Shown: positions 1-62,079 of the stretch, piece by piece
Position numbering within the stretch: position 1 is the first letter of the stretch
How the letters are laid out: each line of letters begins with the position of its first letter
Origin: Elsinoe ampelina
Lineage: Eukaryota
Length of the DNA: 62,079 nucleotides
NCBI GenBank assembly: GCA_010093995.1
Contig: ML992502.1
Location: 570,738-632,816 of the forward strand
Direction of reading: 5' to 3'
The notes under the pieces: generated by a model
What the model was told of the DNA's origin: nothing
The model's database searches: none
The model's input: only the letters and a program-made list of their open reading frames with translations
Position numbers and translations under genes: made by a program

Positions 1-219
1 ATTTAGTTTATCCCCTAGTGGAACTAAACACTTATCTACTACTCTACTAATTTATAATTAAATTAGATAGTTATTGTCTTAATCTGTTGCTATTAAGAAG
101 TTCTTTTGATTTAGCTATCTTTTAGTACACCAGGTTGAGTATTTATGTAGTTACAATCCATCTCAGTTTGGTGGATCAGGCAGTAATTAATCCTTTTTCC
201 TCCCCCACACAAGTCAACA
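1..219 (+). mobile_element. Partial Ty1/copia LTR (3' end of an LTR), RIP-mutated, truncated by the window edge
   Basis: AT-rich, ends in ...AAGTCAACA at 219. Its reverse complement aligns end to end with 61226-61444, differing mostly by transitions of the CpA>TpA / TpG>TpA type. Confidence 0.85.
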
Positions 220-789
220 TCCGAAATCGGCCGATACGTAATCTTCGGAAATTCCAGGGTGCACAGGGCAGCTCGCCATCGTTCTGGACAATGCATACGC
301 TTCCACTTCCTTCCCTATTCACACTTTGTCGGTGCTCTGTGCTGACCAAGAACCTACATCATTGACCAAAGTCATTCGACGGGGCTAGACCGCTGGACGA
401 AATGGGACCACAGAACTTCTGCCTTGCCTACTGGACGCGAAGGATGATAAGCATCCGGCAGATGCGCGCCAGAGGAAGAAGTGTGTGCTTGACACAGACG
501 GCTCCTCAAGAACACGGACGATCTGTGGTTCATCCAAAGCTTGCCTGACAGCTTCCCTGTGATAATGCACGGCCATCGCACTTTAGCGCCAGTCCAGCGA
601 GATACGAGATTAAGTCTGACGGCCTGTGACGTTTACTGAACAAAAACATCGCCTCAAGTGCCGCTAGACCGACGACATGGGGAGCTAAGCGGGCTAACCC
701 CAGAAGCAGAGGTAGGCAAGAGAGAGCTCATCCGCAGGTATTTCACATTTTCTTCTTGACTTTCATCTGTCCTCACCCTCGTAAACACC

Positions 790-2547
790 ATGGCGGAAGT
801 AAATGGTGCTCCTGCTGTCAAGGGCGTTGACCATCACGGTGAGGAGACTGTAAAGACCAATGCTGGTCTGCCACTGCGGACAGATGTCCCTCAACCCAAC
901 TTCACCGAGGAACGTGAGGGATGGAAAGGCTACATTGAATGGGAGGTGCGTGCTAGAAGACCGCCAAGTCTTGACCAGTACTCATCCCACGCCGTAGAAA
1001 TATCCTGAAAAGGCAAAGAAGGCAGAGCAGATTCTAGCCAAGTATGACTTTCCTCCACCTCCGGAATACCAGTCGGGACCGTTGCCCAAGACCAACCCTA
1101 TCCTGGAAGGCGTAAGATGGAAGCAGTACCATGCCGCCACTGGACTTGGACAACTTGTGGACATCAGCTGGGACTATGTCAAGAAGGAGAAATCCGAAGA
1201 CATGATCCACGTTCTACAATTCCCCTACAATGGCGAACCACCAAGGGTAAGCATACCATCCCCCCTCACCATCCTCCACTGACCTTCCTCAGCGCCGCCT
1301 TGTCGAAACCGAATTGACCTCCAACAAAGACTTCTTCGTCCGCAACCACGGCGGCGTCCCCGAGATCGACCCATCCGCCTACTTCCTCGACATCGAAGGC
1401 CTCGTCAAATCCCCCAAACGCCTCACCCTCTCCGACCTCAAAAACGAATCCCTCTTCCCCCGCAAATCCCACGTCGTCTCCCTCCAATGCTCCGGCACCC
1501 GCCGCATCGAGCAAATCGCCCAATACCCCGGCGACGGGGACGAGCTGATCAACGCCCCCTGGGGCGAAGGCGCCATCGGCACCGCGCGGTGGACCGGCGT
1601 CTCGCTCAAAAAAATCATCAAGCACTGCGGCGGCCTCGTCGACGAACAAGACGTGCACCTCGAGTTCTACGGCGCGGACACGTACTTCAAAAAGGGCAAA
1701 GTGTACAACTACGTCGTGTCCGTGCCGTGGCGCAAGGTGTCCCGCAACGAAGTCCTCCTCGCCTGGGCCATGAACGGGCAAGACCTGCCTCGCATCCATG
1801 GCTTCCCGCTCCGTACCGTGGTGTTTGGGTATATCGGCGCGAGGAGCGTCAAGTGGCTCACGCGCATCAAGGCGATTCGTGGGCCGAGTCAGGCGCCCGT
1901 GCAGAAGAAGGAGTATCTCTACTATACCCCGCAGGTGGGGAAGCAGAACGCGATGTACAGCAATGGGTTCAGCATCCAGGATATGCCGGTGAGTTCGGCG
2001 ATTATGACGCCGGTGGATGGGGAGCAGATTGTGCATGATGGGAAGATTACGCTGAGGGGTTGGGCGTATAGTGGTGGGGGCCACTTTCCGGCCAGGGTGG
2101 AGGTGAGTGGTGATGGGGGGAATATTTGGTATGAAGTCCCGCCGGAGAAGATGACGACAAAGTATTACTATGCGTGGAGGCTGTGGGAGATTGATCTGCC
2201 TGTTGATGCGGAGGGGTGGTTGGAGTTTTGTGTGAGGTGCTGGGATGATGCGATCAATACTCAGCCGACGTTTGTGAGGAGTGCATGGTGAGTTTTATCG
2301 AAGTGATGAAAGGGAGATGCTGACTGCTTGTAGGAATTGGGATCTGCATGTCACTTCCTCGTGTCATCGCATCAAGGTGTATTCGATGAACACCCAGAAG
2401 CAGACTACCGCGAACCGAATCAAGTTCTTGCAGGAAAAGGGTTTGTCCATGTACCCGCTATCGAGGCCCTTGGAGGTGGACCTGGAGTCGGATGAGCACT
2501 ACGAGCAGGAGATGGCAAAGCGAGGCCCGAGGGACCCGATCGAGTGA
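790..2547 (+). CDS. Sulfite oxidase-family molybdopterin oxidoreductase (Mo-cofactor + dimerisation domains, no b5 heme domain seen)
   Basis: Motifs FFVRNHG, LQCSGTRR (Mo-ligating Cys), HGFPLR, IGARSVKWL, GWAYSGGG. GT-AG introns 946-997, 1247-1292 and 2288-2333 join the ORF pieces in frame. Confidence 0.9.
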
Positions 2548-2645
2548 GCGTAGTTTCCGGTGCTGGGGTGTCATGAAATTCATTAGATGCTATATACACA
2601 CATACCCAATTCTCTTGTCATTCTTCATTCTACATGCACATCCTC

Positions 2646-4217
2646 TCACCCAACAAACGTCCCATTTCCCAGCACACTCCCCTGCCTCGCCACCCTCTGC
2701 GCCCTTAATTCACCCCCATTGAATTGCTGCACCACTACAGGACTCCCATCCACCATCCAGCCCCCCAACATGCCCCCGTCAACCTTTGCAAATGTCAAGA
2801 ACCCCCCATCCGCACTCCCCGGCGGCGCCGCCGTCGACGACGCCATCTTCAACGACCCATCCTCCCCCTCGAAGAAGACATACTGCACATTGGCTCCAGC
2901 ATCACCAACCGCAGAAATCGCCGTGCCCTTCGCGACCGCATTCCCCAACCGCCCCTCCCTCGTGGCACCCCACCCGCCCGTGCGTCCGTTGTTGGGGAGA
3001 TACCTATGCACCACCCCTCCCGACGTCGAGTTCCTATACCACACACTCGTCCACACCCCGGCGTCCCCGCTCGGCCCTGCCTCCTCCCAGCTGACACCAC
3101 ACCCCACCCCTGCCCCCGCTTCCGCGCCCCGGAAAACCTGCCCTTGCTCCCACCTTTCCCCTACGCCGCGCCGGTTCTGGTCCCAGAAGAGTTCTTGCAT
3201 CCACCCCTGGCTTTGGGCGAAGTAGAGCCTGGCGCCGAAAAAGTCGCCGGAAGGAGAGAAGCTAAACGGCACTGCGCACAGGGCGGAGGAAGTGGGGAAG
3301 AGCGTCATGTCGGATTGGGCGGGGGAGACGAGGGATGGGGCGGACCAGGTTTTCCCGGCGTCGGTGGTGAAGATTTGGGAGATGAGGAGGGAGGGGGTGG
3401 TGTAGAAGATGTGGCGGTAGGTGGTGGCGTTGGTGGTGTAGGTTATTGCGGAGAGGGGGGTGCCTGGGGCGGAGGAGGGGATGGGGAGGGCGGTGAGGCT
3501 GGACAGGGTGTAGGTTTCGGTGGAGGAGAGGAGGGACGAGACAGGGATGGAGGCTTCGAGGATGGTGGTGTTGGGATGTTGGTAGTAGAGGAGGAGGGTT
3601 TGGTTGTCCGGTGTGGTGGTGGTGGCCATGCCGGTGCGGTCGATGGAGAGGAGGGGAGAGGAAGAGTTGGTGTTTGGGGAGGTGTTGGTTGAGTTGGTGC
3701 TGTCGGCTGTGTCGTTTGCGTCGTGGTCGCTGCTTGGTGTCAGGTGGGTTGACGCGGAGAGGCCTGCAACTTACCTAGACTTGTTGAGCTGTGTTCCGAG
3801 CACGCCCCCGAGTACCGCACCAATCACTATCAGTAGTACGACACCTATTATGATGACTAGCTTCTTCGTGCGCCTGCTCTTTCGTGGTTGAGTGGCCCCG
3901 CCAACGTCGCTGGGTGGTCCATACTGGCCGCTGTGGGAAGGAGGATAGCCTTGAGATGGATATGGGGAGGCTGCGTCTGAATAGTAAGGAGCATAGGTCA
4001 CCACTTCTGGTGCATCATTCCGCTCGCTTGGAGCTACGATCTTCTGCTCCCCATCATGGTTCTGCGGAGACTTGACGGGTATGAAACCGGGATCTACCAG
4101 AGGTCCCTTGGTATCTGAAAATTGGTATGCTTCTTTGGTGGAAGCTCTGTCGTCGTCCTGTGCGTATGGCGGTTTGGGTGTTTGCGGACTCGATGTCGAG
4201 TAGGTTGAGGAATCCAT
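2646..4217 (-). CDS. Single-pass membrane protein with C-terminal fungal fucose-specific-lectin-like beta-propeller
   Basis: Exon 1 (4217-3775) encodes a cytosolic tail and TM helix (KKLVIIIGVVLLIVIGAVLGGVLG). Intron 3774-3730 (GTAAGT..CTGAC..CAG) joins it in frame (509 codons total) to the 327-aa ORF with propeller-blade-like repeats (GTPLSAITY/RHIFY, ARLYF, GTAISAV). Confidence 0.7.
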
Positions 4218-4896
4218 GTGTTCGAGTTGGCTCTAGCAGCAGCCGAAAAGTCGATCACACCAGGTTACACATGGTCCATCCGGCGTACCGAGGCTGATCG
4301 AGTCGCAATTGAACTGGGTATCACAGGATTCAGAGGGTAGGAATGAAAGGAATCCAGCACTCAAAGATTGAGGGCTCAGCTTACTGGGTAAATCTCCACC
4401 GTAATATATGGCTAATGCCATTGGAGTTGCGAGCTTAGGCACAAAAGCGGCTCATGGTAGGTGAAACTCTCACGGCGTCCAGTCAGTCCCGGGAGCCGTC
4501 CACCCATGAAAGGTATCTAGAGATACAGGGTATTCGAGCCATTCCATCTATGATTGGTGGTAGGGCTGCGCATAGCATAGTTAGCTGGGCTTAGCGCATC
4601 CATGCCAGGCACAGATTTTGGTGGGATCTGCGCTGAGGAGCAGTTTCCTTCCGTGCTCACTATTTCCGCCAGATTAGAGGACAGCCGGGGCTGATTCTGT
4701 CGACCAATACATATACCAGGGCGACAGGCAGACTAGTAGTAGCTGTGAGGCGAGGAATCATGCAGCGTTGAATTGAGAAGAAGAGACGTTGAGATCTTCG
4801 TTGCAAAAGAAAGCTTGTCGCTCGAGATCTGCAACGTCTCCACGTGCTTGAGCTTAAATTACCTTTGGAGGACTTCAGTCATACATTGATTGCATA

Positions 4897-7215
4897 CTAA
4901 GCCATCCTCTCTTCATCTCGTCTCGGAGCCCAATTCTCAAGCCAGCTCCGTCCCTTCTCCAAGTCTCCTCCCTCTGCTTCGAGAGCAGCAACACACCATT
5001 CAAAGCTATACCCTTTCTTACCAAGCCTCTGCTCCGATTCCCTTTCAATCATGACCGCCCGCTCCCTTCGCCTTTGCGCCGACTCATCGACGCAGAAATG
5101 CAACGGGCTTGCACTCTCGGCGATTGCTCCTTCCACCCACGGCTTGGCCATTGGTATGGCCGTCTTTGCACTGCTGCCTTCATCTGGTAAGCCAGCGTTC
5201 TTGCGCCCCGTCTTGCAGAACTCGTTCGCGCACCAGGATTTGCCGCAACCAGTCATGAGTTGCTGCAGGTAACGACGTTCGATGCGCCGCTTCAGTGCTT
5301 TGCCTTCTGGGTCATGCATAGTGACGTAGAGGGGAGCGAAGCAGGCACTGCAGAGTCCGGTATCGTTACCGGTGTCTTTGCCGGTACGAGTGCTCCCGGA
5401 ATGGTTGGCTCCGTCTAGCGTATTGCCGCAATTGATATTCCTGCACACTCGCGGACGTGGTCGTGATTTGCGGTCTAGATCGTGCTGTTTCAAATGTGTC
5501 GCCATGTCGCGTAGACGTGTGATCCGATTGCAAAGATGACATTCGGTCGTTCGTCCACCATCAGCCAACTCGTGTGGCGTGAGACCGGAGAGAAGAGCTT
5601 CAGGGTTGGGCTCGTCGGGATCACCCTCTTGAGGTACCGTCAGATGACAGAAACGGCACAGTATCAGTTTGCCAGGGCATGTGGTGGTATGATGTTGCGC
5701 CAGAAGTGGTATCGAGCTGAATGTGTGTGTTGTAGAGCACCGCGTACACGAAAGAGGCTCTGAAGGATGGTAGAGAGAGTCGTGCTTGTGGCGCGTAAGA
5801 GGACTGTTGCCATAGTAAGTGTCGTGAGGGCAGTGCCAGTGTTCCTGAAACTCGTCCGATCGCCTTTGAAAAACCTGCCCACAACCCTGAGGGCAAAGTA
5901 CATTATTGCGAAGGCAAAAGTTCTCGTGTAGCATGAGAGTCCTTCCCGGTACCCACTGACCACAATTCTTGCAGCGGACATCGCCTTCATTGGGAGGCGC
6001 CTCATCTTGCATGACGACATCGACCGCTTCACTGGTTTCCAGGGGTCTTGCCCGAAGTGTGAAGGGCTGTGGTTCCGTAGATTGCGACGTATCGTCATCT
6101 GCCGACTTGAAGGCATATACAGACACGTAGAGTGCTTCAGCGTTCTCCAATGCAACGTTGATGGGCTGGAGCTTCACTCGTTTCGAGGGTCGATCTTCCC
6201 AGTCCGCAAAGACATAATTGTCGGCTCTTGGTCGGGATCGCTGGTACGCAGAGAAGGGACTGATCAGTAGATCAAGATCACTACCATCAGAAGGTCGGCT
6301 CAATTCAATCTCCAGTGGCTGGTCCTTTGGCCACGATGAGAGCTGGTAATCCACGTATTCCCCAGGAAGCACTTGCCCGGATTGCTGCTTGAAGATATCC
6401 AGATCGCCGCCTTTTGAGCTACTACTTTCGCCAGATGCGCCATTTTGATACTTGGCAGCTATGCGCTTCACCGTCTCCCGAGCTTGCTCTTCGTTCAGGG
6501 CCTCGATGTCCACCTCCAAATCCGTGTCCACCACGCAGATTGCCTCACTGTCAGGCTTGAATTCGTCGACCAAGAACCGAAATAGCTCGATCTTTTGACC
6601 CAGTGCACCTTCACCAGGTACTTCAAGGATCTCTCCTTTTGTCAGTGTGGTGAAGTTCGCTCGCATGTGCTGTCCAAGGAGTGCTTTCCAGTCCTCGACA
6701 TCATAGCCAGCTTCCAGAGGCCGTAGTTTGACGAAAGTGCCCTTGTCAAGCTCTCTGAAGTGGACCGTCACCGGTTCGCTCTGGTTTCCTGCCTCAGTCC
6801 CATCCTCGGACAATTGCTTGCCATCCCTCCCTAGCTCTTTCAGACCCAGTGCTTGGTGCAAGAATGGGCTTAGGACAATGGTCCCCTCTTCAGCAGTGAA
6901 TTCTCTGATTCCGGCATACACGACACTACCAGTCGCTGGGTTGATCAGTCGGAATGTGAGTGGTTGCGGTAGCTGTTGCTGCTGCTGTTGTGCCTGCGCA
7001 TTTTGAAGGTATGAGTTGTAGGCGCGACGATTCCACGGGTCATAAGTAGGCGCTGGTTCTGCGGAGGATGCTGCGGCACTGGCAGATGCGGATAGAAGTT
7101 GTTCAAGAGCTGAAGGGGGCAATATGATCTTGTCACCGGAGAGCTTGGTGCTTGACTCTAGAGGCAACGCATGGTATTGAGCCGTCCATTTTAATGCGGT
7201 TGCTTGGGTGGCCAT
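4897..7215 (-). CDS. UFD1-like domain protein with Cys/His zinc-finger repeats and AZUL-like zinc module
   Basis: N-terminal GDKIILPPSAL..PLTFRL..GIREF..KGTFVKLRP (UFD1 fold); CxxC..H..C repeats; QLMTGCGKSWCANEFC (AZUL-like); intronless 772 aa. Confidence 0.8.
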   Translation of the reverse strand: MATQATALKWTAQYHALPLESSTKLSGDKIILPPSALEQLLSASASAAASSAEPAPTYDPWNRRAYNSYLQNAQAQQQQQQLPQPLTFRLINPATGSVVYAGIREFTAEEGTIVLSPFLHQALGLKELGRDGKQLSEDGTEAGNQSEPVTVHFRELDKGTFVKLRPLEAGYDVEDWKALLGQHMRANFTTLTKGEILEVPGEGALGQKIELFRFLVDEFKPDSEAICVVDTDLEVDIEALNEEQARETVKRIAAKYQNGASGESSSSKGGDLDIFKQQSGQVLPGEYVDYQLSSWPKDQPLEIELSRPSDGSDLDLLISPFSAYQRSRPRADNYVFADWEDRPSKRVKLQPINVALENAEALYVSVYAFKSADDDTSQSTEPQPFTLRARPLETSEAVDVVMQDEAPPNEGDVRCKNCGQWVPGRTLMLHENFCLRNNVLCPQGCGQVFQRRSDEFQEHWHCPHDTYYGNSPLTRHKHDSLYHPSEPLSCTRCSTTHTFSSIPLLAQHHTTTCPGKLILCRFCHLTVPQEGDPDEPNPEALLSGLTPHELADGGRTTECHLCNRITRLRDMATHLKQHDLDRKSRPRPRVCRNINCGNTLDGANHSGSTRTGKDTGNDTGLCSACFAPLYVTMHDPEGKALKRRIERRYLQQLMTGCGKSWCANEFCKTGRKNAGLPDEGSSAKTAIPMAKPWVEGAIAESASPLHFCVDESAQRRRERAVMIERESEQRLGKKGYSFEWCVAALEAEGGDLEKGRSWLENWAPRRDEERMA

Positions 7216-7843
7216 GCGACAGACTGTGAGAAAATTGTGGGCGACAGATGTGATGAGTTGTGGAAGTCATCATGAAGTCTGACCGGACAAGAAAATGATG
7301 TACAGGCACATGTCTAAAAGACGAGTGGTTACGTGATCGATAAATGGTTTCTGGAAGCATCTGAGCTACTGTCCGCCGTTCGGCCGACATCGCTTCGCCG
7401 ATACTCGTCCGCATACTACCAGCAGTGCAGGCCCCGGTTGCGGTCCGTCTATATTGCGAGCATAGGTACCATTTGATTCTGTTGTACATCACGCCGCGGA
7501 ATACCAACTGTATACCTTTCTTTTCGAAGCTTGTTGCGGCTTTCCACTCCAGATCCTCGATACCACGCGACCCTAGATTGAGGGTATCATGAGAGTAGCG
7601 AGTATTGCCAAAGTATTCGAAACAGATCCCAAACTCCTCGCTATGCATCGCTCCAGATGAAATATGCCCGCTGCCTTGAGTGCCTGCGATGCTCCGGTGC
7701 TGCCATGTGTACCACCCAGCGCATTGTGGTTTGTAGCGCCCGGGTGCAGTCCCCAATGGTTCGAGTGTGTTATTATCCTCAGCTCTCCGTGCTGAATACG
7801 CCATGCCGATTTCATCGCGTTTGACCTGCATCTCAATCAGAGA

Positions 7844-8304
7844 CTATCGGTCTTGGTAAACTTTTGGCTTCCAACCCTCTTGTAGCTCGGCCTCCCTCGC
7901 CGCTGCTTCTTGCGCTTTCCGCGCTTCCATTTCTATCCGCTCCCGCGCTCGCAGCACTTTACTTTGCAAGTAGAAGCTCCCTCCCTTCTTCGGATCGTTG
8001 AGGTCATATAAGCGTTTGAAGCGATCCACGACTTGTTCCATGTTCGCTTGACCTCCCTTTGGCGGGCTGACGTTCAGGATCTTGCATGCTTCCTCAAGCG
8101 CTAGGCCGCCAGATGCTGCAGTATTCGATGCCGAGCCTCCGCCATTTGCGGCCTGATATTTCGAGGTTTGGGATGCGTGTCGGTATGCTTCGGCGAAGGC
8201 ACGTCCGAAGACTCGAGCTCCAGTAACAAAGACTTGAGTTATTATTCGGTGAGCCTGTGACAAGTCAGAGATAGTACGGAGGATATCTCCGGCGCTCTTA
8301 CCAT
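7844..8304 (-). CDS. PAM16: Mitochondrial import motor subunit Pam16/Tim16
   Basis: AHRIITQVFVTGARVFGRAFAEAYR, EACKILNV, GGSFYLQSKVLRARERI. ATG at 8304-8302 is followed directly by intron 8301-8255 (GTAAGA..CTGAC..CAG). Confidence 0.93.
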
Positions 8305-8632
8305 ATTGATCAGCAACGCGATCTTGTTGTACTGTCAAATACGGACACGAAGAGGTCGTGGAACGGACGACAACTTTTTTTGCCGGCCAGCAGCGCTATG
8401 CAGATTTCGATCACCGTATTCTTGAATGCTCCCGACTCCGATCACATGCCATGGACGATTCATCCCCACAATTTGCTGTTCCCTCATACCAAGTCTATCT
8501 GTCTGCCTTGCTTTTGAGCGCTTTGGCATGGCTCTGAGGACAGATTGATGCCGTCCTTTCACCTTCTCTCTTAATCGCCTGGACATATCGTGTGGACTCT
8601 GCTCTCGCCATGGGCCAAGACATCCCAAGCTA

Positions 8633-10660
8633 ATGGCCGCTTTTGGTACGATGCATCATACTTCTCGGCAGACAAGTCTGGTCAGATACTAATATCATGG
8701 CATAGATACCCCTTGGATGACACTAATGACTGACCCTTCGTCTTCCGCACAAGGCGGTCTGGATGGAAATGACTCCCGTGCTCCTCAAACGACTGCTGCC
8801 TTCTCACCGCATACACACAACTCGGCGCGACAACAACGATCAACCATCTTATTGCACCAGAAGTCGCCTCTCCTTCTTGCGACACCACCTCAAGTAACGA
8901 GGGCATTGGCGTATAGTCATGCATTTCTGATACCTCTGAACAAGTTTGTCGGGTTGCTATCATGGACAACAGGGGATCCGTGGGAGAGCTTCCTCCTAGT
9001 CGCGTCGTTCTGGTTCACAGTACTATACGGCGATGTGATATTACGATATGCTGGACCACTCATTCTGGTCGTCTTCCTAATACTGGGCATGTACTTCCGG
9101 CGGTATTCTCCACTTTCATCAACTGGTTGGACAGGCGAGAAGAGCAAGACGCATAAACGTTCAGGTTCGGATAGTCCGGTGGAACATCGCAAATCACTGG
9201 ATGAGATATTGGCCACGCTGCAGGCTTTCACAGGGAGGTGCAACATCCTACTTGCCCCTATGATTCAGATGACCGACTTCCTGTCAACTCAACAGACCGC
9301 AACCTCCGCGACTACCCGACCTGCTCTCACCACTCTCTTCATCCGTATCCTTTTCGCATCTCCCTTGTGGTGTCTCCTGACTTTGCCACCACTACGCATA
9401 ATCACAGCCAAGCGGATAGTGTTCGCCGCTGGGACTCTGGTTCTATCATGGCATTCTAGACCAGCGCGAATCTCGAGAGCCATCTTGTGGCGGTCGCGTA
9501 CCGTTCGGGAGCTGGCATCCCTGCTCACTGGCCTAAATTTCTCTCTCGAGTCTCCTACAACGCCACGAACTACGGCATTTCCTGCATCCAACCTGACTGC
9601 TCTGAATGCCATGAAGTCCAAGTCACAAAACATACGGTTCACCTTTTCTGTGTATGAGAATCAACGTCGGTGGATCGGACTTGGTTGGACGTCAAATATG
9701 GTTGCCTACGAGCGAGCACCTTGGACGGACGAGCACTTGAACCCAACTTCGCCGCCGGACAAATTCCAACTTCCTGACATTGAAGGCGGTCATGCTAAAT
9801 GGCAATGGGTGCCTAGTTCGCAGTGGCGCGTGGAGCTTCCGACTGCCCCTTCTCCATCAGCCAAGGACAGCAACGTCAAAATCACAGACGATGACGCCTG
9901 GGTCTACTACGACAACAAATGGCTCAATGGAACCCGCGGCCAAGACGGATGGAGCAAATACACGAGACGGCGAAAATGGATCCGCGACGCCGAACTCGTC
10001 GACATCTCCTCCTCGGCCTATAATTCCAACCCAGCAAGCCCTGACCACCCCGCCACCGCCCCAGGCAACAGCCGCGACGGTAACCCACCCAAACGCGCCA
10101 CACCCCTCGACTTCTCCCAGTCCGACCCCAATGCCAATCCGACCCCAGCCCTTCCCAGCGCCCGGTCCCACCACCGCACCAACCTCTCCGTTGACGACGC
10201 CTCCCACCCCGACGCCCTCCACTTAGCAGGCACCACCGGCTCCGACGCCGCGAGCTTCATGTCCTCTCCACCTGGCTCCGCCCGATCAGGCCGCGCCTGG
10301 TTTGGCCGCAACAGAGGCGAATCCGATACGCTCTCCGTCGCTAGCACATCGGAAGGTCGCGTACGGGATAAACTCCGCCGCTTGTCCCCCGCGAGGAAGA
10401 TCGAAGACGTGAAAGGCCGGCTAAGGGGTGCAAGCGCTAGTAGCGTCACGCTCGGCGGGAGTCATGGCCACAGCCAGGCAGACTGGGAGGGTAAGGAGAG
10501 TGTGCGCAGCGCGAGGAGTGGCGGGAGTGGGGAGAGTGGGATGAGTGAAAGGGATAAGCGGCGGGATGAAGGGACTGATGTGTGGACTCCGACGGAAAGG
10601 TTGAAAGAACGACATGCGGATTGGGGGCTGGGGGAGGATGTTAGTATGGAGCTTGGGTAG
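8633..10660 (+). CDS. Pex23/Pex30-family peroxin (reticulon-like + DysF domain)
   Basis: LLSWT..PWESFL, YENQRRWIGLGW, WVYYDNKW..WSKYTRRRKWIRDAELV (DysF). Start inferred from exon 8633-8645 and intron 8646-8705, giving MAAFDTPWMTL. Confidence 0.85.
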
Positions 10661-11047
10661 GGAGCGTGTTTGTTTTTCTGACTTTTGCTAGCGATGAAGT
10701 GGGTTTTTGGATTGATATAGCGAGGCGCTTTGGGTGGGGTTCATTGGCACTGTTGATGTCACTGTCACGAAAGGGCGGGGCAGGCACGACGGCAGGGTGG
10801 AGGAATGAGTGGGTTTGGCTTAGATGTATGAATGAATGTTATCCACACTTCCACATTCCCTCTTTGAGCAATATCTCGTTGTCGAACGGTAGAATTGAAA
10901 GCGACGAATGGAGGGTCCAGTCTGGTGTTGTGCGTCAAGAAGAGTATCCCCTATCCATCATGTCCATCCCGGTTTGCCCACGGGCGAGTGATCTATCCTT
11001 GTCAATACCCCTTCGTCGAGGACGGATCTGAGGGCAGGAAGGCGTAC

Positions 11048-11113
11048 TTAGCAAGAGCAAGACCCAGAAGGGCACGAGCAGTTGTCGTTGGAGCAAGATC
11101 CGCAGCCACCCAT
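11048..11113 (-). CDS. Small fungal metallothionein-like peptide, 21 aa (MGGCGSCSNDNCSCPSGSCSC)
   Basis: 6 Cys in CxxC/CxC pattern, Gly/Ser-rich, no aromatic residues; CATCATG start context; TATAA on the minus strand at 11245-11241. Confidence 0.75.
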   Translation of the reverse strand: MGGCGSCSNDNCSCPSGSCSC

Positions 11114-11255
11114 GATGAAGTAGGTTGTTGGTTGGATTGGGGATTGTTGAAGTTTGCAGTGGTAGTGATAGACCGTAGTGATACAGTAGTATTGTAAGGC
11201 TCGATAGGAGAGCAGAACTAACGAGGAGATGCAGAGATACTTATACCCCTCTCCC

Positions 11256-11285
11256 TCACCTTCACCTTCACCTTCACCTTCACCC
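11256..11285. repeat. (TCACCT)5 microsatellite just upstream of the metallothionein TATA box
   Basis: Direct reading: tcacct tcacct tcacct tcacct tcacc. Confidence 0.85.
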
Positions 11286-11368
11286 CTCAACCCCCACCTC
11301 TTACCCAAGGTCCCAAGCTCGACCTCCCAGCCTACCTGACTGGCTCACTCGGACCCACACCAACACCT

Positions 11369-11400
11369 GCACATGCAGCACAAAGCACATGCAGCTCGAA
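11369..11400 (-). promoter_or_regulatory. Tandem Ace1/AceA-like copper-response elements (putative)
   Basis: Direct 11-bp repeat GCACATGCAGC at 11369-11379 and 11385-11395. On the minus strand these read TTCGAGCTGC and TTTGTGCTGC, matching HTHNNGCTG (the following base is C rather than D). Confidence 0.4.
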
Positions 11401-12822
11401 TCCTGCTGCGGCGTGGGACGCGCGAGGGTGAGCACGGGGACCAATCGGGGTGTCCCTCGGGATGTGCGATGTAGGGCCGGGATCAGCGTACCGTGGGAGC
11501 GAGACTGCCACGAACGTACGGCTGTCACTGTCACTTTGCACGGGAGGTCACTCTGCTACGTAGTCACCGGACAGGGGAGCGGGGAATCGGGTGGACCGTA
11601 TCTTCGGGAGTGACTTGAGAGGCCGGCGCCGGAGGCTGGGCCTGGGAGGTGGTCATGGGATGGAGGGGGGCAGATAAGGGGATGTGTTGTGCAGGCAGGC
11701 AGGCAGGTCATCGGATGGAGGGAGGGGCGAGACAGACCGCAGTAAACTCTGCTTGTTTCCATGTGCGAAGCATCGAGTGGGCAGGTGAGGTCGGGAGGCG
11801 AGGGGGTCGTGCCGGTTTGGATTGTGGTTCGTGGAAGAGGTTCCAGGGATCCACTGGGGCCGACGAGGCGTGGTGGATCTGCTTTTGGCGCGGTGTGATG
11901 TGCCCCCGCGCCCAGAACGGTCGGACGTGGTTGTGGGCTTGCTGGCAGGAGCTGGGTCGGTGCTGATGTGGGATGGAGGAGGGAATGCATTTGGTAAGAG
12001 GTTGGATGGAAGAGATAGGGACTTGATTGTACAGGCACGTGGCGGGCGGTTTTGGAGGTGATTCTGGAAGGTGATGCTGGTGGTTGGCGAGGTGAACCAT
12101 GGTTCGTGAGCCAGTTGCCGGGCAGGGCCACTCAACCATCAGAGAACTTCACCGCTTGTTTGGCATGCTGAAGACTCGACCAGATCTTGCTGTTGTCTGC
12201 CGTCTGAAGATATATCATTTGCTTCAACGCGCAGGCATGTGATGGAGGCTCCGGACATGTATCGAGACCCGATGTTACCTGCTCAGACCCGACGACAGCC
12301 GTGCGTGGGAGAGTGCAACCCAAGGCGGAAGTCACCGACAGCACACTGAGCACAGTCAGCTGCGAGGTCGATCACTGAATGATCGGCTGTCCGAGACGAG
12401 CAAGACGAGCCTCGAACAGGCTCTCTCAGCTACGTGTGGGTGTGCGGCTATCAACAACGCCGCAGCATTGGCCGGCTTCAGCTCGTGACCTGTTGGAGAA
12501 GAGCTTCTCCAAATGCCGGGCACCTCGATTTCAGATCGTAGAGGTCATGACTATTATGCAAGGTTGAAGAGCTGTTCCTGCAGCTTGTGAGGAAGGCAAG
12601 TGATGATAGCTCGGAAGAAAGTACACCGAGTGTCGGAGAAGTATCACGTCGATGTACGGGAGAGCAGCTTTGGATAAGTCCCCCGAGCCGTGAGTCTTTC
12701 TCGATCATCTTCATTATCTGGCCTGCAGCTGAGTCGTACAAGACTCGGGTATATGTAGTAAGTATATATGTACAGTGAGGAGAAGGTGACACAGCATAAA
12801 TGAAAGGGAAATGCTGCTTCCT

Positions 12823-14784
12823 TCATGCTTTTGACGTGCCACCTGCCATGCAAGAGATCAGCTTCACCAGGACCTTGACACCTAGGCTCAGAACCCAGAC
12901 GATCGCTTCAAAAGAGAAGCCGAGCAATTTGAGTACACCTTTTGCCAAAGTCGGTAACTTGACGCTGTCGGTGTCCTTTTCTTGTGTGACAGTCACATTA
13001 ATGTTTGCGTCTTTGCTAGGTCTTCTGAACAACCCGCGTCTTTTCGTTGATCGGCAGCTGGAAGTGGTAGATCGAATCGAAGCGCACCTCCGAGGCTTAA
13101 CGGCTGCTCCCCTTGGTGTACTGGGTGGAGCAGCGAAGTAGGTGTGATAACCACCATTCTTGGGTCGGAAGCTCTCAGTCATGGCCACGGTGACGAGGGC
13201 GCATACGGCTGTATCAATCATGAAGGAGCTGCCCAAAGTGTTGAATGCGTCGACGTTGATCACCAACCCCTCCTTGTCGAGATTCAATGTGGCAAGATCG
13301 ACTGTGTAACCAGGACGGCTGGCTGGTCCACGAATAGTGATACTACCCCGCTGTGCTGGCTGCTGGCCTCTGTACGCCTTGGAACCCAAGTCGAAGAGGT
13401 TGTTTCGTCCCTGAACGGAAATGCTCAAGGGTCCTACGGTAGGATGCTGCAACTCGTAAAAGCCGCCAGACGAGGATGATGCATTACCAGGCATGCGATA
13501 GACCAGCGTTGCCTCTTCTGCCTCCTTGGCGCTCTGTACAGCGTCAAAGGCCAATTGTGCAGCCTGTGGTGACGTCGCATTAGGATCGAAGCGGGCGATG
13601 GTTCGTGCTTGCAGCGAATCGGCCACAGATTTGATGGCGCTCAGTGCGGCGACTTGTGGGAAGATTGAAGTGACACGAGATATGCCATTGTCGTGCTCTC
13701 CAGTGGTAAAGCCTTCGATTGGCAGCTTCGTATCCATTTGGGCGACTGGAAATGTGCCCTCTTCCTCAGGATGACACCGCTGAACGTTCAAGTCTCCGTT
13801 GAAGCTTTCGACTGATCCATGCATGGCGGTGCTCTGAGTAAGCTTGGTCATGTAGAGCTTGGTACCTGCGGCATCGACAACATCCATTTCGAGACCTGGT
13901 CTGGTAATACTCTTCTGTCCATTCTGCAACGTGCGGCAATTGATGTTGAAGTGCAAGCTTTTCAAGGCAGAGGTGGCGGAATCACCGTTGGCGAGATTCC
14001 AGAGATCAAGAGACTCATTCCGAGAAGCGATGGGTGGCAAGACTGGTTCTGATTGTACCTCAGGAACTTGGATGGCAAGTGGGCGGAGAAGTGGTCTCGG
14101 TTGTGGGAGAGGCATGCTTGAACTTCGTTCTGTGCCCTTGCTAATCTGCTGGCGTGGAATACCGGAATCTGGCACCTCTACAGGACGATATGCTTGCTGA
14201 CCGAGAGGCACACCAGGCTGAAGCTGTGGAAACATTGACTTCATTGGGTATGTCTGTTGAGGCGTATCGACACGCTCGGTCGCATCACTGTTCCGTCGTA
14301 CCAGAGTCGGACTATTCGACACGTTGGATCGTTGCGACAATGGAGACGCGCGCATCGCCTCCTGTCTGCGGAGACTGTCGGATGATCTTTGCATGCGGTG
14401 GGACGGGATTCTGTTCGGGGTTGAGAAGTGTGGTGACACCGGGCTTGGTGGTAGGCCATGCCGTGAGACTGGTGTCACGGGCGAATTATCGGCTACTGGT
14501 GATAATGGTTTATTCATGATTCCGGCTGGGATCGGTTGTGGAGCAACGGTAGGTGCCATCGAATACTTGACGTGGTTTGCAGCAGGATTGATGACAATAG
14601 GCGAGATGTCGGAGTAATCGTTGACCTCGAACGAGATGCCAGTCAGACCACAGCTTGCTGCTGCCATGAGCGACGATGAGTTTGGAGCTTGCTCGGGCTG
14701 TTTGCCATTGGCAGTTTGGACTCGAAGAGGTCTTCTTTGCTGGTCAACAGCTTGTGGGAACATGTGCAACGTGGTGGCAGCCAT
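12823..14784 (-). CDS. Hypothetical protein (Pro/Ser-rich N-terminus, hydrophobic C-terminal segment)
   Basis: Intronless 653-aa ORF with ATG in CACCATG context; no family recognised. Confidence 0.75.
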   Translation of the reverse strand: MAATTLHMFPQAVDQQRRPLRVQTANGKQPEQAPNSSSLMAAASCGLTGISFEVNDYSDISPIVINPAANHVKYSMAPTVAPQPIPAGIMNKPLSPVADNSPVTPVSRHGLPPSPVSPHFSTPNRIPSHRMQRSSDSLRRQEAMRASPLSQRSNVSNSPTLVRRNSDATERVDTPQQTYPMKSMFPQLQPGVPLGQQAYRPVEVPDSGIPRQQISKGTERSSSMPLPQPRPLLRPLAIQVPEVQSEPVLPPIASRNESLDLWNLANGDSATSALKSLHFNINCRTLQNGQKSITRPGLEMDVVDAAGTKLYMTKLTQSTAMHGSVESFNGDLNVQRCHPEEEGTFPVAQMDTKLPIEGFTTGEHDNGISRVTSIFPQVAALSAIKSVADSLQARTIARFDPNATSPQAAQLAFDAVQSAKEAEEATLVYRMPGNASSSSGGFYELQHPTVGPLSISVQGRNNLFDLGSKAYRGQQPAQRGSITIRGPASRPGYTVDLATLNLDKEGLVINVDAFNTLGSSFMIDTAVCALVTVAMTESFRPKNGGYHTYFAAPPSTPRGAAVKPRRCASIRSTTSSCRSTKRRGLFRRPSKDANINVTVTQEKDTDSVKLPTLAKGVLKLLGFSFEAIVWVLSLGVKVLVKLISCMAGGTSKA

Positions 14785-15559
14785 GGTGAAGAACGAATGA
14801 CTATGACTCTCTGTTGTAGGATGAGGTAGAGTGGACCGGAAGTCTTCTCAAAGGCTTCTGGGATTGAGCATGTTAAGAGAGCAGGTTACGCGCTGGGTGA
14901 TATGCACTATAGAGTAGGAGAAATGTCAATGGACTACCAAGACATGGGTCGACCTACCATCGTGCTCGTGGGTCACATTGACGCCGACATAGCACATCGC
15001 GTATGCAGTCGCCGCTACTATTGATCCGGTGGACAACAAGATTCGGAGAGGAGGTTGGTAGGAAATTTGGCTACTCAAGTATACCATTGGTCGAGTAAGC
15101 GCCGCCCAGGGATAGCGGCGTAGACCGCCACATTCCTACCGCCCTTGACCTGCAGCAAGACCACTAACATTGCTCTGTTCCGGAGTAACCCCTCCATCAA
15201 TTTGAAACGTTTCAGAAATGCTCAGAGCTTGACTGGGTGAATATGTCCGTTCGGCCAAGCTGGACCCGGGCACGTGACCTTTGATTGTTTCTTTCGAGTG
15301 GGGATGGCCAATGGTACTGAGGTCTCCCGATCTTATGGTACACACAATCTGTTCTTGGGCGATTGATATCGGATCTGATACCCTCTCATCACTGATTGAT
15401 GAAGTGAATGGAAGTGGAAGCGTGGAAGGGAGGATGGAAGAAACCGGGTCGGCCCAAGCTTTCACGGCCGAAGCTGCTGCTGCACCTTTGACTTGGAATT
15501 GCTTGACCTCGACCAATTGAGCGCAAACAACACCCTCAATTGCAGACCTACCTACTCCG

Positions 15560-17206
15560 ATGGCGACGGCAAGTGAAGACGATGTGTGTTGGGCTCTCTC
15601 TGAATTGACTTCCACGCTTACACAATGCAGGTCTTCGCGCGCCTATCGCAAAAGGTCGACCCGAAGGTGATTGATGCGAGGGAAAAAGATGTCGCCGCTC
15701 GCATCCAGACACAACAGGAGAAGGCGCAGGCGCGACAAGCGGAATTAGTACTTCTACCAGAACCTGACATGTCCGACAAGCAGCTGATCACTCGTCCAGG
15801 TTGGTCTGAATCTCTCCCGGCCAGTGACAATCTCTTCGGTTCGGGTGCTGGATGCTGTAAACACACGTCGAGGGTTTCTGGAGCGGGTCTTCGATCCGGT
15901 CTTGAGCAGCAATCAGAGCGGTCCCTATACATTTCAGGAGGCTTTGACGGAAATCAGTACCTCGGTGGACAAGCTCAATCGCTTCGGAATATTCAAACAA
16001 CCAATCTCGACCTTCCTCGACATCCCAGACAAGAGTGATCCTTCGACAACACCCACCGACCTCTCGGTAATTATAGCTGCACAAGAGCGAGGTCGGTACA
16101 CAATCAAGACAGGCACAGAAGCTGGTTCGGCCGAGGGCTCGGCATTTCTAGATGGTGTCCTGCGGAACCTCTTTGGAGGAGCAGAGTCTTTGAACGTACA
16201 CGCGTCCCTCGGCACTCGCACTCGATCTGCATATTCGGCATTCTTCGATACTCCAATTCTCAGCAACCCGGATTTGCGGTTCGAGATTGGTGGGCAGGCA
16301 AGCTCGACCCTGAAGAATTGGGCCAGCTACGAGGAAGTCATCAAAGGCGGTAGCAGTAGACTCAAATGGGCAACGTCACCGGGTAGTAGGCATGAGCTTG
16401 GATATACCGGCATGTGGAGGCAAATCACTGGACTGGCCGAGAAAGCGTCACCTTCTGTCCGAGCGGATGCCGGTGACAGCTTCAAATCGAGCATAACGCA
16501 CACGTGGACAAATGATCAACGAGATGCGCCAATGCTTCCATCGCGAGGCTACCTCCTCAAAACAATCTCCGAGCTGGCTGGCTTTGGGCCGCTCAAAGGT
16601 GACGTCTCATTTGCCAAGGTCCAGGCCGAATCTCAAATCGCCCTCCCCGTGCCTGTCCCAGGTCTGACCGGCGACAGCGGCATATCGTTCACAGCGGGTC
16701 TCAGAGGTGGTGTGCTCTACCCTCTTGCTCTTGGCGGGGGTAATGTCCCGGTCGAGTCTCGCATCAATGACCGTTTCCAACTTGGGGGACCAACTGATGT
16801 AAGAGGCTTTCGACTATCTGGCCTTGGGCCGCGAGATGGGCAGGATGCACTCGGCGGTGACGTCTTTGCCGCTGGCGGAGCAAGTCTCCTCCTCCCGTTC
16901 CCAACCATGGGCAAAGAAACTCCTCTCAGAATTCAAGCATTTGTCAACGGTGGACGACTGTTGGCTCTCAAAGACCTGGGGAAGGACAAAGAACGACAAT
17001 TGAACAATCAAGATGTTGCGGCAAGTGTCAAATCGACGATACAGGAATTGAGGAATGGCTTGCCGACATGCGCTGCTGGACTTGGGCTGGTCTATGCTCA
17101 TCCAGTTGCGCGCTTCGAGCTGAACTTCTCATTACCTCTCGTGATCCGCAAAGGAGAGGAGGGAAGAAAAGGTCTCAGCTTCGGAGTCGGTATCGATTTC
17201 TTGTAA
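15560..17206 (+). CDS. SAM50: Mitochondrial outer-membrane Omp85-family insertase Sam50/Tob55
   Basis: RNLFGGAESL, DRFQLGGPTDVRGF, ARFELNFSLPL, C-terminal beta-signal GLSFGVGIDFL. Introns 15584-15630 and 15748-15799 join the upstream exons in frame. Confidence 0.92.
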
Positions 17207-17668
17207 AATAGAGAGAGCGGATCCATTCCTCTCACACAGGCCATCAGTTTGCCAAGATATCCAGCATTCCGAACATACCTGCAACAACCTATCCACATCT
17301 CCGCTTGCAGCCGGGCTCTATTCAATGGATCTTGTCCTTGTCCGATGATGCAGCAAATTCTCCGATCAGTTTCACATGTTGTGCCACATGTCTGATATGG
17401 CATCTTGAGCCGTTTGCAATGTAAGTCAACCACGGTCAAAGAAAATTGGGCCAATTATTTGTTGTTGTAGATGCCTTCGGGCAGGCCCACGCGAAGTGGC
17501 AGTCGCATTTCCCATGTTCGTCACCACCACGTTGCCAGAAAGCCATGTCGCCTCGAAAGCCAGTGTCTTTGTTCTGGCTCAGAACGAACACCATTCCACC
17601 GGTTTGAGCAACCTCACGTCGATCATGGCCGATCCAGCAGCCTGGTAGAATGTACATAAGCTATTCGC

Positions 17669-18733
17669 TTGCAGCCATACCCTTGCAGATCCACCCCTTC
17701 CTGCCACGCTACCCACTTTGGTCGCAGCAACATGCATCACGCAAGCAGATCACTGAATTGGAGTCAGAGAATCGCGTTGATCAGGCACACACTCCACGCC
17801 GCAGTCCGAAGCGGTGACTTCACCTTCTTCAAGACCCTGCAAGCTCAAGGATTTCTGGAAGGCATCAACTATGTTGGCATCCTGACGACTTCTCTGGGAG
17901 ACGATGCAGATGGCCTCATCACCGCCCTTGACGACCTGAACGCTGTCATCGCTACAATTTACGAAGATGCATTCAAGACCATCTACACGAAATGGAAACA
18001 CCTCATGTCAGAGTCTCGTGATCCGAATATCAACGAAGCCCGCTCCAATCTGTACGTCGACTCCTGCATGCAGCTTCAAATCGCCGATATGGCCATCGAT
18101 AAGACCACAAACAGCGCCATCGCCTTGATTGAGTCGCAGCCAGCCCATGTGCAAGAGACTGCAGCTTCAGTCTGGATAGCAGGGGTAGCGATCGTAGCCG
18201 ATGCGATTGAGATATGTCTGCTGCACATGAAGAGTCTTGACAAGGGTGCCGACGACTTTGTTCGCATGGAGAACAGCTGGAGCACAGTCGCCACCTCGGT
18301 GGGATGCGCCATCACCGCCCTGCGGGGCATCTACAATCTCATGGATTCCTCAGCATCCGAATCAGCGAGCGAGTATTCTTCATCCCGCGCTGGTTCCTTC
18401 TCCGCCGCCTCTGCCGCTTCTGGTGTCTTCCGCAGACTGAGTAATGCTTTCGCCCCACTTAGTCCGGCCCAAAGCAGGAATGGCAGTTTCGTATGCAAAG
18501 ACTCAGCTTTGAGTGGTCGAAGTGGCAGTCTGCCTCCCGATCATCGCTACGGAACAAACCTCCGTAATAGCGTCAGTAGCGCTGTTCCCAGCTTGAACGA
18601 CAAGATCTTCTTTCAGCATACTAGTCTGGATCCAATTCCACCTACGCCCGGACCTAGTGAAGGCACCAACCCGTTTGACAGAGAAGTGGACATCTCGCCT
18701 ACAGAGACCATGAGAGATGTGATAATGGCTTGA
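17669..18733 (+). CDS. Hypothetical helical protein; 5' end uncertain (likely an upstream exon)
   Basis: 354-codon open frame with coding-like composition; no family recognised. Confidence 0.6.
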   Translation: MQPYPCRSTPSCHATHFGRSNMHHASRSLNWSQRIALIRHTLHAAVRSGDFTFFKTLQAQGFLEGINYVGILTTSLGDDADGLITALDDLNAVIATIYEDAFKTIYTKWKHLMSESRDPNINEARSNLYVDSCMQLQIADMAIDKTTNSAIALIESQPAHVQETAASVWIAGVAIVADAIEICLLHMKSLDKGADDFVRMENSWSTVATSVGCAITALRGIYNLMDSSASESASEYSSSRAGSFSAASAASGVFRRLSNAFAPLSPAQSRNGSFVCKDSALSGRSGSLPPDHRYGTNLRNSVSSAVPSLNDKIFFQHTSLDPIPPTPGPSEGTNPFDREVDISPTETMRDVIMA

Positions 18734-19016
18734 AATTTCGCTGGGAGCGAACGAATATGTAGAAGGCAGATGCAGTAATGTCAATATTGCGGACGAACCT
18801 ACTGAATTTACCCCTGACTCGGCTGCATGTGAACAAACGTCACCCTTACCAGATTTATATTTTGCCTCGCAATGTCCCACATCACATATACTCACACTCA
18901 CGAGGTGTGAAATATCTTGTTTCTCTTGTCTAGATCTCTAGAATCATGACCAGTCCCTGAATGGCGAATTGAAAATAACGGACGGTCAGAGTTTCATTGA
19001 TCGCCTCACACCAGCA

Positions 19017-19933
19017 ATGGCCGAAACGGAGTCTCCCCCATCGGAACCATTCATCTCACATCGAGACTACATCCACTGGGTAAGGAACCTTTGGTCAAAC
19101 TTTCACGAACCATACTAACCGACATCCACAGTCATCAGACCCAACCGCCTCCGAACCCACCTCTACCCTAGTCCTCACCACCCGCACCCGCCGCTTCATC
19201 GACATCCGCATCCACAAACCCAAACCAGGCGAGCCCGACCTGCCCAACGAAGGTCCTCCCCCTTCCCCTCCGCCTTCACTCCGAGCACACCACTAACCAC
19301 TCCACAGGCGGCCCCCTCTCCCGCCTCCAATGGTCCTTCGCCGGGCGCGCGCACACCTCCCTCCGCCCCGCCCCCCGCGGCTTCCCCTTACCGACGTCCA
19401 CGATCCTCCACTGCACCTGGCACCACTGGATCGACTCCCACGCCCCGGCCTATCGCGACACCGACGTCTCGGACTCGGGCGACCTTTTCCCGCAACCTGA
19501 CGGGCGCACGTTGGAGAAAGGGACGATGTGCAACCCTGCTACTGGGAGGGAGGAGGGGTACGAGGAGATGTGGCGCGATGAGGACGTGAGTCCCGTGGGC
19601 AAGGAGGGGGGGAAGAAGGCGGTGGTGTTGGAGTTGAGCGAGAGGGATGGGGAGGGGAGGGAGTGGGCGCGGGGCATGGTGGTGAGGGTGGGGAGGTGGG
19701 CGCAGGGGATGGTGAAGGTTGTGGTTAGAGGGGAGGGAGAGGTGGGGAAGGAGGCGACGGAGGTTAGTTGTGAGAGGTGGGAGTGGAACGAGGGGAAGGG
19801 GTGGGAGAGGAAGGTCAAGGTGGGGAGGTTGTGGTTGCCTTGTTGTGTGGCGTGGGAGGAGGGCGTCGAGGTGGGGAAGGAGGTGAGGTACGGGGAGTGG
19901 AGGTGGGTGGTGAGGGAGGTGGATGTTTGGTGA
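19017..19933 (+). CDS. HRI1: HRI1-family protein
   Basis: SEPTSTLVLT..RRFIDIRI, LQWSFAG, WHHWIDS, LEKGTMCNPATG..YEEMWRD. Introns 19080-19131 and about 19254-19307. Confidence 0.8.
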
Positions 19934-21583
19934 TCTCTGACGGGGAAGGTGAGGTGCATGCGATATATAGGGCGCCGCAAGGCAGATGTGGGATGATCGA
20001 AGCGTGGTTTTATGGTGAGTAGCTGTGTCTCGTTAGGCGCTCTGCGACTATTACCACTCTATTGTGTAGATATATAGACAAAAAGACAAGCAAGACAACT
20101 ACATTCTCAGCTATCTACTTGTTGGTCCTCCGTCAGTACTACCCTACGTGTGACCCAGCCTTCACTAGTAGGTGGCGGAGTGTGCCCTCAAACCGGCAAA
20201 AAATTCGCTGCTGTAATCCGCCGTACTCACCTTTTACTTACCGCTTACTCACCTCTTGTTGTTCGTGGCGTGGTTCGAACTCCTGACTGTTGGCAAGCGA
20301 ATCCAAACTGGGCACATGTGCTTCGTTTGATTGGCGACACTTGATCTTTGGCCGCTAGGCTACTCGACCTGTCTGAGCGTATGGGCGGCGAGCTGGATAT
20401 ATGTACCTCTATCTTTTGGATCATGGCACATGCGCTGTGAGAATGGGCCGGTGAGGCTGAGGTGAGGTTGGAGGATCACACTGCCAGTTCAGCTGAAGGT
20501 TGTAAGCATTCTTGGTGATGCGTCGTCGCGTCTCCTTGTTCGCTTGCGTTGTTTGGGTCAGTGTCACTTCCTTTGTCCATGTCTTACCCTTGAGTAAATC
20601 GTAGCATTATGAATAGGAGAAATGAGAACGTCCTCGACAGTTGTAAGCACTATTCCCCGTTCCAGCCACCACCACATACTTTTCACCGTACTTGCACAGC
20701 CAAAAGTGAACGATGTATGAAGCAGATGGAAGAAGCATCAACGCTAGCTACAAAGTGTGATGTATTGAATATGAAGTCGTACCACATGCTCGATATAGAT
20801 TCAAATATATACCAACCTCTGTCGAATGTCGTCTCACGCAAAGGTTCATCTGTGTTATCTGCGGTTACCACTGGACCGCTGTGCGACCCAGTGTGACCGT
20901 ATGAGGATGCCTCCTATATGTGATCCTTGTGTTCATGTTCCCGAGCTGCTCCATCATTTCGTGCCTGTCCGTCAATCATCGAGGATAGTATTCAGACTTT
21001 ACCAAAGCGCTGTGTGAGTCTTCATCACGACCATCTCCGACCAGCATTCGAGATGCTGCGCAGTGTACCGATGGGTCGGAGGCAAAAGAATGTCCGTATA
21101 CACATCTGTCACTCATTCTCTGTACCGTCACAATCATGTTCTCACGTGTCCAGGCATAGCTTCCTCCGACAGCATGCATATCTCGTTATGATCATGCTCA
21201 GGAGGTAACGATAACAGCGACAGTCGACAGGTCGTTGGTCAAATGATGAGTAGAGGACTCTGTCGTGGAACACAGATAGCTATGAGGCTTGACATCAACT
21301 TTCAGATCTTGATGTCGTTCCCTCTGATCTGAGAGTTGACCTTGATGTGTGGTTCCAAATCGCCGAGCAGACGCAGGAACGCTATACCCCTTTTGGAAGA
21401 CGACCTGGAGCTTCCACGTCCTCTACAACTGACATTACTGCCTAACAAAATAGAATAACACACTGTCGAATCACAGCCATAATCTCTACACCACATTGTG
21501 CGCATCTAAGATAGATCAATCGTGAACGACACAACGACACAACAACACAACAATCTAGGACACCAAATCACACGCCGGCCAGG

Positions 21584-22635
21584 ATGGCCTACTACAACCA
21601 GCAGCAGCCTGGCTACGGGGGCTCATCAGCGCAGAATCTCCAATTTTTCCCTACATCATACAGCACACAACCAGTCAGTGGACACAGCACACCCTTTCAA
21701 GCACAATACAATACCGGAGCACAATCCAGTGCATATGGCGGGTCGAGCTTCGGTACGAGCTTCGGAGCAGCACCAGGGGTTTCGGGGCGCATGGGCGAAC
21801 AAGGAGGACTGAGGACAGGATGGTTGGCGGCATTTGGCACAGAAGGCTACGAGGGTGAGCCTCCATTATTGGAAGAGCTAGGAGTCAATTTCGAGCACAT
21901 CAAGGTCAAGGTACGTTATTGTGTCATTTGAGGCAGGGGAAGTACCTGGACTTTGGTGTTCCATAGCGACACCCATCACTTCAGCATGGGTAGAGAACAT
22001 GCGGACACGATCACTGACTGGCATCAGACCGTCACAGTCCTCAATCCACTCGCCCGGATAGACGCGCACATCATGGACGATTCGGATCTTGCAGGACCTA
22101 TTCTCTTCTTTCTCCTTTTCGGAACGTTTCTCCTCCTGGTAAGTCACTCCTGTATCCTGTACACAACAATTACTGACGGCTCTAGTCTGGCAAGCTTCAC
22201 TTTGGCTACATTTACGGCCTTGCCGCACTCGGATCCATTTCGCTCCACTGGATTCTCTCACTCATGTCTCCTCCACTCACGCCCGACAGCGCTGGACCAC
22301 AAGACCCACATGCTCAAGGCGGCCACTTTTCACAAACTCTCACGATATGGCGCTCCGCCTCGGTATTAGGCTATTGTCTCCTTCCGCTCGTCCTGACCTC
22401 ATTCGTTGGCATCGCCGTGCCTCTGGATACAGTGTACGGATACATCCTCACGAGTTCGGCGATAACTTGGTGTACGTATAGCAGTAGCGCCATGTTCTGC
22501 GCGGTTGGAAGGATGACAGGCATGCGAGGGCTGGTTGCTTATCCTCTTGCTCTGTTCTACGTGGGATTTGGGATCATGGCCATTTTCAGCAGCAGAGGGA
22601 CAGGAAGTTTGGCGGCGATGAAGGCTGGAATATGA
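21584..22635 (+). CDS. YIP1: ER-Golgi trafficking protein Yip1
   Basis: GYEGEPPLLEELGVNFEHI, DSDLAGP, SASVLGYCLLPL, LVAYPLALFY; two introns (about 21911-22028 and 22139-22184). Confidence 0.92.
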
Positions 22636-23136
22636 GAAGCATGATCGTAACCAGTTGACGAATTATCAATGCAACAAGGCCGGTCCGCAGGATCAGTACG
22701 CTTATTGCACAAAAGCGCGGCGCAAGAGGAAAGGTACCTGTACTTTGCAGGACACATTCAGAGCCGGCAGAGAGGTGCTATGCATAGTGATCTCGGCGTT
22801 GTGAGACACATGCTGTATGGCCTTGAATCTAAGGTCCCACGGGCTCTACAGCACGTGCTATTGTAGAATTCAATAATGTCACAAAGCTGAGCTCAAAGGC
22901 ATTACATAACGCAGCTCTCCCAAACGGTCAAACCCCCAGATCACATCATGCTATTATGAGTGCCTCGACTCGTGGGCGAGATTGGACGAGCATGGCGATT
23001 TTGCCAACGGCATGCATTAGGAACTACACAATTCCACCTCTGTAGGCTCATCGCCTCGTACTGTGTGGGTATCCGACAAACGAACGTCAGCGCATACTGC
23101 GCGCCACCCACATCCCCTCCGCACCTCAAGCTCCAC

Positions 23137-25341
23137 CTACACCTCCTGCACCGTCTCCACCACCGTGGGCCTCCTCTCAATGATCCTCGCCGTCTCCTCC
23201 GCATTCCCCCCCTCCCTCCCCTTCCCTCCCAAAAACGCCGTCTTCTTGAGGTAATACAACGCATGATCCCTCGTCCTAATATTAAACACAGCGTCCAATT
23301 CCTCCAACGGCCTCTCCTTGGTCTCAGGCAGACAAAACCACGTAAACACAAACCCAAACATATTCCACGCGGCATACCAACTAAACGCGCCCTGCGGCGT
23401 GAACGCAGCCACCAGACTCGGCCACGTCAGCGCGAGGACGAAGTTCCACCCCCACGTGACGGACGTCGCGAAGGACATGCCCGTGTCGCGCACGGCCAGG
23501 GGGAAGGATTCGGCACTGTACGTGAAGGGCACGGGGCCCATGCCGGGCGAGTAGCCGACCATGAAGAGGTAGATGCCTGTCGCGATGCAGCCGATGCGGG
23601 CGGTGCGGTTTTCCTCCGGGATCCAGAAGGAGAAGCCGGTGAAGAAGAGCATGAGGGCCATGTAGGGGAAGGTGGTGAGGAGGAGCCAGCGGCGGCCTTT
23701 GGTGTCGATTGTGATCATGCCGGGGACGGCGAAGAGCCTGGTTAGGGAGAGTCAGTAGGGGGGTGGGAGAGGGAGGAGGGGGAGAGGGGAGACGGACCAG
23801 TTGATGATGCCTGTGCCGAGGGAGGCGAGGAGGGCTTGTTGCTCGCCGAAGCCGCCTTGGACGAAGATTTCGGATCTGGGAGGGTCAGTGGGTGGGGGTG
23901 GAGAGGGAGGGGGAGGGGGAGACTCACGAGTAGTATGCGATGACGTTGACGCCGCAGAATTGCTGCATGAACATGACGAAGAAGGCGGATTGTGCGGCGC
24001 GGCGGTTCCGGGGGACGGCAAAGAGTTTAGTGGCGCGTCCCCATGCGGTCTTGGGCTTGATTTCTTTCTCCATCATTAGTCGGATGTGGATGTCGTAGAG
24101 ATCGCGGGCGGCCATGAGGCGAGTCTTGCGGAGAAGGGTGAGGGAGTGGTAAGCCTGTCGATAACGGCCTTTGGACATGCTAGAACAATCTGTCAGCATT
24201 ACGCTTGCGAGCAGGCACGGGGCATCGCTTACAGCCAACGTGGCGACTCTGGAGCAAAATAGGTCATGGCGCAGACGAAAATTGGTGGGATGGCTGTCGA
24301 TGCCAACATGAGACGCCAATTGAGACCTGGAAGACTGGGATTGCTGACGCCGTAGAATGCGACTGAAGCTAGAAAACCGATCATGATCCCAAAGGCGGTC
24401 CACATTTGCCATTGTGTACCCAATGCACCACGGATCTTGGGAGGAGCGCACTCTGCAGCGTATGCTGGAGTAGTAGAGCTCTTTGCGCCGATGGCAAGAC
24501 CCTGTTTACAGTCAGTACTGCTCAACGAGCTCGAACTTGGTACGTACCATGAAGAATCGAGAGCCGAAGAGCTGCCATTTGTCAAAAGTGACACCTTGCC
24601 AGATACCAGCGACGATGGCGAGGAAGCAGGAGATGAAGATGGTCCCGCGGCGACCAGTCCACTTGTTGAGGAAGGGAGATGTCCAGCATCCAATGACTAC
24701 GCAGCAAAGATATGGTGCTCCATTGACGAGACCACGTTCCCAGGTGTTGGTGATCTAGTGAGAGGTCAGCTTCTACCTATGTGAGGAGAGTCTGGTCTAG
24801 GGACTTACGTCAAAGTCGTCATTGTAGAAGAGCTGGGCACCGTTGACTGCCGTCTGGTCCATACCCTGGACAATGGCTGCGGAACCGCAAAGAACTATTC
24901 ATGTTAATTACCCCGTGGCGGAAGAAGAGCATTTTACTCACGAGCGACATAGTACAATGTCTTGGTTTGCCTCCACTTGTCTTTGAAATCTGTGCTCCTC
25001 TCACACTCAATCCAGTAACGCTCGTCGTCAGTCGGGTTGAGCTTGTCAAAGTTATCGCCGTCGTATGCCAGGCGGACACCTCGCAGCAGCTCATCTCTGA
25101 TGTCGTCGAGCTCGTGCTGATCGCATAGAGCGCTCATCTCGTTCAAGCATCTCTGTTCCGTCTTGCCAAGGTACGGGTTGCGTTGACGCTCGAGCAAAGT
25201 GTAACTATGCTCGTCGTCTGAAGCTTTGGAAGCGGCATCGTGGTCCTGCGCCGCCTTTTCGAGCTTGGCCGCGTCGGCACCTTCACTGTCGCTGCCGTTG
25301 TGGTAGTTTGGGTCTTTGAAGTCGAGCTTAGGTTCAGCCAT
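23137..25341 (-). CDS. MFS sugar porter (myo-inositol/polyol transporter-like)
   Basis: YAAECAPPKIRGAL, QMWTAFGI, PESPRW, MQQFCGVNVIAYY, GPVPFTYSAE, PETK; about six introns. Confidence 0.9.
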
Positions 25342-27094
25342 GATGGGAGTCTACTGATAAGGAAAGTTTACGAAAGAAACAGACTTGCCTGCAGGCTGAA
25401 GCAGTTGTCACAAGGAAGAAAACGAGGGGCCCCAGCTTCTCATATTCACATGCAACAGCGGTTCCTCCTCTGACTTGTTTCGCAGCCAAGACGGAGTGGA
25501 ACAGCGTCATGGCGTCCTGTCACTGCGGTCGTGCGTGGGTGGAGTTGGAAATGATCACGTCGGGGTCTCCAGGTTTGCTGGGGATCGAGGGCCAGTGGAG
25601 CAGACAAACCTTGATCGTGCTTCGATCTGCGGCGCACCGATGGGTTGTGGGCAGAAGCGGTGGAAGGCTAGAGGAGGTTGTTGTCTTGGCCGCGGGCATC
25701 AGAGCTTCCTTTATCCTTGGCCGCTTGGTATCAGCCATTGACGCAGGCGGCAGGCGGTTCTGCTTACCGCAGGGTGTGGAGATCCCTGCCCGCCGAGCCC
25801 TGTGGTGGTGGGAGCCGCACCGGATTGATCGAGCATCGGTGAGGAATCAGACGGAGTGTATTGCTGTCTTGTAAGATTGTAAGCTGTATGCCGCATGAAG
25901 TGCCGCCCCACCACACATTTCGCATGTCAGCTCAGGCCATCCGCACCACCATTGCGATTATGAGCCTCTTTACCTTGTTGAACGGACAGCCATCAAACAG
26001 GACAAGCTCCGTAATCTGACAGCCGAACGACGAATGCAAAATGCTTGCAGCGGAAATGATGAAACGGAGTGGGGCAGATTTGACAAGATGGGTCGTGACA
26101 GGTGCAACAACCAACACAATCGACATCATCGAACAGATAAAAGCTTGCCATTGCCCTCGTAAGGTAGTCAAGAGCTTGGTATGCCTGGAGAACCCGGAGC
26201 AAGGAACAATCTCGCACCGGAGGATTTCTTCGCGGCGTGATTGAAGGGACGGGACAGTGGAAGAGATGATGTAAGCCGAGATGGACGACAATGCTTGTTT
26301 CAAGCAGGACAACAAAGTTTCTCACGCGTCCAAGCATGCATTGCTCGTGTGGTGGAGTGCCTAATTCAAATGAATGATTCTCTGAGGTAGGTCTAGCATA
26401 TCCACTTTGCCTCATATTCACGACGCGTCGTCAGAAAGATCCCGTCCGCCTCCAGTGCGCCTGCCGTCCGAGGCATCGCTGACTTATGTACAACCTCACC
26501 TCTTCCTCTCGAAACCTTGCGAGCGATCTGAGGCTGTGTACCTGCAATCTTCAGGGTCTGCTTCACCCAAACATCTTACCCATGCGCAGAACAAGGATCA
26601 TGCGTGACTGCTCTGCGCGCAAAGGACTTTCTCGAAGTCTCGCCACGCACAAGCTGTGGCACCGGGATCACTGCCAAATTCAAGATAAGCTTCTAGGGAA
26701 TGCCTTGAAAGCCGACTTCACCTGGATTCTTGAGGCGCTAGCGCGAGGGCAACAGTGATATTACAGTATTGTACGTTTTTCGCCCGATTGCTCCTCGCTT
26801 CGATCGCAACGACCATCTTGACAGCCGAGACTACCACGCTGTTGGCAGCTTCGACCGGCATGTCTTGACTTGCTGGCCGTTGTCAAAATCCTATCGCTCG
26901 AAGGGCTACCGAGAACCTGCTTCCTGGACTTCCTGGACTTCCTGGTAAGTTTGGGCCAGAAGCTGCTCGGCCGCCTGTCCAGCTCATGCTACCTTGCGAT
27001 AGGGTCGCCTACCAGTGCTCAGGCATGGCACCGCAACTGGTAGAGTAAGATCCTTGACCACCTTGGAAGTATCACGAGAATTCTCCTTCTCTTT

Positions 27095-28453
27095 TCACTC
27101 GTTCTTGAATCCCCTGCTCTCACCAATCTCGCAGACATCGAACACGCCAGTTTCGGGGATCCCCTTCTTCTTCAATGCTGCTTTTAACAACCTCGGTGGC
27201 TCCAGAACATCCTCCTCAGTCAACACCCATGTGCCCCAGTGCATTCCCAATGCTCGCTTACATCTCGTCTCCGCGAAGATGTTGACACTGTCGAATGGAT
27301 TTGCATGCATCGGGCTCATGATGAATCGCGGTATGTAAGCGCCAATCGGTATGAGCCCGACATCAAACGGACCAGCATGCTTTCCAATCTCCTCGAATGC
27401 CGGACAATGCGGAAAGTTGTACTTGTCTGCGTAATCATCCTCTCCGGCCGGCAGTTTCGGCACACTGCGATACCCCGTATCGGCGCCAAACCAGAGCTTC
27501 TTGCCCTCTGTAGCGATAGACCAGCTCGCCCACAACGTCCGCGCCCTGTCCAGCCCCGAGCGCGCCGACATGTGCTGACAAGGTAAACACTGAATCTCCA
27601 CCTGAATGTCCTTCCCCACATCTCTCCCCGCTTCCACCACCGACGAACTCCCACTCCCTCTCCCCTGCCCCTCCCCCTTCGCCTCCGCCAGCGTCAGCTT
27701 CACAGACTGCCACCAATCCAACTCCGTCGCCTTGCTCACCCCATAACTATCAAACCACTGCTTATTCCCCAACGGCACAAAGAAATGCGCATTCGGATGC
27801 AACTTTTGTATCTCCATGATAGTCGGATGCGACATGTGATCGTAGTGATTATGGCTAATCACCACCGCGTCGATGAACGGTATATCCTTGATCCGGCACG
27901 GCACAGGCGTGTACCTCTTCGGCCCCAACCACGATAACGGACTACATCGATCCGTGAACACAGGGTCGAACAGCACCCTCAGCCCGCCGGGGAACTCGAC
28001 GTAGTAGCATGCGTGCCCCAGCCAGGTCGTGCGGAGGTGCTCTGTCTTTCGCGAGGGGAGGAAGGAGGGGGTCCGCACGGGGACGGTGGGAGGGGTGGTG
28101 TCAGGGCTGTTGGCTTCGCCGCGGATTCTGCGCAGGAGCAGGGCCCAGAGGATCTGTGGGGCGGATTGCTCTTGCCATGAGGGCCAGGGGTTGATGAAGC
28201 CTTTGCCGGACTTGGAGTGGTGGGCGAGGGCGTGGGCGCTGTCCGGGACGGGGGTGGTGAAGGCGGGGGGGCCGGAGACGATGGCGTTGAAGAGTGGGGA
28301 GGTTATCGGAGCGGTGAGGTGAGAGGTTGTGGAGAGGTGTCTGGCGTGTAGTAGTTTGTGGTTGGTATTAGACCTGAGTCGTGCGGAGGGGAAGCGCTTC
28401 GGTTGACCTGGTTGGAGATGGAGGGGCTTTATAGCTCTGCTGACACAAGACAT
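27095..28453 (-). CDS. N-acyl-phosphatidylethanolamine phospholipase D-like metallo-beta-lactamase (Fmp30-like)
   Basis: TWLGHA, FDPVF, ISHNHYDH, ADTGY, PIGAY.PR, MHWGTW; Arg/Ser-rich N-terminus resembling a mitochondrial presequence. Confidence 0.9.
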   Translation of the reverse strand: MSCVSRAIKPLHLQPGQPKRFPSARLRSNTNHKLLHARHLSTTSHLTAPITSPLFNAIVSGPPAFTTPVPDSAHALAHHSKSGKGFINPWPSWQEQSAPQILWALLLRRIRGEANSPDTTPPTVPVRTPSFLPSRKTEHLRTTWLGHACYYVEFPGGLRVLFDPVFTDRCSPLSWLGPKRYTPVPCRIKDIPFIDAVVISHNHYDHMSHPTIMEIQKLHPNAHFFVPLGNKQWFDSYGVSKATELDWWQSVKLTLAEAKGEGQGRGSGSSSVVEAGRDVGKDIQVEIQCLPCQHMSARSGLDRARTLWASWSIATEGKKLWFGADTGYRSVPKLPAGEDDYADKYNFPHCPAFEEIGKHAGPFDVGLIPIGAYIPRFIMSPMHANPFDSVNIFAETRCKRALGMHWGTWVLTEEDVLEPPRLLKAALKKKGIPETGVFDVCEIGESRGFKNE

Positions 28454-28931
28454 GGATAGAAAACGCCCAGAACGCCAAAAGGATGCCTGCTGAGATTAAA
28501 GAGGGCCGTGGCCGGTCTGCGGCGGCGGAATGCAGAAGAGGAAACTAGATGGTGTGATTGTGTAACTTTCACGCATCCAATGCGCGTCATGAATCGCTCC
28601 AGAGAAATCTCAAGAGCAAATTCAGAGTTTACGTACGAAGCTGTCGAGCAACACCGGATTAGCACATGTTTATGTCCGGGGCATCAGGAGAGATCTAGAG
28701 GAACCTAATAGCGTATTGTGTACATGAAGAGGAGTGTTTATAGGTATTACACTAAGACATCAGTTGCTGTACATCGAATGCCCACAAACGCCTGTCGTAG
28801 GTTCCGCATCCACTGTAGCCTGTTCACAACCACCCGGCCGTGGGCACCTTCTCGTCTTGGTGGCAATCCCAAGTTATTACACAATGCCTTCTACCTCCAT
28901 GATGAATCCATACGCCCGATCGTGGCCCCTC

Positions 28932-29993
28932 TCACGCACCACCCGTCGCCTTCTGCCTCTCCAACTCCGCCCTCACACTTCCCCCGCTCGCCCTCCACCA
29001 CACATCCCCACCCCACCTCACCAACCTCTCACACGCCGCCGTCGGCCCGTCCACCGCCGGCCTGACATCCAAGAAGAACACCGGCATCCCATTCTCCTCC
29101 GGCGGCCCGCTGTAATAATCAATCACATACCGCACCTCACTCTCCTCCCCCTGCGGCGACACCCTCCTCACAAACCAATCATGCCTATCAAACGGGGGCT
29201 CACTCGCGAACCTCGCCGGCCACGCCCACCCCAACACCCCCATCATGCGCGCCTTGGGCGTCGGCTCATCCGGCCGTCCCATGAACCTGACCAGCGACGG
29301 CAATTTCTGCTCCCCCTGTATCCGTCCCTCAAGCCTGTCCCTCCGTGCCATGATATCCGCCATCACCGGCGCGTTCTCTTCTCCGTGTGAACATATCTCC
29401 CATCCCCTCTTCAACCCGCCGGAGAACCGCGACTCCCAGTCGAGAATCTCGGCCCAGGCCCCTTCGTTGAGGAAGTTGTGCACGGACACCATGGCTGGTA
29501 CGTCTTCCGCCGGTGTGTCGGTGTAGCCTTTGCGCAGCATGGCGTTGTACATTTGTTGCGGTGAGGGGTATTCCCATGTTGTGCCTGTGCCGTCGCCGCG
29601 GGGGATGGTCGAGGGTTCGCGGGAGAGGTCGAGGGAGACGGTTTGGGAGGTGGAGCGGGTGTTGTCGAGGGTGCGGGGCATGAGATTGAGGGGGTTGAGT
29701 TTGGAGAGGACGTTGGATTGGGACGCGGAGGGTGTGGTGGTTTCGGAGGGCTTGTAGGGGCAGGCGGAGTCGGGGGAAGGAGAACTGGAGGGGGAGTTGG
29801 CTGTGGATGTGGGTACTGGTGGTGCGGTCGCGGGAGTGCCGAGCTTCTTGTGCATAGGACATCCTGGCTGAGAAATGTCAGTGTCTTTTGTGGTCATATA
29901 ACAATGCAAGAGACTGACCGGAGGTGTTGCAGACGAATCCTTGGGGACAGGATGAGGAGCAATAGGCTCCGAGTCTGCCCAGAACCAACCCAT
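28932..29993 (-). CDS. CYC3: Cytochrome c heme lyase (holocytochrome c synthase)
   Basis: MGWFWAD start, CPM/CPY heme-regulatory motifs, WEYPSPQQMYNAMLRKG, HNFLNE, PFDRHDW, RYVIDYY; 51-nt in-frame intron 29918-29868. Confidence 0.9.
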   Translation of the reverse strand: MGWFWADSEPIAPHPVPKDSSATPPVSLLHCYMTTKDTDISQPGCPMHKKLGTPATAPPVPTSTANSPSSSPSPDSACPYKPSETTTPSASQSNVLSKLNPLNLMPRTLDNTRSTSQTVSLDLSREPSTIPRGDGTGTTWEYPSPQQMYNAMLRKGYTDTPAEDVPAMVSVHNFLNEGAWAEILDWESRFSGGLKRGWEICSHGEENAPVMADIMARRDRLEGRIQGEQKLPSLVRFMGRPDEPTPKARMMGVLGWAWPARFASEPPFDRHDWFVRRVSPQGEESEVRYVIDYYSGPPEENGMPVFFLDVRPAVDGPTAACERLVRWGGDVWWRASGGSVRAELERQKATGGA

Positions 29994-30297
29994 TAGGGAA
30001 GTCGTGGAATGAAGATGTGAGATACAGGTATGAGAAAAGATGGAAGCCTGGTAGTTGTTGAATGCGACTGGCGCAAAGAAGATGCAGATGTCCTCAAATA
30101 TTTGATTGGGACCCTAACTTTTGCAGCGTCATCTCAATGGTTCGCCGCCGGCGGCAGATGTCGGAAGACGGGGCTTTCAAGCCCGGAAATCTCCTTTCTT
30201 CAGCCCTACGGATCAGATCTAGAGTCAATTTTATACAAGCATTTCTACTGGATCAAGCAGTCTGCTGTGAAACCTGCTAATCGTCCTTCTCTTTTTT

Positions 30298-31758
30298 CTA
30301 TGCCTTTGCTAACGGCTTGAGACCCCGCAATTTGGCCGTCCGTCCAGCAAACATCAATAGTGATGCTACAATAAGCATCGTTCCCCCAAATGTCCAGACA
30401 TACGTGTAATCGCTTGCATCCAATATCCATCCGCTTACGGGCGTTCCTAGCAGCAAGCCGATGCTGATGAAGAAGAAACCCATACCCATGCGTGTTCCAA
30501 TCATGTGTCGCTTGTGTAACGAGAGTGATACAAATACAGTCGGTGGTAATGACACTAGTGCGCCACTGAAGAAGCCGTATAGAACACAGACGATGAAGAG
30601 CGGCGCGACATCCTTGACTACGATCAGGCACAGAGCAATGATCCCCGAGACGAAAGTCGCAGGTATGATGATGTTGAGCGGCCCAGTCTTGTCGGCGATA
30701 TAGTTTGGGATGATGCGTCCAAACGAACTCGCTCCATTGATGACAGCCAGCGAATAGAAAGCCAGATTCGGATCCAGGATGTTCTTCGCCAGCGCAAACG
30801 ACTCAATGTATACCATCCCAGCGTACAACCCCATGAAAGCCATAAACGCACCCGCAATGAACAGCATATACGGCGCCTCCTTCAACGACGGCAAATCCAA
30901 CACCTTCCTCTTCTCCGACGGCAACACCCTAACCTTCATGACCAAATTCGCCACCACCAGCGTCGCCAACGCAATAAACCCAATAATCCTCGTCGCCCAC
31001 GCAAACCCCACCATCGGAATCAAATGATACACAGCAATCGGATAAATCGTGCCACCACAAGAACTCCCAGCCGCACTAATCCCCGTCGCCAACGCCAGCC
31101 TCTTGGAGAAATACGTCGACAAAATCGCCACCGACGGCACAAACAAACACCCCGCCCCCAACCCCACACACAGCGCCTGCGCGAGAAACACCTGCCAGAA
31201 CTGCGTGCACAGCGACAGCATCATGTGCCCGGACACGACGCCGAAACTCCCCACCATGATCAGCGGCCTGAAATACCCCGCGTCGTAAATCGGTCCCATC
31301 AACGGCCCCACGAACCCGAGGAGGAACGACTGCACCGATCCGATCCAGGATATGGCCGCGGGCGAGTAGTCCGGGAGCAGCGTGTTCATGTAATACGTCT
31401 GATACACGCCGAAAGTATTGATGATGCCCCAGTGGTTCACGAAGAGGAGAAAGGAGCCGAGGACTTGGAGCCATGCTTGGAGCCCGCCGTCCGGGATGGC
31501 GGTGGCGTCGTTGACGGAGGTGGTGGGGGCGGAGGTTTTGAGGGAGATGCGGGACTTGGCGGAGCGGCGGGATTGGACTTTTTCGAGGTCCGAGGTGGTG
31601 GCGAGGGTTTTGGAGTGGTCGTTGGAAAGGGTGGGGGGTTCGTAGTGTTCTTCTGAGGAGGAAGAGTGGGAGGATTCGTCGGGGTTTAGGCCCATGTCCT
31701 TTTCGATGTCGTGAGATGTGGCATGGTCATTGTGGTATCGGCCATTGGCGCCCGTCAT
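30298..31758 (-). CDS. MFS monocarboxylate-transporter family (MCH-like) permease
   Basis: PDGGLQAWLQV, FGVYQTYY, ISWIGS, GPIYDAGY, YFSKRLALATGI, FGRIIP; 12-TM-like pattern. Confidence 0.9.
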   Translation of the reverse strand: MTGANGRYHNDHATSHDIEKDMGLNPDESSHSSSSEEHYEPPTLSNDHSKTLATTSDLEKVQSRRSAKSRISLKTSAPTTSVNDATAIPDGGLQAWLQVLGSFLLFVNHWGIINTFGVYQTYYMNTLLPDYSPAAISWIGSVQSFLLGFVGPLMGPIYDAGYFRPLIMVGSFGVVSGHMMLSLCTQFWQVFLAQALCVGLGAGCLFVPSVAILSTYFSKRLALATGISAAGSSCGGTIYPIAVYHLIPMVGFAWATRIIGFIALATLVVANLVMKVRVLPSEKRKVLDLPSLKEAPYMLFIAGAFMAFMGLYAGMVYIESFALAKNILDPNLAFYSLAVINGASSFGRIIPNYIADKTGPLNIIIPATFVSGIIALCLIVVKDVAPLFIVCVLYGFFSGALVSLPPTVFVSLSLHKRHMIGTRMGMGFFFISIGLLLGTPVSGWILDASDYTYVWTFGGTMLIVASLLMFAGRTAKLRGLKPLAKA

Positions 31759-32489
31759 GGTTGATGTGTTTCGGGAATAAGTATGCGGCCTACGTCAGGG
31801 GTGGGTAGGGCTGCGATGGTGTACTCGGACTATATATTCATGCCAAGGGGAATGATTGTTAAGCAGTCCATGTATACTGTTGTCTGACACACCTCATGTT
31901 GTGAGATGAGGAGAGAAAGAAGCTTGAAGGGCCTTGATGGAGAAATTGGGAGAATCTACAACATCATGGCGTTTCTCCTACCTTACGCAAATTTGGGGCC
32001 GTTCGGTCGGCAAATACGGTAGGCGATGACAAAAGTGCGGTTGCGCCATCAAAAGTCACCTCAGGGTCTGATTTTACATAAGGTATCCGTGTCATTTCCG
32101 GGATTGATTCTCAAAGCGTTTGGGGACCCCGGTCCATGGGATTGGGGATATCGAACTGCGTACTGCATGTGATGGAATCATTATACGTGACAAGCCAATA
32201 CTATCAAATGAATTGATTGTAAAAAGAATAAGCAATAAATTACAACATGTATTGAAGAGGACTAGATTGTCCTTCAAGCAAGCGAAAGACCATGCTCAGT
32301 ACTATGCTTATTAGACAGGAGCCAGAAACGCTTCACCATAACTTTTGCCCGTCTCGTGACCATGCACAAGTACAGCAGCTCTGGTCAGCCAACAACATGC
32401 ATGCCAATTTGACAATCTTCCCGGTTCCACAACCATAATCAGGCCCTTGGTATCAAGGTCATAGTGCCCAGTCCATGCTCGATGTCCCT

Positions 32490-34308
32490 CTAAGAACCAT
32501 TCACCCCATTCGTCCCATTGGTCATCTCGATATCCTCGTTCGCTGCTGCGGTCAGGATGCCGAACTGTCCACCGGTGTGAGCCCCCAGCAATTTCTTGCC
32601 CCTGACGGCGGTGTTGTCGATCAAAGTAGCCACTTCGGTATCGTCATCGCTCCCAAGGCCAGTTTGGTAGTTGGCGCTGAAGCCCCACGAGTAGGCTTGA
32701 CCATTCCTGGTGATGGCGATACAGTGATCGCTGGACGCTGAAGCCGTCGCTACAGGGTCCTTGATGGCCGTGACCTTTGCGGGCTTCTTGAGAATACGGA
32801 TTGCACCGCGGGCGTCCTTGACCACATCATCTTGGTTCAATTCGCTGGCAGCGATACCTGTCTGGAAGCCATCCACGCGGCCCCAGGTCAAGCAATCGCC
32901 CGACTTTGTGACTGCAATGGAGTGGTGCGCGCCACCCCGAACAGTGATGACACCCTTTCCAGACAGTTCCTCGACAACTTGGGGCTTCAAAATGACGGCG
33001 TCGTCCTCACCAGCATCGTCGCTGATACCAGTCTCACCATAGTTGTTCAGTCCCCAAGACCAAACGCGGTCCTTCTCATCGATGGCAAAAGAGTGGTACT
33101 GGCCGCATTCGACGTCTTTGACCATCTTCTTTGGCAGACCGAATTCTCGTGGAATCAGACCTTGAGTCTTGGTCCGCTCAACGACGCGACGTCCGAGTTG
33201 ATTCTGCTGACCTGATCCCCAAGCGAATACACGTTTGTCGGCGTCCAAAGCAAGGACATGGTTGGCACCACAAGCGATCTTGGTGACTCTCTTGATCGAG
33301 GTAAGTAGAATAGGATCCTTCTGTACAAGTACACCCTCGGCGAAACCAAAGATGCCTTCGTTGCTCTAGGACACCATTAGTGCTGGGGAGGGTGACCATC
33401 CGAGATTAGTGCTTACCCTGAATGTACCCCAGCCATACACATGACCATCGTCCGTGAGCGCAAACGTCGTAGAGTCGCCAGCAGCAACTTGCGTAAAGAC
33501 AGTGCCTTCGGGAAACTTGTCCGATGGAATAGCGTGAGGTGTGCTCTCCAGTGGATTGAGACCAGCATCACTGCCATCATCGCTGCTGTCATCGCTCTTG
33601 TTGTCATCAATATCCTTCAGCCCACCTTCCCATTCAGTGTCCCTGCCCAAAGCTCCTTGGTCGTTCACACCCCACGTCAGAATCTTGTTGTCGTGGGTCA
33701 AAGCCGCAACGTGCATTCCTCCAGTCGCGATTTGTACCACTCCGACGGTGCTTGCAGAGAGATTCGGGTTCAGTCGTGGTCGCTTGACATCGATGGCATT
33801 CTTGGCCGTGCCCAGACCGAGCTCTCCCGACGAGCCCTCTCCAAAGACGTACACATCGAGCTTCTGCGTAGGTGCTTTGTTGATGACAGGTCCTTTTGGC
33901 ACGACCTTTGCCTTTTTGGTTGGCGCTGGTGCTGGCTCTTCGGAGGCCTTGCGTTTTCGTGTGGCCTTGGGCTTCTTGTCTGCCTCGTCGTTCATGGTGT
34001 CTTCTACCTTCTTCGGGCGACCGGCTGGGACGTGTTAGCTCATACAGGGACCGTATTGATGTGACCGTACCCTTTGACTTTGGAGCAGCAGCCTTTGTGG
34101 CTCCGTTGGTCTTTGCGGCGGCGGTTTTCTTCGCAGCTGCAGGCGCTTGTTTTGCAGTGCCGTTGGTAGCAGCCTTTCGCGTGACTTTTGCCTTTGTGTT
34201 TGCTGCTGGTTTCTCCTCTTCCGTCTTGACAGCTGCTGCTTTCCTTGTAGTAGCAGGCTTCTTTGGTTCCGTCTCACCGACCTTCTTGATGTATTTGACA
34301 CCGGCCAT
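32490..34308 (-). CDS. RCC1: Ran guanine nucleotide exchange factor RCC1 (Srm1/Prp20/Pim1)
   Basis: RCC1 repeats GEGSSGELGLG, ATGGMH, TWGVNDQGALGR, WGSGQQNQLGRR; Lys-rich N-terminal tail; introns at about 34068-34025 and 33416-33366. Confidence 0.92.
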
Positions 34309-34938
34309 GATGACGGTCCCAGCTGAGGGGCTGGCTCGATGAAGACTCGACCAGATCGGGAGACTGAGGAATGCAAGTGATTGGAGTAGCGCGCAAGCAG
34401 CCCAGGAAGCCCACACGCGCCTCCTCAAATTATCTGTCGCAGTCGAAACGCGGTATGGCGTGTATAGAAGTGAAGTCGAGAAGAGATTGGACAGTTGAGG
34501 CACGTGGAACAAAACTTGACAGGAGCTTCTCAGCCTTGAGCTCTTGCCGAGCTTATTCCTCCGTCCCGTCTTGTGCATTTTCAGCGCGGCAACCGATGGG
34601 CATCTCTCTTCTCATTTAATTTTCACTCTTCAACTCTTTCTTTCGCGCCACCATCATCATTGGAAGACGATTGTCCAAATCAACACATCTCCTGCCTCAA
34701 ATCTGATATGTTCCGGACGCCCTTGAGCTCAAGCTCCTTCAGCCATCCATGTCATGGCGCCGCACCAAAAGCCGACATGTTCGGAACTATTTCCGCCGAA
34801 AGGTCAATAGATCGTGATGAGGGGAAGCAGATTTCCTGGCTCCAAAGCTGCCTTTCCAGCGCTCTCCAGTAGGTACACCAACATCATATATAGCTTCTCC
34901 TTCTCCGTCTCACCAATCCCTCCACACCACCTCCAACC

Positions 34939-35998
34939 ATGTCCCCCCCAACCCCCTTCACCTCCCTCCCCCTCGACCCCTCCGGCCCCAAACTCAACGC
35001 CTGGGGCCTCTACACCCCTACCGACGAACTCGGCACCCTCAACCGCCTCACACCACCCATCGTCCTCGCCGCAGCCCGCGAGATCCAATCCGGCCACCGC
35101 ATCGGTCTCGACTGGCCCCTGGACGCGCAAGCGGACCTGCCCTTCTTCGGCCGCAAAGCCTTCCACAAAGAAATCATCCACAAAGCACCTCGAGTCGTTA
35201 ACGACGACATCTGGACGTTCAACACGCAGTCGAGCAGCCAATGGGATGGACTGAGGCATTTCGCGGACCAGAAGTCGGGGAAGTTTTACAATGGCGTGAC
35301 GTTGGAGGATATTCACGGGGAGAGGAAGAGTAACGTCAATGGAATTGGGAAGTGGGCTGAGCAGGGCATTGTGGGGAGAGGGGTGTTGTTGGATTATCAT
35401 GCTTGGAGGTTGAGTAAGGGCGTGCAGGTGGCGAAGCATGATGCGTTCAAGACTGGGAGTATCTCCGTGGAAGAGCTGAAGCAAGTGGCGGAGAGGGAGG
35501 GGGTGGAGATCAAGTTTGGGGATGTGCTGTTCATAAGGTCCGGGTACATGGCGGCGTTTAATCAGATGGAGAGGAGTGAGTTGGAGGAGTTGAGGAAGCA
35601 GATGCCCCCGAGCTTTTTTGGGGTGGAGCAGAGTGAGGATGTGTTGAAATGGGTGTGGGAGAACTTTAGTGCTGTCGCGGGCGACCAGCCTAGTTTTGAA
35701 TGCTGGCGTGAGTAGAACAAGGGCATCTGGATGTTATCGGCTGACATGGGCGCAGCAACACAAAAGGACTGGAGCTGTCATGAAGTCTTCCTTGCTGGCT
35801 GGGGAATGCCAATTGGTGAGCTGTTTGATTTGGAGAAGTTATCGGAACACTGCGCAGCAGCAAAGCGGTACAGCTTCTTCCTCAGTAGTGAGCCATGTAA
35901 CGTGAGTATGTTTGTGTTTGTCGTGATTGCTCATACTAATCGTATCTCAGGTACCAGGCGGCGTCGCATCACCACCAAACGCTCTCGCTATATTCTAG
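34939..35998 (+). CDS. Putative cyclase-family (kynurenine formamidase-like) metal-dependent hydrolase
   Basis: DELGTLNRL, NTQSSSQWDGLRHF, GIVGRGVLLD, GDVLFIRSG, GMPIGELFDLE, PGGVASPPNA; introns at about 35708-35755 and 35902-35950. Confidence 0.85.
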
Positions 35999-36081
35999 GA
36001 ATCGTAGGAATCCAATATACAATCAATCGCCGTCGCTGGAATGCTGTCGTGGCAGTCAGAACTTCGCAGGCAAGTCGTCCC

Positions 36082-38371
36082 TCACTGGTCTTTCTTGTCC
36101 TCCGTCGAGACCGCAGCGCGGATCAGACGGCCACCGATCTCTGCAGTCTCCTTCCAGTTCCTCTGCCTGGCCCAAAACCTGTCTTCGGCGGTGGCGGATT
36201 TGAGACTGCCTCTCCTTGCATCTTCTTCCAAACTCTCCCTGGTGATCTTTTCCCCGGCATCAGCCATCCTGGGGATCTTTGAAACATCGCTCAAGCTTTC
36301 CTCAAAGTATGTCTTCCTGACCATGAACCTATCCCTCCTCTCCTTTTGTCTACCAGGGCTGTCGAGCTTGCTGATGCCGATTTGTACTGCCCACCTGACC
36401 AGGAGGTATGCGTGTTCGCTTAGCAAAATAGTGAGCAGAAGGCCCCATCCCTTGATCATGTCTGGTCGCCCGTCTGGTCCTCCGTTCTCGCCAGAGAACA
36501 TGTAGACTAATGCACTGCTCGTGATAGCACCGATCCAACTCAAGAGACCGAGAGAGTCCAGCCAAGGTCCAATCGTGTCTCTCCTGGAAGGCGTGGGGCG
36601 CTGCATTTCGATACAGATCTTGACAGCGTCCGCACGTAGCTCGACCCAGTCGTTGATGAGAAAACTAATCCCGGTCAGAGGCCAGACGACACTGAAGAGC
36701 GACAGATAGCCGAATTGCAGGACCATCTCGCGGAGGTCATCGGTGACATTGTAAGTATCAAGCTCTGACTCTTGACGCACACGCGCTAGAAAAGCCGACT
36801 CTTCTGGAATATCGTTCTCGGACGGATTGGGGGCAGAGCCACCATTTTTCGCAGCACGAGAGGTCTGCATCTCCTTGTACTTTCCAAAGCCCTTGCGCTT
36901 GAGATATGGCACGATAACTTCCATGCCAAGATTGACAATCTGAGCAGTGACGGTGAAGTAAATGACCTGCTTCCGGAGGCGATCAGGATTGATGTGGAAC
37001 TTGCTGCTCGATGGTGTCTGAAGCTGCTTGTCGTTGTCTGCAAACGCAGAGACAGTGACACTGAAGATATCCAGGTAGGGGACGATAAGTGATCCGAAGG
37101 GAACATAGACAAAGGCTGTCAAGAAAATACCAAGATAAGAAGTGATGAAGTTTAGGATGAAAATCTTTTGGGTCATGGCTGTTTCGTGAGCTGCGTCGGT
37201 CTCGTAATTCTCAAAGTGTGTGAGCCGGGTTGCGATAGTCGTGAAAATGCCCGTCAGGACTGGAAGACCAGTAGTAAGAATGCCAGTAGGAAGGAAAACC
37301 AGAATCGACTTCAATGGTCCAGAGTATACTTCGGAGATGAAGATCTCAATGGCGAAAGCAGTGGCAATGAGTGAGCCGAGGACAGACGCCGCAGCAATCG
37401 CGAAGGGTAGCTGGAGGAGCTGGCGTTGGAGGCGCTTGGTAGCTGGGAAGACCCTCACAGTCTCGCCGGTTACGGGGTCAGTCATCTCCTTCTCATGCGT
37501 GTACTCCTTTCTCTTTGTCTGGATCTTTGACACCCCCTTAACACCCCACTTGACCGCAAGGTCGTACTCCTGGTGTTTCCAGTATTCCACAAAGACAATC
37601 GTCCAGAGGGTGCTGGCGATGGCATACACGGGAGAGAAGCCGCCAAGTAGAAACCAAGTTGAACCACCAATGGCTGCAGGAGCTAGCAGAAATTGAAAGT
37701 ATGACTGGGTAAATGCAAAGTAGAATGCAATCTATGCACAATTAGCACTGTCGATATCTAGGCCCCCTCACACTTACATTCTCCCCGAGACGATCCCTGA
37801 TTTCATCAATGTCCGTTGAGTCGAGCAGGTACTTGGTGCTCCACCGCTTGATCCAAGCCTTATTGTATGCATGGTCGTGGAGTGCAAAGATAGACTCCAC
37901 ATTCTCCCATTCGCCTTGCTTGGCCGTAATGCCAGCGCCTCCTTCTGACTCTGGAAGAGTGATCAAGCGATGGATGATCCTCAGACGTTCACTCTCGTGA
38001 AGTGGTTCCGCTTCAATCGATTTGCGGGTCTCCTTCTCCGGAGCAGCTGCTCGAATGCCATGAATCCAGTCGTTGACTCTATCGGGAGGTCAGGTGTGTC
38101 GCTCCGAGCTTCAACAGTCTACTTACCTGGACCGGTAGACTTCCCCGAACATGTGCTCTTGACTGGCAACTCGGACAAAGACGAGCACTGACGAGCCATC
38201 GCCAGCGCGTACTTCGGTTGACAGGCCAACTGAGGACAACTTCTCGACCAGCTTCTCAAACTGAGCTGTGGCTTTCTGCTTGTCTGTAGTGGTGAAGCGG
38301 TAGCTGACAACATAGTCCACGCCCATGTTGCCTTGGTCAGCCACCGTAGCTCTGGTAGGTGATGAAGCCAT
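36082..38371 (-). CDS. Anoctamin/TMEM16 family Ca2+-activated scramblase/channel
   Basis: GVDYVVSY, IFALHD, IRDRLGE, FVEYWK, FENYET, DDLREMVLQFGYL, NDWVELRADA, DTIGPWLD; spliced from ORFs 38123-38371, 37742-37966 and 36082-37629. Confidence 0.9.
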
Positions 38372-38656
38372 GCTGAGCTATACTCAACAGCAATACCTCT
38401 CAGGATGAAGTATGAATGAACAAGGAGAGTGACAAAGCTCAATTGCGAGAAGATAGAAACAGGGTCAACAGAGCGGTTCCAAAAATCAAGCTCGCGATGA
38501 GGGCGACGTCATTTTGCGGGAGCGTGAGCCGCTCCGTCGATCATTGCAAATCGTCAACAGTGGATCGTCTTCACTAATAAAACTACACGCACGGCATCTT
38601 CACGCAGAAGTGCATCCGGCATTTTGGTACATCGCAATCCCTGTCGCATTCGAGCC

Positions 38657-39613
38657 ATGCTCTTTGGCAATGATGACCCCTTCGAACCTCAACCGCTTCC
38701 TGCTGTGATCCTTCGCTCGCCCATCAAATTCTTGGTCAGGACACTACATCACACTTTGTGCACTATCAGATCAAATCCAAAGCCGATCAATCCTGCTATA
38801 CGAGTCGTGTGCATATCCGACACGCATTCCAAAGTCACGACAATACCGGATGGAGACGTCTTGATTCATGCTGGGGATCTTACTAATGCCGGCACTCCCA
38901 AAGACATCCAGCTTCAAATAGACTGGCTAAACAGTCTCCCTCATCGATATAAAATATGCATCGCTGGCAACCATGACACTTGGCTCGATCCACGATCACG
39001 GCTGCAACTACCGAAAAAAGACATGAGCCCTGGAAAGCTGGATTGGCGGGATGTAACCTATCTACAGCACTCGTCTATATCCTTGTATTTCCCATCACAT
39101 GCGGGACGACGCCTCAAGGTGTATGGAGCGCCGCAGATACCAGCTTGCGGAGGGCCTGAATTTGCGTTCCAGTACCCCAGAGGCAGTGATGCATGGTCAG
39201 AAACAGTACCGCCAGACACTGATGTCCTGGTCACACATACGCCGCCCAAATTTCACCTAGATTTGCCAGCGACCCTTGGATGTGAACATCTTCTGCGAGA
39301 GATTTGGCGGATAAAGCCGTCTTTGCATGTTTTTGGACACGTCCATGGAGGTCGAGGCCAGGAGACTCTGTACTGGGACAGTGCTCAGGAAGCATATGAG
39401 CAGGCATGCACCAGATCTGATGGCATTGTCTCGGGTCTTCTGAATGTCTTTTTGTGGGCGAATCTGGTCGAGGTGGTGGTGTATGGTAGCCTAGGCTTCT
39501 TGTGGAGTACACTGTGGGGTGGCAAGCAAAGAAGCTCGCGACTGGTCAATGCCAGTCTGACATATAATAATACTGGCAGACTTGGGAACCGACCCCAGGT
39601 GATCAGTATATAG
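38657..39613 (+). CDS. Metallophosphoesterase (MPPED-like calcineurin-like phosphoesterase)
   Basis: CISDTH, IHAGDLT, IAGNHD, VTHTPP, VFGHVH motifs; first ATG at 38657. Confidence 0.88.
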   Translation: MLFGNDDPFEPQPLPAVILRSPIKFLVRTLHHTLCTIRSNPKPINPAIRVVCISDTHSKVTTIPDGDVLIHAGDLTNAGTPKDIQLQIDWLNSLPHRYKICIAGNHDTWLDPRSRLQLPKKDMSPGKLDWRDVTYLQHSSISLYFPSHAGRRLKVYGAPQIPACGGPEFAFQYPRGSDAWSETVPPDTDVLVTHTPPKFHLDLPATLGCEHLLREIWRIKPSLHVFGHVHGGRGQETLYWDSAQEAYEQACTRSDGIVSGLLNVFLWANLVEVVVYGSLGFLWSTLWGGKQRSSRLVNASLTYNNTGRLGNRPQVISI

Positions 39614-39763
39614 TGCTGAGAGCTGACTTGGGGAATCTGCACAGCAGCAGAGACGTCCAGATCAGAGACTGTGGACGTGTAGATAGATCCTTAACATACC
39701 AGACTGTGGTACAGCATGGCCGCGGAGATGGTTTTGGTCAGTGAACTACACCCAGCGGCAGTC

Positions 39764-40456
39764 TCACGAGCCCCTTGCCCTGCCACGAGTTCCGCTGACA
39801 CCCCTACCTATGCCGCTTACCCCTCGTGCCGTTGATGTTGGTCTGCGAGTTCCGGAAGCAGAGACGCCACCCCGCGCTGGTGCGCCTCTCGTTGCCGACG
39901 ATAGTCCACGGCCTCTAGCGCGACCACCTCTACTGCTAGATGGAGTAGCTGCACGCTTCCTCTCCTCTTCTTCCGCTGCTCTGGCTGCCGCCTCTCGTCG
40001 AATGTCCTCCTCTGCTGCCCTCCGCTCGGCCGCTTGCTGTCGCAGTATTGACTCGTTCTCGAGGTCTTCTAGATCCTGGGTAGCACCTTGCCACTCTGGA
40101 TTGAGAAGCAGTCGCTGATTGTGTTCTGTTTGCGACAAAATGCGTGTCCAGGTATCCAGCAGGGTAGAAGCGGATCGCACTGAGCTGTTGACTGTGCTCA
40201 TGTTGTCGCGAGACTTTTCCAGACTGCCAATGACCTTTTCAATGACTTGATTGGCTCCTCTGACCTTTTCGAGCTCTCTGCGCAATGCCTCTTCGCGGGC
40301 TCCATCTTGCTCGTAGGTAGTACGTGAAGGCGTGTGCGACGCCGAATTACGCCCGCTAGCTTGACCGTCTTGTGCACTCCTTGCCTGCTTCCTTGAGGCG
40401 AAGAGGTCTTCAGAATCCGAATCATCCAGATTGAGCGAAGCAATATCTCGAGACAT
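39764..40456 (-). CDS. DUO1: DASH/Dam1 complex subunit Duo1
   Basis: LRRELEKVR..VIEKVI..ASTLLDTWTRILSQTEHNQRLLLNPEWQGA; RG-rich C-terminal tail. Confidence 0.88.
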   Translation of the reverse strand: MSRDIASLNLDDSDSEDLFASRKQARSAQDGQASGRNSASHTPSRTTYEQDGAREEALRRELEKVRGANQVIEKVIGSLEKSRDNMSTVNSSVRSASTLLDTWTRILSQTEHNQRLLLNPEWQGATQDLEDLENESILRQQAAERRAAEEDIRREAAARAAEEEERKRAATPSSSRGGRARGRGLSSATRGAPARGGVSASGTRRPTSTARGVSGIGRGVSGTRGRARGS

Positions 40457-40539
40457 TGCTCGCAAGCATGAGGTCGAGAAATCTAGATAGTTCTAATCGA
40501 TGCATAATTCATCCTGCAAGGGACAATCAAGTGGGGCGG

Positions 40540-40563
40540 GCGCGTACCTGACACGAAACGCGT
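40540..40563. promoter_or_regulatory. Overlapping SCB/MCB-like cell-cycle elements in a divergent promoter
   Basis: CACGAAA (40552-40558) overlapping ACGCGT (40558-40563), plus GCGCGT (40540-40545), about 100 bp upstream of DUO1. Confidence 0.5.
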
Positions 40564-40915
40564 GCCACGACACGCCAAGACAACCAGCCTCCCGAGATCC
40601 TGAACTTCACCTCATGTCCCGAAATCTGCCATCCCCATTGCTGCTCGGACCCTTTCTGCACTCACTCTGATGACATCGATACGACTCTCAAGACTTCCAA
40701 TTCTCAGGAACATATCCCATAATTCAAGACATCCATAATTGACCTATTCCTACCAAGTGCCTAGCGCCAGACAATCAACGCAAACTACTCTTTCACAGAG
40801 TGTCCTACCTCTCCTCCCGACACCAAAATTCCATTGTATTCTAAGAGGATCAACATCTATCCCAAGAGACTCTTGCATATCGCATCTGGACGTCTGCAGG
40901 AAGAAATAGCACCTC

Positions 40916-42277
40916 ATGCTGCCGGCGATAACCGCCATGATGACGGGACCAACCACACCGCCGCCGCCAGGACGATTGCGCACACCTCCCACCCCACTCC
41001 ATGGCCCGAAATATGACAGCTTCGAGCCATATTCACCTCCAAGAAGGTCAGCCAGAGTTCAGGAAAAGCAGAAACAGGAACTGGACACATCACCATCACC
41101 ATCATCGATAAGCGCCGTGCGACACAGGGCGAGGTCGCACGTCACACAGGATATCAATTCGACACCAAGAGCAGACAGAGTCAAACTGAATCGTCAATCA
41201 TCGCAACAGACACTCTCCCCACCCTCATCCCCAGAGGGTCTTCATAAAGCGCAACCAACGGCGCTACCCGCCATAGACGAGATGCACAGTCGGCTCGTGG
41301 CTAGGTATGACGGGAATGTGGATGCGGCGCAAGCATCTGAAGGCGCATTTCCAACGCCAAGGAAAACTCCGCGCAGGCGGGATAGCTCCTCAAATTCACG
41401 TGTCATCAACATCAAACCTCACGACTCACAACAGATTTTTCCAACACCAAAGCGAAGGGTCAGATACACCCTCGATAGCCCAACACACTCTCCTTCAGCT
41501 CCCACGAAAGTCTTTATCGACTCACAAGATCGACAGCCAGAAATGGAGGCATCCAAGGACAATCCATTTGTTGGTCCTCGTCACAAGACCAAGTCTAGCC
41601 GAAGATCACACTACCGGAAGAATCGAGAGGAGCGCCAGATGGATGAGCTCGTCAAGGAGGGCAAGGGCATGATCTACACATTGTAAGTCGCCACGTTGAG
41701 AACCAATATCGTCGCATGAATTTACTAACACTCTATTAGCCGCGGCAAAAGAATTTTCCGTGCCTACAGCGAAGATCACGACAATTCCGAGGGTGATAGC
41801 GAGCCGAGCCACATATACCGCAGCCAGTCTGCTCGAGTCGCCGCTGCTGCTGGTCCATCTGCTGGACGCCCACTTACCCGTTCGCACCTCAAGCCTCGCC
41901 TCCTATTCACTGCAGACGACCACGCTCAGTCGGGCAGTTTCACCGATGAGGAAGCACTCACCGATATCGAGGAGAAGGACGACAACGGTAGTCAGTCCGA
42001 ATCTCAGGGAGCTGACGAACCAATCGACGAGACTGCCCAGTCCAACGCAGTCTCACTACCATTGGTCGCCACCAGCACGATTGCACAAGACACACCCTCT
42101 TTGGCCCCTCCACAAAATGCCGTCAAGGGCAAGAAGCCTTCGCCATTTGACAGCTGGCCTCGTCAGAAGGCGGGTTCTGCTGCTAGTATATCGTCAGGTA
42201 CGAAGCGACCAGCGCCTTCACCAGAGGAGCAGAGTGTTGGCAAGCGCACCAGAAGCCACGCCTCGTCCAACGTCTGA
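40916..42277 (+). CDS. Hypothetical disordered protein rich in S/T-P sites
   Basis: ORF 40916-41682 joined by intron 41683-41739 (GTAAGT..CTAAC..TAG) to give GMIYTFRGKRIFRAY, ending at 42277. Confidence 0.72.
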
Positions 42278-43154
42278 AAGACATGGTCAAGCCGGTACAC
42301 CGTCGCACCCAGTTCCAGCCTAGACAATGTTTCTTGGACAACCGCGCGCGCTAGCGTCTTCCAAACACCAGATTTGCGCGACAAATGATAGACAAGAGAG
42401 CTCTGGCGAGGGGAGGACAGATTCCTTGGAAGATGGACACGATACCCGATGCGCAAGAGCGCTTGCACACGAGCACGATTTCTTTTAACGACACAGTAAC
42501 GACCACTTGATACCATGGGAGGGAAAATCAATAGTTCTGGAATAGCCAGAATAGGGCACAAAGCACCTGCCGGAGATCGGCTGCAGTCAGGGCTCTGACA
42601 TGCTTAATATAGATCGAATGAACGACGATCTTCAGTCTTCTTTGAACTTCCATCGTGTCTGCAGGATCACTCAAGGCTTGTGGTGAAGATGACGTGCCGA
42701 CTGCTTCTTACTTTGTTCCTCATTCCTGCCGTGCTTTAGCCTTTCGGATCTGGTGCCGTGATATGCCGGGTGTAAAGCCTCACAATCGTCCGAAAGAAGA
42801 GAGTGAAGACGATCACACCTTGCGAGAACACTTTGCCAATATACAACAACAACATGCATCACAAGCACGACGCAAATGGCTCAAGCAGTAAAGACATTGT
42901 ACATTACATCTCTATCGCATCTATCCTCTCCGCCCTTACAAGCTTCCTCCATCTACCCCGCCCATCCAATACAAAAGTAATCATCCATCTTCTATCATGT
43001 CTAAAGAGCGTCATAGTCGGCGTAAAGATCGTGAATCCTATCCTCTTCCTTCCCTGGCCCCTTCCTCAATCTCCATACTATCCCTCACTCTCTCACCGCT
43101 CCCCCCTTCACTCTACCTTCTCGACTTCCCCTTCCTCGACCCATCAAGCTGAAC

Positions 43155-44441
43155 TTACACCAAAAACGCCACAGCACCCACCAAAGCAGCAGCGAACGCC
43201 CCTCCGTTCCTGCTGACAGCCACCGCGGCGCCAGTGAACGTCACCACGCTCGAGGTCGACGAAGCAGGCCTTGTAGTCGTCGGGGTCGTGGCAGAAGATG
43301 CAGGAGGAGCGGCTACTGGTGCAGTGGTGCTTGGAGCCGGGGGAGCAGCGGGTGGTGGTGCGGAGCTGCTCGGGGCTGGTGGGGCGGCTGGGGGAGCGGA
43401 GGTGCTTGGAGCTGGGGGAGCAGGGGCTGGGGCAGAGGTGGTTGGGGCTGGGGGTGCTGGGGCGGGAGTGGTCGAGGGAGGACATGGGGTTGTGGTGTTG
43501 GTGTAGACCTTTGGTGGTGGTGGAGGGGCGGGGGTGGCGGAAGTCGTGCAGGGGGTGGTGCTGTTGGTGTAGACTGGTGGTTTTTGGACCGGCGGGACGA
43601 CCGAGGAGGTGGTGCATGGAGTTGTTGATGGGGTGGTGCTGGTCGTGCAGGGAGTGGTGGTTGGTGGGAGGATGACTGGGCTGGTTGGCTTCCAGGGTTT
43701 GGTGATGGTGCACGGGCAGTCGGTGATGGTTAGGGTGGTGGCAGAGGTAACGGTATAGGTCTTGGTGCCCCAGGAGATAGTTGTGGGCTCAGGGCAGTAA
43801 GTTGTGAAGGAGCTGACAATGACGGTAGTGGTGGTAGCGTGCTCAGCGGGCGAGGAGGTGGTTGGCTGTGCGAAGGGGTTATATCCGAGGCAGCCAGCAA
43901 GCTCTGCTACACACTGAGCATTGTTCGGATCCGGCTGAGCCTTGCACTTGTTGAAGCCATTGTAGCAGACTGTCTCGGTGGAGTTGCCCTTGCCGGTCGG
44001 AGAAGGAGACGCAGAAGCCGAGGTGGAAGAAGCAGTGGTCGACTGCGCGAAAGGGTTGTATCCGAGGCAGCCGGCAAGCTCTGCTACACACTGAGCATTG
44101 TTCGGATCTGGCTGAGCCTTGCATTTGTTGAAGCCACTGTAGCAGACTGCCTCTTTCCCGGTGGGCGAAGGAGAAGCAGAGGCAGAAGTAGTAGTGGTGG
44201 TACTGGTCGAGCGGGCGAATGGGTTGTAACCCAAGCAGCCAGCAAGGTTAGCTACGCATTGAGCGTTGTTCGCCTGAGGCTGAGCCTTGCAGTTGTCGAA
44301 GGCGGCGTAGCAGAGGCCACCAGTAGCGGACGCTGATGCTGAAGAAGAAGCCGAAGTGGTGGTCAGCGATGATACGCCAGCATGGGGAGCAGCAATGGCA
44401 GTGGCGGCGAAGCCTGCGAGGGCGATGAGAGCACACTTCAT
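43155..44441 (-). CDS. Secreted GPI-anchored cell-wall protein with three Cys-rich repeats and a CCG-6/Sed1-like motif
   Basis: Signal peptide; three CY..F..CKAQP..NNAQCVA.LAGCLGYNPF repeats; TTYCPEPTT..TYTVT..TLTITDCPCT motif; Pro/Thr-rich stalk; FTGAA..hydrophobic GPI signal. Confidence 0.88.
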   Translation of the reverse strand: MKCALIALAGFAATAIAAPHAGVSSLTTTSASSSASASATGGLCYAAFDNCKAQPQANNAQCVANLAGCLGYNPFARSTSTTTTTSASASPSPTGKEAVCYSGFNKCKAQPDPNNAQCVAELAGCLGYNPFAQSTTASSTSASASPSPTGKGNSTETVCYNGFNKCKAQPDPNNAQCVAELAGCLGYNPFAQPTTSSPAEHATTTTVIVSSFTTYCPEPTTISWGTKTYTVTSATTLTITDCPCTITKPWKPTSPVILPPTTTPCTTSTTPSTTPCTTSSVVPPVQKPPVYTNSTTPCTTSATPAPPPPPKVYTNTTTPCPPSTTPAPAPPAPTTSAPAPAPPAPSTSAPPAAPPAPSSSAPPPAAPPAPSTTAPVAAPPASSATTPTTTRPASSTSSVVTFTGAAVAVSRNGGAFAAALVGAVAFLV

Positions 44442-45653
44442 TATGGATTAGGTGTAGTGGGAGTGAATGCTCTGTAACGAAGGTGTTTGTTAACAAAGGA
44501 AGTGATGATGGAAGGAAAACTGATAGAGGAGAACTGAGCCCTTAAGTTCTTTTGCTCACTTACACTCACGAGATGCATACTGTTGAACATCCGGCTCGAG
44601 GTAGAAAGAAAGACTTTGTGATGATGCCAATGGCTGACCGACGTGAATGCAGTAGTGAAAGCTTCATGTCGACAAAGAGTGGATACGGGCATACCGAAGT
44701 AGTGGAGGATTGATAGTAATCTGGTAACTCGTGACCCATCTGCACAAGCACATTTGCCGCTTCTAGCAACGCGGGCATTGAAGTGGAGGGGTATGGGGCA
44801 AGCATACTTCCCGCGTGCATGGTATTTACAGAAATAGCAAATCTGTCTCGCGTATCGGCTGTGTTGAAAACCTTCTTGGCCGGTTCCGCAGGACCTGGTT
44901 GGCCAGCAAAGAAAAGGTGACGGCGCAATGATCGTGCACGTGTAAAGGTTACTTCTCGCTCGACTATGACTTCTGAGAGCGCTCGAGCATTGTGAATGGA
45001 AGCAGGATCTGGACGAGGTGGTATCTCGTATTTTGAGCCTCGAGAAAGGTGACCAAATGACGTTCAGAGAGCCAATGGCGCCGGGTCCTTCACCGAGCTT
45101 GTCCAGCGGCTGAATGGTAATGGGATGCCCTGATGTCGTCCATCATCAGAATTGTGTGCGTACCGGAACAATGTCAAAATAGGACCTGTATTCCTGCCTG
45201 CATCTCGAGGTTGATGCTTCGCTGTCACGAAATTGGCTGGGAACGACATCGTCATCGTAAAGTCTATACACGTGAAGTAATTAGGGCAAACATCCTCCGA
45301 TCTATCGGCAGAAAAGATCCGATCACAAAATGACACTTGCGGACCGTCAAGGTCATATGCTAGGAGGCTTGTGTTAGGAACGCGAGGGATCTCTCCCACT
45401 CTCCTTGCCAGCCCGAATGATAATCGTAGAAGCGCATCGATAGCAATTTCAGAAATCTGTCGTAGTGCCAGTATTTTGGGAATGGAATTTCACCTTATGA
45501 GAGAAGATGAGAGAAGGTGCTATATATCAGGTGGTGGTGAATTGTATGTCGAGGAGAACGCTGTCATCTCTTCCAGTCACGTGCAACATCTCCCGCCAGC
45601 CTTTCCCCACAGGATCATCGGGCATTGCCCGGCCCGTCTAGCCGCCATTTAAC

Positions 45654-45692
45654 TTTCGCGACAAACGCGTCGACCGAGGGGACTGGACGCGT
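45654..45692. promoter_or_regulatory. MCB element cluster upstream of TOF1
   Basis: TTTCGCG 45654-45660, ACGCGT 45665-45670 and ACGCGT 45687-45692, 150-190 bp upstream of the ATG. Confidence 0.6.
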
Positions 45693-45843
45693 CTGCTTCC
45701 GACCTGGGTCATCCAGGAATTTTTGAACGACTGAAATACACGAAATGCTCGTACACGATGTGGTGATAGGACGTGGCTCTTGATTTCGCATCCGGTGCTC
45801 GCAGATTGGCAACTGCATGCCACAGAGAGCCTCAGAGCTCACC

Positions 45844-48800
45844 ATGGAAGTCTTCGAAAAGAGTCAGACGATTGACCCGGAGGTCAGAGCATATATTTAT
45901 AGCCTTGTGTCTGCTGTGAGTATCACGATATGCCGTGCGGAGATCATTGACTGACACGAAACCAGATCGGAGGAAGCAGCGCCGCAGACGATGGACGATA
46001 TGTACTGGGAGACGACGCACTAGCTTGCTTGAAAGACTTGAGGAGATGGCTGAAGCTCTACGATACCAAGTTGGACAGGTTTGACGTCAAGAGAGTGCTC
46101 TCGGAAGCAAATGTGGTCAAGGGCGATCTACTGGAGATTCTCGGACAGTGGAGAGAAGACGACGAAACGAATGTCCTCCGGCGGAAGGTCGCAATTGGAT
46201 CCCTCGAGCTGCTGACGGAACTGACATGGCCGCTCTCTCTGGACAGCGACAAGGCCACAGTGAACCACGTCCGACATGCTCCTGTCATACAACTGGCTCA
46301 AGTCGACTACAAACGATCAATATTACACCATGAGTCTGAAGCCATCCTCCACAAAGCAATTGCTGCGGCTGTTCCAGCAATGACGGTCCCAAGGAGAGAG
46401 CGAAGTCCTCGAGAAGAGGGTATCATCAACCTTGTCCTATACCTTTTTAGGAACTTCGTCCTCATCTCGCAGCCGCCAAATCTGCCAAGTCATGGCAATG
46501 AGGAGGATATTTCAAGAGCAGAGACGATACATGCATTGGAGAGTCAGGACGTTCTCCAGTTGATCCTCACGATCTGCTCGGGAATGGGTGAAGACTTTGA
46601 TGAACAGGACATTATAGTCATGGAGCTGCTTTTTCACCTACTCAAGGGCATTGATCCCAAGCAAATCTTCCAAAATGACCGACAAGTCACCGAGGACAAG
46701 ATCTCGAATCTCAAAAAGACCCTACAGGCTGAGAAAGCCTTGCTATCATCACAAGCTCGGAATGCACCCACGCGACATAATCGTTTCGGCACAATGGTTT
46801 GGGTGCAACAATCCGATCAGAAGCTGGCCACTCTCACTGGACAAGACACAATCCTCGGCGGCGACTCCACCCTTCGTAAGATGGACAGCACGAAAAAGTG
46901 GAATCGCCCAAAGCATGCCAAACGGGACGCTCAAGAGGGAGTTTCGGACTTTGCTCCCGTGCACCTCGATTCTCGAGCTCGATCCGCTCTAAAGACATTC
47001 ATCTCAGACTTTCTCGATTCGTCTTTCAATCCTTTGTTCATGCACCTCCGCCGTGCCATCGAGCGTGAAGCAGAGCGTGTCAAAGAGGAGCACGCGCGGC
47101 AGTACTTCTTCCTGATATCCTGGTTCTTACGTGCATTCGCCGCCCGCCAATCTCTTGCAACCGGTTCCACCAGCCAAGCTACTGAAACCGAGACACCGTA
47201 CGCTTACATTGCAAGCGTACTGACCCAGGAGACCTTTGTTCTGCTCAACCGAACTATGCAGAAGAACCTTGACGACAAGTCTTACTCGGATGTGCATACT
47301 TGTCTTCTGGCTTTCACACAGATCATGCTCACGATTGACACGATGACTTCCTCGCCCAATGATGATGACCAAGAGATTGCGGAAAATATGCAAGCCCGAC
47401 TTTTCTATGAGGAACAAACTCATGACCGCATTCTGGCAGTACTTCGGGGCTACGAAGAAGGCAGACAAGGTGTGCCATACTTGGACGCGGCCACGGATCT
47501 CTCGCATGTTTTCATCCGATTGCTGGAGAGGTACAGCAAGGTGAACGTTGACATGTTTGTACGCTCAAAGCGCAGGGCGAGGAAGAAGGCCAGCCAGAAG
47601 CCGAAAGGAGGTGCCACGATCGAAGGTCTAGAAGATGACACAGCGCCTGCGGCGGAGGACGGAGCCAACGACGAAGTCGAGGCGCATCGGGAAGTGCAGG
47701 AGAGAAAATTCGACTTCAGTCGCTTCGCAGCACGGTTCGTGAACGAGAGCAGTGTCAATACCTTCGTGGCGTTGCTGCGAAGGTATCAAGACCTCGACCC
47801 GGAGCAGCTGAAGAGATGTCATCGCTTCTTCTATCGAGTGGCCTTCAAGATGGAGAGACCGATACTGCTATACAGAGTCGACATTCTGGTGCTTTTACAG
47901 CGATTGATTAAAGGACCCCAGGGACTGGACACAAAGGTCGACAGGAGAAGCTCAGTGTTTCGGGAGTGGGAAGAGCTGGTTAAACAGGTATTCCGCCGAT
48001 GCATCAAGAAGGTCGAGGAGAGGCCAGAGCTAATCGTTGAGATGCTCTTTACCAAAATCCCGAATACAATGTTCTACCTTGAGCATGGCTACGAGAAGGA
48101 GATCATCAAGGCTGCACCCAGAGCACCAGCTGAAATGGAAATCAAACCAGGGATGGATCATTTGCAGGAAATTGGCGTCGCGGTTGGTGTGCTCATCAAT
48201 CAAGGCAAATTGGACGCTCTTGCGTGGGTCAAGACTGTACTTACCAATGCTATCGACGAGCGGAAGAGCTGGGAAGATCTCAACATTGCTCTTGACGAAA
48301 GCATTTCGGATGCCGACAAGCAGACGCAGCTGTTCGGGCAAGGTCAAACGGAGACTGACCAGCTGACCAACGACAATGATACCGGCAATGCTTCGGAAAA
48401 GCAAACGGAGATTCAAGGCGCAGAAAAGCCACAACCACCTGCCATAGTGGTCATGCCCGACAGCGACGACCGCAGGACCGCGACCTTCAAAGACAAGCAT
48501 CTGAGATTGCTTTTGAAGACGCTGCAATTCCAACGTCTCGGAATGAACGACGATCCGACAGCAAGCTGGATCATTCCTTCATCATTATCATCTACCAGAA
48601 TTGAAGATGACTTGGATGCCATCCGGAAGTTCGAGTTCGACCCACCCGTATATGAGGACGGCAAGTCTGCAGAGTCGTTCATTCGCAACGAATCAGCGGG
48701 TCGTCGCAACGCGTACGAGAAGGAAGCGAGCGACGACGAAGGTGATTCTGACCTTGACGAGAGTCTGTTTGTACCTGGCGGTCCGACTGTGAGACCAGAT

Positions 48801-49490
48801 GATCCGAGACCTGAGAAACCCAAGCGGAAGAAGTTGGTGCGAAAGGGCGAGGAGATCTCTGAAGAGCAAAGGAAGGAGAGGGCAGATGCGAGGAAAGCTA
48901 GAGAGAAGGAGAAGGATGCAAAGGTGAAGAGCACCTTGTTCGTCACAGAGAGTGATGATGAGGAGGACGAAGAGAGAGACGCCGAGTTCTTCAGAAAGGA
49001 AAAGGAGAGACGAGGCAAGAGTTCGGATGCTGTGAAAGCAGCGCTTATGGACGGCCGGACTGGACATGGCGAAGAACGTGCCAGCAAGAAGAGGAAGGGT
49101 GACGTCCCTGCCAGGTCAACTAAAAAGAGGAAGACTGGTACCTTTGAAGAGGATAGCGACATTGAGATGGTGGAGACGCAAAACGAGCCCATGGTCATCA
49201 GTAGTAGAGAGAGCACGCCGGCGAGCGATAGCGATGATCTAGAGAGCGAGATAGGAGATCTCTTGGACGATGGCGAGACACCCCTGTCTTCGCAGACGGG
49301 CCACCGGGATGCTGGTTCCGAGAAGGGAGACGAATCAACATCGAAGCTGAGAGAAATTCTACAGCCGCGATCTGGAAACGAGCAGAAGCAGAGCTCAGAC
49401 GATATTGAGGAAGACGAAGACGATTTTGTGCTGGTCAAGAGCTCAAGACGGTCACGACCGGTGTTTGTGGTGGATGATGATTCGGATTAG
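45844..49490 (+). CDS. TOF1: Replication fork protection complex subunit Tof1/Swi1 (TIMELESS family)
   Basis: IYSLVSA..YVLGDDALACLKDLRRWLKLYD, ELLTELTWP, TRHNRFGT, RLFYEE, HRFFYRVAFK; intron 45916-45965. Confidence 0.93.
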
Positions 49491-49725
49491 ATAGATCTCA
49501 CATAGCGCGGCGTTATAGGATGGATGCTTCGATGTACTGCTGTATGAGCCAATCTGTTTGCGAAGGTGCTAATCTGGTGAAATGTGTATTTTTGAAATAG
49601 AGAAGCGTGCCTGCCTGGTCTCATGTGACAGGATGTTTGTTGCCCCCCAAGCTCGTGAATCTTCACATGCTTCAGTCAACTTCCAGCAGCACCACGAACA
49701 ATAAAATGCACAGCTACATTGCAAC

Positions 49726-51339
49726 ATGTCTTTCATACCGCAGCCTCTTCGACTGTCTAGATCCAAACAAGACCCGTCATTGTCAGCTGCCCCGTCTCGA
49801 TACCCATCAACTAGCACCACAGCCGACGCCCCTAGGTGCTCGCCACCTTCACAAGCATCATCGCGCGGGCAGCCATCGACAGTAAGGCGGACATCGCTGT
49901 CTGCCTTCGGTCATTTACATACTATCATAAGAAGAAGTTCTTCGACCAATACTGTGATTCACGAGGAGGGCGCAGGTGATGGTATAGCCTTTGGGGACAG
50001 AATTGTAAAGGAAGACGCAACCCAGAGCCGACAAATGAGTCCACTCACAAAGAGCACATCTCCAGATAAGACCAAGGCTGCCAGGCGTGGATCATGGATA
50101 CCGCTACCGGAGCAGACGACTCGTGCTCTTCCAAGAAGCATGACCTTGGGCAACCTCGGGAGCATTTCTCAAAGCCCTCGCGACCGCAAGGAAGAGCGTC
50201 GGCCTGACGAATCACGACGACAAGGTCGATTTCTTCCCGATGCAATCGCGGGAGCCGAGAGACCAAGTTTCAGATCTCGCATACCTTCAGCACCAAAGGG
50301 GATCCTGAGGAGCAGCTACACGCGACCACTTCCTCGCTCCGATACAGAACCGCTGCTACCACCTCTTGGAGGTGCTACATCGGGACCCACGCCCGGAAAA
50401 GACAACGTACTACCACGTTCGCTCACGCATTCGAAACTCACCATTTTTCGTGAACGCACCAATGAAAAGCCACTTCCACCGTGTCCAGGTCGACGGAGCA
50501 TCTCCACGACTAGAAGTCCGACTGATGACAAGCTGCGACTCAAGCATGCAGTGATAAAGGAAAACAAGACTCACAGCGACCCACCAAGAGCAAGGCTGAT
50601 AGACATTCCGCGTCGAGTTTTGCCTCGTTTCAACACACAGCCCAATCTTGCCGTCAACACTCCAGCGACACCACTTTTCCGGGCAAAGTCTCGTGCGGTG
50701 GAGATCAAGCACCACGCTCTACTTTCTCCTAAACCGCCTCCGAGTCCTGTGCAGCGTACTCCACTGTCATCGGTCACCAACGTCCAGCGTTCAGCTTCGC
50801 GACTGAGACTGTCACGTGACAAGGAGAGTCCTGTCACGCCTATTCCCAGGTCGACAACTCCAGCCGAAGCTCCATCGCCAGAGACCTTCAATCCGGCGGC
50901 AATCATCAATGCTCAACCAATACCATACTGGGTTGGGCGCTTCCTCTCACAGCTCGACCGCTGGAGAACCGCCGATTTTAACAGGCGCAGCACAGCTTCG
51001 TCTTGCTCGCTTCCAAACTCCACGTTTGGTGCCGGCCAAGAGATGGAGCAGAGAGAGCAGTATCGCCATATTTTGTGCTCATTATACGCGGACTGTGAGA
51101 GCGAGGACGCCAAGGGGAGTCTGCAGCTCTTCTATTCCTATCTGAGGGCTTTGCATGTCAAGACGGCAGTCGGCGAAGAGGTAGGCGTGGCAGAGGGAGT
51201 GTCATGGGGCGAAATCTGTAACGAAGGGGAGCTGGTCAGAAGGAGAAATCAGAGGGGAGATAACACTCCCGACAGCTTGGGAAAGATGAGGAGGGGGACA
51301 TTCATGGAGAGGTTACTGGGAAGGAGGGCAAGGATGTGA
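49726..51339 (+). CDS. Hypothetical protein (basic, disordered N-terminus; folded-looking C-terminal YWVGRF..LDRWR domain)
   Basis: Intronless 537-aa ORF; no family recognised. Confidence 0.7.
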   Translation: MSFIPQPLRLSRSKQDPSLSAAPSRYPSTSTTADAPRCSPPSQASSRGQPSTVRRTSLSAFGHLHTIIRRSSSTNTVIHEEGAGDGIAFGDRIVKEDATQSRQMSPLTKSTSPDKTKAARRGSWIPLPEQTTRALPRSMTLGNLGSISQSPRDRKEERRPDESRRQGRFLPDAIAGAERPSFRSRIPSAPKGILRSSYTRPLPRSDTEPLLPPLGGATSGPTPGKDNVLPRSLTHSKLTIFRERTNEKPLPPCPGRRSISTTRSPTDDKLRLKHAVIKENKTHSDPPRARLIDIPRRVLPRFNTQPNLAVNTPATPLFRAKSRAVEIKHHALLSPKPPPSPVQRTPLSSVTNVQRSASRLRLSRDKESPVTPIPRSTTPAEAPSPETFNPAAIINAQPIPYWVGRFLSQLDRWRTADFNRRSTASSCSLPNSTFGAGQEMEQREQYRHILCSLYADCESEDAKGSLQLFYSYLRALHVKTAVGEEVGVAEGVSWGEICNEGELVRRRNQRGDNTPDSLGKMRRGTFMERLLGRRARM

Positions 51340-51540
51340 TGCATCGGCACTTCATGGCCGCAAACGAAGAATGAGCCAGCATGAAATCGACTGTTCCGAG
51401 ACGAATCAAAAGAGCGCGGTAGATCTGGGAGACAGAGAAAGCACACTTACAAGGACGAGCAACAGCTCCTATACAACTATCATCATAGACTTCATCAGCA
51501 TTGCGTTACATACATCTCCGTCCCTCCTCCCTCAGCCACT

Positions 51541-52074
51541 TCACAACTTCTCCCCCTCCCCATCAGGCTTCACCTTCCCCTCCACCACCTCCAACACAAA
51601 CTTCACCCCCTCCTCGGCAAATCTCAACATATTCTCCACCCGATCCTTACTCCCCGTCTCGACCTCCCTCGTCCAGGTCCCCCCCTCCCCCACCACCGCC
51701 AAAGCCACATACCCGGGCGTCCTATTCCTCGTGTTCCCCCCCGTCGGCCCCGCCGTCCCGCTCTCAGCAAGGACCCAATCAGCCCCTAATTTCCCGCGGA
51801 CATTGCTCGCCAAACCTGACACGACAGAAGGCGTAGGCCCACGGTAGGCGTCGAGATCGGACTGCGTCCACCCGGCGAAGGCGAGTCGGGATTCGAGCGT
51901 GTAGACCGTGAGGCCGCCGCGGTAGATCTTGGAGGCGCCCGGGGTGGAGAGGAGGGAGGAGGAGAGGAGGCCGCCTGTTGCTGTTTCGACGAAGGTTATG
52001 GTTTGGGTGGCGGTGTGGAGGTGGGTTGCGAGGCGGGTGATGTGGGGGAGGAGGGTGGGTGGGGGGAAGGACAT
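51541..52074 (-). CDS. CinA C-terminal / PncC-like domain protein
   Basis: ITFVETATGGLLSSSLLSTPGASKIYRGGLTVY, AESGTAGPTGG, PGYVALAV; likely ATG at 52074. Confidence 0.82.
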   Translation of the reverse strand: MSFPPPTLLPHITRLATHLHTATQTITFVETATGGLLSSSLLSTPGASKIYRGGLTVYTLESRLAFAGWTQSDLDAYRGPTPSVVSGLASNVRGKLGADWVLAESGTAGPTGGNTRNRTPGYVALAVVGEGGTWTREVETGSKDRVENMLRFAEEGVKFVLEVVEGKVKPDGEGEKL

Positions 52075-52649
52075 GGTGGGTGATTTCGGGGCGGGGGGTT
52101 GTGGCGTGGATTGGAAGGATGGAGGTTCAAGGGTGAGGGTGTCGAGTGGTACTGATGAGGGAGGAGTGAGGTCTGTGAATGAAGGGAAAGGAAGGGAGGG
52201 AGAGGAGAGGGATTGTAGATTCGGGTATGTATGGATTGATTGGTAAAATTGGGTAGATTTGGAGAAGCTGAGCTCGAGATTACGGTGCTTCGTATGGTGA
52301 AGAAGGAAATTATCTACGGTTGACCATAGCATGATCTGCTTAGTAAGATCTGCCGTATTGTATCGTTACATCGTCAATTATCAGAACACCTGCTCGCCGT
52401 CTGATCCATTTCCACCTCAAGCGCCACAATGGGCTGTTTCGAGCTGTTCGCTGGTGAGAGTATTGCAGCTGCAAACGATGAGTCTCGCCTCGTCCAAAGC
52501 ACGTTTGATGTCGTTACACGCCTTCATTCGGCCCCGGTAAGGTCCATCAACCGACGCTTGTGCACATGCGCCTTGTGCAGGTATGTACATGTTTCGAGGG
52601 CCCCTTTGTGCTTGTGAGTCTCTCGTCTGTACTGTGTCATTACCCGGTA

Positions 52650-54869
52650 ATGAGCATGGGACTACTGAACTTAGTGGCTCTGCTATGGCAGATTGCTTGT
52701 CTGCTTGGATTCTCACTCGCAGACCCGATCACTTCGAAATCCTCACGATGCAGCAACAACCTACGAGTTGTCAAGCAACTCAAGTCGAGTGTTTCCAGTC
52801 CTGGCCAATTACTGGCTGAGAGATACGAAGCGACAGAGGACCCCTTTCAAAGGGTTCAATGCCGACGCCGTCTTTCAAGCTTGCAGATACGTGCGCGCCA
52901 CCCTTAGCCTCGGCAGGAATCCTGTAGTCACACGCCTGCCTCTCCCAACTGGTGCTGGACAGTGTTTGGCTACGGATACCGGGGTGGAGCTCGTAAGGGA
53001 CGCAATATCAGACCCTGCTGCGTTCTGCAAATATTGGATGGTTAGGTGAGTGGTCTGAATTCTTGACAATGGGAATAGCAATTGACTTCTGGCAGGAAGG
53101 ATAGATCATCCAGTCCTTTCAATGGGATCGCTCCAACGAAAATCTCTAGTGTTTGCGCCTGCGCGGTCAAGACGCCGGCGGTATTCAGTATTTCAGCGGA
53201 TCCTGTCACCAGCTCAAGCTCCCGCACTGCAATCACCTCTTCTGCTACCAGCACAACCTCCAAGGCATCTCAACTTTCCAGTACTGCTACAGACACATCT
53301 CCTTCTGCCCAGAGTCATACGTCCATGGATCCTCAAGATGCTCCTCCTATCGCTTCAGCATATCCCCCTCTACCCACAGGTGCAGATCCGGAATATGCCA
53401 AGAACTATTCTATGGCGGCGTCATTCGTTGCAGAACCTGCAGTCTCGACAGCGAAGTCGTTGCAGCTCCCGCACGGACGGCCGTACTTACGGCTATCTTG
53501 CCCCCAACAATCGATCCTTTCGACCCGGATCTCCTCATACCATCCGTGAATCAATCGCTCTACTTTTCGGACCCTCAAAACACTGGAGGCACCATCAAAG
53601 TCAGTCCACGCTTCGACCACCCTGCTGTTCTCGTGGACCAGACCAGTCTCATAACAAGCGTGAAATGTGTCGGTGATGGAGTGGACATTGCATTGATGGA
53701 TGACGTGGCTATGCAAACAGCCCTGGATGCATGGTCGAGCGTGCTGCCGATGCTGCTGGTAGGGTCGCTTGAAGATTGTCCGGATAGCTCCAGCACCGCC
53801 CCGGTCTCACCGTCGGATGGAGAATCCGATAAGACGATCAAGGTCGCACTTCTGAGCTCGATTCCTCGCAAACCTCTTGCGAGATCTGATGGGCCAGATC
53901 TGATCGCCAAACCAGCTGCGGGTAGTGCGTTCTCGGCCCCAGCCAGGATCGACAAGTTTCAGACAGTATTCAGCAAAACGTCCCTAGCAAGCAGCGCGGA
54001 CGCTTTGAATGTAAATTTTGATGCCAATATCGGCGACCTACTTCCGGCAGCAAAGATCGAAGTCTATGGTCACAAGCATAAGCGGTCTCACAACTAGCAC
54101 GGCCACTAGCAGTATGTCATCTACCCGTATCGTGGTTACGAGCGCGAGTATCGTGCAAGCTGTCTCCCCAACGGCATCAGTCGCCAACTCTCCAGTCACT
54201 GTCACTATCACTTCAATGAACACGACGACCATCACATCGGCCTTTATCTCTACAGCTACGATCACGAGTACTTCAACGGCCACTTTGATTAGTACAGCCA
54301 CAAGTATTGCAACCGCGACGATCACCAACGTATCACCAACCACCGTGACCACAACGGCAAGATCAACCTCCATCTCCATCTCCACCTCCTTCCTCCCAAC
54401 CGCGATCTCCATCACCGTAGCCTCCGGCGCCAGCATAGCCCCAGTGACAACCACAGTCACCAGCGTCTCCACAACCACCACAACAGCCACAACCACGTCC
54501 ACCGCAATCTCGACAACCACAACCACAATCGCAACTACAACCACAACAACCCGCCCCACAACCCAAATCGCGACCATCTCCTGCGTACCCTCCCCCAACA
54601 TGAAAACCTCCAACGGCCAGCTCTGGAAGATCTCCACTACAGACGACTGGTCTCTATGCGTCGGCTCCGCCGCCTCCGCGGCCGCAACACTGGACGAGTG
54701 CGTCGTCCGCTGCGCGACCTACGGCACCGACTGCAAAGGTATCGTGTGGGTCGCTCAGGGACAGGCGCAGCAGTACTGCTACCTCGTGGCGAATGCCGCG
54801 ACGTCGAGGCCGCTTGGGCAGGGGTTGACGGCGTACAGCGCGATTAGGTCCGGGGGGGTGGCGTGTTGA
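52650..54869 (+). pseudogene. Apparently frameshifted gene for a secreted Cys-repeat / Thr-rich / PAN-apple-like protein
   Basis: Signal peptide MGLLNLVALLWQIACLLGFSLA; protein-like sequence jumps frame near 52803, 53452 and about 54070 with no canonical intron signals; one real intron 53046-53095; C-terminal TLDECVVRC..CKGIVW..CYL. Confidence 0.6.
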
Positions 54870-55277
54870 TCTTCAAGTGGTAGACGAGGGTGTTTTGCAA
54901 GTGAGTGGTTTGATGAGAGGGCAAGGCAAGAGGGGGGACAGGGGTTGCAGTCGGGATGTTTTGGATGGCACATCGTACATGACCAGATGAAGTCTGTGGT
55001 TGAGACGGCTGGTTGGTGTAAACCATTGCTGGTAGGCCTCAGTGTGATACTACCAGGGTCGAGCCATCTTCTAAGCGCAAGCAAGTCCTCCTTGCGCATC
55101 ATCGCCGATGATATCCCCTCTCTCCATCATAACAGCCACACTCGGCTTACTTAGATTGAGTGCAAGGAAACATGCTGGTCACGAAGTCTACCATGATTTA
55201 CCAGGGATGCAGTGAACAGACGAGCCATCAGTTTGAGGTATAATTGAAGCTGGTAGTACCATCTCTCAAACTCCCAC

Positions 55278-58200
55278 TCACTTCCACCCCACAGCCCCAT
55301 TCCACCAAGCCCCCACCTCATCCTCCCTCTCCTCATCCGCCCCCGTACCCACCACCACTTCCTCCCTCCTCTCCCTCCCCGCCAACCTCTTCGCAACCTC
55401 ATTCGCCTCCGCAAGCGAGCACAGCTTCCTCTTCCCCTGCCCCTGCTCCTCCGCCCTCTGCCTGACAACATCCCACACCCTCTTCGCCTGACTCCTCTTG
55501 TCCCCCTTTTCAACGAAACACACCGCCGGCTCCTTGAGTATCCCCGTCTCCCTGCGTCCGTAGTAGTACGTATCCATTCCCGGTATCGCGGGCGGGTTAT
55601 CGAACATTTCACTCAGGAACTCGTCCTCGGCGACTTCGAACGGGGTGCGGCCCGTGGCGTCTTCGCGCCAGAGAAAGTCCGGGTTGGCGTCCAGGAGAAC
55701 GGGGATAAATGCGTCGTGGCCGTGGCGAACGCAGTGGTGCAAGGGAGTTTCGCCGGCGCCGTTGACGGAGGCGAGCTCGGCTCCGCCGGTGAAGGAGAGG
55801 ATGGTGCGGAGGTAGTTGATCATGTGCGGCTCGACGTCTGATCGGGTCTTGCTGGAGGGGCTGGCGTAGTGAGGGAAGTTGGAGCGGGCGCTTCCGAGCC
55901 ATGCTGCGAAGGGAGTGAGGGAGCCTGGGTTGTGGGAGGAGCGTTCGATGGCGAGTGAGGAGATGAGGCGAGGGTCGATGAGGGAGAGAGTCTTGCGCAA
56001 TTCGTCGGAGTCTTCGGGATCTTGGCCGTTGAAGTATTCGACTGCGAGGTGGAGGATGTTCCGTCCTCGCGCATCTCGCGCGGTTTGGTCTGCATTTGCT
56101 TTGATGAGAATTTCGATCACGTCTCTACGGTTAAGAGAGAAAGCAACAAGTAGGGGAGTGAAACCGTCTCTACTTCTCGCTTCCAGCTGTTCTGGTAGTT
56201 TATTGATCAGGTAAGAGAGCAACTTGAGCGAGTCTGGGGTACGCTTTCCCATAATGACACAGTGCAGAGCTAGGTGCGAGCGAGCCGACAGCCACCCTCC
56301 AAGGGCAGCCTGTAGTCCGCCTTGAGCCTCAGCCAGAGTCTGGAGGCGTTTGTCATGGCTGTGTTTCTCTGCAAATTCCTGGTAGTTTCGAGTCGCCGTG
56401 TCTGACAGAAAGTACTCTACTAAATCGAGCGATCCAAGCCGACAGGCTTCCAGCAGAGGAGGATGGCTATTGTCGATCGGCTTGTAGGTAGTAACACCTC
56501 CCGCTTGCGCAGCCCAGTCAGCTCGCTTCTTACCATAGACAGACAGACCCTGGTAGTGTTTCGGCTTCTCCTGGACCTCGACGCCGGATTTCTCGACCAA
56601 TGCGTCAAGAGGAATGCCTGCTCCGGTTCGTTGCACTACCAGACCAGTAAGGGTTGTACGATTAAGCTGGATGGCTCGCAGGAAGTCCGTTTGTGGAAAG
56701 ACAAACAGTGACGAAGATTCATCGTTGATCTTGGCTGTGATCTTTGTGTACTTCTCTGCCAAGTCAAGAAGCCAAGTGAGAAGTGGCTGGTCATTGTTGT
56801 GAATCGCTAGTTGAAAGAGGTTACCAGGCTTACCGTTCGGGTACTTCTCCTCGTCATCGACGTCTTCGATTGGTCTGTCGCCCAGCCCAAGAGAAGATAG
56901 GGCGTCACGGACGGTTGCCAGTGCCACATTGGGTGAGCTGCCAGTCAGATCGAGCTCAGAGTAGTCCTGCGCAGGGCAAGGCCATTGCATCATCGTTGTT
57001 GGGCTGACTTTACTCTTGACCTGTGACTGCACAGCGCCAATATCGTCAATAGTGAACGAGACGTTCACTAGGCGGGAATGGATCCTGACCTCATCGGGAT
57101 CCTCGTCCTCGTCTTCCGAGTGGTAGTACTCGTCCGAGTCTTCGCGATTGAGCGTGTATTTCGTTCTGGTAGTGTTTTCTCCGTCTTTGGTGTATTGAGC
57201 CTGGGCAATTTCCAGGATAGTCTCTGCAAGCTTGAAATGACCTCGCAAGACGGCGATGGAGAATGGCGAGAAGCTGAGCCCATCGGTCACTGCAATCTGC
57301 AGGGGCGATTGATCCTCGTCAAATACTACCAGAGTAAGATTCCTGGTAGTAACTTCGTCGTTTTCCCAGCAAGCCTGGAAGAGGCGGTCATAGGCCTTCT
57401 TGCGGGCGTCTGTGAGTCCTCGAATGGAGTACGATGTATTGGGCTCGAAAGGTTTGAGGGGTGGCGGGGTGTACTTATAAGGCTTGTAGTCATCGGTAGC
57501 CTCGACATCTGGATATAGAGCTTTCAACGTCTTACCACCCATGTTCACAACCTTTTGCCGAAGTGATTGGAACTCCTTGACGAGCTTATCGATAGCTTGT
57601 TGCTTTTCAACGACGCCCTTCCTCTGTTCACGGTCGTTCATGGTATCCTGGTAGGTCTTCATGCGTTGCTTGTGACTCTTCCTTTCTTGCTTGACTTCAA
57701 TCAGAGTGCGCCAGTACTGGTAAGTACCATGTGTCATGCCAGAGGTGTAAGAACTGTCCGATTTAAGAGGTAGAGGTTTCTGAGGTTCATCCTCGTCGTC
57801 CTTCCACTCTTGTAGCTTCTCGATCTTCTTATCCACTCGGTCGAGCAAGGTACCAACTGGCTCGTAGACGTAGTGAGAATTCTCAAGCACCTTTTCCCAG
57901 GCTCCTGGGGTCAAAGTATTGACATCTGCCCCGGCATCAAGCAAAGTCACGGCCAGACTAGGCAGCTCCCTTTCCACAGCCAGAATGATGGGCTGAGTGA
58001 CAGTCTTTTTAAACTTCTTGTTCTCATCAGTATCAGACCAGTCCTTTGACTTCATTGTCTCGATGAACGCATCGGCGCTGATGTTGGGCTCAAGTCCGGC
58101 ATCCAGAATAATCTTTGCGCATTCAGGCTGATTTCCCTCGATAGTACTTTGCAACGGGCCCTGCACGCTTGGTCTCCAGTCCGAGCCCTTGATAGCGAGA

Positions 58201-60788
58201 TGCCTGAGAGCTCGCTTACTACCAGATGCATCTGTTCGCAGAATGGTTCGCAGGATACCCTCGTCCATCGCAGCAGCTTGATGAAAAGCGGTCACCTGAT
58301 CCATGTCGGCCTGAGCGACCGACGCACCCAGCTCGATGAGTAGCTCGACCATCTTTTCAGCATGGGCTGGATCGAGGCACATGGCGAGAACGATCGGCAG
58401 TATAGCAGCCCGAGCGCTTTTGTCATAGCTGTTGTAGAGCTTCACTGGCAGTAATAGATCGGCACCGTGTTCCTGAACCAGCAATTTGACAGTGTGGAAG
58501 TGGCCATTCGCAATCGCCAAATGTAGCGCAGACACCGGTACATCCCAGGAAGTGACATTGACATCGTAGACGTCCGGCTCCTCTGTGTCGTCATCTTCAG
58601 GCACATTCGTTTGGTCCGCAGCTGTTGGCTTCTGGCGGACACGAACGTAAGATCCGTCGGAAGTCGCTCCAACGTCGTCAGAATCGTCTTCATCATAGTC
58701 CTCCTCGTCATCATCCTCAAAGGCTTCGTCATCTTCGTCATCCCCCTCCTCCGACACGGCATCTTTGGCTGCCTGGGTTGATACAGCTGGCTCATCCGTC
58801 GCTCCGGCCTCTGGTAGGTCCCCAGCTGTTTCTGGTAATTCTACCGCAGCCTCTGCTAGGTCTTTCGCCGGCGTGGAAATGCTAGCCTTCCTCTGAGCAT
58901 CCTTCTTCTCCTCTTCCTCTTCTTCATTTTGCTCAGACCTTCGCAAGATCATGCCAACCATTTCAGTTTTTCCAAGCATGGCAGCAAGATGAAGTGCAGT
59001 CTTGCCATCCGCCATACGAGCGACCATTCGTGCATCAGCATCGATCAATGCTTGCACAATCTCGTTCGAAGAACTTGATACTGCAAGCTGAAGTGGGGTC
59101 CTACCGGTATGATCTCTGCGGTTCGGATCAGAGTCCTCGAGCTTCAACCAGTTTTGAACGTGCTCGAGATCATGATCCACAATGGCCTGGCAGAGCTGCT
59201 CGGTGTTGCCGATGTGTGCCATCTCAGTCCAGTCTTGATCTGTGATTGGATTGAAGGAGCCGATTGCCTGCCGACCGGGATCATCTTTCATGAAGCTGAT
59301 GGGGCCAGATACATAGTTCTTGCTCTCCTCTGCCAGTATCTCTTCGTCTTCAGATGTCAAAGGTTCCGGGCAGTAGCCGCAGCAGTCGGTTATGACATCC
59401 TCAACATTGCCGAAAAATGCAGGGTGACGATGAAGGTTGGTCTCTCGATCTTTGGGCTTATTCCACTCCGAGTTTAGCAGTAGGTCTTTGGCATAAAGGA
59501 GCTTCTCAATCTTCTTTGCGCCAAATCGCGGACCGTACGGGATAGTGAAGGTATGGTAATCACTTTCCTGTTCCTCGTCGACCCATTCAGGGACTTCATC
59601 TTCATGCTGTTCTTTGACGTTGCCACGCATGCTGTAATCCCATCCTCGATTGATTGATGGACGGCCTCTCTCGCGACGCCTTTGATCCTGGTACGCATCC
59701 CGCTCGCCTTTCGACGGTAGTTTCTCTAGCACAAGAAGCCTGGCCAAGCCGATAGTTCTACCAAAGTTGCGTTCGAAGATGGTTGGATCGACTCTGTCTC
59801 GCTCCAGATTGGGCCAGAATACTTCAAAGCCCCTCTTTGAGTATTTTGACAGGCGGTTCTCGTACGATGGGGATCGTCGTGTGAGATCAATCGTGTTGAC
59901 CTGCGTCATGTATGCTCCGACGGCACGAGGACTAGCGTAGACATCCTTTCCATCGTACGCAGCACATGAGCAGTCAACATCAAAGCCAGTGAGAATCTCC
60001 GAGATAGACTTGTAGATGCGCAACACAATCTGAACGTGACGAGTAGGATGCTGGCTAGCGATAGTGATGGCGTTCTTCGTGCGTATGGTAGTTGTCTCGG
60101 TCAAGATTGAGTCTTTGACGCATTTCTCAATCTGCTTGATCTTCTCGACCGCCTGCTCCTCGGTAAGATCGTAGAGGAAGAGGTCGACATCCGAGGCCGG
60201 AGCCACGATCTCGTGGTAGTACTCGCGCATGGATCGCTTCGAGTCCGTGTACTTCTCCGGGACAGGAAGCAAACAAGTCACGACGGCACTGCCTGCGCAG
60301 ACGACGTTTGACCAGTCCATCTCCGATAAAGAGCTTTCTGAGAAGACGCTGAAGTTTTTGCGGAATTGCTGAAGAGTGGGTACGACAGCTGGAGATCCAT
60401 TGGACTTTCTGTCAGATTCCTCGAGTGGCAAAATATACTGTTCCTTTGTCGAATCTGTTTCTGTTGATGTATCACGGGCTTTGACACGGATCTTGTCTGC
60501 TTCGCCTGGCTTGCTAATTACGGTCAATGGACTTTATCGTGTTCAGTCAGATCCAACTTGCCTGAACAGAGACACCACGCTTGGTCTTGTTATTGCCTCG
60601 TGGTTGGGCTGCTGTGCAAAGACCTTTCGCATAGCATTGTCGTAGTCTTTGTAGGGTTGCAAGAGCTGCAGTACTGGAGTATCGCCATCGCTGTTAAGGT
60701 ACGTGATGAAAGCGCTGTGGTCAGCAGGAAGATCTGGTAGCGCAATGTACTCGGCGTCTGTTGCTGCGGGCAATGTTGTTGCGGCCAT
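55278..60788 (-). CDS. About 1820-aa protein: N-terminal nucleotidyltransferase-like domain plus many ankyrin repeats
   Basis: VCAGSAV..SDVDLFLY..VQIVLR..FDVD motif set; ankyrin repeats GRTPLQLA, GKTALHLAA, GFTPLLVA, GETPLHHC, GRTPFEVA. Exon 1 (60788-60562) is joined in frame by GC-AG intron 60561-60514. Confidence 0.85.
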
Positions 60789-61225
60789 GGTATTCAGCAG
60801 CCGAGATGTTCAGTCAAGTGGTGTGATTGAACTTGACGATTCCTTACTTGGGGTCTTAAATCGTTGAGCAATGACAGCTGATGAATGAATGACTGTAGGC
60901 AGCTGCAGGCAGCATAGCTCTCGAGCTCCCTAAATGAACGGTAGTCAATGCAGGTGGTGAGACAGTGCTCAAGCCATCAACGCCTAATTCGGTGAGGCTA
61001 AGCGAATCAAGTGAAGCAGGAGAAGTTTAGCAAATGACCTCTCACGATTGATCGACAACTACCACAGAACTGTCGTGTCTCACCGGACGGGAGCCTGACA
61101 CTTGACTGATATTCACGTGGTGAATGATGGATTGTGTGGCAGCATGCGAGGTTGATCCGTGGCGAGTTGTTCAGCCGCACCAGGCACCAGCGCGTCTTGG
61201 CACTATGCACGTGACGCAAAGACTG

Positions 61226-61484
61226 TGTTGACTTGTGTAGGGGAGGAAAAAGGATTGATTACTGCCTAAACCACCAAAATGAGGTAGATTATAACTACAT
61301 AAATACTTAACCTAGTATACTAAAAGATAGCTAAATCAAAAGAACTCCTTAATAGTAGTAGATTAAGATAATAATTATCTAATTTAATTATAGATTAGTA
61401 AAATAGTAAGATAGTGTTTAGTTTAACCTTAAGATAAACTAAATTAGAGTCTTCTTAGCGCTCTAGCTTATACCTCGGTTAATA
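61226..61484 (-). repeat. 3' LTR (about 259 bp) of the copia element
   Basis: Begins TGTTGAC at 61226 and ends GTTAATA (RIP form of GTCAACA) at 61484; followed by TACTCCTTT, a PPT-like purine run on the minus strand. Confidence 0.7.
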
Positions 61485-62079
61485 TACTCCTTTACTAAGT
61501 AGCTATAACTCTATAATAGCTAGTTAGTAGACTACTAACTTAAGGGATAGCTATTATAAGAAGGCCTTATACCTTCTAGGTAGTAATAACTTAGTTAATC
61601 TATTAGCTAAGGTATCTACTAATAGTGTCTATATTACTAAGATAGGGCTAGATAGATCTCTAGCTTAATTAATCTCTTGTTTTAGCTAATAATAATAAAT
61701 ATTAATATAGTAAAGATATGTATTTAGCTTCTTAATTAGAGTAGTAATAAGACTAATAGTTTACTAATTATTATACTAAATACTAACATGTTTAAGGGAA
61801 TAGATAGAGGCTATTAGCCTCCTCTACTACATAGCTTACTTAGTAGTCTCTATAAGAGTAAGTAGCTTAGCCTCTATAGTTAATATTATAACTATTAGTT
61901 ACTTTATAGCCTTCTAGTTAATTAATCCTTAAAACATCTTAAAGAGATAGCCTTAAAGGCTCTTCCTTATTAAGTAGCTACTAAAGCTAGTATCTAATAA
62001 AGCTTAAAAGATTAGTAGTAGTATTAAGCTATTAAAGGTAAGAGCTAAATTCTTAGTTTTATAGAGATATTAGATTACT
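61226..62079 (-). mobile_element. RIP-inactivated Ty1/copia LTR retrotransposon, 3' end (RNase H, PPT, LTR)
   Basis: Minus strand reads LANRLTK at 61610-61590 (ADGLTK after G>A reversion), YINIYYY*LKQE at about 61709-61674 (HIDIHHHWLKQE) and YNN**TI at about 61775-61755 (CDNQQTI), all copia RNase H motifs; TpA-rich. Confidence 0.85.

Follow-up and report, generated by a model that had tools for sequence, protein, structure and literature searches.

The window (the whole 62,079-nt stretch analyzed, from the plant-pathogenic fungus Elsinoe ampelina) contains 14 islands in which the + strand changes from C-rich to G-rich within about 1 kb. The islands are real, their polarity is fixed, and they are confined to genes. 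They probably represent gene-bound strand-composition dipoles that arose from a substitution bias tied to the transcription unit, an extreme form of the 5'-C/3'-G skew of fungal genes.

Skew dipoles in the window

The whole 62-kb window was segmented using a three-state HMM (neutral, C-rich, G-rich). A total of 31 arms, namely 16 C arms and 15 G arms, were found, together covering 13.8 kb of 62 kb. The median arm length was ~406 bp for C arms and ~437 bp for G arms (range 158–724 bp). The arms formed 14 C-to-G dipoles, 12 of them with directly abutting arms and two with a neutral gap (428 and 246 bp), and three arms stood alone. The 14 islands delimited by eye in the initial annotation were all recovered, with edges off by 1–219 bp, and the 12 abutting switch points differed from those read by eye by 2–44 bp. 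The polarity claimed there also held: all 14 dipoles were C-to-G, with no reverse dipole and no G-to-C abutment in the HMM segmentation of the window (two-sided binomial P ~1e-4). Ten shuffles within 3-kb blocks yielded 0–3 arms versus 31 in the real sequence. A contrast scan with sliding ±400-bp windows revealed 15 C-to-G switches with a contrast of at least 0.5 (12 of them at least 0.7) and 12 G-to-C switches of that size, all 12 of which were outer island edges or lay between two adjoining islands. An assembly artefact was ruled out, as spliced contigs of two other studies match the islands with 0–1 differences.

The dipoles and lone arms (HMM coordinates; arms as read on the + strand unless noted) are as follows.

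Dipole 1, 1207..2341: C arm 1207–1559, neutral gap, G arm 1988–2341; sulfite-oxidase-like gene, + strand (ATG 791, stop 2547; Pfam Oxidored_molyb/Mo-co_dimer); spans exon 3 (1294–2290) and both flanking introns, gene-internal, away from both gene ends; third-position skew -0.8 to +0.8.
Dipole 2, 2637..3762: C arm 2637–3207, G arm 3208–3762; last exon of a lectin-like gene, - strand, from the 3' splice site at ~3730 to stop 2646.
Dipole 3, 9982..10818, switch 10393: final 680 nt of the Pex24 CDS, + strand, and ~158 nt beyond the stop (10660); the C arm begins 1265 nt downstream of the ATG.
Dipole 4, 11246..12127: C arm 11246–11403, G arm 11404–12127; no recognisable gene (ORFs of only 74–144 aa, no Pfam hits); TATA-like cttata immediately left of the dipole edge.
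Dipole 5, 19002..20027, switch 19502: entire HRI1 gene, + strand (ATG 19018, stop 19933), including its introns 19079–19130 and 19251–19305, both confirmed by spliced contigs; strongest skew of the window (-0.46/+0.71).
Dipole 6, 23073..24149, switch 23499: two 3' exons and intron 23737–23796 of a sugar-transporter gene, - strand (stop 23137); right edge 31 bp from the next intron (24180–24232).
Dipole 7, 27436..28426: C arm 27436–27778, gap, G arm 28025–28426; anchored at the 5' end of a metallo-beta-lactamase-fold (MBL) gene, - strand (ATG ~28453), with the coding-strand G arm mid-gene; contigs of two studies stop nearby, at 28506/28521.
Dipole 8, 28781..29838, switch 29466: last exon and ~150 nt of 3' UTR of the cytochrome c heme lyase gene, - strand (stop 28932, intron 29868–29918).
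Dipole 9, 30787..31821, switch 31348: anchored at the 5' end of an MFS transporter gene, - strand (ATG ~31758); the coding-strand G arm ends ~490 nt upstream of the stop (30298).
Dipole 10, 34840..35683, switch 35242: 5' UTR and first exon of a cyclase-family gene, + strand (ATG ~34939, 5' splice site ~35711).
Dipole 11, 42925..43878, switch 43252: GPI-type protein gene, - strand (stop 43155); 3' UTR makes up most of the C arm, and the G arm corresponds to the C-terminal coding part, rich in Pro/Thr/Ser/Ala; low complexity of the protein contributes to this dipole.
Dipole 12, 51513..52306, switch 51874: entire CinA-domain gene with UTRs, - strand (stop 51541, ATG ~52077).
Dipole 13, 54164..54968, switch 54738: 3' part of a Thr/Ser-rich protein gene, + strand (stop 54869); low complexity contributes to the C arm.
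Dipole 14, 55259..56058, switch 55642: final 780 nt of a 5.2-kb ankyrin-repeat gene, - strand (stop 55278); the ATG is 4.5 kb away from the coding-strand C arm.
Lone C arm, 4902..5140: 3' end of a UFD1-like gene, - strand, thus G-rich on the coding strand.
Lone C arm, weaker (skew -0.31), 40547..41272: 5' region of a + strand gene, ORF from 40910.
Lone G arm, 51165..51341: 3' end of a + strand gene (stop 51339), followed by a 171-bp spacer and dipole 12.

Base composition and position in genes

In the left arms, C amounted to 0.42 and G to 0.18, and in the right arms G to 0.46 and C to 0.15, while the background was 0.26 each; GC content was 0.57–0.66 in the islands versus ~0.52. The skew peaked at fourfold sites, whose base frequencies were as follows.

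C arm: C.61, G.12, A.17, T.10
G arm: C.14, G.64, A.09, T.13
Neutral DNA: C.29, G.23, A.24, T.24

The predicted A/T component (C/A, then G/T) was borne out in weaker form: at fourfold sites A exceeded T in C arms and T exceeded A in G arms. The most depleted fourfold base was the transition partner, namely T in C arms and A in G arms. Third-position skew reached -0.9 and +1.0. The skew was said to persist in introns and at synonymous sites, and a check of fourfold, intron and UTR sites confirmed this; the 14 intron and UTR pieces within islands had pooled skews of -0.54 and +0.62, as strong as in coding DNA. Fourfold GC rose from.52 to.73–.78 in the arms and intron/UTR GC only to ~.55, a difference that one uniform mutational force does not predict.

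The initial annotation had held that transcription direction does not explain the islands and that some lie in intergenic DNA. Neither view was upheld. Since a C-to-G dipole is its own reverse complement, the same polarity in + and - genes is expected of a pattern linked to gene direction, and the coding strand indeed reads C-rich upstream, then G-rich downstream, in genes of both orientations. A single gene span ±250 bp contains the whole island in 13 of 14 cases (null mean 7.8, P 0.0026), and in 13 a CDS start or stop is found within 250 bp of an outer edge (null 8.7, P ~0.014), P values that are modest and refer to our own approximate gene models in one window. The supposedly intergenic parts are UTR-sized extensions of 9–230 bp, and the skew in the 400 bp outside each island edge is neutral (-0.28 to +0.25). 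Outer edges track gene ends or introns, and each of the three lone arms occupies the gene end that its sign predicts. Dipoles 5, 7, 8 and 9 are covered, with 0–1 differences, by contigs from which GT..AG introns are spliced out; these contigs, used as transcription evidence, are unstranded. Contigs of two studies stop 54–95 nt past three island edges, a weak hint that transcripts end there.

The arms are more than markers of gene ends. Nine of the 14 dipoles end at the 3' end of a gene, and at least seven have one arm remote from the gene end to which it would belong: the Pex24 and ankyrin genes have their C arms 1.3–4.5 kb from the ATG, the sugar-transporter gene has its C arm within the 3' exons, and the G arms of the MBL, MFS, cyclase and sulfite-oxidase genes are in mid-gene. 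A simple model of initiation and termination zones therefore misfits, unless cryptic or antisense transcription units exist. About half of the genes in the window carry a dipole; the other half, including Sam50, Timeless, RCC1, anoctamin and others, lack one, with no rule apparent.

Possible origins of the dipoles

The reading that we favor is a substitution bias, which could be a mutation or repair asymmetry or biased fixation. Within one transcription unit, it would drive ~400 bp toward C on the coding strand and the directly following ~440 bp toward G. It would act on every class of sites, not on the protein, and would be tied to the structure of the transcription unit. Chemically, the two DNA strands would be treated unequally during transcription, the G/T-rich strand being the one kept single-stranded or lesion-bearing. 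In the downstream arm this would be the non-template strand of sense transcription, and in the upstream arm that of antisense or cryptic transcription. Such a bias could reinforce itself, since R-loops and G4s are favoured when the non-template strand is rich in G; the restriction of the window's canonical G4 motifs to arms (see below) fits this reading.

It is unlikely that the dipole is an adaptive RNA or transcription element selected for its effect. Candidate effects are pausing or termination of Pol II at a G-rich, C-poor stretch through R-loops or G4s, in the sense and, mirror-wise, the antisense direction; an elongation pace set by C avoidance (the CTP hypothesis); and pairing of the mRNA 5' half with the 3' half. 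The arms are predicted to be strongly prone to G4 and R-loop formation, as had been proposed: the window has 18 canonical G4 motifs, every one of them within an arm and on the G-rich strand, and none was found in the 48 kb of neutral DNA. Besides these motifs, the nine dipoles that end at gene 3' ends and the force that overrides protein composition (Trp 3.1-fold) speak for selection, as does the CinA transcript, in which 90% of the predicted base pairs join both arms versus 18% after whole-sequence shuffling. A CTP/collision-avoidance idea was also put forward in the part of McLean and Tirosh (2011, BMC Genomics 12:638, PMC3315797) used here. However, three or more genes (MBL, MFS, cyclase) have their G arm mid-gene with 340–600 nt of CDS still downstream, where a terminator would be harmful, and a 5' ramp is contradicted by the ankyrin gene, in which a C-rich block lies 4.5 kb from the ATG. 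Folding energy beat within-arm shuffles in only one of seven islands tested (z of -8.2 for HRI1 and +0.7 to -1.6 for the others, 7–8 shuffles each), so there is no specific complementarity, and no long inverted repeats were found.

A recombination footprint is quite improbable. It would require recurrent meiotic or mitotic double-strand breaks at the switch or in nucleosome-free gene-end DNA, followed by resection, after which strand-biased repair synthesis and GC-biased mismatch repair would raise GC and enrich one strand in G. W-to-S conversion bias would give both the rise of fourfold GC from.52 to.73–.78 and the depletion of the transition partner. Arm lengths of ~0.4 kb are comparable to those of resection tracts, and five intergenic spacers of 171–427 bp are flanked by arms on both sides. 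Nevertheless, seven of 15 anchored edges face neutral DNA across the spacer, and in four of these 600 bp or more hold no gene model; the process thus lacks symmetry about gene-end DNA. Switches fall in exons and have no motif in common, introns and UTRs are skewed yet gain little GC, and 14 hotspots in 61 kb, each within one gene, would be unusual.

It is very improbable that the islands are a by-product of protein composition, with Ser/Thr/Pro-rich N-terminal and Gly/Glu/Val/Trp-rich C-terminal parts and codon choice following. Composition does contribute in the C arms of dipoles 11 and 13, which lie in Thr/Ser/Pro-rich coding sequence, and an amino-acid-implied dipole of 0.25–0.53 was found in all 26 aligned heme-lyase sequences (the window and 25 homologues). 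The initial annotation had held that protein sequence does not explain the islands, and as a sole cause composition is indeed contradicted, both by the site classes (the skew peaks at fourfold sites and is just as strong in introns and UTRs) and by the ankyrin gene. In its C arm the amino-acid-implied skew is -0.06 (-0.20 to +0.07 in 16 orthologues), whereas third positions reach -0.7 to -0.8; the arm is not imposed by the protein. The skewing force instead rewrites proteins and feeds into amino-acid usage, with Thr and Pro (2.1–2.2-fold), Trp (3.1-fold) and Gly (2.1-fold) enriched in the matching arms. The amino-acid-implied dipole of HRI1 is 0.78 here, 0.58–0.66 in two other Elsinoe/Sphaceloma species and 0.12–0.32 in eight more distant homologues; judging from these sequences, the HRI1 protein has shifted toward the skew within the Elsinoe lineage, which also argues against a by-product.

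Replication origins, the points from which leading- and lagging-strand synthesis run apart in bacterial chromosomes and mammalian N-domains, are rejected as extremely improbable: the C/A-to-G/T polarity on the + strand is that expected of an origin and equals that of bacterial origins and of the mammalian replication-associated skew jumps reportedly described by Touchon et al. in 2005, but there are 14 switches in 61 kb (one per 4 kb), on a scale of 0.4 kb versus tens to thousands of kb; the switches lie in exons of genes that are transcribed, with arms below 0.75 kb (158–724 bp), edges that follow gene ends and neutral DNA beyond. No motif shared by the 14 switch points was found. The exonic switches, uneven arm lengths and gene-tracking outer edges also lend no support to a process acting outward from a centre, as had been suggested, and a double-strand-break hotspot at the centre is unsupported.

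Relation to known skews and to other fungi

Transcription-associated mutational asymmetry enriches the non-template strand of mammalian genes in G+T, and in yeast AP sites are bypassed by Rev1 on the non-transcribed strand; such asymmetries are small and uniform along genes. The coding strand of the G arm is likewise G+T-rich and poor in C and A. However, the upstream arm of opposite sign and the sharp bounds are not predicted by this asymmetry.

Mammalian GC skew and R-loops (see also Wahba et al. 2016, PMC4911931) offer a further comparison. The dipoles resemble mammalian blocks in being kilobase-scale, GC-rich, strongly skewed and tied to transcription units, with a G-rich non-template strand at 3' ends, and their C-to-G polarity on the + strand is that of a bidirectional CpG-island promoter. 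In mammals, however, the stretch that immediately follows the TSS is G-rich on the coding strand, whereas here it is C-rich; unlike at CpG-island promoters, the switch lies inside exons, and the R-loops here are predicted.

The closest known pattern is the opposite GC skew of 5' and 3' gene ends in fungi (McLean and Tirosh, PMC3315797), whose species list includes filamentous Dothideomycetes. In the parts of that article used here, the coding strand favours C in its upstream and G in its downstream part, fourfold sites are affected, the skew reaches into UTRs, amino-acid usage is shifted with Trp enriched at 3' ends, and the strength differs among lineages with its cause unexplained; the pattern described here shares these features. 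McLean and Tirosh describe genome-wide averages with gradual ramps at both gene ends, an intermediate middle and a uniform A>T. Here, in contrast, the pattern is per-gene with sharp bounds, skews of ±0.4 to 0.7 and one base at 60% of fourfold sites, AT skew flips with the arms, the arms are coupled into ~0.9-kb dipoles often at one gene end only or gene-internal, and about half of the genes carry none. The amplitude, the sharp bounds and the coupled dipoles away from one gene end are new relative to that description.

The islands had been called position-fixed, which agrees with the alignment of dipoles 8 and 9 in a related species (92.5% and 91% identity, i.e., 7.5–9% divergence). Environmental heme-lyase loci show a rise of third-position skew from the N-terminal to the C-terminal part in 79 of 80 cases (range -0.05 to 1.20). 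The rise in the window, 1.28, is the highest, above all 80 environmental fungal orthologues. Across these fungal sequences the pattern grades continuously, with the window at its extreme.

Gene content and skew dipoles of the window

The window is nuclear DNA of a filamentous ascomycete. Gene models were built from open reading frames, Pfam frames and intron-skipping contigs; the contig evidence is unstranded, and the runs X3 and X4, which contain contigs that skip introns, were presumed to be RNA. The introns have the form gtaag...ctaac...ag and are skipped by contigs from other runs. Pfam analysis revealed typical fungal genes, namely those for a sulfite-oxidase-like protein, Pex24, Pam16, Sam50, HRI1, cytochrome c heme lyase, MFS and sugar transporters, RCC1, Timeless and CinA. 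Elsinoe is the genus named in the best protein matches; HRI1 and the ankyrin protein have 100% identity, along the part that aligns, to records labelled Elsinoe ampelina, and the heme lyase showed 95% identity to that of E. batatas and 80% to that of E. australis. The gene spans of our own models cover ~74% of the window. The convergent sulfite-oxidase-like (+) and lectin-like (-) genes have stops ~100 bp apart (2547-2646), so that their 3' UTRs probably overlap. An AT-rich block (61250-62079; GC 0.30) has a RIP-type dinucleotide signature, with TpA/ApT of 1.92 and (CpA+TpG)/(ApC+GpT) of 0.37 (0.58 and 1.26, respectively, at 40000-61000), and is probably the border of a repeat mutated by RIP.

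A sliding ±400-bp contrast scan revealed 15 switches from C-rich to G-rich sequence in the window. It also revealed 12 G-to-C switches of similar size, every one of which was the outer edge of an island or the junction of neighbouring islands. Segmentation using a three-state HMM gave 31 arms, which form 14 C-to-G dipoles (12 abutting and 2 with a neutral gap) and 3 lone arms, and no abutting G-to-C pair was found in the window; shuffling within 3-kb blocks yielded 0-3 arms. All 14 islands that the initial annotation had proposed by eye were recovered, with edges within 1-219 bp and abutting switch points 2-44 bp off. The left arms contain 0.42 C and 0.18 G, the right arms 0.46 G and 0.15 C, and the background 0.26 of each. 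Intron-skipping contigs of two other studies match the islands with 0-1 differences, and therefore the islands are not assembly errors.

Dipoles numbered along the window, with the strand and the gene concerned
1, +, sulfite-oxidase-like
2, -, lectin-like
3, +, Pex24
4, no recognisable gene
5, +, HRI1
6, -, sugar transporter
7, -, metallo-beta-lactamase-fold (MBL)
8, -, cytochrome c heme lyase
9, -, MFS transporter
10, +, cyclase-family
11, -, GPI-type
12, -, CinA
13, +, Thr/Ser-rich
14, -, ankyrin

The islands are not copies of one another, as a blastn comparison among the 14 gave three short hits of 35-42 nt. Inverted repeats or hairpins were also rejected, since four islands yielded only 13-30-nt arms of 70-92% complementarity. 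The arms contain few stop codons, and most islands consequently have long spurious ORFs (150-370 aa) on both strands (for example, 1251-2294, 2646-3770 and 34804-35733).

Silent sites, proteins and gene borders

At fourfold sites of the coding strand, C reaches 0.61 in C arms and G reaches 0.64 in G arms, compared with 0.23-0.29 for all four bases outside the arms. The initial annotation had named the vanishing of the skew at synonymous and non-coding sites as grounds for abandoning the islands, and the opposite was found: the fourfold skew is -0.68 in C arms and +0.64 in G arms, and pooling of 14 intron and UTR pieces located inside islands gives -0.54 and +0.62. In segments of 50 codons, the third-position skew goes as far as -0.9 and +1.0. 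Thus, the skew peaks where the protein sequence imposes the least constraint. The most depleted fourfold base is the transition partner, namely T in C arms and A in G arms. Fourfold AT skew flips between the arms (A.17 > T.10 in C arms; T.13 > A.09 in G arms), and fourfold GC is.73-.78 in the arms versus.52 outside.

Protein composition follows the arms, with Thr enriched 2.2-fold and Pro 2.1-fold in C arms, and Trp 3.1-fold and Gly 2.1-fold in G arms. The C arm of the ankyrin gene is not imposed by its protein: the skew implied by the amino acids is -0.06 (-0.20 to +0.07 in 16 orthologues), and the third positions have -0.7 to -0.8. The island part of this gene (55281-56058) is less conserved than the rest (56059-60533), with 55% versus 78% identity to E. 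fawcettii and 45-50% versus 65% to E. australis, and the tail is less conserved in distant outgroups too.

The identical polarity in + and - genes is expected of a pattern linked to gene direction, because a C-to-G dipole is its own reverse complement. In all 13 dipoles with a gene model and in all 3 lone arms, the coding strand is C-biased upstream and G-biased downstream. The proposal that the islands are independent of gene structure did not hold, as 13 of the 14 lie within a single gene span ±250 bp (random mean 7.8, P 0.0026). In 13/14 dipoles, an outer edge is located at most 250 bp from a CDS start or stop, the median distance being 81.5 bp versus 186 expected (P ~0.014). Nine dipoles are anchored at the 3' end and five at the 5' end; dipoles 5 and 12, each of which spans a whole short gene, are counted in both groups. 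The island parts outside the CDS are UTR-sized (9-230 bp), and contigs of two studies stop 54-95 nt beyond three island edges, which weakly hints at transcript ends. The 400 bp past each edge are neutral (skew -0.28 to +0.25). The lone arms are G-rich on the coding strand at two 3' ends and C-rich at one 5' end. Inner edges coincide with introns at both sides of dipole 1 and at one side each of dipoles 2, 6, 8 and 10, and small introns within arms do carry the skew; nothing evident as a motif was found at the internal edges of the dipoles.

At least 7 of the 14 dipoles have one arm located far from the gene end where it would be expected. The C arm starts 1.3 kb (Pex24) and 4.5 kb (ankyrin) 3' of the ATG, mid-gene G arms are present in the MBL, MFS, cyclase and sulfite-oxidase genes, and dipole 1 is entirely internal to its gene. 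Because the arms are often far from the expected gene ends, C and G arms behave as a coupled unit of ~0.9 kb. About half of the genes, including those for Sam50, Timeless, RCC1 and anoctamin, have no dipole. Dipole 4 (11246-12127) contains no recognisable gene, only ORFs of 74-144 aa and a 191-aa frame without a Pfam hit; a TATA-like 'cttata' adjoins this dipole on the left. Dipole 4 may correspond to a small, rapidly evolving gene or a non-coding RNA.

Conservation and alternative explanations

Dipoles 8 and 9 can be aligned with a related species, from which they differ by 7.5% and 9%, respectively. These two dipoles are thus older than the species split, which agrees with the initial suggestion that the islands are fixed in position. 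Among 40 of the 252 differing places, those within two arms that are C-rich on the + strand include 10 cases in which the window has C and the relative T, and 2 of the reverse, which is too few for a spectrum. In HRI1, the dipole implied by the amino acids amounts to 0.78 in the window; two other Elsinoe/Sphaceloma species have 0.58 and 0.66, another relative has 0.48 and eight more distant homologues have 0.12-0.32. This series shows the skewing force building up in the protein. Ten residues (VRGEGEVGKE) encoded by an open frame in the G arm (19721-19750) are missing from the public HRI1 model of this species. An X4 contig starts at 19735, within this stretch, and continues unspliced, so the in-frame intron of the public model may be a gene-caller artefact of G-rich low complexity.

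All 26 aligned heme-lyase sequences have an amino-acid-implied dipole (0.25-0.53), and therefore part of this island is ancestral. In 79 of 80 environmental heme-lyase loci, the third-position skew climbs from the N-part to the C-part (range -0.05 to 1.20), and the heme lyase of the window shows the highest rise (1.28). HMM analysis of 77 distinct environmental loci gave 62 C-to-G versus 15 G-to-C abutments, a count dominated by the query gene. It follows from the comparison of heme-lyase loci that the skew occurs generally in fungi, in graded form, and that this lineage represents the extreme.

Among the alternatives, a recombination footprint, i.e., a hotspot with GC-biased conversion, has some support, namely the rise of fourfold GC from 0.52 to 0.73-0.78 in the arms and five short spacers that have arms on both sides. 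However, the far side is neutral at 7 of 15 anchored edges, the islands keep to single genes where a hotspot footprint would ignore gene borders, and the centres have no motif. A search for a shared motif at the switch centres found none, the best 6-mer occurring in 5 of 12 centres versus 6-9 of 12 in displaced windows. The neutral far sides of the anchored edges also rule out a symmetric process centred on intergenic DNA.

An adaptive element acting as a terminator, in pacing or through 5'-3' RNA pairing is weakened by the mid-gene position of G arms and by complementarity no greater than composition gives in 6/7 islands. Specific 5'-3' RNA pairing was rejected, as the predicted pairs are mostly inter-arm and the energy is no better than that of within-arm shuffles in 6/7 islands. 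In single-strand folding, the arms are predicted to pair with each other, accounting for 90% of pairs in the CinA transcript (51513-52306). The folding energy of HRI1 (19002-20027) is 8 SD below within-arm shuffles, an excess that the other five islands tested do not have. An R-loop element of the CpG-island type would have a G-rich non-template strand just 3' of the TSS, whereas the coding strand of the 5'-anchored arms (dipoles 5, 7, 9, 10 and 12) is C-rich.

Replication origins, which the initial annotation had offered as one reading, are rejected on scale, density and position: at an origin the skew persists across the replicon on both sides, and origins are intergenic, nucleosome-free, tens of kb apart and have a shared element, whereas the dipole arms are only 158-724 bp long with neutral flanks and the switches, 14 in 61 kb, are exonic.

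Relation to published gene skew and possible mechanism

The dipoles are real and striking, but they are a variant of an already known fungal gene skew. McLean and Tirosh (2011; PMC3315797) describe a 5'-C/3'-G coding-strand skew of fungal genes, averaged over genomes, with filamentous Dothideomycetes among the species covered, and leave the cause open between mutational regimes and CTP or collision avoidance. As described there, the published skew and the dipoles have in common the sign, the presence at fourfold sites, the reach into UTRs and the effect on amino acids (PMC3315797). A three-regime model (C at the 5' end, G at the 3' end, intermediate middle) fits dipoles 5 and 12 and the lone arms; at least half of the dipoles have one misplaced arm, and dipole 1 is internal. 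In addition, the published AT skew is roughly uniform along genes, with A>T, whereas that of the dipoles flips between arms (PMC3315797). Relative to that description, the dipoles differ in their amplitude, sharp bounds and coupled arms, in being placed at one gene end or internally, in their absence from about half of the genes and in the flipping AT skew. Beyond that study, no such blocks were found described for Elsinoe or other filamentous fungi in the literature outside paywalled journals.

No site class escapes the force that produces the dipoles; this force is restricted to genes and has remained stable through speciation. We infer that it is an asymmetry between the strands in mutation or repair, linked to transcription. 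The signature of the G arms, which are poor in C and A and rich in G and T, would correspond to a non-template strand that is exposed or lesion-bearing, and the C arms show the mirror image of this signature, as would be the case if transcription there were mainly antisense or cryptic. All 18 canonical G4 motifs (G3+N1-7 x4) are located in arms; the G arms contain 11 of them, on the + strand, and the C arms 7, on the - strand, and none was found in 48 kb of neutral sequence. The density of G3+ runs, as sequence propensity, is 45 per kb in the skewed blocks versus 8.5 per kb. Because of this extreme density and the location of all G4 motifs in arms, the strand exposure is proposed to be self-reinforcing.

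A bolder reading, which we consider unlikely, is that the dipoles are a self-reinforcing, transcription-coupled hypermutation state. A stretch that is G-rich on the non-template strand would form R-loops or G4s that expose this strand, lesion bypass would turn more bases into G, and the stretch would run away to an "on" state limited by transcript ends and introns. The downstream arm would arise from sense transcription and the upstream arm from antisense or cryptic transcription. If such a state exists, every dipole would be the mark of two Pol II dwell or termination zones that converge. The dipoles would then constitute mutational domains of a new kind, heritable and fixed in position, which rewrite the proteins of perhaps a third to half of fungal genes here through gains of Trp, Gly, Thr and Pro.

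The skew also has practical effects. Arms distort codon-usage and selection statistics, the spurious ORFs in islands are a trap for gene callers, and short-read assemblies break at the low-complexity arms, leaving loose contig ends. The cause of fungal gene skew has been unexplained since 2011, and this genus is far better suited than yeasts for finding it, because here the skew is sharply bounded and is on or off per gene. A force that holds 60% of silent sites at one base and triples tryptophan across stretches of half a kilobase is a major determinant of how the genes and proteins of these fungi evolve, and an essentially unstudied one.
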